In this document: piece after piece, positions 1-64,000 of the stretch | Layout of the letters: every line of letters begins with the position of its first letter | How positions within the stretch are numbered: position 1 is the stretch's first letter | Source: Torpedo marmorata | Taxonomy: Eukaryota | Direction of reading: 5' to 3' | Assembly: GCA_977017645.1 (NCBI GenBank) | Contig: OZ360230.1 | Span: forward strand, 38,254,001-38,318,000 | Length of the DNA stretch: 64,000 nucleotides | Notes under the pieces: model-generated | Seen by the model: the letters and a program-made list of their open reading frames with translations, nothing else | Told to the model about the DNA's origin: nothing | Database searches by the model: none | Made by a program: the position numbers and the translations under genes

Positions 1-1941
1 TCTTTCTGCACACATTAGTCACAGGGACAAGGGAACACACCTACACATTTACTGTAGCAATCCACACCATAGAAGTATAAAATATATGCTTTCTTATGAC
101 AATATAAACTGTTGTACCTGCACCCATCCGGTGGGCAACATTTATTGTTTAAAATAACATAATATTCATAGTTACTCCTTAATATTTGAAAGAGACAATT
201 ATTAAACAAAATCACTGAATAATATGTACCGTTTAAAACCCCTACAATTATAAATCAGTCGAGATATTGTAAATATTAAGAGGTGGTGGCTGCAAACAAT
301 GTGTGTTTGAATTGTTAAAATGATTCTTTATCAATTATATTGAAAACACCCACACGTTTTAATGACAATTGAAAAGATCAGAAGATAATGCCAAATGTCT
401 GGAGTTTAAATGGGTTAGCATGCATTGATACAGGGATAAGGGCAAGAAAACTAAATGATCGGGTATTTCACTTGAATTTAGAAAAGACGTTCAAGCTGGA
501 ACTAATGCATTTTCAAATTAGAAAGATACTTGAAGAGGAACAATCATTAAAACCGAGAAGAGAGAGAGAGAATTGAAATCGAAACTATCCTGAGCTCTCA
601 GTGATTAAACGGTGCAATTAGTTAAGACACCTACTTCATTTAAAACATTCCCTTCCTCCGAAATGTTATTTTCATAGAATATATTTGCATTTCTTTGGTG
701 GGGGTGGTTTTATCTAGTAACGACTGAAGGTTAAGAGGCTAGTCCATGTTTACCTAACCTTCAAGCACTATAACATGCAAATCAGGCAGCCTCTACGGGA
801 GCTGCTCCAGGTCATTAACTTGCAATAACTTTCAGAAACGCACTACTGTATTGTAAGGTGCTGTTAGATTATTTTTAACCGAGTAAACCGGCCACCTCTT
901 TCCTCGCCTGGGCCGATCGCTTCACAGTTCATGGAAATTACGCAAAATGAGGGCAGCTGTAGAAGTCCAGAAACTGTATCCGTTCAAAGTCAGTTTGTGG
1001 ATAAAATAGTCGCGGCCTGTAACACTCTGGCCGTGCAGTGGAGTAGACTGCGCCCACCTTACTTCCCCGAAAGCTATCGCCGATCATTGAAGGAGGAGTT
1101 TGTGTCACGCTTTTTCCCAATATTTTACAATATATTAATATTAAACATGTACATTTTAAACATTTATGTATTGTATACTCCGCTCGGCATTTCAAAAACT
1201 TTGATGATCACACAAGGAGGGTAAAGACAGTGTTCTGTTTGTCCTGATAGATCATATTGGTAAACACCTGGAGCGACGTTATGCACATCTGTATGAACCA
1301 GAATGTCTTTCTGAAGATCGTGCTCCTCGGCCAGTCCCCTCTTGATAATAATTAGAGAAAGTTGGAGAAATCCGAGGGCACTGCGTTAGGGCCAGCGGGT
1401 GTCTCTCAAAACTCACTTCTAGCACTCGTTCTGGGGGACAGAACTCGTCAAGAAAAAACAAAGTGCGGCAGGTGCCGTTTCAAGCATAGTTGTTGGACAG
1501 GATCTCGATAACAAACGTATTTCTGTTTTGCCTCTAATTTGTGAAGATCCCATTCCCAATCTGGCGCCCGGTCTTCGGGGCGAACGATCAAGGGCAGAGA
1601 AATGTTCCAGCAATGCGGCAAGAACCCGCGGGAATTATGCATTGATGCACTTTATTTCTGCGTGGGTCGTTTTGTTTGAAGAGCAAACGCTGTTGGAGGG
1701 GTGCAGGCTTCAGGGAGTTCGCGGCGTTGAAGTTTCCCACTGGGCCAACCGTTTATTATCCACCGGTAGGGAGACGGTAATAGCGGGAGGTGCGTATTGC
1801 ATGTGTTGGGGGAAGGAAACCAATTATAAAACTGAATTGGAGGCGAAATGTAAGTGAACTGAAACGAAGAAATTTCTTTCAGTTTGTCGGCTGTTTAAAA
1901 GTGAAGATTGTTAAACTGATCCGTTTACCTGCAGGGAGCAC

Positions 1942-1955
1942 GAGAGAGAGAGAGG

Positions 1956-1979
<24 letters not shown>
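1942..1979. repeat. (GA)n microsatellite
   Basis: Directly visible. Confidence 0.95.
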
Positions 1980-1986
<7 letters not shown>

Positions 1987-2416
1987 TGTAGCGAGAGCAG
2001 AGGCTGCTGCTGCCCACCGCTGGCGGGGTTGTGGGGAAGGGCTGAGAGCTGCAGCCGCTCGCTTACCTTAAGGACGGGACGGGACGGGACAGAACGCTCA
2101 CCCGTTGCAAACAGCCGCAACCCTGCTTCAACTGCCGTTAAAAAAAATCCAAATCCAGTTGGTCCGGCTGCCCAAGGGCTTTACTCCCGGCTGATCCTTC
2201 CCCCCTGTTTCCCAGCCGGCCCTCCCTCCTGGTTACGGGGTGTTGAGCCTCTGCGCCGTCTCTCTTTCTCTCTCTCTTTCTAACACTCGGGGTGAGTTTA
2301 TTTGCCCAGCGCAGTAAAGCTCGGTCAAGGCCAGCAAGTTGTGAAGAATCGCAGAGTGGGACTTCGGGTGGGCAGTAGCTCCTGCGGGAATGGTCGATTC
2401 CTGTCCTGACCCGCTC

Positions 2417-2497
2417 GGGATGGGAGGGGAGGAGGGGGGGGGGGGTTGAAATTGGGGGAGGGGAGGGGGGGGGGTTGAAATTGGGGGAGGGGAGAGG
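2417..2497 (+). other. G-quadruplex-prone tract with duplicated GGGGTTGAAATTGGGGGAGGGGAG unit
   Basis: Many runs of 3 or more G with short loops; the unit occurs twice in tandem. Confidence 0.75.
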
Positions 2498-4276
2498 CGA
2501 CGGGTACAAAGCTACTGTTCAGTCTCTGGACCTGCTCCGTGTGATTCGGGGAACACATCCATGCAAACACGCGGCTCCCCTGGACCTAAAGCGCCCTTTC
2601 CCTTTCCTGTCCTCTGTCTCTCTGTCTTTTCCTTTCTTCTCTCTCTGATGAAGTGTCAGAAGCGTCCTCGATCGCTGAGGTCAGCGAAAGGTCGTTATTG
2701 GAGAGAGATCTCCTGGAGAGCTCATTAAAAAGACAGTAACCCGGTGACCGGCTAACATGGGCTGGATTTAAAGAGACAGCGTCCCCTTTCTCTCTCGCTC
2801 TCTCTCTCTCGATTATATTACCTTAAACTGGAGCAAGGATGGAATAAAAGCTCCGTCTTAATAACAAGCCTATCAGTAACCAACAGCGGCTCGGGCTGAC
2901 AAACACGGCTCTGCTGCGGCCACACTCCCACCGCCAAAGCATTATCCAGTTAGCTCCTCGGTTCACCCCCCCCCATCCCCGTTAACACAATGAAGATCAA
3001 TAACTAATCAGAAAGCGAACAAAAACAAACCCAATCTGAACGTGCAAGCCCATTTAAGAACTTGTGATTAAAGTTTGCTGAGAAACGAAAGGAAGTTAAA
3101 TATACACATTGACGTCTTCAAAACCTTTGTATTTAATAACAGTTGTTTTAGATTTTTTTTTAAAATAAATAAAATAGTGCGTGGCCCAAAGATCAATTTC
3201 ACGGAGATGTGTTAATCTTTGTTTTATGATTATTTCCTCCCAATAATCCTGTCTCGCTCCCAACACTCCTGCTCCACAAGGTTTATGTTTACACAAATCA
3301 CTTGCTGAAATCGGATCTATGCCCACAGAGAGCTATCTCGATTTCCACTTTTACTGAAAGGTTTCATCAAATGAAGAGACTTTAAACCCTTGGGCCTGGG
3401 AGACAATAACTGAGTTGCCTTAGACTGGATTGCACAGTCTGTTAAACAAGCGGTACTGCTATTATTCTTCTGAACAATTCGACGTATTTGTATTCAGTAA
3501 TAAATGGGATCCGTTCCCATTGATGCAGCTTTGGCCAGACTAACGCTGCCTTGGAAAATAAGCTGAACAAGAGCTGCCAAAGTGAATAGGTTGGGACAGG
3601 CTGGGGGCCATTTTCCCGTAGCCCCCGGGTACGCATCATCAGCGAATAGAGGCAAACTAGAAGTTGTGCAAAGTTTACGTTTCGGAGGGCTAGGACTGTT
3701 AAAGAGTATTGAAGCGGTTGATTTTCGGTTGAAAATAGCTCATTGCTAAATAAATTTTCCAAAAGATAAAATACGCGTAAAACATCAACACGGATTACAA
3801 TAGCATTGAAAGTGCTTTATCTATACATGTTAAATAATACTTATACATACCCTTCAACGAATACTTACAGAGGCACAAATATATTCAGGCACAGAGGTGC
3901 ATGCACTCGGATAGTCAGGCTCTTTAGAAAATAAACTCATTTCAGCACAAGCAGGAAGAATAGATCAGAGCTCGCAAATAGGAAAAGGATTTCCCATGAA
4001 CAAACGGATCAGTCAGTGTCTGTGGCATTCCTTGCTGCACCCTTGAGTTTATCCGCACTGACGGTATTCCAATTCTTTTATTCTGATGGCCTCGGGGGAG
4101 AGCGTCCAACTATCTGCTAATTGACTTGTTCAACATTTTACAAGGTGCTTCAGTCACAGAGGCCTTTCACCGCTTGGTTACCTTTCCTGTTCTCTCCAAG
4201 TCCAGGACCCCTCCTTCACTCTGCCACCCCAAGTCTTCATGTAAAATTATCTTTCTGTTGCAAATCCCCATAGGAC

Positions 4277-4350
4277 ATTTATACCATTACCTTTATACCA
4301 TTTAGTAAAGATATACCATTTGTACCATTATACCATTTAGTAATGGTATG
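4277..4350. repeat. Short imperfect tandem repeat of TACCATT with one inverted copy
   Basis: TACCATT occurs five times, followed by AATGGTAT. Confidence 0.8.
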
Positions 4351-5370
4351 AAGGTAAATGATACTTTCCGTTGCTTGTGGTTAAAGCACACAGACTTTTA
4401 TCAACAGCGTCTGCATCGAAGTATTGTCAATTTTCCCAAAACCTAATCTACTGATGTTAAACATTTAATGGAGAATACACTGGTGTTGAACCAATAAAGA
4501 CAGGTGTGGGCACTTTTCAAATAGCACTTAAAAGCTTCTATCGCGCGTTTTATTAAAAAAAAGATGCAATCACTGTTTTATTCCACGGTTATTCATAATC
4601 TGAATGTCGGAGAGACTTTCAAGGATCTACTGCGTGCTGCCCCTTGTATTTTACTGTTGCCTTCCTCCGGGTTAGTAACTTTTCTGGTGCGAGGAACATG
4701 CAGTGATAATATGAGTCGTGCCAAAAGAGCACGCCGGTTTTACTTTTATAACTTTAACTGAATAGCTCCTTCTGACATTGCGAAGGATTAAAAGGAGACA
4801 TTGTTATTTTTTATATTATCAGGTTGAAATTTTTTTGTTGTTGTGTGTTGGGATTACTGTTGGCTTTAAATGCGACGCCAGGTATTGTCGGATAACCTCC
4901 GGGACTCCTTTGTAAATAGCACCAGAACCTGGCCAGAGATTCCCATAGCCTCGCAGTGCTGAGAACCTTCACTAAACCCCGGTTGCTGACCGCCAGTTTC
5001 CTGTCGTTCCTCAAGATGTCCATTGTTGGAGCTTTTTAATTTAGCAATAAATTGGGCAAGCTGGACCTATGAGCTGTTCTATTTTCTTCCTGTCAGGATG
5101 AGGGATTTGTTTTATGATGCATTGTGTGTTAAATAGAAGGAGCAGTGAGCTGGGAAACTGATTCTATTCTGTGGAGTTGTTCTGCTTTTCTGATATAGAG
5201 TGGGGTTTTTTAAAAAGAAAGAGCACGGTTCTCTGAAAAGCAGGAAATGTTGCTGTGTAAACAAAAGCGTCGAGTATCAGGAGCACGTCCTGGGCAAATT
5301 AGCTTTCTATTGATAAGGCTGAGACTGGGAGCTGGACTGGGTTTTATGATGTGCCAGTGTCAGAAACCAG

Positions 5371-5384
5371 CCAGCAGATGGCAA
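5371..5384 (+). promoter_or_regulatory. Candidate CTCF site
   Basis: CCAGCAGATGGCA matches the CTCF core CCASYAGRKGGCR. Motif match only; it also contains the E-box CAGATG. Confidence 0.45.
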
Positions 5385-8149
5385 TCGCAATCGATAGTAA
5401 AATGACCTGACACTATTTTTCGATTTTTAGCCAATGGACCATTTGCTTTGCACATATAACCAATGAGCCCGTCTCCACTTTCATGTGAACTGCTGTCGTT
5501 TTAATTGTGCTTGGGGAAAATCTCATAACTTTCAGATGCCTTTTATTTCATTTTCCTGGATTGGGATTCTGCGTCTTAGTCTCCTGTTTATTTGACGCTG
5601 GTTATCTAGAAAGTTGTTCTGCCCAATTGTAACCCAAGAATAGTCACAATAATGCCAAGATCACTTGACGATGAAACCGAGTAGCTGAGGGGTTACTGGA
5701 CAATTGACTGTGACATCATGTACTTAGCGGAAAAGTCACAGAAAATCAGGAAATTACTTCTTAATAACTGAAGATGTGAAGTATTGTTAATGGAAATAAC
5801 TCGGCCCTGCGGCAACGTTTAAAATCGCAATGGTCAAGAAAATTTAAATGGACAATAATTAATCACAAACGACGTTTTCTTCCTGAAAGACAATTGTCAA
5901 TATTACGTTATTACATTTGCACCTCGTTATAAAAGCATAGACGCTCTCATTCTCTTGCAAATATTAACGTGCAATTATAGGCACACAGAATACACACGGA
6001 TTTTGAATCACTTCCACAGATAGACGTACTGACATTCACATTTATCTAAAGTAATTTACACACACGCTCAGATAAATGTGTGGACATATTCGCCTGGACA
6101 GAAACACGCCCACAAACATGCAGAGGGAAACTCATACACTTACTAAGAAAATACAATCCCTGAGGAGATATCCGCTCACACTCTGTTGTAATGGCCTTCT
6201 GTATAAAGACATCCCCCTGTATAACAATGCATCCAGATCTCAAATTCAGCACCACATTTTATCTTAGGTCGCTGGGGATGGGGAGTTCAGAATCTGGGTT
6301 ATTACTTGGTGGTATCCCCCAAAGGAAAACATGGTGTGTAAAGGCTGGGCAAGAAAGTTTGATGCGTTGTGTGATGTTCTCTGTAGTAAACAGGCTATCG
6401 GCACTCACTCTTGAAGCTCACTGTCAACTATCATTATTAAATTGCAAAGGACTACTGGAGTAGATTCGTGAAACTGTACCAAGTTAGAGTCAAGGGCAGG
6501 CTGAACACCATGGCAGGCATTGGTGTAAAAGGTTCAGCAGCAAACGGGCAGCCAAACTTACATTGCGTTTGATTTTCTTTTCCACCGATTTCAATCGAAC
6601 AGGATATAGGTTTGGTGAAAACAGGCTGCCAATTCTCTGTTGCCAGTGTTGCTTTACTCCATGGTTTTAGGAAATTGTAAAGAAAATCTACTGAATAAAG
6701 AGGGGGCGCAGACACAATCAAACACAAGGACGTTTTGACTGTCAGGGTACTTTATAGCCCTTATCTGGAACAGTTGTGGGGGCTCAAGGGCATACCACTT
6801 CAGTGATAACAGCCAATTGTATTCGATCCACTTAAATAATAGCCACCAAAAAGGGACATTTTCCCCCAACAATCTCACAAACTGAATTTTCCAGACATAA
6901 CAATAGTCTATGGAGACTTCTTTACGACAATGCATTTGGACATCTCATATCACCTCACATCTCTCAAATTGCTGATTTTACTTCAACAAACATCTGAAAA
7001 AAACATAAATACAGACAGTAACACATATTCAAATAGCATTAAAACATGCACACAGCCTGAATAATACTGACAGCCTCAAACACATACTGTGAGAGGACTC
7101 TTGAATACACATATTAAAATATAATGCAATGCATAATTAAGAAAAAATACTCCTTTGGCTGTTTGAGTCTTCTCTAAAATAATAAAAATAACACTGAAGT
7201 AATTGTCATACAACGTGTCATATTAACATGTATCATCTCCCTTTTAAAATGAACAAGGATTTTTTTTTAAGAAGAGCCCTTCCTCTTGAAACAACTTCTT
7301 GCCAAACATTTCCTGAAAATATGCAAGAACACCAGGGAATTTCAGAACAGGAAAAGGCCAGTAGTCCTGCAAACCATTTTTTTGGGGGGGAGCGACAAAC
7401 ATAAATATAGTAGTTTTAAGACAGGCAATGTCCCAAGACATTTGACAGGAGGACTGAAATAAATGAATCGATACTGAGCCATAAATCAAGGGGGAGTTGA
7501 TGGGCATGAGTGAGAGAGAGCATGTTGCAGAGTTACAGGAAAATGGGGAAAGCAGCTACAGGACATGGGATCATTCCCATAGGAGCGGGCATGTTCAAAT
7601 TGCCTCCATCCTTCTGTTGAATAATATACCATAAGATAAAAAGAGAGATTAGGCGGGGCAACAGGAGGCATGGCTTAAAGGTGGATTTTGCTAACATTGT
7701 TAAAGGTACAGAAAATGGTCAAGAGGGTTTGTCCCTGAGGAAATGTGCCTAAATAATTGACAAATGGTGAGTTAATGATCTAAGTCAGAGGAATTAAAGG
7801 CATGAGAGGAGTTGTAAAGTTGGAAAAGGGTAGTATTATTGTAAGGGAGGAAGGAAGTCGAGTAGCAAAAGGTGAATATTACCTTCTCCCCATTGGTCAA
7901 TAATTTCCTATACCCCTTTTCATTATCTGCATCACCGATCTTTCTTAATGGCATTCTTTGAATCTATTATGCCTTAGGTAAAAATATCATACCAATTTTC
8001 TCAACTTCCTTCATCATTACTAATTTTGCTCATTTGGGCCCACCATTCTGTAGGATTTCCCTTGACAGTCTCTCCAACTTGGTATGCTGGAATCCTTTAT
8101 TCACCTTTCCATCATCTCTCTTTACTCAAAGCACTTGAAGCTTCATTGG

Positions 8150-8470
8150 TCATCTGTGGGCAGACTTTGCTGCGGTGACAGATTTTCTTCCCTGAATTAG
8201 AGCATTGGATTTTTTTGGCAATCCAAGAATAGTCATGATTAATAATACCATCTTTTCTTAAATTATAGATTTACTTTATTACTAAAATATGGACCTAGTG
8301 TGGACAATGGGATTAATGTAGATGGGGAAAATGTTGGTATGAAACTGGTGGGCTGAATGGCCTGTTTCTGTGCTCTTCAACTTCATGATTCAATGAATTT
8401 AATTACCTTGATGCTGTGGTGGAATTCAAACTCTTTTCTGGGTCAATGGTCCAAGCATCTGGGCTATTTA
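8150..8470 (-). mobile_element. Highly decayed tRNA-derived SINE with a short + strand CR1 3' tail (~8296-8392) inside
   Basis: B-box-like GAGTTTGAATTCC on the minus strand near 8420-8432; CR1-type tail GGGCTGAATGGCCTGTTTCTGTGCT; resembles the remnant at 19370-19530. Confidence 0.4.
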
Positions 8471-8659
8471 AAAAAAATCTGGCACCCTTGATTATGCCTA
8501 ATATATGGTAAACATAGCGCCTGAACGTGGTGCTGTTAAACAAGCTGCTCCCAGTTGATCTTCCCCTTGCATTAATTATAATCATTCTGCTCTCTTATAA
8601 ATCTACTCTAACACTACCAGAATGACTCATGTTGTTCTCGATTGTTTCAGGTTTGGGAT

Positions 8660-8850
8660 CCTCGGCCCTTTCCTGGTAACACTATACCTTGTGCTCTTTG
8701 GCTTATTTTAAAATACTATACCCAGCAGTTTTGTTTTCTTCTTGCACTACCTGTTGTACTTAAGTATGGGTTGACTTGCCTGGATAGCACACAAAACAAA
8801 GATTTTCATTGTATTTTGATGAACGTGACAATTCAATTCAATTGAATTCA
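8660..8850 (+). mobile_element. Rex1/Babar-like LINE 3' UTR fragment
   Basis: TTGCACTAC...GTGACAAT followed by a (TTCAA)n tail, similar in layout to the 3' ends of the larger Rex1-like copies here. Confidence 0.45.
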
Positions 8851-11177
8851 GTCGTTATTCCTAATCTTGTTCCAGTTTCTGTTAATGTCTGCAATTCTCC
8901 GAAACGTTTTTTAAGCATCTCGACATAAATTCATTAATATTCACTGGTAGTCATCGTTGCAATGTTGATATATCTCTGGTATTTCCATTTTTGAAATTTT
9001 TACTTCAATCATCTTAGATAATTAATTTCCTTCATAATCCCCCAAACCAGAAAATCTCATTCACTCCCTCTTCAAGAAAATATATCCAACGCTTAAAACA
9101 AACACTGCAATTTAAATGTAAGAAATTCGAAAACATCGTTTTTAATCCCAATAATCGTCAAATCCCATTCCAGGGCGTTGGACCGATGGCTGGGAAACGG
9201 GTCCATGAGCTTTGCTCAGCCCGTTGAGTCCACCTGTCCTCCCATTCCCGCGGGTCGCCCACTGAAGGCGCCAGGAGATTGCACATGGGAGCCAGCTGCC
9301 CCGAATTGAACTCCATTTGAGTGCCAGCACAAAATAAACCTGCGTGTCCTTCCATTAGAACCACACAAAGTTGTGATGGACCGCCGGAGATTTGGAGGGA
9401 TTTTCAACGAAAACGGCAAAGAACCTGCGCTAACCTCATTTCAAAGAGGCGCCGCCGACAAACTCGACCTTCCAAACCATCCGCCGTCAGCGCAGCCACG
9501 ACACCAGTGTACGCCTTTCGAGAGACTTCGTGTTTGATGAGATTCATTGCTTCCTTTGGTTCACTCATTCAATAAAGATAATTATGTAAACCACATTCAG
9601 GGTGGGTTTAAACTGTTTAGTGAAACATGGCTGTATTGAGGCCGCAGACCAATTGTTTACCTTAAAATATGATTCCCTGCAGTTACAGCGTGTTTCGCAG
9701 ACCCATGCCACATGTGCATACATGTGTACAGTGTATCTGCGACTATACAGGTGTTTGGGTTTGTGATTCTGCCTCTGTACACATACGTGTCTGTTGTGCA
9801 TCTCCAAATAAATCTGAGAAGTGAGTACGAGATGGACGCTAGTGATTTGAATTCTCATCTGCAGCCTGATCTTAATTTCAGCCACTTCATTTCGACTTTG
9901 ATATTTGTGTTGGATTTGAATCAACCTGGCACTAACACCCACTTGAGTCGGGGACCCTGATGAGTGGGTCCAGCGACCCGAACCAGTCATATGACACAAT
10001 CAGAGTCTCATGGGACTGATCTTCTCTCCTCTCGACTCTCAGCAGACCACTTTCCTCATTAGTTTCACGCATTCCCCAATGGCACTTTTCAGTTCGACCA
10101 GAAAGGGAACAAAACGCGCCTCGTTTCCTCGCATCTTTCCCCAGTTGGCCGCAAGAGGACATTTTTCATTAGCCAAGCAAAGAGGTGATGTGTTAATCAG
10201 AGCCGGGGAAGGAACGCGGCGACCTGCAGCTCCTGCGGAAACCTTAACATCAGTGAACCTCCCAGTGCCAATTGACCAGACCGTGAGCGATCCTTACACT
10301 CATTTACACGGTGGTTTGGAAACATTCTCATGAATTGTTTTTTTAAATGCCGCTCCTTACAATACAAGGTTTTACAAGAGGTTAACAACGATAACAGACT
10401 AATTCAAGCGGCGGTGTCGAGACTGCTAGCCATGCTGTATTCGGAGGGCCGCCTCCAATCCGAAGTTGTACTTTGATGGTGTTGACGACATCCTTCTGGA
10501 GTTGAAGCAGGATGTCGCAAAATCATGAAGGGGGTCAATACATTTAATAATATTTTCATAACGTGGAAACATATTCATTATTAAAAATAAAGTTAAAATA
10601 ACATTTTGCTTGTTAAGGTTAGAATAAGGTCAAATTTTGATTCGTTCCCCTTTTAAAAATTAAATGTTGAATAACAAATTATGTGCATTATTTGTGTGCT
10701 CTGGACGCCGAAATGCTGATATTATATTGATGGGTGTGTGCGCAATTTTATCTGATTGTGTGTAAAAGTAAAGGACTGCATTATGTAATGGCCGTCTTTT
10801 TGTTCTAATTATTTACATGTGTACGGACGCTTAATTAATGGGATCTGTGGATGCCAGGCACTGGGAATCTGACGCTTCGGTATAAGATTTTGTTTAAAAT
10901 GTACAAACATTGCCCGTTTTCCTGAATCCAACGTGTGCTATCGGGAGAGTTACGGGTTATGTTTTTCACCACAAAATATCTATCCCGTTGATTAAATTTA
11001 TCAAACACTTTGGATCTGACTCTATGCCCGGAGCTCCAGTCAAAAGGAAGCAATCTCCTATTCGCACAGGCTGCTGGAGGGAATACCAAGCCGCTGGATC
11101 GACATTTAATTGCTCGCACGTTTCATGGTGAATAATGCGCAGATTACTTTGGGAAGTTTGAAAATAACTAAGAATCT

Positions 11178-11213
<36 letters not shown>

Positions 11214-11248
11214 CACACACACAGTATATATATTCATATATATATATG
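11178..11248. repeat. (TA)n/(CA)n microsatellite
   Basis: Directly visible. Confidence 0.95.
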
Positions 11249-12145
11249 AATTGAGAATCAGAACGATATTTTAATTTAAATATTAATAAAGAGAGGAAAA
11301 GAACGATTGTAACTGGATTGTAATATTAAAATAATTGCGATAAAGACAGACATCTTTTGCGAAGTTAATTGCCTGAAACTGTTAAAATTCTCTTCCCTGG
11401 AAGGATTTGCTTATCCATTGGATAAAAATGTGATTACAAAGGGGAAATACTTAGAGTTACACTTTATTTTGTCGTTTTCCTCGTTCCAAACGTTTCAATT
11501 TGTGACTGTTTAAAATCAGATTAAATTAAATCGATTTTGGATTTCACGCAGAAAGTGCTCCATTTGTCTGGATCCTGTGTTTACTTTCTGTCAATATTGT
11601 GACACTGTTCCTCCATTTACAGTGACGGGATCTCCGTGTTTGCTTGTTTTTGCGATTCTTTTCCAAGATATTTGTTGGCCTCGCTTGTTGCGATGGTGTG
11701 GCTCGATTGCCATTAATCATTCCCACAATTACCAGAGCTCGGCACGGTTATACTTCATCAACTTTTTTTTTCCGTTCACTTCATTAAAACGACACCTTCT
11801 CTGATTAAGCAGGACACACCGAGCTGAGGAACTGGAACGGATCGCTGTGTTGAATGGAACACCAAATCGGAAACCAGAGCAAGGCTATTTTTTCCGGAAC
11901 CTTTATTCAAGCTTTTCACTCCTTATTATATGAATATACTTTTTTTTATTTTAAAATCTTTCTTTCTCTCATTCTTTGTTCTCCCCGAATCCCGCAGCGA
12001 TTTCCGTTTCACTTTCCCTGATCAGTGTCAAAGCGCACAGGACAAGTTTCGCCAATCGGTTGTCCTGACTTTACAAGGGATCGGAGAACGGAGAAGGCCG
12101 TCGGGAGGTTGGTATCAGTCAACTGTTTATTGCTGCACGAGACTT

Positions 12146-12179
12146 TTTAATTAATCATACATATATATGATTAATTAAA
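12146..12179. repeat. 34-bp near-perfect AT-rich palindrome
   Basis: TTTAATTAATCATA-CATATA-TATGATTAATTAAA. Confidence 0.9.
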
Positions 12180-13205
12180 CACACATATATAATATTCCAC
12201 AAACACTCGTTGCGGTACCCAATCCTTGATTCAGTGTTACCTGCTCGGACATTTAGTTGGGTCGGGTATCGATTTCAGTTTACGGTTGATGTCCGGTAAA
12301 CATTTCAGTCGGGCTTTTGGATTGGATGAAAGACCGGCTTCGACATATCTAACATTCCGACGTACATTTAAAGAGGAGGGGGGTGGGGGGTTATATCAGC
12401 TTAAAGCATTGAAAAAATTAGATATTCATTGGTAATGAAAATGTCAGATGAGGGATCACTTAACTGAGTTGTCCCTTCGTTGAAACAATTTAATTATGAC
12501 GTAGAAAAAAGGCAATTTTTAACTAAAACGTAAATACAGTGCCAGTAGAGAGAATAAAAACTAACGCAAGGAGAGAGAAATTCAGCCTCAAATATAAATG
12601 GTCAAAACACTGTGTGTCAACATGCAGCGCCTAGCAAAGGAAAACGATGCTACTTTGTCCACAATATGACTGTCTATCGTGTTCCTAGAAAGTGCTAAAG
12701 AGGAAACAATCCTGAAGCATATTTTCCTTCAATAGTTATAAAAAAATGACTGTAGACGATTATCCGAGTTTTTAAAGGAAAAATGATCAAAACGGGGAGG
12801 ATTGGAAACCTCAGCTCCTAATAGTGCAATTAGTTCATTTATATAAATCAGATGCAGATGAGATTTACTGTTGCAAATTATATCGTTAGGTATTCATCGT
12901 CAACAGTTTCTACAAACAGCCCGGTTACATCCAAGATCTGTTTCTGCTTCCCTGGAATTAACATCAATCCTAGTAAATGCAACTTCACATCCCTCCAGAC
13001 AAATGGAAAATATTGCCCACAGCCCTGGGATGTGAAAACTGCGGAGTCAAATCTATTTACAAAACAGGTTTAGAAACTCATCGACTGCACTAATCAATTT
13101 AGATAAAATATTGGATTCTAGAGACATGAAAACTTTGACTTATACATTGTCATTGAAGTTCGCATGAGCCCTTCGCCAATTCTTGAACACACAATGAGTG
13201 TGTAT

Positions 13206-13333
13206 ATCTGAGATCGAAGTATGTAAATACATACAGTACACACCCACACACACATATATACATACATACACACACGTATATACAGTATATGTATATATGT
13301 GTGTGTGTATATTTGCACACTTCGATCTCAGAT
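13206..13333. repeat. 128-bp foldback: perfect 15-bp terminal inverted repeats around a CA/TG microsatellite core
   Basis: ATCTGAGATCGAAGT ... ACTTCGATCTCAGAT, with imperfect pairing continuing inward. Confidence 0.9.
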
Positions 13334-15599
13334 TTTGAATATTCAGGCCAACTTAATCAATCTGTTGTCAATTTATTATATTAATGTTGGAATATTTGTA
13401 TTTGTGACAGTTCAGTCTCACTATGTCGTTTACACTATGTCATTCACAACCAAAGGTATTCTAATCCTTGGTTCTGCCTCTTTAAAGTCCACTCAGTTCG
13501 GGTGGAGATTTCACTTTCAATACTTGACATCTCTTTCCTCTTGAAGTCCTTCACAGAGCAATCCTCAGAATGTGGCAAGAAGTACCGAATCAGAGAATTT
13601 ATATCTTCTTCTTACTCATCCATCCACTTGCTTTACGAAAAATAGATTATTTTTTAAAATTTATTCGCAATTTGTCCATACAATAGGATAACATTACGAC
13701 GGGACAGTCCATGGTATAATTTCTGCAGATCAGTTTAAGAATTTTGAAGCTCAGGTAAAGTGAAACCGCATTTGTTAGTGTTCAACGTTATACTTCATGA
13801 AATTCATGTAAACAATCGCTGGTTCTGAATTGAATGATTGGGACCAATTTACAGAGCCCCAGCCTGTTAACACCTGCAAAACACGGGATCTGCTATTTAC
13901 ACTTCGCACATTAGACGAACTAGTTAAAACAATTTTCCCCATCAAAAAAAGGCTTACAATCCCTTCAAACGTAGAATCGGTGGCTGGATCTTAACTATTG
14001 TTTGAAAGAAATGCTATCTATTTAATATTCAAACTGTAACAATTCAGGACTTGTGACAGATTTTATGGATTAATAATGGTCAGAAGATTTGTATATATCT
14101 GAAGAGTGCATGGTTCGATTATACCCAGAATTTGGGGCATCGTTTCACCTGATGGCTTTTCAGGTGAAGAATGATTTCTCGTTCAACTTGCAACATTAGT
14201 TGCAATAAAAAAAAATCAACCTTCCCCTATCCCTCACCCCAAACGCAATATTTTACAACCGCCTCCCCCCAAATCAAAGCACACACAACGCTACTACCCC
14301 AGCTCCCCAAACATAAACTGCCAATAAAATATTCATCACGTTCACGGAATTATTATATGGTAATGAAAGTTGGATATGATGCGATAGCTGGCTACACTAG
14401 ACCACGCAAAATACAGATCAGCATGTTGGCGGACGTTGACAACAGTTCGTCCAAGGAAGAGATGTGCACACGATTTAATAGAAAACGTCAGCGGTGTTCC
14501 CTCAACATTGTTTGGTTCCGCTCGTAACTTTTTGATTGCAGCCAAGTGAAAGATGTGTTTATCTTTAAAAAAGCGTCACTCTTTTTAGGAGTTAGTAAGA
14601 TGGATGTTCCCTCAAGGACGTAAATGGACACCTTTTTAAGGGTTACTTTCACAGACTATCCAGGACTAAAGCAGGAAGTCTTGTGGTGGTCAAACCCCTC
14701 TCACATGTGCTGCGCTAATGGCTTCCCCGTGCCCAGGGTGCATTCCAACACATCATTAAGAACTTGTTTTATTTCGTATATATTATCAGTCGCGATTCAT
14801 CGCCACATAAGTTTAGTTAAAGTCATCCAGAGGTTCCTCTGGAAGGGGCGACAAGATTAGACCATCAACCAGCTTCCGATGATGAATGGGACGGACAGTT
14901 GCTCTTTCAGCCAATAAAAACAGAGATTTGACTTGCAGCAACGCCATCATTTCACGTGGCCTATCTAGTCATTTTTATTTAATTCAGTAATGCTGCACGG
15001 GAAATGTGCTTTTGCAATTTCATCGGTTTGTTTTGGTGAAAAAGATGGAAGGACATTTTATGGAGATGCTTTGAAGCTCTGATGAGTATCTAGGATTGGA
15101 GTCGTCGGCTTAACTATTAACACAATCAACTATTTCTTGAAAAACGTCTTTAAATCGTAATCAATTAAACATTGGTCAAATTCCGTTTCTTCTGATTAAA
15201 CTTTCCTTTTATATAAATTTCTGCCACAAGAGCAAATTAAATAAACACGAATTTGAGTGGGAAGAGACAAACTCTCGCTGCAAATTGAAACGAATTAATA
15301 GCTTTCTAGATGTTTGCTAGATATTTTCAAATTATATTAGAAACGATTACCGAATACAATAATATTGATAGTTACGACGTCGATGTTGCAGGAAATGTCA
15401 TTTCACGTGCACGTGTTCAGAACCCTTCCAAACTTAAATTAAAATATTAAATAAGTTCGCCAATCCAGTTCTGGGTTGTAGAGGATGTGATATTCAAATT
15501 GTTTTTAATATTTCCCTTGTCGGAGCAGTCCATTTACTGTTTTTTTTCCCCTAAGATAACGTTTCTGCTTGCCAGGTAACGTTATATAGCACGGCTCTC

Positions 15600-16260
15600 A
15601 GCCCTCTCCTGGATAGAGGCACATAGCTGAGAGATTGTTATATTCCGCCACAGTGAAACGGTTTTCTTGAAAAAGACAGAAGCCTTGCCGCTATGCCCTG
15701 CACTTCATAAATCACATCTTTATATGGACAAGGTCAGGGCACCTAACAGCTCAGACATTGGTCTTTGCAGAGTTTCTGCACACTAAGGCATGTTTATTCT
15801 CCAGCACAGATCTCTGAGGAGCAGTCCAGCACGCCTCTAATTACTTTTGATTATTTTCATTTGTTGGGGGTCAGCTCTGCTTGCCAGTGTTGCTGCGGGG
15901 CTGATTTACTACAAATTCCATGCCTTTGAGGGACTGAATGGTGTGTTTTTTAGAATTAGCACCGATTATTCTGCCTCCTTCTTGTGGTATACTGTAAACA
16001 GGAAACCAGGAAGGGAGACTGTCCTTTAGCAGACACATAGTAGTCCTTCTCTTCTCCTTTAATGAAGCAGAAAGCTTTATTATTTTACACCGGAGACGCA
16101 CTAATAGAATATTGTGCTGTGCAGCGAGTGGGCTCACTTGAAAACTCCAGAGAACAACCCCTCCAGTGTCAGCACACAAGAGCTTGACAGATTTTTAATG
16201 TCATTAGCAACGGTTAGATTGTTAGGTCATCTTATTTATATTTGATGTGGGTTTGCACAT
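15600..16260. promoter_or_regulatory. Candidate enhancer / conserved non-coding element
   Basis: Unique, non-repetitive sequence with a motif cluster near 16185-16232: TGACAG (MEIS/TALE), TAAT cores, GTCATTAGCAAC (RFX X-box-like), AGGTCA half-site. Conservation not tested. Confidence 0.3.
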
Positions 16261-19200
16261 TAACTTCCTTTCCCTCTCCCGTTTCATTCGCCAATGAATA
16301 TTTCACTTCTATCATTATACTATTCAATGCCAACATCTGAGCGGGGAGTGAAGAAATAGGGGTGGTGGGGTGTGAACATACACACAGACACACCGTTTTT
16401 TACTTTCTGCATTAAAAACCTGGTGATTAAATGAGTTGTTGAGGATTCATACTCGTGCGATTACAGGAACGAGAATACATTAATCGGAAAACATAAGTAA
16501 ACTAATTATTTGGAAATGGTATCATTCTCCTGCGGAGTCACATTGATACACTTTCGTTTCTCTTTTTTCTTCCAATATCTTTCTTTGAAAGGCCTACTTT
16601 TAAAACAGAAAATGCATTTTGAGGCTACGCGTCGCTTAGCATGGATTTCGCTCATAACAACTGAAGAGAATGATCAGGAGACCGTTCCCTCCTGCACAAC
16701 CTCGCCCGAGCGGGGCGATCCGGATTCAAGTCCAGTGCAACTGGGCGTAACTGGCCTCCTCGCTCGGACTACCCGGTTGTTGTCGCATCAACACCGAGCG
16801 GAGGCCCGAAATCTAAAACTCACATGTGTGGAGGTCCCTTGGATAGTTTCACAGCCGTTTACAGCACAAAGGAGACCTCTCGTGCTGTTGCGTCCTTGCT
16901 GGCAGGGGGTGGGGGGTGAGATAAACGGGTTGTCCAACTTCACCTAGTTCTAGATCCCAATCACGGTGGGATACCATGCAAACGCTTTTCATTCAATTCC
17001 TCATGTATAGCTTTGCGTTTATCTGCCTCTGGACCATTGAACTCCAGATTCCCATAACACTCTGGGTGAAGTATTTGCCCTCCCCACGTTGCATATTTCA
17101 AGAGACCACCACCCTTCCCCATCTCTAGCCCAGTTATTCTGAGAAACATGATCATTAACATCACAGCCTTCACTCTCCTGCAACAGAAGAAGACGTTCAA
17201 CTGATCTCAGCAGATTGGTGCAGAGCTCATTCATTGGGACTCCCAGCCATTTACCGTTGACAACTTAAAACCCCAGCTGCAGGATTCCACTGTAACTGTC
17301 TCTCACTATAAATGTAGTCTCCCCGTGTGTATGCCTGGGCATAGTAACAGAAATATTTCACAGGGACTGCTTGAAGTCAATGGGATGGTAGTTCTCCAAT
17401 TTTCATCTGTTAACAATAGCTTGACTTGTTTAATATGCATGACATATTAAACAGGATGAGACAATGAAACCATCTATCAAATCAATCGATTCAGTCGAGT
17501 AATTCATACTACATCAAGAAAAAATATATAATTTATTGTCCTCAGCAAATATCATTCTAGCTAAAGAGACCCTGATGAACTGGGATCCTTGAAATATTAA
17601 GATGAATAAGTGAAGCACAAGTTTGAAAAGTGGTGAGTGTTGTATTCTAAGACACCATCTTCAACCAAGTAATTCTGGTATATATCTACTTAATGTGGCA
17701 CCAAGCAGGACATTGTTGCTGGCAAGTAATGTTAAAACACTCAACAAAGCAACTCAATGTTTCCCATGATGGGCTTCAGTTCATACATTCATTCTTAACA
17801 TGAAATTTGAAATTATTAACCATTCTTTTGAATGGTTCAGCCTGTTACCTCAGGAATTAGACCTTCATCTGACATTTGAAATGGGGTATAATATACCCTC
17901 ATTCCCTCTGGTCAGAGAGCCATCTCCCATTATTTTGCCTGCACTGTAGGATATCTTTGGCTCAAAAGATCTGTTGGACACTTTTTAAATTTACCTTTCA
18001 ACATTTCAAGATCAGCCACCAATGTAGCTAAATCAACGTGTGGATAAATTTGGGTAGCCTTCTTACAGCTCGGAGTTGTCAGTATAAGTCAAGTTGGTTA
18101 ACTGCACATTGTAAATTTAGGTGATATTATAATTATCTGCTCATACCTGATTGTATATAAGCAAATATTATTGTACGTGCACAATTCCTTTCTTCAGCAA
18201 AAGAAAAAAAATATGTGTAGTGTTTGCTGTGCGTGTTAAATATTGGCCTGGATTTTGTATTACAAAGAAATAAAAGGATATTTGCCATTAACTCTTTTTT
18301 TGTGTGGCAATTTTTTGAAAGTGACCATTGCGCAGTGATGAAAGAAGTGTTTTTGAGATGCAAGAGGAAAGGGTAAGCAGCTGTATATGGCATTAGCCAG
18401 TTTGGTTGAAGGATTGTGAAATTAACAGTGCAAGGACAGAGAAAGAAGTATAAATCAGACTGTATAGTTTCAGGTCTGAATCAGGTGTAGAAAGACAAAT
18501 AAAGGAAGTGCAATAAAGATTAGATTAACAAGAAAGAACAAAAACACAGATAAAATACTTTAAATGTAAAAAATATTTTTTTTACATCTCCAGAAACAAA
18601 TTAATTCTGCAGGGATAGTATACAATAGTTTTTGGCATTGCTGTTAAACAACAATTAACACCGAGCATATTGTTGAAAGGATACATAAATGGAAATGGAC
18701 AAAAAAAGACTTAATTTACCGTGTTAAGTTTAGTTTATATCTACTCAAGAAAAACTGCAACATCACACCATTCGATGAAGAATAGAGCGGGGAGAAGACA
18801 GTGGATACCATTTTCTCAAATCAGATAGCGGAGTGGTACACACGGAATAGTAACTTTTGAATAGTTCAATTTAACTGTCCATTTCCTCATTCTGTAAAGT
18901 TGTGGCAGCATTTTTAAACCAGTAGCAGTAAGCTTCACCATTACTTGTCAATAAAGTTGGTTCATTGTCTCAAATATAAAGGAACATTTGCAGTACATTT
19001 GAGCCATATACAAAAAGCACATAGTTTGTATACGAGAGCTTTTTATCTCAAATATTACATAAGAATATTCTTGAGGACAAGATTTTGCAGACACAAACAT
19101 TATATATGCGTAAAAGTGAAAATCTAGAGCAATAGAATATAACTACCTGCAAACCAAGCACAATGCCAGATACATGAAGGGGCTCTATGTAGAGAATCCA

Positions 19201-19369
19201 ACAGTATAAAAGCTGTTGAATGTCACTGCACCATGAAAAGACGAATGAAAAATGCAATTTTTCAAAGTGAATCCATCCTGGGATGTCTTCCTAAATGTAT
19301 ATAAATATGTAACAAACCATTTTCCCGTTATTCATCCCTACTTAATTTGTTTATACGAGTTACTGATTT

Positions 19370-19530
19370 AAGGAAGGAAATCGGCCATCTTTATTTTTAA
19401 CTTGACCTTACTTCTGACGAGTTCTACCAATGTGGTCAACACATCAATTCAGGGGCAGTTGGGGATTGACAACAAATGTTGATATTTCCAGTGACATTGG
19501 CACCCTGTGAGCAAATTATTATTTATTTAT
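19370..19530 (+). mobile_element. Decayed SINE 3' half
   Basis: AGGAAGGAAATCGGCCATC...AATGTGGTC...GGGCAGTTGGGGATTGACAACAAATG resembles a recalled shark SINE tail; a related tail lies on the minus strand at ~62450-62527. Confidence 0.4.
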
Positions 19531-20014
19531 TTTTAAAAAAGTGCACAGTAGTCTTTCAAGCGAGTCAAATAGCTGTTCTTCCTGTCAGTGCTGAGAATGT
19601 GAGTGTCAGCAGGATTTTTCAATGCTTCATCATCAAAGCACGGTTTGCTTCATTTGGCCCTTGATAGTCAAGTGTATGCATTTAACAGCAGGACCACTGG
19701 CTGGTTTCTGTCTCCCTAGCCAGGAGGAGTTAGCATGCCTACTTCTACTACAGCTGAACCCAGGTAATGAGAAGTGCACTGAACAAATCATGCTACTTTA
19801 TTTTACTCAGTTTGTCAGTTGGAGTGGTGGCAAGGAGATTTTGTGGGGGAGTGGTGATATCCGAGTGGACAGTGATAATCAGATGGCTCCTGCTGTCCAA
19901 TTTCGTGACCCAAGCTAGAAGTGATATTGTATCAAAATATTTGAAATATAGGAATGAACTCACTGCATGTCACAGGACTATTATTATTTTTCTTTCCCCC
20001 AGATTCCCAGATCT

Positions 20015-21390
20015 TACATTGCCTCACAGGTGCCAGGGTTAGAGATGACTCAGATCGAATCCACAACATTCTTGAGAGGGAGAGGGAGCAGCCAGAAGTC
20101 AAGGTAGACATTGGTACTAACGATATAGATAAGAAAAGGAATGAGGTCCTGAAGAGTGAATACAGGAAGAAAAGGTGCAAAAATAAAAGGATTGTTGTCA
20201 TGAGTGAATTCAACTTCCCTAATATTAATTGGACCCTCCTTCGTGCAAAAGGGTTACATGAGGCAGAATTTTATCCAGTATGTCTAAGGAGAATTCCTGG
20301 CACAGTATGTGGACAGGCCGACTAGACGAGAGGCTATATTGGATCTAGTACTGGGCAACGAACTTGGTCAGGTGACATATCTCTTGGTGGGTGAGCATTT
20401 TGGAGAGAGCGATCATAACTCCCTGACCTTTAGCATGGCCACAGACAAGGATAGGAGCAGACAACATGGGAAAGTATTTAATTGGGGGAGGGCTAATTAC
20501 AATGGTATTAGGCAGGAACTTTGGAGCATTAATTGGAAACAGATGTTCTCAGGGAAAGGCACAGCAGCAATGTTCAGGGACCACTTGCATGGGAAACAGG
20601 GAAAGGATGGTAGGGTAAAGGAACCATAGTTGATAAGAGAAGTGGAATGTTGAATCAAGAAGAAGATGGAAGCATACTTAAGGTTTAGGAAGCAAAAATC
20701 ATGAAAGGCTCTTGAGAATTACAAGATAACTAGGAACCCAAGAAGGGACTTAGAAGAGGTAGAAGGGGACATAAGAAGGCCTTGGCAAGTAGGATTAAGA
20801 AAAACCCCCAAGGCATTCTGCATGTCCATGAAGAACAGAAGAATGATGAGAGTGAGGGTCGGATATGCTCAGGGACAAAGGAGGAAATGTGATGAGAGGT
20901 GTAGGAGATAGGGGAAGTCATTAATGAATACCTTGCTTCAGTGTTCACCAAGGAGTGGGACCTTGACAAATGTGAAGTCATTGTAAAACAGGCTAATGTT
21001 CTGGAGCACGTTAAGAGGTACTGTTGGAGCTTCTGAAAAGCACTGAGATACATAAGTCCCCGGGGCAGGATGGGATATGCCTCGATTACTCCAGGAGGTA
21101 AGGGAAGAGATTGCTGGTGTGTTGACAATGATGAAGAAGTGGGACCAGAGGATTGGAGGATGGCAGAGGTAGGATTTGTAGAGAGTGGTATTTATCTGGA
21201 ATGCACTGCCAGGGATGGTGGTAGAGGCGGATAGAATAGAGATATTTAATTTTTTTTTAATGGATTTAAGAAAAATGGAAGGTTAGTGGCTCTGAGAGAG
21301 GGAAGGATTAGATTGATGCGAGCAGGTTTATATAGGTCATCACAACATCGTGAGCCGAAGGGCCCATACTGTACTGCACTGTTCTCTGTT
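20015..21390 (+). mobile_element. Old CR1 LINE, internally deleted (ORF1 esterase fragment, ORF2 fragments, 3' tail)
   Basis: Translations CLTGARVRD...IGTNDI (SGNH-like ORF1), FNFPNINW and PTRREAILDLVLGNE...ESDHNSLTF (endonuclease C-terminus); CR1 tail GCCGAAGGGCCCATACTGTACTGCACTGTTCT; many stops and frameshifts. Confidence 0.85.
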
Positions 21391-21851
21391 TTTTCTCAAA
21401 TTTATTTCATTAACATGTGCATATTATTTTAGAAAATGATTCATAATTGTCTCATTTTTTAAAAATTATATGACTCATCTGAACACTTTTCCATTTTCAT
21501 CCTACATAATCTTCCTCAAATGGTTATCAACCATTGGAAGCCATTTCATGCATTTGTGTTTATGTCCACTGTTTGTCTAGTGTTCCAAAACAATATTTAC
21601 TGACCTGCTATTTAACTGCCATGGATCACCAGTCCTTCCCCCACACCAGATCTCTACCACCACCCTGCCCTAGACCACATCAATCCCAACTTCGCAATGA
21701 TTACTTTTCATCTGCTTCGATGAATTATATTGTTTATGTATTATATATTCAAAATCTTATGGGATTTACATGTTAAAAAGCACATGACTGTTTTGTCGAT
21801 ATATTACAAAAGATATGAAGAGTACATATGGCTACTGGGTAGACATCAGTT

Positions 21852-21945
21852 GTAAAAACGCAAATGTTGGAGAAACTCAGCAGGTCACACAGTGTACTTT
21901 GTACAGCAAAGATAAAGATGCATAACCAACGTTTTGGGCCTGAGC
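21852..21945 (-). mobile_element. Penelope-type terminal fragment, truncated within hammerhead stem II
   Basis: TGTTGGAGAAACTCAGCAGGTC...AACGTTTTGGGCCTGAGC; homologous to the copies at 37905, 60590 and 63608. Confidence 0.65.
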
Positions 21946-24900
21946 TGGAGAATGTTGCTCAGTTTTAGTTACTATACTTTAGAAGGGATGTCAATGCTTT
22001 AGATTTTTTGGAACATTTTCAAGACTGAGGGATTCCATAGATGGGGAAAAACTATAGAAACAGGATTATTCTCCAAGAGCACAGCAGGGTTAGAAGATAT
22101 TTAATGGAAGTATTCAAAATTCAGAAATTCTATGGAGTGGATAGGGAGAACATTTCCACCATCACCTTTCATTTGTATCCCATGGTTACCCATTATCCTG
22201 TCAATATTTAAAGGTGATTCACAAAGAAATAAACTAGAGAGGAGATGAAAATAAATGAACATTGGGCTTTTATGACCTGGACTCCATTGCTTAAAGAAAT
22301 ATAGTTAAAATACTTTCATAAGGGAATTGAATAAATACTAGAAGAGGAAAGGGTTCTGGGAAAGAGCAGGGGAGGTTTGGAGGAATTGGATGGCTCTTTA
22401 AAGGGTCGATTGAAGAAATGAATAATTGAATAGGCTTCCATATTGCAGTGGTTTTTGATGATGTATATAAACATTTTACTTGTAGGTGACCATACAAATA
22501 ACCTAATTTTGCTCCATTATCTTGCTTTCTAGATCCATATTTGAAGAATCCCCAGGAAGTGAACACTTTATAGACACCCTGCTTTCAATCATGGCTACAC
22601 ATCTAGAAATGAAAAGCAACAATTGGATGCAAGATACTTAACTTAAAATCTTTAATAATAATACAAAGTTTAATAATAATACAAAATAATAAGTACTAGT
22701 AAGTATCTGAATCTTAAAACATTGCATGTTCATCTCCTAATGCATATGGATATAGAAATGTAATGATAATACATTTTACTTTTGGTCAAATTCTGTATAA
22801 GCTCTTTATTGATACTTTTATGATTTTATTAGTGGCAACTAGAATGAAGTTGTCATTATTTTACTTGGGGAATTCTTTTAAATTAAAGTTAATCATTGTT
22901 TATTCGACTAATTTTTGTTTACATCTCACATCTCACTTTGAATAGGTATTTTATTCCAGCTTTGATCTAAGTCTCCTTTTTCCTTTCTACCTTTTTCAGC
23001 TTCCTGTCCAAGAGATTTGGCACTCATGAACTTTGCCAGGCCTGTCTCACAATGACATGATGGCTAAGTAAATTGTCCAAAACCAGTCAAACACTGAAGA
23101 GGTAAAATGCTCTGTCCTTTGTCAGAGTTTCATCTATTCCTTTCACTTTGAACAACATTTTCACCACTGGGCTAATTTAACCATTTACCATTCTTTATTT
23201 TATTGCACATTTTTAAGAATGTAGCTACATGCAGTGACAATAGAATTAAACATATGCCAACAGCGTCGAATATTGCAGTAGATGTTGATGCAAACATAAA
23301 TGACAAGTAACTAGAATATTGTTTTGACTTGATTAAAACCTTAACATCTATAATGAACTAACTATAACTGTATTAATAAATCAATCATTAAATTAAATAT
23401 ATATTTTTTATGAAATAGAAGAGGAATAAAAATTTTATCTCCTGAGATGAATATTTTGTTCATACACTATTTAATTTCTTTTTCCGATGCTCTACTATCT
23501 CACTATCTTGACCCTTGCCTGACTTCAAATATTTTTCCAGATTTATGATATTTGTAACTGCAGATGCTCTTTCATATCTTCATGCAAGCCATTTCTCATT
23601 CAGTGGGCAGAGTAGCAGTGCTTGTGTATACATGCCCTCCATGTACAACTCAGTCCAGATTTATTCACACACTCATACTTTCTCATTTAGTCATTTGCTG
23701 TATGAGCAAATGCTCAACAAATCTCTGCAATTGAATAAAACTTACAACTTAAAATCTGTTCACAGGATTTAATGCATTAATTATCCAAAATATATATAGG
23801 TGTATAACTCCTAATAATAAACAATATTTGTTATTTTTTTTATAAATTGTTAAAAACACATTTATTCTTTGTGTAGCGCAGGAAATGAATTACTTTGCAT
23901 TTTAAATATAGCATCAATAATTTTATAATATTACATTGTTTTATGTCACCTTAAATTTAGCAACATTTCATTTAACTGTTACCAACTATACAAGTAGTGG
24001 CTATTTACTCTGCCATCCCAGTTTGATTATCCCTTATACTTCTCAATAAATTTGCATGATATAAGAAAATTTGTAGCAAATTCAAGAAGACTGAAGGGGT
24101 TGTCTTCGGTCTCTGTCACAAACCTAGTTCCAGAACTACTGAGTTTATCCCTTAATCTGGTATCTGTTTTAAGATTGAACCAGGCTCTACATTGGTGTCA
24201 TGATTGACTCTGAGATAATCTTAGGACTATATATTTGCAGTTAGTCTCTACCTCATTCAAGGGATCTCCTGCTCAAACCCTTATATGTATCATCATTGCT
24301 TCCATGCTTAACTACACCAACATACTTCTAACCACACTCTCTCATTTTGCTGTCTATGAAAATAAGATAATTTTATCTTTGAATATAATGACTCAGTCTC
24401 CACAGAATCTTGGGTAGAGAATCCCATATGTCATGACTTTCTGAAATAAGAAATTTCTATTCATATTGATCTTAAAATTCTGAGACTGACAAGCTCCTTC
24501 AAGATCTGATATTTCAAAGAGTACAAGTCAGTCACCCTAATTTTGACTCATTAGATAATACCTTCTTACCTAAAATCAATATCTGTGAATTTTCTATATC
24601 TCTAAGGGATGCTAGAGATGCTTTTACGGTTTTGATCCCCGTTAAATAAGGGGATCAAAATCATACAGAATAGCCCAAATGTCTCAACGATGTATTATAA
24701 AGTTGAGGCAAAACATCCTTACTTTTATACTCTATTCCTCTTGCAATAAAGACAAAAACAGCCAGATCATTTTCAATGAAAAAGGAAGCTAAAATCACTG
24801 GAACCAAATCTGCAATTTTAGGCTATCTATGATGACATTGCCGTGTCTAGCTAGAATAGAAATGATTGGGTAGTTCCCTGTCAATGAGATTTGCTACCCA

Positions 24901-26374
24901 CATTGAGTAACTGACTGAGATTAATATTGTATGCATAATTTATGTAACCAACTAGCATTCATTATTTTCTTTCCTGGGTAAATTACTCTGCTTTTATTGG
25001 GGAACTTTGATTGCAATGGTCTTTGGGCATCTGCAAGCACCTAGAGGTTCTTGGTTTCCTCCAGAGGTCAGAGAGGAAATTATCAGAGAATTGCTGAAAC
25101 AGTTTAAGGTTTGTCTTTTGCCACTGAAGGCAGATGATAGTCTCTCCTGAGTACAATATTAGTTTTGACAGGAATGGAGAGAGCTTACTGCATTTAATCC
25201 TGTTGTGTTATATTTGAATAAAATATGAAATTGTTTATTATTTCTAGGAAACTCTTAAAGAATAACTCTGTAAAAAAAGACGTTAAACAGAAGCAGGCAG
25301 CAAATAAAACAGGCATCAATGCAGCTGAGGGGGAAATTGCTGAGTGACAAAGAGTGTAGTGGGTAGAAATTTGTCTTTAATCGGTAGTGCTAAATGGGCA
25401 GTCAGAGCTGCCTCTTGTACATGCCTCCAGATATCGACATCTGTAGAACTGAATGGGCTGAATCATATTGGCTACGGCCAGCAATTCTGGCTTTCAGCCA
25501 TTCAAGCTGAGGTACGTCCCAGACTTAGACACTTGCAATGTTAGACTCAGTCTTGTTGACAGATTTGGAAGGCTGGGAAAATGCTGGGGAATTGCCTTTT
25601 GGATCCTATGCCAGATCAGAGCTGGCCTGGGATCAGAAACTCTATTGATTACAGTAGGAATTCTAATCCTGCAGGTTTGAAGGGAAGAGTACATTAATTT
25701 GTTAATTATTGTTATAGTTTTTAATAATCTAGTTATTTATTAACTGAATTTAATTAACTTCACTTTTAATTTAAATTTTAAATACATTTTTGTTTAATTA
25801 TGCACTTTTTTTTAAATGCCTTTGAATATTAGAACCTTTTAAAATGTTGTCAAAGTTGGTAAAAGTTTTGACAGAAGACAAAGCTCTTCCTCCAGCTTTG
25901 CATTTTGTTGGGGGCGCTTAAGGAACAGGGTTTGCACCCAGTGCTGCCCATCACCCAGACTTCACCTTCAGGCTCAAGGGTGCAGAGGCCCACCCACCGA
26001 GTCAGTCCCTCGACAACCAGCCAGGCAATATGGGCGGACTCAGTCCAGCACAATCCTGCTCAATATTGGCGATGGCATATGTATGCTTGCCATTGTGGGC
26101 CAAAAGTGAATTTCTAAAAAAATATTTTTATTTTATTAACCATTCACTTACTGCAGCCTGCAGCAATGCTTTAAAGAAATATCCCACAATTAATTATTGT
26201 TATTTTTGAGCTTTACAAGTCCTGGAAGGACTGCACCAGATTTTAATTTTGAAGTATGATTAAAGTACAAGTTATGAATTTAACCATTAAATTGCAAAAT
26301 GAAAGGAAACATTTTTCAAGCATATTGAGAGAGAGTGGCAGATGTCGTACAATGTACATGGAACTGGGTGGCAC

Positions 26375-27081
26375 CAATGTTCCCTCTCATTTTTAGTCGT
26401 CAGTGTGCGCAAAAATCTTATGTTGTGCACATTTGTTTCCTGTGACAAAAGTATGTGCAAAGTATTTGCTTGTGCAAATGTAAACTTGAAATTGTTTCAA
26501 GATAATTTTGGCACAGCCTATCTCTCATGGCTAATAAAACTGTATTGGCATGTTTTAATATAATACAAGTATGATTGCATTCTACAAAGTATAATTATTA
26601 ATTACTACATTATTTTAGGTAATTAACCTTTTGTGCGCAGATTAATTTCCTTTGTGCGCTGGTTGCAAAACGTGTGTGCGCGCGCACACAGTTTAGAGCA
26701 GTGGTTTTCAAACTGCACACTTAAACTCACATTCCACCTTAAGCAATCCCTATGCCATAAGTGCTCTGTGATTACTAAGGGATTGCTTAAGGTGGTATGT
26801 GAGTGGAAAGAAAAAGGTTTGAAAACCACTGTTTTAATCGTCCCTAATTGACTCGTTATGTGCACGGTTTCATAACTCCAAAAGAAATGGGCCAATGACA
26901 ATTTTTCTCAAGCAAAATATTTCAGTAACAATTGGGTTCTTCTCAACCTTCCCTTCCCACCCACATACCACCTTAAGCAATCCCTTACCAATCACAGAGC
27001 ATTTATGGCATAGGCATTGCTTAAGGTGGAATGTGAGTTTAGGGGGGCAGTTTGAAAACTACTGGCTTAGAGGGAAGAGTG
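26375..27081. mobile_element. Older non-autonomous DNA transposon (hAT-like TIR CAATGTTCCCTCT / AGAGGGAAGAGTG) hosting a younger MITE
   Basis: 13-bp TIRs with 2 mismatches; repeated subterminal TGTGCGC motifs; no clear TSD. Confidence 0.55.
26699..27064. mobile_element. hAT (Charlie-like) MITE
   Basis: TIRs CAGTGGTTTTCAAACTG / CAGTTTGAAAACTACTG; 8-bp TSD GTTTAGAG (26691-26698) / GCTTAGAG (27065-27072). Confidence 0.85.
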
Positions 27082-30000
27082 TATGGGATCCATATACATG
27101 CACCTAAGATCTGAACTGAAAGAGGGGGAGAAACGAAAAACGAGTAGAGGGCATCATGAAACTGAATATTTATGTGAAGGAGAATTGTTTGGTCCTGCAG
27201 TTATTCAACAGAAAAACAGCTGGAACGGCTAACCTGAATACTACGTAGATAGCGTAATACATACCATTGAGATGCCCTTGATCTCCCCACCCTTTGCAGA
27301 ACTACATTCCATGTTATTCATGAGAAAGATCTAAAACATTCACTCAGAAACTGAAAATCAGTGTGATGTGGACAATGTTCACAACAGTACTGACAAAACC
27401 ACTTTGGTCTGCACAAAGGACATTTCATTCTTGTGGGGGCATGTCGTACAAATCCATGGAGGGGATAAACTATTTTGTGGATGCATGTAAGCATCACCTT
27501 GAAAAGAACATGCTACAATTAATGAGGTCAAACAGTTAAGGTTTGAAAGGATAGGGTTCACAATCATTATATTCATTGAATTTGTCTAATAATTAACTTT
27601 TGGCAAACTGCAGCAGTGTGTGACTAGTCTCTGGCTTTTGCAAACACATGAAACATCAGTGCCTAAATTTTATACTTTGAAGACTAGGACACAACCAAAA
27701 AAGAACTTTTCAAACCTTTTTATTGTAACTCACAAGGAAATACAAATGTCTGACTTGTTACTGAGGGTTTGACATGATAAATAGAGTGCACTGGATTATA
27801 AACAGATATGGCTATCTCCAAACATAAATGTGGTCTAAAATGTAATGCTCAGTTTGCCACCATGTAAATTACTGCTTTGACCGATGGAACGTCATTGATA
27901 CCCTTTCTTAGTTAGTAGTGAAGCGGATCGAAGGTGCTTTTTGAAACTCTGGCACATTTACTGATCTCTTATATACAAGTGAATTATTTGGCATGGATCA
28001 GTGTGAACTGTGTTCAGGCATTAAAATGAAACACAAATCAATGTGGTCTTCTTTTATTTAATTTGAACATTGTGGATCTGGGGCATCCAGTAGGAACAAT
28101 GGGCTGAACATTCTGTGAAAGTAAGCATGAGTCTAATTGCACAAATTTTACTGCAACATCAGATGACTACAAGCGCATTGTTAAGTATGATAATCTGGAA
28201 GTTATTTCTTTCCACACATTCATAAACTGCTCAACAATATCATCTCACCATTTGTATCTCCATTCCATTGGATTAAACAACAAGGAGTTCTGAAACTGAC
28301 ATTGAAGATACAGAGACAGCTTGTCACAGAAAGTAATTTGTTGATTCAAGTCTAAATACATTTTTAGCAAAGCGACACATCTTTATTACTGCAAAGTTAT
28401 TTCTCGGTCACTGAAAAGTAAAATTTGCAATTGTGGAGTCTCATTCCTTACACTTTAGGGATTTTTTCTAAAAGTTTAGCTTCCTTTTTTAAAAAAAACA
28501 AGCATTGATTTTCACTTTCTTGTCCAATTTTCTTTCCCTCTCTGTATCCGATTTATCAGAAATGTCATTATCCTTAAATTTACTGCCTAAATTCTTGGTT
28601 TGGACTTGATGCTGTAGATTAGTAATTCTACAGTCTAATTATTTAAAGGGAAACACTGCTCCTTGTCCTGTTCACCCACATCTCAGTCACTCTTCAGAGG
28701 ATGATGCACACTTTTGATTGCCATGCCAAATCCCTGAGAAAGTCCAGAACATTTGCAAGTCTTCCTGGAGGTGATATTCCAAAATCTTGCCAAATATTTG
28801 AAAATGAAAGTCAACTAACTTAAATAGTATATAATTGGCTTCATACTTGTGAATAACAAACAATGTAACACTCAAAATGATAATGAAATAAAAGAGCTTG
28901 AGTCGACAAAAAATTTTGATCAAATAGCTCAATTTAGATATAGTTGAGCTTATTCAGCACAAAATAATCGTCAAAACTTTGTGCCCAAATGGAATATTGT
29001 TGGAATGGTTGGTCTCCTCTTCTTAGCACAGAATGCACAGAAGCATCTGATTTTTTTTTTTAATCGTGGTGTTTGGTTATAATGATCGGTACTGTTAAAT
29101 GGTTTGTACCACACTGAAAGGTTTGTCGTTGCAGAAAGTTATGAAAACATGGCTGTTAAAATTCGTGCATTTAAACATTGAACGAAAGAGTAAAGCCAAG
29201 CATTTCACAAATTATATATCTCACTGAAGTGTACATTAAGCGGGTGCATGTAACACGTCTTTGCATGTGGCAGCATCATGCAGCCAACAGTAAGAAAGTG
29301 CTTTCAGTAGTTTTAGAGGAGAAAGAAATAGCTGAGAGACGATCCAAGTTTGATGTGTCACCTGAAGCAGCCAACACCATGTAGTGGAGTAAAACTTGAA
29401 CCCAGTTTATGCAAAGGGCTAATGATATGCATGCTTCGGTTTGTTATACCGAGATTCCACTTTTAACATTTTCTCTCATTTTTCTATTGTTTCTGGTTTT
29501 CTGGTTTCTTTTTATGTTCTGCAATTTCTCAGAGTACAATCATGAATTTTAACAGGGAAAATAAACTGAACTATATTGCTGTTAATTCAAAGGTAACAGA
29601 AGTTATTTTTTTGGAGTTTTCTCAAAATAAAAACACCATTCCTTTTCAACTAATAAATAGGGAATACATATGGAAAGCTAGATCTAGGAGCTGTGTCAGC
29701 AGCCAAACTCTTTCATCTGCACTTGAGTCGGTTCCGTCTCACTACTAGGTTCCTGGCTCTCTAGAAATTGCAGTTTACTCAGCAATGTAGACGGGTGACA
29801 TTTCATTTCCCAGATTGCATACAACTTCCTTTTGTCAAGAATTATTGGAAACGTTTCTCAGTTAGTAGTTTACTGAAAAAAAACTTATACCCTGGAGTGG
29901 AAGCTATCTGATCTAGTTGTTATCCTGTATTGACAACAAAGAGAACTGTGCAGATCAAATATTTATTCAATCTTAAAGGCATGGAGGTTACTTGCTCAAC

Positions 30001-30212
30001 TTTAGTAGAGATAGTTTAACTCAAATAAATACATTGATCAGTTCAGTAAACCTATCTGCACATATTTATATTTAAATGCTGTAAAATGAACAAAGAACTT
30101 AACTGAAAGTTAGAAGAATGTGGTGACAGGAAGAAGAACAGTGACATCTGACTGAAAAGCATCTCTTTTTATTGAAGTTGTTTTTGCCAGATAGGCGGTG
30201 GATTCTGAATGA

Positions 30213-30460
30213 GGGGCGGCACGGTCGGCGTAGCGGTTAGCGCAATGCCTTTACAGCGCCAGCAATCGGGACCGGGGTTCGAATCCCGCACTGTCTGTAA
30301 GGAGTTTGTACGTTTTCCCCATGTCTGCGTAGGTTTTCCCCGGGGGCTCCGGTTTCCTCCCAACGTTCGAAACGTACTGGGGGTGTAGGTTAATTGGGTG
30401 TAAATTGGGCGGCACGGACTCATAGGCCAAAATGGCCTGTTACCGTGCTGTATAAGAAAA
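30213..30460 (+). mobile_element. V-SINE (tRNA-derived head, V-domain, CR1-like tail)
   Basis: A-box-like CGGCGTAGCGG; B-box GGTTCGAATCCC (30276-30287); V-domain GGAGTTTGTACGTTTTCCCCATGTCTGCG...CTCCGGTTTCCTCC; tail GGCCAAAATGGCCTGTTACCGTGCTGTA. Confidence 0.9.
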
Positions 30461-31211
30461 TTTTGTTTAACTTTTGTTTGTTTAAATTTTTGTTTAAAAC
30501 ATCCAACAATCCTGGTCACCCACCAAAATCTCTCCTTTGTCCTCCAATTTTAAATGGAATATCAAACAGCACAGCCATTTTTGGATCTTCCAAATGATAT
30601 GGCATCTTGTTGTGTTATCAGTTTCATGATTTGGTGGGTGCAATTATTTCCCATCACAGTATTGGATAGACTGGGCTACAGCTCCCACTCTGTGACTAAT
30701 TAGTCAAAAATTGTAATAAAGAGCTTACAATCTATCGTTATGCCTTGTTTTAATGAGGTGCAAAAATAAAAGCAACCAAAGCTCTTGCAGGTAAAGTGAT
30801 TACATTGCACAGAGATGTTGTACGTATCCTGCTGCTACTAACACTGTGTAGTCTCACCCATAAAGAGGAATTAGTGGAATCATACAAAGTATGTTGTTTG
30901 GGCATGATGTTTGGCCTTCAAGAGAGAATAAAATAAAATGAAAAAAAAAATTGTTGCAGCTCATAGCAACATATATTAAGGTGTATGTTTGAAAACAACA
31001 CAAGTTCAACACTAAAATATCATAATTGTGCTTTCATAAATGAGGCCAAACACAAGATTGAAGCCTGAAGCCGACAATGAGGTGACATTTCTGAAGAGTT
31101 TTGCTGGAATTTACCTTCATGAAATTTGAGTCAGTCATTATGAAACATGACAACTGGGTGGAGGAAGATTTTCACAGAGACAACTCAGAACCAATAAAGA
31201 GGTGTTGACTG

Positions 31212-33220
31212 ATTACATAGAACAGTACAACACAGGAAAATGTGCTTGGCCCACGACATTACAATGGCAAATTACAACACATCTACCTGCACATGGTCTA
31301 TATTCCTCCTTCTCTGCCTCATCATGTGTCTGGCTAAGTACCTCTTAACTGCTGCTGTTGCATCTGCTTCCATCACTTCCCCTGGAAGCATGTTACAGGC
31401 ACTTACCACTTGGTGTAAAAAAAAAACGCCTCAAATTCTTTTAAACGTTTGCCCTCTTATCTTAAAGCTATGACTCTAGTATTTGACAATAGAACCATAG
31501 AACATTACAGCACAGAAACAGGCCCCTTCGGCCCTTCTAGTCTGTGCCAAACCATTTTTCTGCCTAGTCCCACTGACCTGCACCCAGTCCATAGCCCTCC
31601 ATACCTCTCCCATCCATGTACCTGTCCAAATTCTTCTTAAATATTAAAATTGAGCTTGCATTCATCACTTCAGCTCGTTCCACACTCCCGCCACTCTCTG
31701 CGTCAAGAGGTTTCCCCTCATGTTCCCCCTAAGCTTTTCCCATTTCACCCTTAACCCATGTCCTCTGGGTTGTATCGCACCTACCCTCAGTGGAAAAAGC
31801 CTACCTATATTTATTCTGTCTATCCCCCTCGTAATTTTAAATACCTCTATCAAATCTCCCCTCATTCTTCTACGCTCCAGGGAATAAAATCCTAACCTGT
31901 TTAACCTTTCCCTGTAACTCAGTTCCTGAAGTCCGGGCAACATCCTAGAAAATCTTCTCTGCACTCTTTCTATTTTATTGATATCTTTCCTGTAGTTCGG
32001 TGACCAAACCTGCACACAATACTCCAAATTTAGCCTCACCAATGTCTTATACAACTTTACCATAACATCCCAACTCCTATACTCAATACTTTGATTTATG
32101 AAGGCCAATATGCCAAAGCTCTCCTTACAACCGTATCTACCTGTGATGCTACTTTCTGGGAATTATGTATCTGTATTCCCAGATCCTTCTGTTCTACCAC
32201 ACTCCTTAGTGCCCGACCCTTTACCGTGTATGTCCTTTCTTGGTTTGTCCTTCCAAAATACAACACCTCACACTTATAATGGCATTATATTCCATCTGCC
32301 ATTTTTCAGCCCATTTTTACAGCTGATCCCTCTGCAAGCTTTGAAAATCTTTGCTGTCTACAACGCCTCCAATCTTAGTGTCATCTGCAAACTTGCTGAT
32401 CCTATTTACCACCTTATCATCTAGATCATTGAGATAGATGGCAAACAACAATTGTCCCAGCACTGATCCCTGAGGCACACCACTAGTCACAGGTCTCCAG
32501 TCTGAAAAGCAATCATCCACCACTACTCTCTGGCTTCTCCTGTCCAGCCATTGTTGAATTCAGTTTACTACTTCACCATGAATACCGAGTTAGCCTTCCT
32601 GACTAACCTCCCATGTGGGGACCTTGTCAAAAGCCTTACTAAAGTTCATTTAGACAACATCCACAGCCTTTCCTTTGTCAACTTTCCTGGTAACCTCCTT
32701 GAAACACTCTGTAAGATTGGTTAAACATGACCTACCACACACAAAGCCAAGTTGACTATCCCTAATCACTCCCTGGCTATCCAAATAATTGTATATCCAA
32801 TCTCTTAGAACACCTTCCAGTAATTTACCTACTACTGATGTTTCAACCTTGGAAAAAACTCTGACCAGCTATCCTATCTATGCCTCTTGTAAGATTATAC
32901 CTTTCTATCAAGTCACACCTCAACCTCTGACACTCCAGGGAAAACAATCTAATACTCTCTAATCCAGGCAACATCCTGGTGAAGCTCTTCTGCATTCTCT
33001 CTGCACCCTTCCTGTAATGCAGTGACCAGACTGCACACAATACTCCAAATGTGGCTGAGCCAAAGTTTTACACAGCTACAATACGACTTCCTGACTTTTA
33101 TATTCAATGCCTCAACCGATGAATGCAAGATAACTGTGCACTTTCTTTACCATCCTGTCTATTTGTATTGCCACTTTCAGGGAGCTGTGGACTTGCACTC
33201 CAAGATTCCTCTGTCCATCA
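31212..33220 (-). mobile_element. Older CR1 3' fragment split by a younger CR1 insertion (pieces 31212-31488 and 32841-33220)
   Basis: CR1 tail at 31212-31260; decayed ORF2 C-terminus (WSLHYRK...FTRMLPGL...RLRCDLIE) at 32843-33040; the pieces join at ATTTGACA|TTTCAACC. Confidence 0.75.
31489..32840 (-). mobile_element. CR1 LINE, 5'-truncated (RT and C-terminal fragments)
   Basis: SGVPQGSVLG...ISKFADDTK and LYKTLVRLNLEYCVQVWSP...RGDLIEVFKI; (GTTCTATG)n tail; frameshifted. Confidence 0.95.
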
Positions 33221-34289
33221 ATAAATCATCAGCCAATAAAATGATTATGGCCAATAAAATAGAATAATGCTGATGATTGACCAGCTAAAATTCAGTTGAA
33301 CATTTTGGTTGATCATTCACATTCAACTTTTTTTCTACAGCAATTGGACACAAACTTGTTATTGTAAAGACTTACTTGGAATATGCACCTGCTTCCAACA
33401 TCTGTGTGGTTGAAAATAGTGGAGGAATAGTAAACTTGATCATACAACTTGAATAGTTAACATCTACACAAAGGGCAAAATTTTATCCTGAATTGATCAT
33501 GCTGAATATACAGTTCAGTTGTGGGTAAGTGCTCAAATCCAGATTTTGAGCTGTTATTGACAATGAACTGAATTTCTGAAGCAGAATAAAATACTTGATT
33601 GCTACTTTCTCACACGATTGGCAAGTAAGCAAGAACGAATTGTTTTACCCCCATATATTAACTTCAACAGGATAAATTGGAGCGTGATGTAACTTTACAA
33701 ATGAAACATTTGCTCCTTTGCATTATTGTTACGTTCAAATGGTATTGGATCAGCCACAATTCCAGATATTTTGGAATGGAGTAGAAATGATGGGAATGAT
33801 TCAATTTCTGTGTAATCTTGAATGGGAAATTTATCATTTACTTTTGTTCCTGTGGATAGAATCATGAAGAAAATATCCATAGCATTCAGACAAATGCTGT
33901 CTTGTGAATATTTGGCTCAACTTTTCTCAAACATGCCAAATGCTTAGGAGAAGCATGAGGGAGGGGTGGGGGGTCCCACCTCTGCTGGTTTCACCTGCTA
34001 CTTGTTGTCAGTGAGTGATGGATGTAATGCAACAGCCACGAGTCACTGCCTTGGGGACAGTTTTGTCTGTGACAGAAGTAAAGAGGAATATTGTCCATAG
34101 TTCCCCCAAAACTCCCTGGAACCCCTTGCAATAATAAAAAATGGATATTCCGCAGATCTTACCTTTTTAAAGACTGGCAGTTCATTAGATGCAATAGTGA
34201 GCATTAAAGTACTCTTTGTACTTGCCACTCATATGTACCTTCTGCACTCAGTGGATAATTGAGAGTTGCATAGAATGTACTCCAAGTAC

Positions 34290-34385
34290 AATGCACAAAG
34301 AGTGAGAGAACTCAGCAGATAAGGCAGCTTTCATGGAAAGAAATAGACAGTCGATGTTTCAGGCTGAAACCTTCATCAGGAATGT
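34290..34385 (-). mobile_element. Penelope-type terminal fragment with hammerhead motif
   Basis: AGAACTCAGCAGATAAGGCAGC...ACAGTCGATGTTTCAGGCTGAAACCTTCATCAGG. Confidence 0.65.
34348..34385 (-). ncRNA. Minimal type-I hammerhead ribozyme motif
   Basis: Minus strand reads CAUUC-CUGAUGA-AGG-UUUCAG-CCU-GAAA-CA-UC-GACUG: full core, 3-bp stem II, stem I with 4 of 5 pairs, UC cleavage site. Confidence 0.7.
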
Positions 34386-35099
34386 ACCCAATGTAATTAT
34401 TCTCCAGTGCATCGAATGTTTTATTAGATACTTTCCTCTCTACCTCACATGGATGTTCTGCATGTGCTTTCTCAGATAACACTATTATCCCACACTATTT
34501 TATCTCTCCATTGAAGTCAATGGAATTCACAGTTTAGTGCTGGTATCTAAAGATGAATTTCTACTGTAATTGAATTGGAATATTTTACTGTATTAAAATG
34601 ACTTTTCAAGGGCATGTTCTGCAGTATATAGATAACATTGTCAATAGACAATTAGTTTCCATTTCAAGGCATTTTAATAATTAAGTGTGAACCATATGCT
34701 GGATAGGACAGACAGCATACAGTAGGTGTTTCTTTCCCCATAGGAACTCATGAGTTTTCAATGAAAAATCATCCAATTTTCATGAAACAAGAAGGAAGAA
34801 GACTTGCTGAAAATCTCTGATGAAACCACAGCTTGAGTGCAAAGTGGAATTTTTCCTCCTTTATCCAAGAAAAAAATGATTTGGCTGAGACATACTGTGG
34901 TGTAGTTTCACTTGATTGATACTTGGGGATTAGGGGGTTGTGTTTTGAAAAGAGAGCTGCAACAGGTCTAATATTTGATGCAATAGAGTTTCCTTTATCC
35001 ACATTATGCAATATTATAGATGAGCCAAATCACAATCAAAACAACCTCTGCCAAAACATATTCACATATCTCGACATCTTCCAAATATAGAGGATCATA

Positions 35100-35226
35100 T
35101 AAATCGTTTGTAAATGTGTGTTATGTCTTTATATGTGCTTCCATGTTTTTACACTGAGGACCGAAGAATGCCGTTTTGTCCAGTTGTACTTTACAACTGT
35201 ATGATAATAATAAACTTGAATTTGAA
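35100..35226 (+). mobile_element. LINE 3' tail fragment (Rex1-like)
   Basis: Ends in AATAAACTTGAATTTGAA; a related tail with (ACTTGA)n lies at 62880-62950. Confidence 0.45.
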
Positions 35227-35537
35227 ATAACATACTAACAACAGAAGATACTGAAAGTAAATACAGGATTTTAGATTTAACGAACCCCCTTCTTCTGCCA
35301 ACGCCATGTGGGCAGAAGGGGTGATTTTCTCTGGACAGATTTTCTCTAAACAGGGAAAATTATACGGAGACAAAATGGAACAAGACAGGGATATCTTACC
35401 CCTATTTTTGCCTTTGTCATTTTATCAGCTTAAATGACCCCAAGGTGTCAATAAAAAGGTACAAAAATGAGGTTGTAACTTGCAGCCTTGCCTTGCAGAA
35501 CAGTTCTGTTCAGTCTGCATGGGTGTTTCTGAGCTTC

Positions 35538-36318
35538 AACTCACCAAGGAGCTGATTGTTGACCTCAGGAAGGGAAATCCAGAGGTGTACGATCCAGTGA
35601 TCATTGGAGGAATTAGAAGTGGAGAGGATGAGCAAATTTAAGTTCTTCGGAGTCACTATCTCAGAGGATTTTACCTGGACCCAACACACCAATGGCATCG
35701 TGAAGAAAGCATGTCAGCGCCTCTACATCCTCAGGAGTTTGCGGAGGTTTGGTATGACACTGGAAACCCTGGCAAATTTCCACAGATGTGTGGTGGAAAG
35801 TGTGCTGACCGGCTGCATCACAGTCTGGTATGGGGACACCTATACCCCTGAGCATAAAGCCCTGCAAAAGGTAGTGGTTACAGTCCAGGACGTCGCAGGC
35901 AAAACCCTCCCCACCATTGAGAACATCTACAGGGAACGCTGCCGTCGGAGAGCACCAGCATTCATCAAGGATCCACATCACCCAGCACACACTCTGTTCT
36001 CACTGTTACAATCAGGAAAGAGGTATAGGTGGCACAAGACTTGCACCACCAGGTTCAGGAACAGCTGCTACCCCTCCACCATCAGACTCCTCAACAACAA
36101 ACTCAATCAGGGACTCATTTAAGGACTCTTACTTTTGCTCTTTATTGACTTTTTTTCTCTCTGCATTGCACAGTCAGTTGTTTACATTTCTTTATTTGTT
36201 TACATTGAGTACAGTTTTTTTGAACTACCAATAAGTGGTAATTCTGCTTCGCCCACAGGTAAAAGAATCTTAAGGTTGCATGTATAAACTCGGACAATAA
36301 ATCTAAAATCTGAATCTG
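35538..36318 (+). mobile_element. Rex1/Babar-like LINE, 5'-truncated
   Basis: ORF 35604-36122 (KKACQRLYILRSLRRFG...IKDPHHPAHTLFSLLQSGKRY) is homologous to the C-terminus of the 587-aa ORF; ends in GACAATAAA plus a TCTGAA-like tail. Confidence 0.9.
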
Positions 36319-36589
36319 TTATCTTAATTATCTGACCTACTTCTTTGACCTCTGACGCTGTCCCAATGATGTCAATGCATGCTCAAGAAGAAGTACCTCA
36401 CCTTCTGCCTGGGCATATTTCAGCCCTCGAAACTCGATATCAAATTCAACAAATTCAGGTAACCAGCTTTTACTTCTTTTCACATTGGTTGTTAGATAAT
36501 TCCATGTCAATGTGTTCTTTTCTCTTCTCTTTCTAATTGCATGTTTTTAAGGTAATGGCTATCTTGACAACTTTGGTTTGCATCCCATC

Positions 36590-36750
36590 TCAGATATTCT
36601 CTCTGTTCTCCCTTCCCCCTACAATCTTCTATAGCTTAAACCCACTTGTTTTCTCACCTTGAGTTCTGATGGACGGCCCATGACCTGAAACGTGACCATT
36701 TCTTCCTCCATGGATCCTGACCTGCTGACCTGCTTCTGCATTTTCTGTTC
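36590..36750 (+). mobile_element. Decayed Penelope-type terminal fragment (broken hammerhead)
   Basis: CTGATGG...CCTGAAACGTG followed by CCTGACCTGCTGA...GCATTTTCTG. Confidence 0.55.
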
Positions 36751-37904
36751 TAGAGCGCAAATGACGAACAGATTGGCTTGACAAGTTAAACCAGAAAATA
36801 CTTCCTTTTTTAATTCCCTTCCTGTCACAGATCACAGTGTTGAGGAGCTTATAATTTTATCTCGTTTGCATCTGGATCTTGTTTGGTTTTGCTCTGCGTA
36901 CAGTATGCCTGAAAAGCAGACCATCTGCCATGTTTTATGATATGCATACAATGTTACAACTTGGCTCCACAGTCTCCAATAGAATGTCCCAAGTCAAAAC
37001 ACAAATGGATCTTGAAAGCATAAATAAAAGATGGAGCTTTATCAGTTCAGGAAGCCATAATGGGTCTTTTTTTATTGGTACTGTGATAATAATTACATCT
37101 TGAAAATTGTCTCTTGTATGTCAAACGTCATCCATTCCCAACAATTTAACACACTACAAACACTCACACACATCCAAATTGAATGAATTTGTGATTTACA
37201 ATTAAAGTAAACATTTCATACATTTTACATTGTAATTGCTGATAATGTTCCAAAAGACCCAGGTAGTCTGTCATTTCAATACATCCTGCAAAATTTGATT
37301 TTTTTTAAATTAATTATCCATTTTTTTTACCCCAACCTCAGAAAAGATGTGATTGTCAAGGAAACAATGACAATGTTATTCCTGACAATGAGCTCCCATG
37401 CGCAATTCAGGTGGTGCAAATGTGAAAAAGAGAACCAGAATTTGTCCACTTAAAGAGAAAGCTGCTCCAGTAGCTCTTTGGTAGACCGATAACAGTCAAC
37501 TGGGCAGCAGGGGAGACTACAAGAAAAGAATGTCCAAATTCTGTACAGTAGTAACATAAAGCATCATGTAAAACATGCATATACATCGTAAAACATGCAT
37601 ACACATCTTAAAACCAATATCATCAATAATCTAAACATTCAAAAGGTAAATATACTGTAGCAGCTGGATCTTGAACCACTGACCTGTCTAACCTCCCTCT
37701 CCCGTAGCCTCTATACACACCCCAATACAGGTGATAAAAACCCCAATTAGCATCAGGAATGATTCAGTACAGCATGATTATCATCATGAATGCCTCAGTA
37801 TAGTACCTGTACCCTGATCAGATGAAGGACTTTACTATGTGGTTTTCCCAAAGTATTCACACTAACAAGGTTAACTGGATATCTGAATACATGATATTAC
37901 CTCT

Positions 37905-38125
37905 TGCCTGTGGGACTGTGCTCCTCCCCCCACCCCTCCTCCCCATCATTTTATTCAGGCACCTGCCTACATGTTGCTTATACCTTGATGAAGGACTCAG
38001 GCCCAAAATGTTTCCAATGTATTTTTATGTTTGCTCTACAAATTACGCTGTTTGACCTGCTGAGGTTCTCCAGCATTGTGTTTTTACTTCAATCATGGTG
38101 CCTGCAGACTTTCGTGTTTTACTCC
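37905..38125 (+). mobile_element. Penelope-type terminal fragment (degenerate hammerhead)
   Basis: TACCTTGATGAAGGACTCAGGCCCAAAATG...GACCTGCTGAGGTTCTCCAGCATTGTGTTTTTAC; aligns by eye with the reverse complement of 63608-63830. Confidence 0.7.
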
Positions 38126-38253
38126 TATATGAATACATTGTTACAATGCAAAATGGGTAAAATTGAAATTTATATTTATTAAAGACAATTAAACATAAAA
38201 TTTCTTAACAATTAACCCCACTATAAACGTCTATAAACACTATTCTTATCTAA

Positions 38254-38256
<3 letters not shown>

Positions 38257-38316
<60 letters not shown>
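38257..38316. repeat. (GT)n microsatellite
   Basis: Perfect run of about 30 units. Confidence 0.98.
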
Positions 38317-38319
<3 letters not shown>

Positions 38320-41177
38320 GCCCAGACCATTACAGTCTGTGCCCAACCCTCATGTAAAAATGGAAAACCTTCCCCAAAACCCCCAGGTCAGTCATAAAAA
38401 TAAGCCAGTCCCAAAATTACAGTCCACAAAAATCACTCTCTATGTTCAGGGTCTAAATTCAGCTCTGTGTGCTGGCACGAAGGACTTCTTAATGAACGTT
38501 GGAGAGAGAGACAATGACTGTTTAAGCTTACGAATGCTTGGCCTGCTTTTCTTCCCTGATGGCTTTCCCTTTTGGTAGGTGCACGAGGATTGCGATTCCA
38601 AAATCAGTATACCACTGATTGAGGCATATACTTGGATCTCACAGCCTGTCTTGCTGATCTCACGCCTGTTCTCCACAAAAGTTGCTTTATCTCAGGGTTT
38701 TGCTGTTACAGGAGGCCATGTGCTATTCTCCCAGCCTTTTCACTGGAATGCACAAGCCTGGATTTGGTGTTGTTGCTTCAACATCTTGCAACTCAAAACT
38801 GAATGCTTTTTGCAGAGTTTTGCACCTGCTTTTGAAAAAATGCAACAAAGTATCTTTCCACAACCTGTCTCTCTCTCTCTCTGTCTCTCTCTGAGCACAA
38901 CCAGTCCTGGGCAAGATAACTCTTTCAGTACCTGGTCCCAGTGTGTACTCCAAAAGACTTCATACTTCCTGCTGACCATCCGCAGTCCAAACGGTCAGTC
39001 GTGGTCCATAACAACATGAAATGATACTGACCTATGTGACTAAGAACCATAAAGTGTAATATTGATGCTCTTATCCTCAGAACTCGTCTGGCAATCCAGC
39101 TTAAAACGTATGAGAGGAAGTTTGTGCTTTATACAAGAAATATGCTAAGAAGTATTTAATGGTAAACTTACTCAAGATGGACCATGATAATTTAATCAGA
39201 CAGGTGGAATTAATCCCAATTCCTACTGCTTCATTCACATTCTTGTTATCCCACTCCACTCATCACAGTCCGCACTCACCAGTCTGCCTACTGCATTTCA
39301 ACAATATGATTGCTCAAATTTTCCAATTTACCTGACTGGTATTGTTTAATGAAATTCTTTTATTAAATTTGACAACAACTGTATCTCTGATGTTTGCCTT
39401 ATGGGCAACAATATGAAAACTGTTAAAACATCTTTCCATGTCTTATACTGGCAATCCTTACTAATTTCATCATTCATTCTTTTCCATCGAGTTTAAATGT
39501 TGGGCTATAATTTACAGAGACTTCAGATGTGTTATGCCCAGTAGCACATTGACAAATGCCCAATATCTTCAACAAACACATCTGCCCACATACATGTTAT
39601 GAATCAAGACTGAAAAGTCCCGACCGACTAGAACATTCACAAAATAGAATCGGCAGTGACCTCTAGAGTCAGCCTGTGATAAATCTTTACTGTAAATCTG
39701 AATTCTGCAGAGCAGACTCAAACAAACACAATTTGAACAGAATAGAAAGGAGGCATTATTAGATTCATACTGAGATATATCCTTCTTAATGTATATGCAG
39801 CTGAGCTCTGTTGAAGAGATTATTCAACAATTAGCAGTACACTTGGTTTCATGTTATGATATTTCTAAAATTAAGCATATAGTAAGTACTGACATTTATC
39901 CAAGTGCATGTGAGGTTTAATATCAGTTGACCCAGGCCCTGAAACACTGATTAAGTAACACTGAATAGGAAATATTTGAACTTCCTCAGCCTGCTGAAAT
40001 TTAAAGTGAGTGTCACCCCTGATTTTCCACCTTGTGGCTTTTTCTCCATTGCTGCTCGAGGCATTGTCCTGTCTCGATTTTTAAAATAAATTTTAAAACA
40101 GGGTTTCTGTGACATTGTTGGGAGCCTCCATCCCTACTGCTGCCCATTAAAGAGTCATCGTTGATTTCTTGCTCAATACATTTAATTGGCCAAGAAGCAG
40201 AGCCCCTGAAAAGGAATCTTGAAAGTTTAAGAACTGGATTGCTTTGATAAAGACAATGAAAACTGCATCAGCAGATGCAAGCAATGGTCAGTTGACTAGT
40301 CCCATCAGAAAAGCTAGGCCTCCCACTAGATCTTTCATGTGTACACTATGCACCTATTGCTGGCTGACTTACCAAATCATAATCAGATTGGCTTTTATGT
40401 TTGCTGTCATATAATATTGGCAGCACTATGGATAGGTTTTTCTGTAAGTTCTCAGGGTTCCAACCTACATTACATCCTATGCCATGTACTCCAGAACTGG
40501 TACAGAATAAAGAAAAGTTCTATTCTGTCATCGTATAAGTAATCATTACCCTGCCGAGAAATACTAACCACATAGAAGCAGAGGGGCCAAATGGAATTTT
40601 ACGCTCTGGACTTCAGAGAGATGAGTGTTAATAACAATATTTATTATACTGCTGAATACTTTGTAATTTGCAAAATCTAACAAAATTATTTTAATTGAAA
40701 CTTTTTTAAACACTTGTTATTATGCAGATTGCAATCATTGATTTTACATGACAAGGCAAAACGGAATGTTCAAAGGAGGTGCAAGTGATAATAGCAGAAT
40801 CGTCAATAGTATCTCCTGTCTGATAGTAAAAAGGATCTGAAAATGTCGAGCTTGTTGTTTGAGCACAGACTGCGAGAAATGGCGAGTGCTGCTCCTTATG
40901 CTTTTCCTGATATTCAGGAGGAGATTTCTGAAGAGCTCATAGTAGCATTTGGGTGGAGAATTCAAATGACAATGGAATCTGAATGTCAGTTTGCTGATGA
41001 AATCGTGAAATGCAGCAAAATGTCAAAAAGTTTGATGGAACTGAATTTCAGAAGGGGAGTGTAAGGCACATTGGCTGCTCCAGTATTGTGCAAGGAGTCA
41101 GAGACAAATTCCTTGTCCACTATCTGACATGCAAGAAATATACTGAAGGAAACACAAGAGAAGCTTCAATCTAGAAT

Positions 41178-41285
41178 AATAAAAACAAACTGCTAACTGC
41201 TGGAGGAACTCAACAAGTCAGGCAGCCTACATGGGGGAGAAGTGAACAGTCATCATTTCATGTTGAAACCCCGCTTCAGGTCTCA
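41178..41285 (-). mobile_element. Decayed Penelope-type terminal fragment
   Basis: TGCTGGAGGAACTCAACAAGTCAGGCAGC...ACAGTCATCATTTCATGTTGAAACCCCGCTTCAGG. Confidence 0.55.
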
Positions 41286-41290
41286 GGATA

Positions 41291-41600
41291 ATACTAAGGG
41301 AGTGGTGTTACTATTGGAAGTATTGGGTTCCAGACAGGCTAACCTGCACTTTTGTCTGTCCTCTCAGATGAATGGAAGGGAACCAATGACACAGCACAAT
41401 GAAAAGAGAGTGAACTATCTCAGTATTCTAACAAAAATCACTAAAAGAGCTTTATTGATAACTATTGCTATTTATGGAATGTTAACATTTACAAATTGAT
41501 TACAATATTTTTCTCTAATACCAGAGTGGTAATATCTCAAAAGTAATTAGTTGACACATATTGTGTAGGTAAAAGACTATGCCAAAGCAAGTTTTTTTTA
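41291..41600 (+). mobile_element. Ancient Deu-domain SINE remnant (SacSINE1/AmnSINE-like)
   Basis: Collinear resemblance to the recalled Deu consensus: AGGGAGTG...GTCTGTCCTCTCAGATG...ATCACTAAAA...TTGCTATTTATGG...CAAATTG...CAAAAGTA. Weaker fragments at ~43720-43865 (-) and ~54610-54745 (+). Confidence 0.5.
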
Positions 41601-41859
41601 AACCTCAGAAATAGCAGTAGCAAGGAAGTGTATAGCAGTAACTTGGGAATCAGATACAAATTTAGGCATGGATAGATGGAATATAGAGATGCGGAGTTGT
41701 ATTCCATTGGAAAAAATAACATATAACATGAGAAATAAATATGGGATATTTTTGCAAATTTGGTGTCCATATATCCAATCATTAGGTATGAATATTTAAA
41801 TGTGTTGTTCTACATCCTAGACCCTGTTGACTCTCTCAAATTTAAAGAATAAAAATATT

Positions 41860-42157
41860 GTTGAATACCATGCGTCGAGCTGTGGTCCCAGCAGTGACCC
41901 GTACAGATGTGTTTAATAAGTAATACCAATGCCTTCTTTTCTGTTTTCTTTTTTAGTTTTTAAGTAAGGGGAGGGAAATAAAGGGAGGGGAAGGGTGGAG
42001 GGTGGGGTAGAAATATTATAGGGGGTGGGTTAAGGGATGGGTTAGATACACTGTAATACAAATTATGTTTTTTATTTACTGGAGTTAATGATGTATACTA
42101 CATATGTTGTACAATTGTGCGAAAATTCAAATTTTTAATAAAATATTTTAAAAAAAG
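41860..42157 (+). mobile_element. L1-like 3' UTR fragment
   Basis: T-rich tract, G-rich tract, AATAAA and A-tail in the same order as the 3' end of the L1 at 57121-57320. Confidence 0.55.
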
Positions 42158-43294
42158 AAATTTTAAAAAACCAGAAGTTACTTGTTAATCATCTGATAGG
42201 ATAAAATGTAAATATATTTCTGATACAAACCCTTTTTATGTAACGAAGATTGATTTTGTTACCTTCAACACATATTGACAACAGACACTTCTACCTCTGA
42301 TTTTATCCTCAAGCTTTATTGTGCCTAGCAGACTGGTACACTGATTTGAACATTTCAAATGAAAAGAAATCTCATTTTCTATTAAGTGAAACCACAACCA
42401 GTTATTCTAATTGGCCTAACAACTACAGTATGGGCCTCAGGGGGAACCATTCCACAAACGTCGTCTCCCATTAGTGTCAACAGTTACACCAATCTGATTA
42501 CATTCACATCAAGGAGGAGCAATTCTCATTTTTCTATAATGATTACTTACCTCATTTAATCATCGGGAAAAATAAACAATTTAAAATGTCAAAGTTAAAC
42601 ACTGGAGAAGATTCTAATCAACAAGATATTCACAAAGACTTCTTTGTCACTATTTTCAATCCATGAGTTTCAAATAAAAAGTGCACTGTTTGACTGAAAT
42701 TATTTTAAACCAGATAAATACTTTAAACCTATGGAATCATCAACAATTTTTGTAAAATAAACTGTAACTAAGTTTTATTCTCATACATGCTGATAGACCA
42801 GCTGTCCATTTATGGCATTTTCTACTTTTTTTATTTTAATTTACCAGCACCCGGTAATACTAAACAGGTGGACAAAAGTTAATGTATTTCCATGACGATA
42901 ACAACTTTAGAGATTGGACATGTTCCAGCCAGATAACCAAACCAATCAAACCCCATGGGCAATTGTTTAATTATCAATTGATCAGAACATAGTAATACCC
43001 ACTTACAAAAATATATGGAGAAATTATATATTTACCAATTTTAGGCAATTCCATACTAAACAAATTCAAACCCATCACCATTCTATTCTGAATAGCATCT
43101 CCACATGAAATAATTACAAAGCCACCAAAAATTTAACAACGAAGGTTTCAGAACACAACAACCTTATCCACATCTTTTGATTCTAAATACAATAACAACA
43201 ATAATCACACTATTACAAATGTACCAACTGTTTCTCATTAAAGAAATCCAAAGTCAATATTAAGTCTGCATCTACAGTACTTCAAACTCATTTA

Positions 43295-43656
43295 TGTTTT
43301 TTAGACAGAAGTAGCGAGATTTTTCCGTCATCAATATGCATACTTACCCTCCGGAGTGGCTGTTCACACAAGATGGAGTTTACACTAACTTCCTGCGTTG
43401 CGGTGATTCCGGAGGGTGGATGTGGGTCGACGTCGATTTGGTCGTACACAGGTACGTCGTATTCATTAACCCATTTTTGCGGACCGCCTGCAGTTCAGTT
43501 TAGACTGCAAGCAATCCGCAAAAATGTCTCGGGCTGCTGCAGGAAAAATGTTGGGACGGAAATTAGTTACTAATTTCCGTCACAACATTTTTACACAGCC
43601 AGCATAATGGGAAATTTCCGAGATTTTCCCGTTATGCAGCGGCTGTGTAAAAGTCA
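43295..43656. mobile_element. CpG-rich MITE-like element (possibly PIF/Harbinger-type)
   Basis: CpG-rich island in CpG-poor DNA; imperfect terminal IR TGTTTTTTAGACAG / CTGTGTAAAAGTCA; internal hairpin TTTTACACAGCC...GGCTGTGTAAAA; TSD ambiguous (TTA vs TAA). Confidence 0.5.
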
Positions 43657-44296
43657 TAATTGATAGTCCATGGCAAACACCAGCAAACACAACATCCAAA
43701 TAAGAATAATGAGAAAATATAAAGCATCTTTGTCCCAAAGCATTTCACAGGCAATTAGTTGTGAAATGTAAGTCAGTGTTGATAACAGACTTAACAGCAA
43801 TTTGCACAAGTTTCTACTTACTAGAATAAAATGAAAAAGAAGTTCATGTGGGTTGAGGGAAGTATTCAGAACTATCAGAGTTTGTAATTATTTAATCTGG
43901 AAAGACAACAGATTTTGAGAAGGAAGTACAACATTACAGCAGATTTAGAGTGTATTACCTTTAATGATTCTAAAATAAGACAGCAATTCTAAATTGAACC
44001 ATCAATTCAAAACACTCCAAAATGAATTGCAAATCGACATTTTCCCATTCTAAGTTTACTAGCTGTTCCAGGTTCAGCAATGCCAAATCCATTAACACTG
44101 CTGCATTCATATCACATCCAACTACCTGTATAGGAAACTGATAAACGAGTCAGCACTTAGAAAACGATAAACTCAGCAATCCATATCAATTCCATAACAG
44201 TTATTCCATATATACATTAAATTGCACAGCATAAAATTCTGAAGTCCTTTCTACCTCTGAATTAATCCTACATTCAAAAATGAACAACACATACTA

Positions 44297-45156
44297 CACT
44301 GGACAATGAAAATTTTTCTTCCTGAACACCTTTGGGTGTATTTTTATGGATTTTGGGCTCCTTATCATGAAAATCACCTTAAAATTGTCTAATCACGTAC
44401 TTTTTTTAATATATAATTTATTTTTGTGATTTCCTGTCATATTTTAAGTCTACTTCTAGCAGGGGAGGCACGGTTGGTGAGCGGTTAGCGCAACGCTTTT
44501 ACAGCACCAGCGATCGGGACCGGGGTTTGAATCCCACGCTGTCTGTAAGGAGTTTGTACGCTCTCCCTTGTCTGCATGGATTTTCCCTGGGGGCTCCGGT
44601 TTCCTTCCACCGTTTGAAACGTACCGGGGGTGTAGGTTAATTGGGTGTAAATTGGGCAACACGGACTCGTGGGCCGAAATGGCCTGTTACCATGCTGTAT
44701 GTCCAAAAAAAAACACGAAGTGCAACATGTCATTGAAAATTCATTTTCTGCATGCACACTTGGACTTCTCCCCTGCTGATCTTGGTGCAGTCAGTGATGA
44801 ACATGGTGAAAGATTTCACCAGGACATTGCGACCATGGAAAAGCGGAATCAGGGAAACTGGAATCCATCAATGCTGGCCGACTATTGTTGGACACTGACA
44901 CGAGAGGCATCAGATGCTGAGTACAAACGAAAATCAACAGCAAAACATTTTATTTGATCAGTTGAACTAACGCAACGTGTCAGCATCATTATGCGATTAA
45001 ACATGCTAAATTCAATAAAAGTTAATTTAATGTTTCTCCAACTTCCTCCGTAATACAGCAAATCTGAAACTATATTTATGTTCATCTTAAAGTTGTCCAT
45101 CATAATCCCCAATTTTTTTCAGGAAGCAAACATTTCAAATAATTTATTGTCCAGTG
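44297..45156 (+). mobile_element. Chapaev3-like (CMC) non-autonomous DNA transposon, copy 1
   Basis: TIRs CACTGGACAA / TTGTCCAGTG; 3-bp TSD CTA (44294-44296, 45157-45159); retains a transposase-like C-terminus MSLKIHFLHAHLDF...SDEHGERFHQDI...MLADYCW. Family name recalled from the CAC..GTG ends, 3-bp TSD and protein motif. Confidence 0.8.
44462..44712 (+). mobile_element. V-SINE nested in Chapaev3-like copy 1
   Basis: Closely similar to 30213-30460; absent from the equivalent position of copy 2. Confidence 0.9.
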
Positions 45157-45159
45157 CTA

Positions 45160-48100
45160 TCCAATATCAAATTTTCTGGCAATTCCACCCCAAATGATTT
45201 CAAATCTGCAGGCAATTCTAAATCAAGTGATTACAGAAATAATTATTCCAAATGTACTAAGAATTTCATCTTAAATTACATGCTATTCATTGATAGCTCC
45301 ATATTTCATTTCGTACTTCCAGATCAAATTACTGAGAGTTATCCATGCATTTCATTTAACTTTACTGATAATTCTAAATGAAGCAGAAATGCAGGGTGGT
45401 TCACGTTAAGAAACTACTTATATTTACAAAGAAATGTGAACTGTACCTGACTTTCTGTATTTTGCCAAACAGAATGATCTGATTGGCCAGAGAATTCAGC
45501 TTGAAATCATTACAACTGATTTTCAAATAATGCACAAAATTTGTTCAAGTTATTTCCAATTCTTTCAAAATTTAACATGGTAAACAATTGTGGTTAAACT
45601 TTTTTCAAGTTTTTAAGATATTGCATAGTAACAGTTTCACACATCTTGTATCAGATTGAGGCACTTCTTGTCAGAGTATCCTCAACTACTTCCCTTCAAC
45701 TTCTAAATGATAGAATTTCAGTTCAAGAAAGAAAGTGAAGATAGTTTGGAACAGAAATATTTGCACACACATCTCCATCAAATTCAAAAAAATTATACTT
45801 TACTTTCATGTGTTGCAAATAATTCCATGTTCAAAACAGTTCATGATCCAAATAACTCCCTAATTCCAAACAACTGGTTTTAAATAAATCACAAATTATT
45901 TAAATCTTTGAAACCATTTCAGTCAAACGATATTAAGCCATTTATGTAAAACCATCCTAACTGCTCTGCATTAATCTGCTTGAAAATCTTTGAACTGTTC
46001 TAACAATTCCTTTGTAACCTTATTAGATAATTTCTTAACAAGAAATGTTGAATGTTTCCTATTTAACATAACACAAACAAATTTATAAAAAAGATCTTTA
46101 CAATGTGTTGGATTATCATCTCAATCTAAGTAACTGTATATCAAGTTATTCCAATTTATTTCCTATCAAAGAATTCCAAACAATTTCTCCATACCAGTGT
46201 AAAATACAAAATTAATTAAATTACCTAACTGCTCCAAATTACTTCAAACATTTTTAGAGCATACAATTCCCTAGGAATGCACCTAATCATATTAAATTGT
46301 ACCAAATTGACAAAGAAAATTGAACAAATGCAGAACATAATTTGTTTATTGAACAATTCTAAACATTCTGCAATCTGAACAAACAGCAAAGCCACCCTCC
46401 CATCAATATTACATATCTCACTTCCATATTACACTTTCCCTATCAGATAATTTATCTTCTAAACAAATATTTGCAAACTATTCCATGCAAATACCATAGA
46501 AATCAGATCATCAGCTCATTAAGTAATTAACTGGAAAACAAGATCTAAACAATTATCTGGAAAATAATTTCAAGTGTAATTATTCAACATCAAATGTTTT
46601 AGAATCAATCTTTTCTGGTATATTAAACAGCTTATTCTAATTGTTAAAACTATTCCCAATCAAGCAATTTCTGATCAACCTATTTCAACAATTCTCAATT
46701 CAAACAGTTCCTCATCAATGTATTCCATAATTAACAACCAAATACTTAAATACTCCCCCATTAAACAATTCTTAGGCAATTCATTATCACGCAATTCTCT
46801 GTGCACATTATTATTGATCAACTATTTTAACTGTCCACTGCAAAGTAATGAAATGTTCCCCAGAAAAATATTCCTTACCAAGCTGTTCAGTTTGCATTTA
46901 AAAACCTAAACAATTCCCACTCAGTAAGCTTTCATTTAAGTAATCCTCAATTACCTATTAAAATTATATCCTTGTAAACAATTTCCTATCCCAGAATAAT
47001 TTGATCATAAACAATTTTGGTATCAAACTATATTTAAGCCATTTCTGAGAATTTTTGCTTGACTAATTTCTTATTCATTGTTCCATGTGTAATTTCCAAA
47101 TCATTCAAAAGTGTCCCTGCAGACAATATCCAAAATTTCCAATAATTTAGTGAATGATTCTATTAAATATTTATTTTTTAAATAATGAAATAGTTTAAAT
47201 GAATCCTAATCAAAAACTTAAATTATTTTCCAAAAACTTTCCTACTGATACGTAACAACATTACAAACATATTTAAATATTTTTAAATCCATTACACATT
47301 ACTTCAAAATATTCCCTCATTTAAAAAAAATGTCACAACACGTCAATCCAAATGATTTAATAACCAACTAATCAAAACATGCTCCCAATCAAATGTTCAA
47401 CTTTAGCTATAATTATGTCCATTCATTCTGTAACAACATTCAAACAATTAACTGGATGACACTTGCTGTCAAAGTATTTCATATAAAACTATTTCATATC
47501 AAATGATCCCCTACTTTCATCAGCCTAAAATATTATTCCACCACCTTTCCATTAAAACATTCAATTAATTACATACATTTAAAATACTTGCTTCTGTTTA
47601 TTCAAATACAATAAAATCACCTACCAAAGTATTTAATTCCCTATCAGTATTTTCTAAACAAATTCCAAGTTGCTTGAAACAATTCCCAAATATTCTAAAT
47701 AATTCCATATGAAACAACTCCACATCAAAACATGGCATGTATTAATTTTAAAAGAATGTGCTGTAAACTTACAAGTAGTTTCCTATTTGGTTCCAACTTA
47801 TTAAACTATTCCAAACAATTCCACATTAATTACTGGAAACAATTGCCCTAAGTTACTGCATACATTCTTGTTATGTTGTTCTAAATTTGCAAGCAATTAT
47901 TTATTAAACTAATATATATTAATAAGGATATTTTACCAGCATTTCTTAACAAATTCATTTAAAAACATCCTGTGTAATATATCTGAAAAAATTCCATACA
48001 ACTTTGTACTAAATATTTCTGACCTGATTGTCAATTCAAAACCACTCCAACAAAATTCCATTCAACTATTCTGAACAAATTTGTTGTAAATATTGAGATA

Positions 48101-48230
48101 GTTCAAGAAATTATTTACATGTTAAAAAGCATTGAGTTCTTCAACAAAGTATTCCAAATAATAGCAGATTCAAAAGTTTTCAACATTTTCATAATTCATC
48201 CATTACAAACCTTTTGACAATCTGTGTTAA
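45160..48230. repeat. Decayed, strand-biased AT-rich repeat region (recurring AAACAATTCC-like motif)
   Basis: G-poor plus strand; motif variants at ~46001, 46178, 46261, 46908, 47677, 47712 and 47813. Confidence 0.6.
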
Positions 48231-50059
48231 ATTACAGGAACAACAGAACTGTGCCACCATATATGAGTTGAAATTCAATTACTAGTTCGAGCTTCTGGGT
48301 TGCAGGGAGCTGATGTAAATCACAGATATTTATATGGCTCCATTAATGACAGAGTTGGATAAGCGTGAGTCGATACATTTGGCTGTGGGGTATGAAATGT
48401 ATTGTGAGATATGATATTTCCCAGACACTCTGACCCACTAGGTGAATTGCCACATTCTCTACCAATCCTGAGCATTCTTAATTTCCCATCTAATTTTGTC
48501 ACAGCAGAACATTTTTTCCAGAGTTAGGAGAAATACGGATACAGGAAATCATTTTTATTGATAGCAGAAAACAACAGAACTTGAGGTAAAAAAAAAGATT
48601 ACCCCAACTGAGGTAAATGCACAGTTTGATACAATCCTGAGCCACAAAGTTTCCTAACGTCTCTGTTCAATCTTTTGCCCATACTGGATTAGCCATCTTC
48701 AGGTGGAGCCCTGATTCGGACACTGATTACTAAAAGTAACTCTGATTTCTTTAAAGTGGGAAAGGGAAAAAGAATAAAATCCTATTTAAGATCATGCATT
48801 TGGTCTAATCTGTTCTGAGCTCATGGTCAATGTAAAGATTTTATCCTCAATGTTTATAATTCAGTCTGACATTTCAGGAAAAGGAATTTGCAGTTTAGCA
48901 CTCATAAATAACTACAATCTCATTGATGCATCAGTCATGCTACCACCTGTTGCTTCTCTGGGAGACTTATAGACTCAAGAAAGTTTCCCAGGGTAATAGA
49001 GTAGAAGATTACTAATATTAAGTGTGATATCACGACAAAATATCAATTTTGTCTTATATCAGAATTCAGACTATTTTATTTTAAGGCACTTACTAATCAA
49101 TGAAAAATATAGCCCTCACAATTAATATTACTCTTTAAAAATCATGTAATAAAACAAACATATTAAAACATCCCATCCAATGCCTTGGTCCCAACGACCT
49201 CCTTTGTCGTACTTTCACTAACTGGTGCAGCTGCAAACAAACATGTTTTATGTTGTAAACTGCTAACCAAATAGAAGCAGATAAGAGCAGGGAAAGGGTG
49301 GGATTGCAGTTAAAGTACTGACATTTTCAGTTGATAATGCCAATTTACTGAATGCCCAAATAGGTATTTCCTTTACATAAAAGAAGACAATCAGGCCTTT
49401 GTGGTCCAGCGTTGGTTTGAGAGACTTCCAGACAGGCCATTCAAAAGCAGTGCCATCCAGTCGGAAACTGGGAGGTGGTATCCCCAACCCTCATAGAGAT
49501 CTCTGCTGGTTCGGAATAGGATATATATAAATATATATAAAATATTAGATATACAATTACAAGCCTTAAAGACATTCGTTGTGTGTGATATGGGCACATT
49601 TAGCAAAAGTAATACAATGTAAAAAGAAGCTAAATTTGGTATTCTTTAGAGCAGGAGTAATTTTTTGAAATCTGAGTTCCATCATGCTAACCAAAGCAGC
49701 TATTTGGCATATGGAGCTTCTCCCACCAGAGCCACGATAAAACTAATAGCAGTGTTTAAAAGAGCTTTGTCATTGCAAGGAAGTCAGTAGGTTAATTTTT
49801 TTTTGTTGCTGTTTATATTGGAGCATATAAGATGGTCGTAAATGACTTCATTCGAAGCAAGTATGATTTTGATGTAGCTTTCTATCAATACATTGCATAT
49901 TTGCAACTCAAGGATGAAAAGCTAATTTGTTATATATCATTATTATACTCTAGGTTTATGTTGCAATGTAGAATGAATGAATTTCTCAGTTCAAGAACAG
50001 TTTCTTTCCAACTGCAACCAGGTTCATGAGCCTCCCCTTACTGTTCTGACAATAAAATA

Positions 50060-50270
50060 CTCTGACACCACAAAAAGGGTTGTCTGCACTGTTGTAATGC
50101 CACTTTTGTTTTCTTGCACTATGGTGAGTGTGAATATTTATTATCTATTTATCTTTGTATTTAATATTTATTTTTAATTTAAAGTATACTATTGCAGTTA
50201 TTTTTTCAAACAAAATACCTGTTCAGCTGCAGCAAGTAAGAATTGTACAATGTATTTGACAATAAACCCA
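50060..50270 (+). mobile_element. Rex1-like 3' UTR fragment
   Basis: TTGCACTA...GCTGCAGCAAGTAAGAATT...TGACAATAAAC. Confidence 0.45.
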
Positions 50271-50327
50271 TGATGAGTGAAACTTTGTAGAAGAGTGAGG
50301 CTAATATATTTAGATTTAATGTTCAAT

Positions 50328-52312
50328 TTCAGAATCAGAATTTATTGTCATGAACAAGTCATGAAATTCAGTGTTTTGTGGCAGCATCATAGTGCAATTA
50401 ACATTCATATTATAGCCATCTCACGACATTACTATAAAAAATTATAAATAATAGTGCACGAAAAGTAAGGCAGTGTCTTTGGTTCATTGATTATTCAGGA
50501 ATCTGATGGCAGCGGGGAAGAAGCTGTCCTTGTGCCATTGAGTGCTCATCTTTAGGCTCCTGTACCTTTTTCCCGATGATAGCAGAGTGAAGAGGGCATG
50601 GCCTGGGTGGTGGGGGTCTTTGAGGATAGAAGCTGCTTTTTTAAGACACCGCCTCATGTAGATGTCCTCGATGGAGTGAAGTTTGGAGCCTGTGATGTCA
50701 CAGGCCGAGTTAACAACCCTCTGGAGTTTACTCTTGTCCTGAGAGTTGGTGCCTCCATACCAGGCAGTGATGCAACCAGCCAGAATGCTCTCCACGGTAC
50801 ACCTGTAGAAGTTTATGAGAGTCTTCGGTGACATACCGAATCTCCTCAGACACCTCACAAAGTATAGCCGCTGGCGAGCCTTCTTTGTGATTGCATCAAC
50901 ATGGAGGCTCCAGGACAGATCCTCGGAAATGTTGACACCCAGGAATTTGAAGTTCTTGACCCTCTCCACTACTGAGCCCTCGATGAGGACTGGGTCGTGT
51001 TCCCCTGACTTCCTCCTGAAGTCCACAATCATCTCCTTGGTTTTGCTGATGTTGAGCTCAAGGTTGTTGTCGTTACACCATTCAACGAGCTGATCTATCT
51101 CCCTCCTGTACGCTTCCTCATTGCCGTTTGTGATTCTGCCGACAACTGTGGTGTCCTCGGCAAACTTGTAGATGGCATTGGAATTGTGCCTGGCCACACA
51201 GTCATGGGTGTATAATGAGTAGAGCAGTGGACTAAGCACGCATCCTTGGGGTGTGCCTGTGTTGATAATCAGTGAGGAGGAGACGTTGTTTCCAATTCGT
51301 ACTGACTGTGGTCTTCCGATGAGAAAGTCAAGGATCCAGTTGCAGAGTGGGGTACAGAGGTCTCGAGTTTGTAGCTTCTTGACCAGCACTGAAGGAATAA
51401 TGGTATTGAAGGCCGAGCTGTAGTCGATGAAGAGCAGCCGTATGTATGAATTGCTGTTTTCGAGGTGATCCAGAGCTGAGTGGAGAACCAGCGATATTGC
51501 ATCTGCTATGGAGCGATTGTGACGATAGGCGAATTGCAGTAGGTCCACATCTTTGCTCAGGTACGTGTTAATTCTGGCCATGACCAGCCTCTCAAAGTAT
51601 TTCATCACAGTAGAAGTTAGTGCTACTGGGCAGTAGTCGTTGAGGCAGCCCACACTACTCTTCTTGGGTACCGGGATGATTGATGCCCTTTTGAAGCAGG
51701 TGGGAACCTCTGACTGCCGCAATGAGAGGTTGAAAATGTCCGTGAACACTCCAGCTAGTTGGTTGGCGCAGATTTTCAGTACCCAGCCAGGTACGCCGTC
51801 AGGGCCTGACGCCTTGCGAGGATTCACCCTCTTGAATGATGTTCTGACGTCGCCCTCAGAGACAGATATCACAGGGTCCTCAGCCTTTTCAGGGATTCTA
51901 GTAGGCACTGTTTGGTTCTTCTTCTCAAAGCGGGCATAGAAGGTGTTCAGCTCATCGGGTAGTGAAGCATCACAGCCGTCTATAGTGTTCGCCCTCGCTT
52001 TGTAGGCTGTAATGGCCTGCACTCCCTGCCATGGCTGGCGTGTATCTGTTTCTGACTTCCTCCGGAATTGCCACTTTGCTTCAGAGATGGCCTTCCGCAG
52101 GTCGTGCCTGGACTTTTTGTAAAGATCCCGGTCCCCGGCCTTAAACGCCCTTGTTCTCGCCCTCAAAAGGTTGCAAATTCTCTGATTCATCCAGGGCTTC
52201 TGGTTGGGGAACACCCGGTATTTGCGAGTGGGCATACACTCATCCACGCAGGTCTTGATGAAGTCGGTGACACCTGTTGCATATTCATTCAGGTCTATGG
52301 ATGAGTTCCTGA
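50328..52312 (-). mobile_element. Rex1/Babar-like LINE, 5'-truncated, young
   Basis: Uninterrupted RT-containing frame; 3' end GACAATAAATTCTGATTCTGAA; endonuclease domain missing. Confidence 0.92.
50484..52247 (-). pseudogene. Non-LTR reverse transcriptase ORF (587 aa) of the Rex1-like element; catalytic FADD changed to FAED
   Basis: Motifs KASGPDGVP, PVALTS, FIDYSSAFNT, GTPQGCVLSP, YKFAEDTT, FKFLGV. The listed start is not a true initiator because the element is truncated. Confidence 0.88.
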
Positions 52313-52534
52313 ATGTTTGATATTAAACATATATGATATTTTTTAGTTATAATACAATATTTGACAAAACTAAAGATATGTCTTGTGTAGGCACAAATTG
52401 ATGATCTGAAATAAATGAATTATAACTCATAATCAACTGAACAAATTATTCTGTCTTACAAAAAGGAACAAGTCATTTAGCCGATGCCTGTCTCACCATT
52501 CACTTAAAGAATTATCTGTGACATACAGTAATTA

Positions 52535-53125
52535 CCGTATATACTCATGTAAAAGTTGAATTTTGTAGACCATTTTTTAATGTTAAATTTATGGGGTCGA
52601 CTATTACATGGATACTACTTTTGGGGGCTGAAATTCACACGAGAATCCAAAATGCCATATCAGTAGCAGAAGTCCAAATGATCTCTAAACTAATAAAGAA
52701 CAAAAACACAATGAATTAAAGTAATAATGCAGAGTGTGCACATCAAAACACATATTCCACCAAGGGGGAGGTCGGGATTGCGGTACGTATCGGTGTCGTC
52801 GGAGGCGTCGGGAGTTCCGATGGGCGGGCGGCCAGGGCCAAGGCGTGAGTCCATGTCAGAGGCGTCAGGTGCTCTAGCCTGCAGACGGCCGGGGCCAAGG
52901 CGTGAGTCCACGTTGGAGGCGTCTGGAGCTCTGATGGGCAGGCGACCTGGGCCAAGGCATGAGTTCATGAGCGAAGTGTCAGGTTCTCCGACCTGCGGGT
53001 GGCTGGGGCCGAGGTGAGAGTCTAGGGTCGACTTTTACGTGAGATTTAGGGAAAATTCCAGATTTTTTGGCCAAAAATAGGGGGCCAAATTTACATGAGA
53101 TCAACTTTTACACGAGTTTATATGA
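52535..53125. mobile_element. Tc1/mariner-superfamily (Tc2/pogo-like) MITE
   Basis: TIRs CCGTATATACTCATGTAAAAGTTGA / TCAACTTTTACACGAGTTTATATGA; TA dinucleotide on both sides (52533-52534, 53126-53127). Confidence 0.8.
52795..53022. repeat. GC-rich 57-bp minisatellite, four units, inside the MITE
   Basis: GAGGCGTC-like anchor at 52802, 52859, 52916 and 52973. Confidence 0.9.
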
Positions 53126-55120
53126 TACATGTCTGCTTTAGCATAGCAAGCCTTACTGCTTTTAGTTTAAAAAATGTATCAAACTCTGATAATAAAATAA
53201 CAGCTGTCCAGCATCAACTGGTGACGGCAGAAACCAGGTCAAAACTTCTAGCACCCACGCCTGCAGAAATGTTTCTTCACTCTGCATCTCAAAGGCTTGG
53301 GTCTAACTTTTAGTCCTAGATACCTCAGCCAGTAGATATATTGTTCTGTGCATCCACCAATTCCTCTTCATGCATTGGAAATTTCAGTCAACTCATCCCT
53401 GAACATTTACATTCCAGGAAACACAACCCTAATTTGTGGATATCAAAATTCAAAGCCTATTTGTCAATTTGGTAAACCTGTGCTGCATGCTTTGTAAGGC
53501 CTTTGTATTTTCTGTGGGCGTGGTGCTTTCAACTGCTCACCGTCTATTCAGGATTTGTGTAGCTGCCAAATAACATTACTACATTGCCCTATCATCCTCG
53601 AGCGTACACTGGCCTTTTGGAATATTTTCCATATATCTTTGTTCCTGGTTCTTCACTATTTAGAAAGCATCTAGTCCAAAGAGGATGGTCCAAAGTCTAA
53701 TCTAATCCACTTGGTGTAGTTTTGTCCCTTCACCTACTCAGTAATACCTTTGTATATTTTAAAACCTTGGTGTCAAGTTTGACCTGTGCACGCATACCCA
53801 TCTGTTTCTAAGCTGTTATATTATCCCAACTTAGCTCTTCCATGTCCCTTTTCCCTCCAGGCATAACATTTCTAAAACACACTAGGTTGCCCTTCTCATT
53901 TTTAAAAATCTCTGCAACATGCCAACTTTTAAAACTCTGATGTCACATCCATTCCTCCACTTCTCTTGTGCTTGCTGATTGACTAGCTCCTGGTTTGACA
54001 ACTCTTTCACTTTAAAAGTCTTATCCTTGTTTATAGCATTCCCTGTTGGTGTAGTTTAGTCCCACTCAACAACCCTTTCTACATATTTCCACTGTCTTCA
54101 GCAGCCAAGGTCTCAGCTCAGGAATTCCCTCTTGAAATCCCTTCACATATCCACGTCTCCTTACATTTTAAAATTAACTGTAAGTTGTAACTCATCTTTT
54201 GCTCATCTGCCCTAGAATCTCCTCATAACACTCTGCATCAGTGATCGATAACATTCCTGGGAAATGTCTAGGGGGTTTTGAAGCATCTATGCAATTATTG
54301 TTATGGGCTGAGCAATGTAGAACCGGACAAGAGGCAAGAATTCTCAATGCAGGACCTTTTCATGATCTGAGGAGGCATTGCCTGCAAGGATGACGGAAAC
54401 AGATTCAGTATTAACATCCCAGAGAACCGGATATGTACAACAAAGGGACATATTGCAGAGTTATTGGGCAAAAGAAAGGCTTGGTACTAATTGTAATGCT
54501 CTTACATGAAGCCAATACAGGCACAACAAGCTGAATGGCCTCCTTGACATTGTCTGTTCCATGACATTATTCAGATAAGAGGATTTATCCCTATGTTGGG
54601 CAATTTATAATCCTTCAAACCACTCTGCAGAAAAAGTGTGTTTAACTGGTCATTTGTTTTCTTCCTGTTTGTGCAACCTTGTGCGACTAAACTTCAACAA
54701 CTAGTTACTACTATAGGGTGTGAAAAGTACTATGCAAATCCATTTTGTTTTGATGTTTTGTCTAGTCTTCTAACTACCTGAATAAAGTGTAAAAAAGTAA
54801 TGTGACATTCATTGAGCAAAAGAATATATTGAAGCAGGATACATTGGTCAAATGGAATAGCAAGAGTTTCATCCTATATGGAATTATGCTGTATTTATCC
54901 TGGGAAAACTTTAGGATGTGGTCTGATGCCTGAAGTGTAAACTCTTCCTTTCCTAAACTCCAGCTCTAGCAATGAAAAGTTCAAAAGAATTCACACAAAA
55001 TAAATCTTTCCTCTGTTTTTTTTTTCCATTGGTCAATCCTGTCGGTTTTATTTTAAGGAAATACTCCTGCTGGGGTGGTAAATTATCCTCGATTTGTCTC
55101 ATAAAGGACAAACAGATAAA

Positions 55121-55824
55121 GGAATACAGATACAGTACATAATTCCATGAAAATGGCGTCACAGCTGGATAGGGTTGTAAAGAGAGCTTTTGGCATATTG
55201 GCCTTCATAAATCAAAGTATTGAGTATAGGAGTTGGGATGTTATGGTAAAGTTGCATAAGACATTGGTGAGGCCAAATTTGGAGTATTGTGTGTAGTTTT
55301 TGTCACCTAACTACAGGAAAGATATCAAAAAGATAGAAAGAGTACAGAAAAGATTTACCAGGATGTTGCCCGGACTTCAGGAACTGAGTTACAGGGAAAG
55401 GTTAAGCAGGTTAGGACTTTATTCCCTGGAGCGTAGGGGAGATTTGTTCGAGGTATTTAAAATTATGAGGAGGATAGACAGAGTAAATGTAGATAGGCTT
55501 TTTCCACTGGGCGTAGGTGAGATACAAACCAAAGGACATGGGTTAAGAGTGAAAGGGGAAACGTTTAGGGGGAACATGAGGGGGAAACTTCTTCACACAG
55601 AGAGTGGTGGGAGTGTGGAACGAGCTGCCAGCTGAGGTGGTGAATGCGGGCTCAATTTTAACATTTAAGAAGAATTTGGACAGGTACATGGATGGGAGAG
55701 GTATGGAGGGCTATGGGCTGGGTGCAGGTCAGTGGGACTAGGCAAAAAAAATGGTTCGGCACAGACTAGAAGGGCCGAAGGGGCCTGTTTCTGTGCTGTT
55801 GTGTTCTATGGTTCTATGGTTCTA
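55121..55824 (+). mobile_element. CR1 LINE 3' fragment
   Basis: SPNYRKDIKKIERVQKRFTRMLPGL...; (GTTCTATG)n tail; same subfamily as 31489-32840. Confidence 0.95.
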
Positions 55825-57083
55825 CATTTCAGAACACAGGCCAACCAGCTGCACACAGGTATAATGGACTGGGAAAGAATTGATTGTTAAACTCTGCAGA
55901 TTGGAAAAAATTCTTGGACTGGAAGAAATTTAAAATTTTAACAAGCTGGCCTGAGAGATAAATTGCCCAATATTCTGCTCAACAGAAAACTGGCAATTTA
56001 AAAAAAAAACATTAATTTGGATTTTTAAATGTATTGTTTGTAGTCACAATTCAAATCAATACGTGTCAGCATTGGCTTCCTAGTTGAACTCAATGCAGTC
56101 TTTTAGTTTTCACGTCCTTCATTTGAGATTATCAGCTCTTTACATTCAGAAACCCAGGGCTCCCAAATACTGCTGGAAAGTTCACGAGGCTACAGGCAAG
56201 CAATTGTGAGGGTTCTTCTCCACACAAAACAAGATATCTCAATCTACTCATAAGGCATCCAGTCAGCACATGCGGTGTCTGGGCAGCCGAATGGCAGCGG
56301 GCTCTCGAGAACAGGTGCAGCTTATTAGGGGCTTATTAGCAGCTACACTGCTCTGCGGCATAACTATGAGAAACCAATCTGGGCCTCTTCCTCACTCTCA
56401 CTAATCCACCTCTGTATTTGTGGGCCCCAAGTTTCGCTCACTTGAAACAACATCACTCAGGAGCTGTTGAACAACCTCGTGTTTGTGGATTCCACACACC
56501 AACCCCCCCCCCCCCCACCCCACCCACACTCCCTCTCCACACCTCACCGGTTCCTTGCTTTTAAACTTGATCTTCAGAAAATCTTATTTCTTATTTTAAA
56601 TCCATTTCTGAATTAGAGCTTGCTCTCCCTTACTTCCTCCTGAATGCTTTCTGGTCTACACTGTTGCACAGGGTTCCACTGAGCAGAGTGCATGTTTGCC
56701 ACAATAAAGCATATTCCAGGATTCTGGCACTTGTCACAAACTGCAAAACAAGTGAAGTAGAATCTGTGGGATGGGGCTGTGGGGGTGGGCATCAGAAATA
56801 CTACCGAGAGGGACAAAACAAAGTAGGAAAACAGAGAAGAGGAATAAGGGAACACGGGGAGGAAGAAGGCAGTTGAAGTAGATGGAGAAAAGGAGTAAAG
56901 GAAGGCAAAATTTGAAAGAGGAGAGACAGTGAAAAAAGAGGGGATGAGGACAGAGTGAGGAGAGGTAAGATTGTGAGATAAAGAGGGATTGTTTGAAACT
57001 GAACATAGTTAGACAAATGGGAAATTATAGTTTGATACCTGTCCAAAGCTGAGGGGTGGTTATTATGAGCACTGAACTAATTA

Positions 57084-60000
57084 CTCTGGACAACAAATTT
57101 TTTCAAAAGGTTTGGTTCCTTTTTTTAAAAAATATTTTATTTAAAAATTTTAAATCACAAAATACATAAAATAGAATATAAAATTATCAAATTATTTGTG
57201 ATACATTTTCACCCCCCCTCCCTCCCTCCCCTCCCCAACCCTCCCAACCCCACTAATCTAATAAAAAAAAAAAAAAAAATAGAAAAAGAAGAAGAAAAAG
57301 AAAGAAAAAGATAGAGTAAGGGGAATGCCAATCTATAAACTAATTCTATTATGGAGGTCAAGTACGCCAGTAGATCCGATATCCAGAGATCTTCAAATCC
57401 TTAAACCAACAGCTTTCATATATGAGCTCCAAATTTTAAGAAGAAATGATATTTATTACGTAAATTATAAGTAATTTTTTCAAGTGGTATACACGAACGA
57501 AGTTCTGCATGCCATCTTTCTAATCCTAAATCTAAATCAGATTTCCAAATAATAGCAATGCATTTCTTTGAAACAGCTAAAGCAATTCGTAAAAATTCTA
57601 TTTGATACATATTTAATTTCATCTTAATACTAAGTTTTCTAATATCTCCAAACAAAAATATCATAGGATCCATTGGAAATGTAATCTTAAATACTTTATC
57701 TAAGAAATTTTTAACTTTCAACCAAAAATCATAAACTTTTGGACAAAACCATGTAGAATGTACAAAAGACCCTTCCTCTTTATTACATCTAAAACATAAA
57801 CCTGATAGTGTCGGATTAAATTTCTTTAATTTTTTAGGTGTTAAATATAATTGATGAAAAAAATTGTATTGTACTAATCTATATCTAACATTAATAATCT
57901 TCGTCATACTTAATTTACATAATTCTTTCCAATGATTTTCATCTATTCTTATATTCAAATCTAATTCCCATTTTAATCATGATTTATGCAATCCTACTTT
58001 AGGCATTTTCCTCTGAAATAATTTATACATTTGAGAAATAAATTTATTAACATCTCCATTAGTAACTAATAATTCTAATTCATTCTGTCTTGGTAGAATC
58101 AAAGCATAACCTAATTTCTCAATCAAAATCTCTAATTTGATAATAAGCAAAAAGTGTATTATCTAATATATTAAATTTATCTTTCATTCTTTGAAAAGTA
58201 ATATATTTCCCAGCTTCAAAACAATCATTAATCTTCTTAATTCCTTTTTGAAACCAAATTTTAAATAATTGATTATTAATAGTAAATGGAATAAGTCCAT
58301 TTTGATATAAAGGCATCCTTGGAGAAATCAATCCTTTTCCTCCTATTTCCTTATCCGTCTTATTCCATATTTCTAACAAATGTTTAAAAATAGGCGAATG
58401 TTTCTTTCTTGTTGATATTAATTTAGAATCACATTTATAAATAATTTCTTCTTTGGAATCTTCTCCTATATTATTTAACTCTATTTTAATCCAAGCAGAA
58501 GATTTAGTTGAATCAAAAAATTCATTAACAAATTATAATTGAGCTGATTTGTAATAATTTTGGAAATTAGGAAGTTGTAGACCACCCATTTCATAATTCC
58601 AAGTTAATTTTTCCATACTTACTCTTGCTAACTTTCTTTCCATAAAAAATTTCTAATAATTGAATTTAAATCTTTAAAATTTTTTTGAGGAATTCCATAA
58701 GGAATTGATTGAAAAAGATATTGAATTCTTGGAAAGACATTCATTTTAATACAATTTACTCTTCCCATTAAAGTTATAGGTAAGTCTTTCCAGTTTTCTA
58801 AATCTTTCTTTATTTTCACAAATAATGGTAGATAATTTAATTTATATAAATTAGCCAATTTTGTATCAACCCTTATTCCCAAATATTTAATTCCTTCCTT
58901 TGCCCATTTAAATTGTGTAATTTCTTTACATCTACTATAATCCCCTTGTGATAATGCCATAATTTCACTTTTATCAGAATTAATTTTATATCCAGATATT
59001 TCCCCATATTCTCTCAATAACACTGATAATTGTACTAAGGATGTAATAGATTTTGTCATATATATCAATACATCATCTGCAAACAAACTAATTTTATGTT
59101 CTTCCATTCCAACTTTAATACCAATTATTTTAGGATCTTTTCTAACTAATTCTGCCAAAGGTTCTATCGCCAAAATAAATAATGCTGGTGACAAAGGACA
59201 TCCTTGTCTAGTAGATCGAGTCAAAGGAAATTTTGAAGAAATGTGTCCATTCGTAACTACTTTAGCAGATGGTTCTTTATATATAGTTTTAATCCAATTA
59301 ATAAATGTATTTCCAAAACCAAATTTCTCCAATACCTTAAATAAAAAATTCCACTCTAATCTATCAAAAGCCTTTTCAGCGTCTAAAGTTAAAACTAATG
59401 GTAAATCTTCCTTCTTTTTATGTAAATTAATTAAGCTAATCAATCTAGCTATATTATCTTTTGAATATCTATTTTTAATAAAACCAGCTTGATCTACATG
59501 AATTAAATCTGGTAAATAATTAGCCATTCTATTTGCTAAAATCTTTGCCATTATCTTATAATCTACATTTAATAATGAAATAGATCTATAAGATTCAGTT
59601 TTCAATACATCTCTATCTTTCTTTGGTATAACTGTAATTATTGCATTTAAAAAAGTATCTGGTAGAAAAGGTTTGCTTCCTGAAAAAAATTGGGGATTAT
59701 GATAGACAACTTCAAGCTGAACACAAAGATAATTTCAGATTTGCTTTATCACGTAGGAAGTTGGAGAAACATTAAATTGACTTTTATTGAATTTAGCATG
59801 TTTATTCGCATAATGATGCTGACACATTGCGTTAGTTCAATTGACCTAAAAATGTTTTGCTGCTGATTTTCATTTGTACTCAGCATCTGATGCCTCTCGT
59901 GTCAGTGTCCAACAATAGTCGGCCAGCATTGATGGATTCCAGTTACCCTGATACCGCTTTTTCATGGTCGCAATGTCCTGGTGAAACCTTTCACCATGTT

Positions 60001-60260
60001 CGTCACTGACTGCACCAAGATCAACAGGGGAGAAGTCCAAGTGTGAATGCAGAAAATGAATTTTCAATGACATGTTGCACTTCATGGTTTTGTATGCTTG
60101 AAGTAGACTTAAAATATGACAGGAAATCACAAAAATAGGTTAAATCTTAAAAAAACAGTACGTGATAGGAACATTCTAAGGTGATTTTCGTTATCAGCAG
60201 CCCAAAATCCATAAAATACACCCAAAAGTGCTCAGGAAGCAAAATCTTAGTTGTCCAGTG
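57084..60260 (-). mobile_element. Chapaev3-like non-autonomous DNA transposon, copy 2 (split by L1)
   Basis: Ends CTCTGGACAA (57084) and TTGTCCAGTG (60260); TSD TTA (57081-57083, 60261-60263); body 59666-60260 is homologous to copy 1; ORF 59870-60130 has KIHFLHSHLDF...GERFHQDI...ADYCW. Confidence 0.85.
57121..59665 (-). mobile_element. L1-clade LINE, 5'-truncated, disrupted ORF2
   Basis: YRSISLLNVDYK, DAEKAFD, QGCPLSP, LFADD, KYLG (58628-59605); CCHC-type CFRC...HSTWFC (57416-57958); G-rich 3' UTR, AATAAA and A-tail; 16-bp TSD AAAAGGTTTG[G/C]TTCCT (57105-57120, 59666-59681). Confidence 0.93.
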
Positions 60261-60589
60261 TTATTAGTAGTAGGGTCTCCATTTAAAAAAATAGCTGGTG
60301 CAACTGCTGTTACCAAATGGCAGCTCCTAGTGTGAGGAATGTGGAAAATCACTCACATCCTGAGTCAAGTGGACAGGCAGCTTTGGAGATAGGAGTCAGA
60401 CAATCCATGGTGTTCTCAAAAACAGCCTAAACATTTTTAGCATCCTTGCTTCTCTTGGGCCAATGAAAATAAAATGTAAATATGTCCATGGCTGTTTGTA
60501 ATCTGCCTCCCCTGAATTCTTTGTAGCCCAAGTCAAAGAAGTTGGACATACAGTACAGGTCTTATGCTCAATCTATTTGGAGCTGAATG

Positions 60590-60720
60590 GAATTAAACAA
60601 GAAAATCTGCAGATGCTGGGGTCAAGTGTCATACACAAACATGCTGGAGAAAGTTGGCAGGTCACGCAGCAGGTAGGAGGTAAACAATATTTCGGGCCTG
60701 AGCCCTTCGTCAGGTATATA
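60590..60720 (-). mobile_element. Penelope-type terminal fragment with hammerhead motif
   Basis: AAATCTGCAGATGCTGG...TGCTGGAGAAA...CAGGTCACGCAGC...TTTCGGGCCTGAGCCCTTCGTCAGG; flanked by a 16-bp direct repeat. Confidence 0.75.
60681..60718 (-). ncRNA. Minimal type-I hammerhead ribozyme motif
   Basis: Minus strand reads UAUAC-CUGACGA-A-GGGC-UCAG-GCCC-GAAA-UA-UU-GUUUA: full core, 4-bp stem II, palindromic AUAU stem III, stem I with 4 of 5 pairs. Confidence 0.7.
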
Positions 60721-61835
60721 CAGCTCCAAGTGTTGCTACTTGGAGCTGAATTTTGTCTGTTGCTTTCTTCCAATAGATGGGCATTTGAGTTTCTATCCTT
60801 AAGCTACCTTCCCTCTGGTCAAAGTAAAAGGCAGAACACTGATTCACTCGGGTCTGCCTGAATATTGGAAGGCTGGTCATTCCATTTTTAACTGTGGGTG
60901 GCTGCGCTTTGAGTTTCCCTTCTTTGTATTTCTTTGAATATCGTGTTTAGAACTAGATCTTTGCTAAACAGTCATCCTATTTAAGCACCTCTGATTGTTT
61001 AGTTCATTGGAAGTCATTGTGTAAATGCAGGTTGTTATTGGTGCTATCTATAGCAGAGCAGTGTCTCTGCTTAAAGCATTCTTTACTGACAAGAAATTCA
61101 CATGTTGGTTTAAGCCTGTACATTCAAGTTTATCCTCCTTCACAGCTAAGCCTTTCCTTAAAGGGATGAATCTGCAAGTAATTTCACCATTCACATCAGA
61201 TTGTTTATAGAGAGTGAAGCCTCTCAAACTTCATGCCTCAAGAGTGTGTATATAAAACGGACAGTCTGATAGAGCAGAGTGTATTAGATTTCGAATTGTT
61301 TGACAGGACTCCTCTGCCTCTTTCAGTCAGACAGGAAGCAGTCAATTTATTAATGCATAGGTTAAGACCTAGCTGATGTTACTGCCCATACTCTTAAGAG
61401 CTGAAGTATACGATAGGTAAAAATGCATATAAACGAATTGGAGAACTTGGGCATTTGTGTAACTTTACTATTCATAACAAATCTTGAGTTGAGACAGTAA
61501 GTACGAAATAAAATAAATCAAGGATAAGAATGTGCAGAGTGCTCTTTTAACTAAGGGACCCTTTGTCAACTAAGTGGTAGAACTCACTGAGTGCAGCACT
61601 CATACATCTTAGGCTCGATTGTCCTCCATGAGATACAAGCTTTTTAACTCCAAAGTGCTCATTAACTTCTTAAGTAATTGACATGAAGATTGTGACACCT
61701 ACTCATGGGAGAGCCAACTCTAACAGCCATTTTCAGCATTCATTACTTGAGAATTATGCATTAATAACCACAGCACTCTTATTATATCAGATGCTCCAAA
61801 GGAACCATATTGGAAAATGTTACTTGCCACACTTG

Positions 61836-62336
61836 ATAACCATATAACCATATAACAATTATAGCACAGAAACAGGCCAGTTCGGCCCTTCTAGTCCATG
61901 TCGAACCCCTTCTCCCACCTAGTCCCACTGACCCGCACCCGGCCCATAACCTTCCACACCTCTCTCGTCCATATACCTATCCAACTTTTCCTTAAACATT
62001 AAAATTGAACCTGCATCTACCATTTCGGCCTGAAGCTCGTTCCACACTCCCACCACCCTCTGAGTGAAGAAATTCCCCCTCATGTTTCCTCTAAACTTTT
62101 CCCCCTTCAATCTCAATCCATGCCCTCTTGTTTGAATCTTCCCCACTCTCAATGGAAAAAACCTGTCCACGTTGACTCTATCTGTCCCCTTCATAATTTT
62201 AAATACCTCTATCAAATCACCCCTCAACCTTCTACGCTCCAGGGAATAAAGACCCAGCCTGCTCAACCTTTCCCTGTAACTCAAACCCAGAAACCCAGGC
62301 AACATTCTTGTAAATCTCCTCTGCACTCTCTCTATT
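61836..62336 (-). mobile_element. CR1 LINE 3' fragment
   Basis: IERVQRRFTRMLPG...RGDLIEVFKI...NFFTQRVVGVWNEL; (GGTTATAT)n tail. Confidence 0.93.
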
Positions 62337-62616
62337 GATCCAAATAAACAATTAAGCAAGTGAGAAGGTTCATGCTTTCCCTGTGAACAATGGAGGGATA
62401 GCCAAACAGAGAATGTTATGACATAATTATGGCCATTTATAATCACTTTTACAATATGTGGGTATTGCTGGCATGACCACTATTTATTGCCCATTGAGAA
62501 GATAGTGTTGAGATGCCTTCTTGAACCACAGTGGTTCAAATTAAGTCCCATAATCCTAGAGTACTAGGACTTAAGAGTCAGAGACACTGGAGGAATAGTG
62601 GTGGAGTTCCAAATCT

Positions 62617-62720
62617 ACATAAAACATTACAGCACAGTCCAGGCCCTTCGGCCCACGATGTTATGCTGACCTATGTAAACGGACACAACAAACTAAACCT
62701 TCCGTACCTCACACCCATAA
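62617..62720 (-). mobile_element. Short CR1 3' tail
   Basis: ACATTACAGCACAGTCCAGGCCCTTCGGCCCAC. Confidence 0.55.
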
Positions 62721-62879
62721 CCAATGGGAACAAAGAATTAGATATATTATTAAATAGAGTGATAAGGCCGTGAGCAGCAAGAGTGGAGATGATTAGTTAA
62801 TTCCTCTGAAAATCAAGCAAGACACCCACACTGCTGTCAGTGACTGAAAGTGATTTCATGCACGTAACTTATTCTAAGC

Positions 62880-62950
62880 TCACTGTGGTTGTTGTACTTG
62901 TACAATCGAAGGATCAATAAACTTGAACTTGAACTTGAAACTTGAACTTG
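62880..62950 (+). mobile_element. LINE 3' tail with (ACTTGA)n
   Basis: AATAAACTTGAACTTGAACTTGAAACTTGAACTTG. Confidence 0.5.
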
Positions 62951-63607
62951 CAGTTTTGAAAAAAATTACCCTGCTTTTTTATTGAGAGATGTTGCAGTTA
63001 CTATTTCCTCGACATCTTTTATAGACTTTGAACCAGAACACATTGATTCTGGCCCTTTCCTTGCGGTTGTCACTCATGCTAGTTTGGTCGCTGCACTAAA
63101 TATTATTTGCTCATGTGCGCCCAATGCAGTGCCAACATCACCACTGTGGGCCTTCCTTGAAGGGCATTGAGCCATGAGTGGCAGGAACTAAGTCTCCACT
63201 CATGGTCTGCCCTGATGGAATTCTGACAGCAGATGCTGCCATGCTCGTTACTGTTCCCAAGTCATCAAAGACTTTGATGAGAAATAACATTGAGAAACAA
63301 TAAATAAATGAAAACTATTGTATTATCTTTAAAATATAAATAATATTTTAAAGTGTATGAAACTGATGTTAATTTTTCAAAGATAAAAATGTGAAAGAAC
63401 GGAAAAAATAAATAAAATCTTTTTTTAAATGAATGCAAATGGCAGTACTTAAATAAGTCATAGATTCATACCACACAGAAATAGGCCCTTCAAACCAACC
63501 TCCCTGCCCGAACATGCTGACCATCGATACCATCGTATCCCATAGTCGAGATAACCCATTCTTAGCTGGAATGACTGGGACTGCACAAGGTGGGCCAGCC
63601 ATGAGTC

Positions 63608-64000
63608 GGGAGTGAAACATGAAATTCTGCAGACACTGTGATTGTAGTAAAAACACAGAAATGCTGGAGGAACTCAGCCGGTCTCGCAGCGTCCATAGGA
63701 GGTAAAGATATCTTACTGACATTTCGGGCCTGAACCCTTCCTCAACGTATAAATGAACAAAGACAGGATTCTGAGTTAAAGACTGGGGAAAGAAAGGGCG
63801 AAGAATGGGAGGGGGAGGAATACAGACCAACAGACAAAAGGTGTTAATTGGATATAATAAGAGGAAAGGCGAGAATTGACTTTAGCTCTGTGAAAGGAGA
63901 CAGAGGGAAAAGGGAAGAGAGGGAGAGACAGCTGGAGGAAAGGAGACAGGGGGAAGTAGATGGGGGGAGGGCTGGGGGCTTCTAACGGAAACCAGAGAAG
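63608..64000 (-). mobile_element. Penelope-type element end, continuing beyond the window
   Basis: TGCTGGAGGAACTCAGCCGGTC...GACATTTCGGGCCTGAACCCTTCCTCAA followed by a long purine-rich tract; longest copy of this family in the window. Confidence 0.7.

Follow-up and report, generated by a model that had tools for sequence, protein, structure and literature searches.

The window, the whole 64,000-nucleotide stretch of Torpedo marmorata contig OZ360230.1 analysed here, contains seven related repeats, named by the positions 21852, 34290, 36590, 37905, 41178, 60590 and 63608, at which an earlier note had placed them. Three profile HMMs made from genomic relatives gave seven matches in the window, one per copy, and none in the reversed window or in 59 reversed control regions. 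A block shared by the copies lies at 21865, 34304, 36724, 38059, 41198, 60642 and 63662, and a recognisable hammerhead is present on the element sense strand in six of the seven, the exception being 21852. An Rfam scan of the window returned 22 weak matches, with the hammerhead absent among them. The features are as follows:

21852..21944, minus strand: subfamily B stub (91% identity to B over 93 nt); 5' end within stem II, without the core; short 3' end
34290..34384, minus strand: older subfamily C stub (91% to C); C3 at 34379; begins at the stem I 5' strand; short 3' end; palindrome decayed
36590..36760, plus strand: very old stub, group F (5 other genomic matches only, 74-79%); C3 at 36666; A9 and H17 changed; left boundary uncertain
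37893..38125, plus strand (the 37905 copy): subfamily B copy (88% to B); U3 at 37985; G12 missing; long 3' end; flanked by a 13-bp target-site duplication (37880 and 38126, one mismatch)
41185..41283, minus strand (the 41178 copy): old stub, group G, whose consensus is biased towards the 41178 query; C3 at 41279; A9 and U16.1 changed; begins near the stem I 5' strand
60589..60719, minus strand (the 60590 copy): subfamily E stub (91% to E); C3 at 60713; begins at the stem I 5' strand; long 3' end; flanked by a 16-bp target-site duplication (60573 and 60736, one mismatch)
63608..64000, minus strand: subfamily A copy with a fixed 3' end (63608), U3 at 63745, a predicted cleavage site at 63718/63717, the 3' UTR and the GIY-YIG stop
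63662..63678, minus strand: shared block; predicted to form a small hairpin within the non-coding tail on the sense strand
63982..64000, minus strand: last codons and stop of a GIY-YIG endonuclease ORF; relatives L017 and L059 run on into the GIY-YIG core

The last of these features corrects the earlier statement that no GIY-YIG ORF lies in the window. The 63608 copy extends beyond the window to about 64045; an inverted partial pLTR then occupies about 64047-64107. Several copies had been said to end at the motif, and 60590 and 34290, probably also 41178, do start at the stem I 5' strand. The proposed CTGANGA core does not hold throughout: 37905 and 63608 read TTGANGA. All core bases are retained in 60590 and 34290; as we read them, the parsed motifs nevertheless show damage in the core, palindrome or stem I of all seven copies, which are ordinary dead stubs.

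These copies split into about six subfamilies of different age, in place of the single family in a decay series described earlier. Families A, B, D and H are the four youngest and form one clade (support 100/100), with D the youngest. We consider it likely, taking this reading jointly with the mechanism proposed below, that all seven repeats derive from the 3' end of an autonomous Neptune-like Penelope retrotransposon and have lost their 5' parts by truncation. Such 3' ends number roughly 1.2 million per genome, which bears out the suspected high copy number, and long relatives join them to both RT and GIY-YIG sequence, as expected of Penelope-type termini. In L069, a single open frame of 551 aa, joined to a hammerhead pLTR, encodes RVT_1 (E 2.7e-7) followed by GIY-YIG, the latter match (E 0.0013) falling below the curated cut-off. 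RT sequence is also joined to the 63608-type subfamily A end in L064, L070, L075 and L077. A full unit is about 3.76 kb long; the pLTR-ORF-pLTR arrangement is seen in L274 and a tandem in L275, while L216, L222, L232, L233 and L235 are partial tandems, their 3' end continuing into the following 5' UTR. Stops or frameshifts are present somewhere in every copy seen. Pieces of GIY-YIG lie upstream of the repeat in A (12/29 loci), B (6/19), C (5/14), D (16/21), E (3/14) and H (8/10), some of these matches being neighbouring elements. The link was found at none of 5 group F loci and at 1 of 14 group G loci, there at an unexpected distance; 36590 (F) and 41178 (G) are thus putative members of the element, by pLTR similarity only.

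The translations of L069 and L059 contain a CX2-5CxxC linker and a CCHH motif, a feature common to Neptune and Nematis. Compared with the account of these EN+ clades available in PMC8557442, the element shares the C-terminal GIY-YIG, the CX2-5CxxC linker, a CxxC inside GIY-YIG with two later histidines, partial tandems, inverted 5' copies and a tail of 30-40 bp. The linker, here CX4CX2C, is absent from Poseidon. The Neptune-like label is provisional, being drawn from protein motifs shared with Nematis.

The ends of the copies are unevenly distributed. In a sample of 90 copies from 6.8 Mb of one contig, 79 of them from family D, 3' ends fall at two sites, +73-83 (36/90) and +106-115 (48/90), and a 57-copy sample gave the same two sites (21/57 and 31/57). 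These sites, about 40 nt apart, correspond to the known optional Penelope tail, and the shared block lies directly 5' of the short 3' end. At the other end, 14 of the 90 copies begin 0-8 nt before U3, that is, at the stem I edge, at a density of 0.019 against 0.0029 ends per nt (10 vs 14 events after pruning, p=5e-4). The previously suggested clustering of copy ends at stem I is therefore borne out, although it is not visible in coarse bins of the 57-copy sample, and 5'-end clustering in the old families C, F and G is not trusted because alignment breaks down upstream of the motif. The pile-up sits about 30-35 nt 5' of the predicted cleavage site, and it could arise from microhomology to AT-rich targets. 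Only one of 57 young copies starts within 3 nt of that site, while 53 of the 57 read through it. Read-through of the site is equally expected from a cut, religated circle.

Insertions spanning the stem I edge to the fixed 3' end, with target-site duplications of 11-16 bp, were found at L297, L329, L354 and the window copy 60590; in the control for such duplications, the lower score threshold was reached by 1 of 300 random flank pairs. A splice acceptor at the stem I edge was rejected, as the AG is missing there and no upstream exon is common to the 14 flanks. An inverted 5' partner lies beside 15 of 60 young copies, and cDNA fold-back priming was likewise rejected, the inverted neighbours being separate head-to-head ends that do not continue from stem I.

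The motif itself is a minimal type I hammerhead with a 4-nt palindromic stem III, in line with the earlier note; what that note missed is that the young families carry U3·G8 and not the canonical core. The 3-8 position lacks a Watson-Crick pair in A, B, D and H, where it is U·G; families C, F and G have C-G there, and both forms occur within family E. Among parsable cores in 590 kb, 39 of 47 have U3, and exact matches in the genome number 73,703 for the U3·G8 form against 759 for the C3-G8 form (control 0). Between E and A/B/H, one base was inserted after a C; this displaced stem I so that U3 came to face G8, and the remaining core bases were unaltered. Comparison of the families shows the four youngest to descend, on the evidence of their sequences, from one lineage with this insertion. 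The consensus of A, B, D and H is invariant at U4 G5 A6 G8 A9, G12 A13 A14, A15.1-U16.1, H17 and G10.1-C11.1. All 13 core columns are invariant, compared with 18 of 62 flank columns, a contrast whose significance is overstated because the flanks used are pyrimidine-rich; stem II, its loop and the tail are conserved about as strongly as the core. Variation falls at N7 (A/G/U/C), H17 (C/U), position 2.1 (C to U, with the G1.1 pairing kept) and stem II (U·G to U-A).

We did not find U3·G8 discussed in the literature searched; earlier work on short-stem-III hammerheads, reportedly by Lünse et al., or on the 3-8 pair, reportedly by Przybilski and Hammann, may cover it. In its type I order, extra base after A9, G10.1-C11.1, 4-nt palindromic stem III and short stem I, the motif resembles the metazoan pLTR min-HHR described in the accessible part of PMC4209133, which also occurs mostly as single truncated copies, some in opposite orientation. 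The consensus published there is C3-G8, with U3-A8 discussed for Schistosoma, whereas in T. marmorata the dominant young families are fixed for U3·G8. This pair stands on 1 of 56 rows of Fig. S3 of that paper (Saccoglossus 1), a figure without a cartilaginous-fish row, and passes without discussion in the text available.

Folding evidence is mixed. Stem II is paired in 92% of cases and stem I in 65.7% (ungapped count), the latter with changes on both sides in 4/4 pairs and with slid controls at 32-47%, the rows being related; stem I is weak in family E. The helix of the shared block is paired in 92% of cells, yet none of its pairs has changed on both sides, and a non-coding hairpin forming part of a second stem is weakly supported. 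RNAalifold gave -1.8 kcal/mol with other pairs, recovering neither the hammerhead nor the tail stems, and tail folding z-scores range from -1.9 to +0.9. The core is absent from minimum-energy folds of the monomer and homodimer because position 3 to N7 can pair with stem III bases. Given the altered core base of the youngest families and the tendency of short copies to end at its edge, the motif, a predicted ribozyme, has likely been kept for its fold.

In the mechanism that we favour, the GIY-YIG domain would nick the target, and the RT would begin within the RNA at either of two sites, about 75 or 112 nt past the cleavage site. It would then copy back across the hammerhead and halt at variable points, with an excess of copies halting at the stem I 5' edge and yielding insertions of roughly 110 or 150 nt with target-site duplications; the template may often end, or the cDNA be released, where the fold closes. 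In the copied RNA, the hammerhead would be folded and mostly uncut, the U3·G8 ribozyme being predicted to be slow or protein-dependent, and cutting would not be required for insertion. In the anole element, hammerhead mutants leave in vitro insertion unaffected, according to the available part of PMC11167929. PAc, the anole Poseidon of that study, also has two internal RT start sites defining an optional tail, and there, as here, uncut RNA would serve as the template with the hammerhead near the ORF start. PAc differs in keeping C3-G8, unlike the young families, and in an ORF that begins at stem II, making its tail coding (PMC11167929). In family H, the hammerhead and tail sit in the 5' UTR of the unit that follows in the tandem, and the first ATG lies about 35 nt beyond the 3' end. 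Retention of the shared block as code for the ORF N-terminus, as in PAc, is excluded in this family by an in-frame stop before that ATG.

More tentatively, and rather improbable when taken as a whole, the hammerhead may have changed its job: the catalytic pair would have become weaker through the insertion, with selection continuing to act on the fold over four successive families and about 0.6 million copies. The closed stem I would mark the template 5' boundary (a start site or nuclease block), so that internal priming in the element's 5' UTR would yield 110/150-nt insertions without a separate SINE, and a second, covarying stem in the tail would be where the element's protein binds, between the priming points.

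Other readings put the motif to different uses. That U3·G8 is catalytically dead and kept as a protein binding site or internal promoter is possible, if somewhat unlikely. Single changes at C3 or G8 (C3G, G8C) abolish cleavage in the anole element (PMC11167929), stem II, loop and tail are as conserved as noted above, and an internal promoter lies within the Drosophila Penelope pLTR (PMC2377424). However, the variation sits at sites that a hammerhead tolerates, and the mismatches tested in the anole element are harsher than a U·G wobble. We find it unlikely that the hammerhead cuts in vivo and that the pieces are religated into circles and copied by RT, leaving read-through DNA copies. This route was proposed in PMC4209133, and the partial tandems exist; the near lack of copies starting at the cleavage site and the pile-up well upstream of it argue against it, as do the zero reads ending at that site in the anole data given in PMC11167929.

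It is quite improbable that C3-G8 was retained with an extra U tolerated between positions 3 and 4. The insertion following a C would suit such an opposite register shift, and saltern hammerheads are known to have insertions near C3 (PMC3088659), but family D has U at that C in 20/20 parsed loci and so offers no C3, and in this register a single stem I pair precedes a mismatch. Least probable of all is that the short copies belong to a non-autonomous family of their own, retrozyme- or SINE-like, close to the short non-autonomous units that the earlier note had suggested as possible. The short insertions with defined ends and target-site duplications invite it, and tandem retrozymes derived from pLTRs have been described (10.64898/2026.07.22.740005), likewise hammerhead-bearing and pLTR-related. 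Those animal non-LTR retrozymes are, however, tandem arrays of ORF-less units with a hammerhead per unit, whereas here the copies, including the seven in the window, are dispersed truncations continuous with ORF sequence. Lengths form a continuum between about 100 nt and >1.3 kb, 34 of the 90 copies reach at least 375 nt upstream, and short copies occur in several subfamilies; they share their sequence with long, autonomous copies, and no separate non-autonomous family was found among them.

The hammerhead that Penelope elements keep has low activity, and mutants still insert in vitro. This genome offers the change as a natural series: C3-G8 families, then the one that gave rise to the insertion, then young families with U3·G8, with exact copies in the tens of thousands. 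It permits a direct test of whether cutting or folding alone is selected. Descriptors that demand C3-G8 or U3-A8 overlook most young copies in this genome.

Profile HMMs built from three sets of genomic relatives of the repeats matched exactly seven places in the window, at 21852, 34290, 36590, 37905, 41178, 60590 and 63608, and gave no match in the reversed sequence. These are the positions at which the earlier note had placed its hammerhead-bearing repeats. With the same profiles, we detected 114 matches in 59 survey regions (ten kb each, sampled from 27 large contigs at round coordinates), corresponding to 1.93 per 10 kb (bootstrap 1.49-2.37) and, by extrapolation, to roughly 1.2 million Penelope-like ends in the 6.2-Gb genome, ~0.66 million of them from the young families A, B, D and H. 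The window, at 1.1 per 10 kb, is not enriched. The repeats of this genome suggest a cartilaginous fish. The seven copies do not form the single decay series proposed earlier, since they match different consensus sequences best, and families D and H have no representative among them.

Mean identity to each family consensus (unbiased survey regions, matches with at least 60 aligned nt) and window copies matching it best
D: 96.4%, n=26; no window copy
B: 91.2%, n=12; copies 37905 and 21852
H: 90.2%, n=4; no window copy
A: 88.1%, n=15; copy 63608
E: 85.9%, n=9; copy 60590
G (loose group, built from the query's own matches): 82%, n=8; copy 41178
C: 80.7%, n=7; copy 34290
F (loose group, built from the query's own matches): 78.4%, n=12; copy 36590

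Four copies of one family D insertion with its flank, 98-99% identical, lie within 25 kb as a local duplication array (L187-L190, G000:C31:79.97-80.00 Mb).

Copy 63608, on the minus strand, has one fixed end common to its relatives and a variable opposite end; it comprises, in this order, the last ~20 codons of a GIY-YIG domain, a 3' UTR, the hammerhead and the tail, and an inverted partial repeat precedes it just beyond the window edge. Inverted partners were found at the 5' end of 15 of 60 young copies. A related locus, L069, encodes a 551-aa open frame matching RVT_1 (E 2.7e-7) and, under the curated cut-off, GIY-YIG (E 0.0013). Its protein carries CCHH residues and a CX4CX2C linker, a type that PMC8557442 assigns to Neptune and Nematis and not to Poseidon. 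Short coding tandem repeats of variable number lie between the N-terminal part and the RT in the ORFs of L069, L074, L079 and L090. The element also occurs as a complete pLTR-ORF-pLTR unit (L274, pLTRs spaced 3,758 nt apart) and as a tandem (L275). In five partial tandems, all of family H, hammerhead and tail are followed directly by the next ORF. Its first ATG is ~35 nt beyond the usual 3' end and is preceded, nine codons upstream, by an in-frame stop, so the hammerhead motif and the shared block beside it are non-coding in this family.

The hammerheads of the young families carry a U at position 3, opposite G8. Among 47 parsable cores in 590 kb, position 3 is U in 39, C in 6 and A in 2. An exact 30-nt pattern, which fits the young families only, occurs 73,703 times in the genome in its U3 form, 759 times in its C3 form and not at all as the reversed control. 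The upstream sequence of the families shows that the U3·G8 core arose through a one-base insertion, after which the former C3 can pair with G1.1 and a U faces G8. A tree was built from 37 copies, with each family represented by the five nearest its consensus and F by two. It groups A, B, D and H as a single clade (100/100) next to E, a family that mixes copies with and without the extra T. In family D the former C3 is now U in all 20 parsed loci, retaining its pairing with G, so that a C3 reading of the core is no longer possible there.

All 13 core columns stay invariant in A, B, D and H, compared with 18 of 62 in the flanks (Fisher 1.6e-6, an overstatement given the low complexity of the flanks), while N7 and H17 vary. 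Among the matches listed in sequencing contigs at 85% likeness (four runs, four studies, four organisms, one possibly the source organism of the window), position 3 shows no differences and the adjoining 2.1 base is variable. Stem I is paired at 65.7%, with no bulges allowed, and stem II at 92.1%; RNAalifold did not recover the hammerhead fold. A weaker 3-8 pair would reduce hammerhead activity, and we found no measured U3·G8 cleavage rate in the literature. One locus (L344, G000:C1:5814636-5814711) holds two tandem hammerheads 46 nt apart, a natural intramolecular dimer whose second hammerhead restarts at the stem I 5' strand.

The element type, hammerhead motif, tail and inverted stubs are already published, and U3·G8 is present in one row of Fig. 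S3 of PMC4209133; our literature search, with incomplete coverage of key hammerhead papers, found no discussion of it. What is added here is the single origin of U3·G8 by insertion, its genome-wide count, a pile-up of ends at stem I and a possible stem in the tail.

Of 63 young-family matches, 57 were kept (six were short, diverged, at a region edge or misassigned); 53 read through the predicted cleavage site, one starts no more than 3 nt from it, and coarse bins showed no excess of 5' ends at the motif. A finer map covered 80 regions with the first 90 of 100 pattern sites among the matches listed, unselected upstream of U3 and drawn from one contig arm, 79 of them family D. In this sample 14 of 90 5' ends fall 0-8 nt before U3 (0.019 per nt) versus 14 in the next 71 nt (0.0029 per nt). 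Clustering at stem I, raised as a question in the earlier note, persists after pruning (10 versus 14 ends, p=5e-4), which took out one internal deletion, one duplicated locus and one tandem restart and treated a head-to-head pair as a single event. The ends lie mostly 4-7 nt before U3, in the predicted 5' strand of stem I. Target-site duplications of 11-15 bp, identified by eye at three of these stem I-edge copies, mark them as whole insertions; window copies 60590 and 37905 are likewise flanked. Copy 60590 is separated from its second duplication by the stretch 60720-60735, which holds a 10-nt inverted piece of the duplication and a few filler bases, as if the RT had switched to target DNA.

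The read-through suggests uncut RNA as template, and a religated circle would be expected to produce the same read-through. A template that ends beyond stem I, or cDNA released as soon as stem I can close, would fit the far-side stop better than a stall on first contact with the fold, which would presumably leave near-side ends. Microhomology to AT-rich targets may also be a source of the pile-up. The 3' ends fall at +73-83 in 36 of 90 copies and +106-115 in 48, and are shorter in 6. The two clusters fit target-primed reverse transcription from two internal sites, as described in PMC11167929, and the RT would start likewise here.

The sense strand of the shared block could form a 7-bp hairpin (92% paired, without two-sided change). 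A longer stem, 90% paired, could enclose the block and would have its 3' strand in the interval that separates the two 3' ends. One of its pairs is U-A in 14 copies, C-G in 12 and U·G in 6, and another G-C in 20 and A-U in 7, roughly equivalent to two independent double changes, each of CpG-decay type. This stem appeared in 4 of 8 single folds (z-scores -1.9 to +0.9) and was absent from RNAalifold, and we regard it as a lead only.

Other elements in the window
50484-52322, minus strand: 611-aa open frame, RVT_1 (E 4.8e-29) and ALKBH8_N; non-Penelope LINE, which we take to be Rex1/Babar-like
35601-36122: shorter relative of that LINE
57416-59734, minus strand: L1-like ORF2 remnant, RVT_1 (E 1.4e-41) and zf-RVT
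31486-32169 (no Pfam match), 55136-55820, 61858-62479: three related LINE 3' fragments, presumably CR1/HER1-like
26699-27064: MITE-like, long inverted arms of 125 nt at 87%
13207-13332: MITE-like CA/TA-rich hairpin, weak miRNA matches
52798-53025: four tandem GC-rich units of 57 nt
44296-45135, 59667-60261: two inverted copies, 85-95% identity, probable DNA-transposon remnant

A tRNA-like SINE, also present at 30232, interrupts the 44296-45135 copy.
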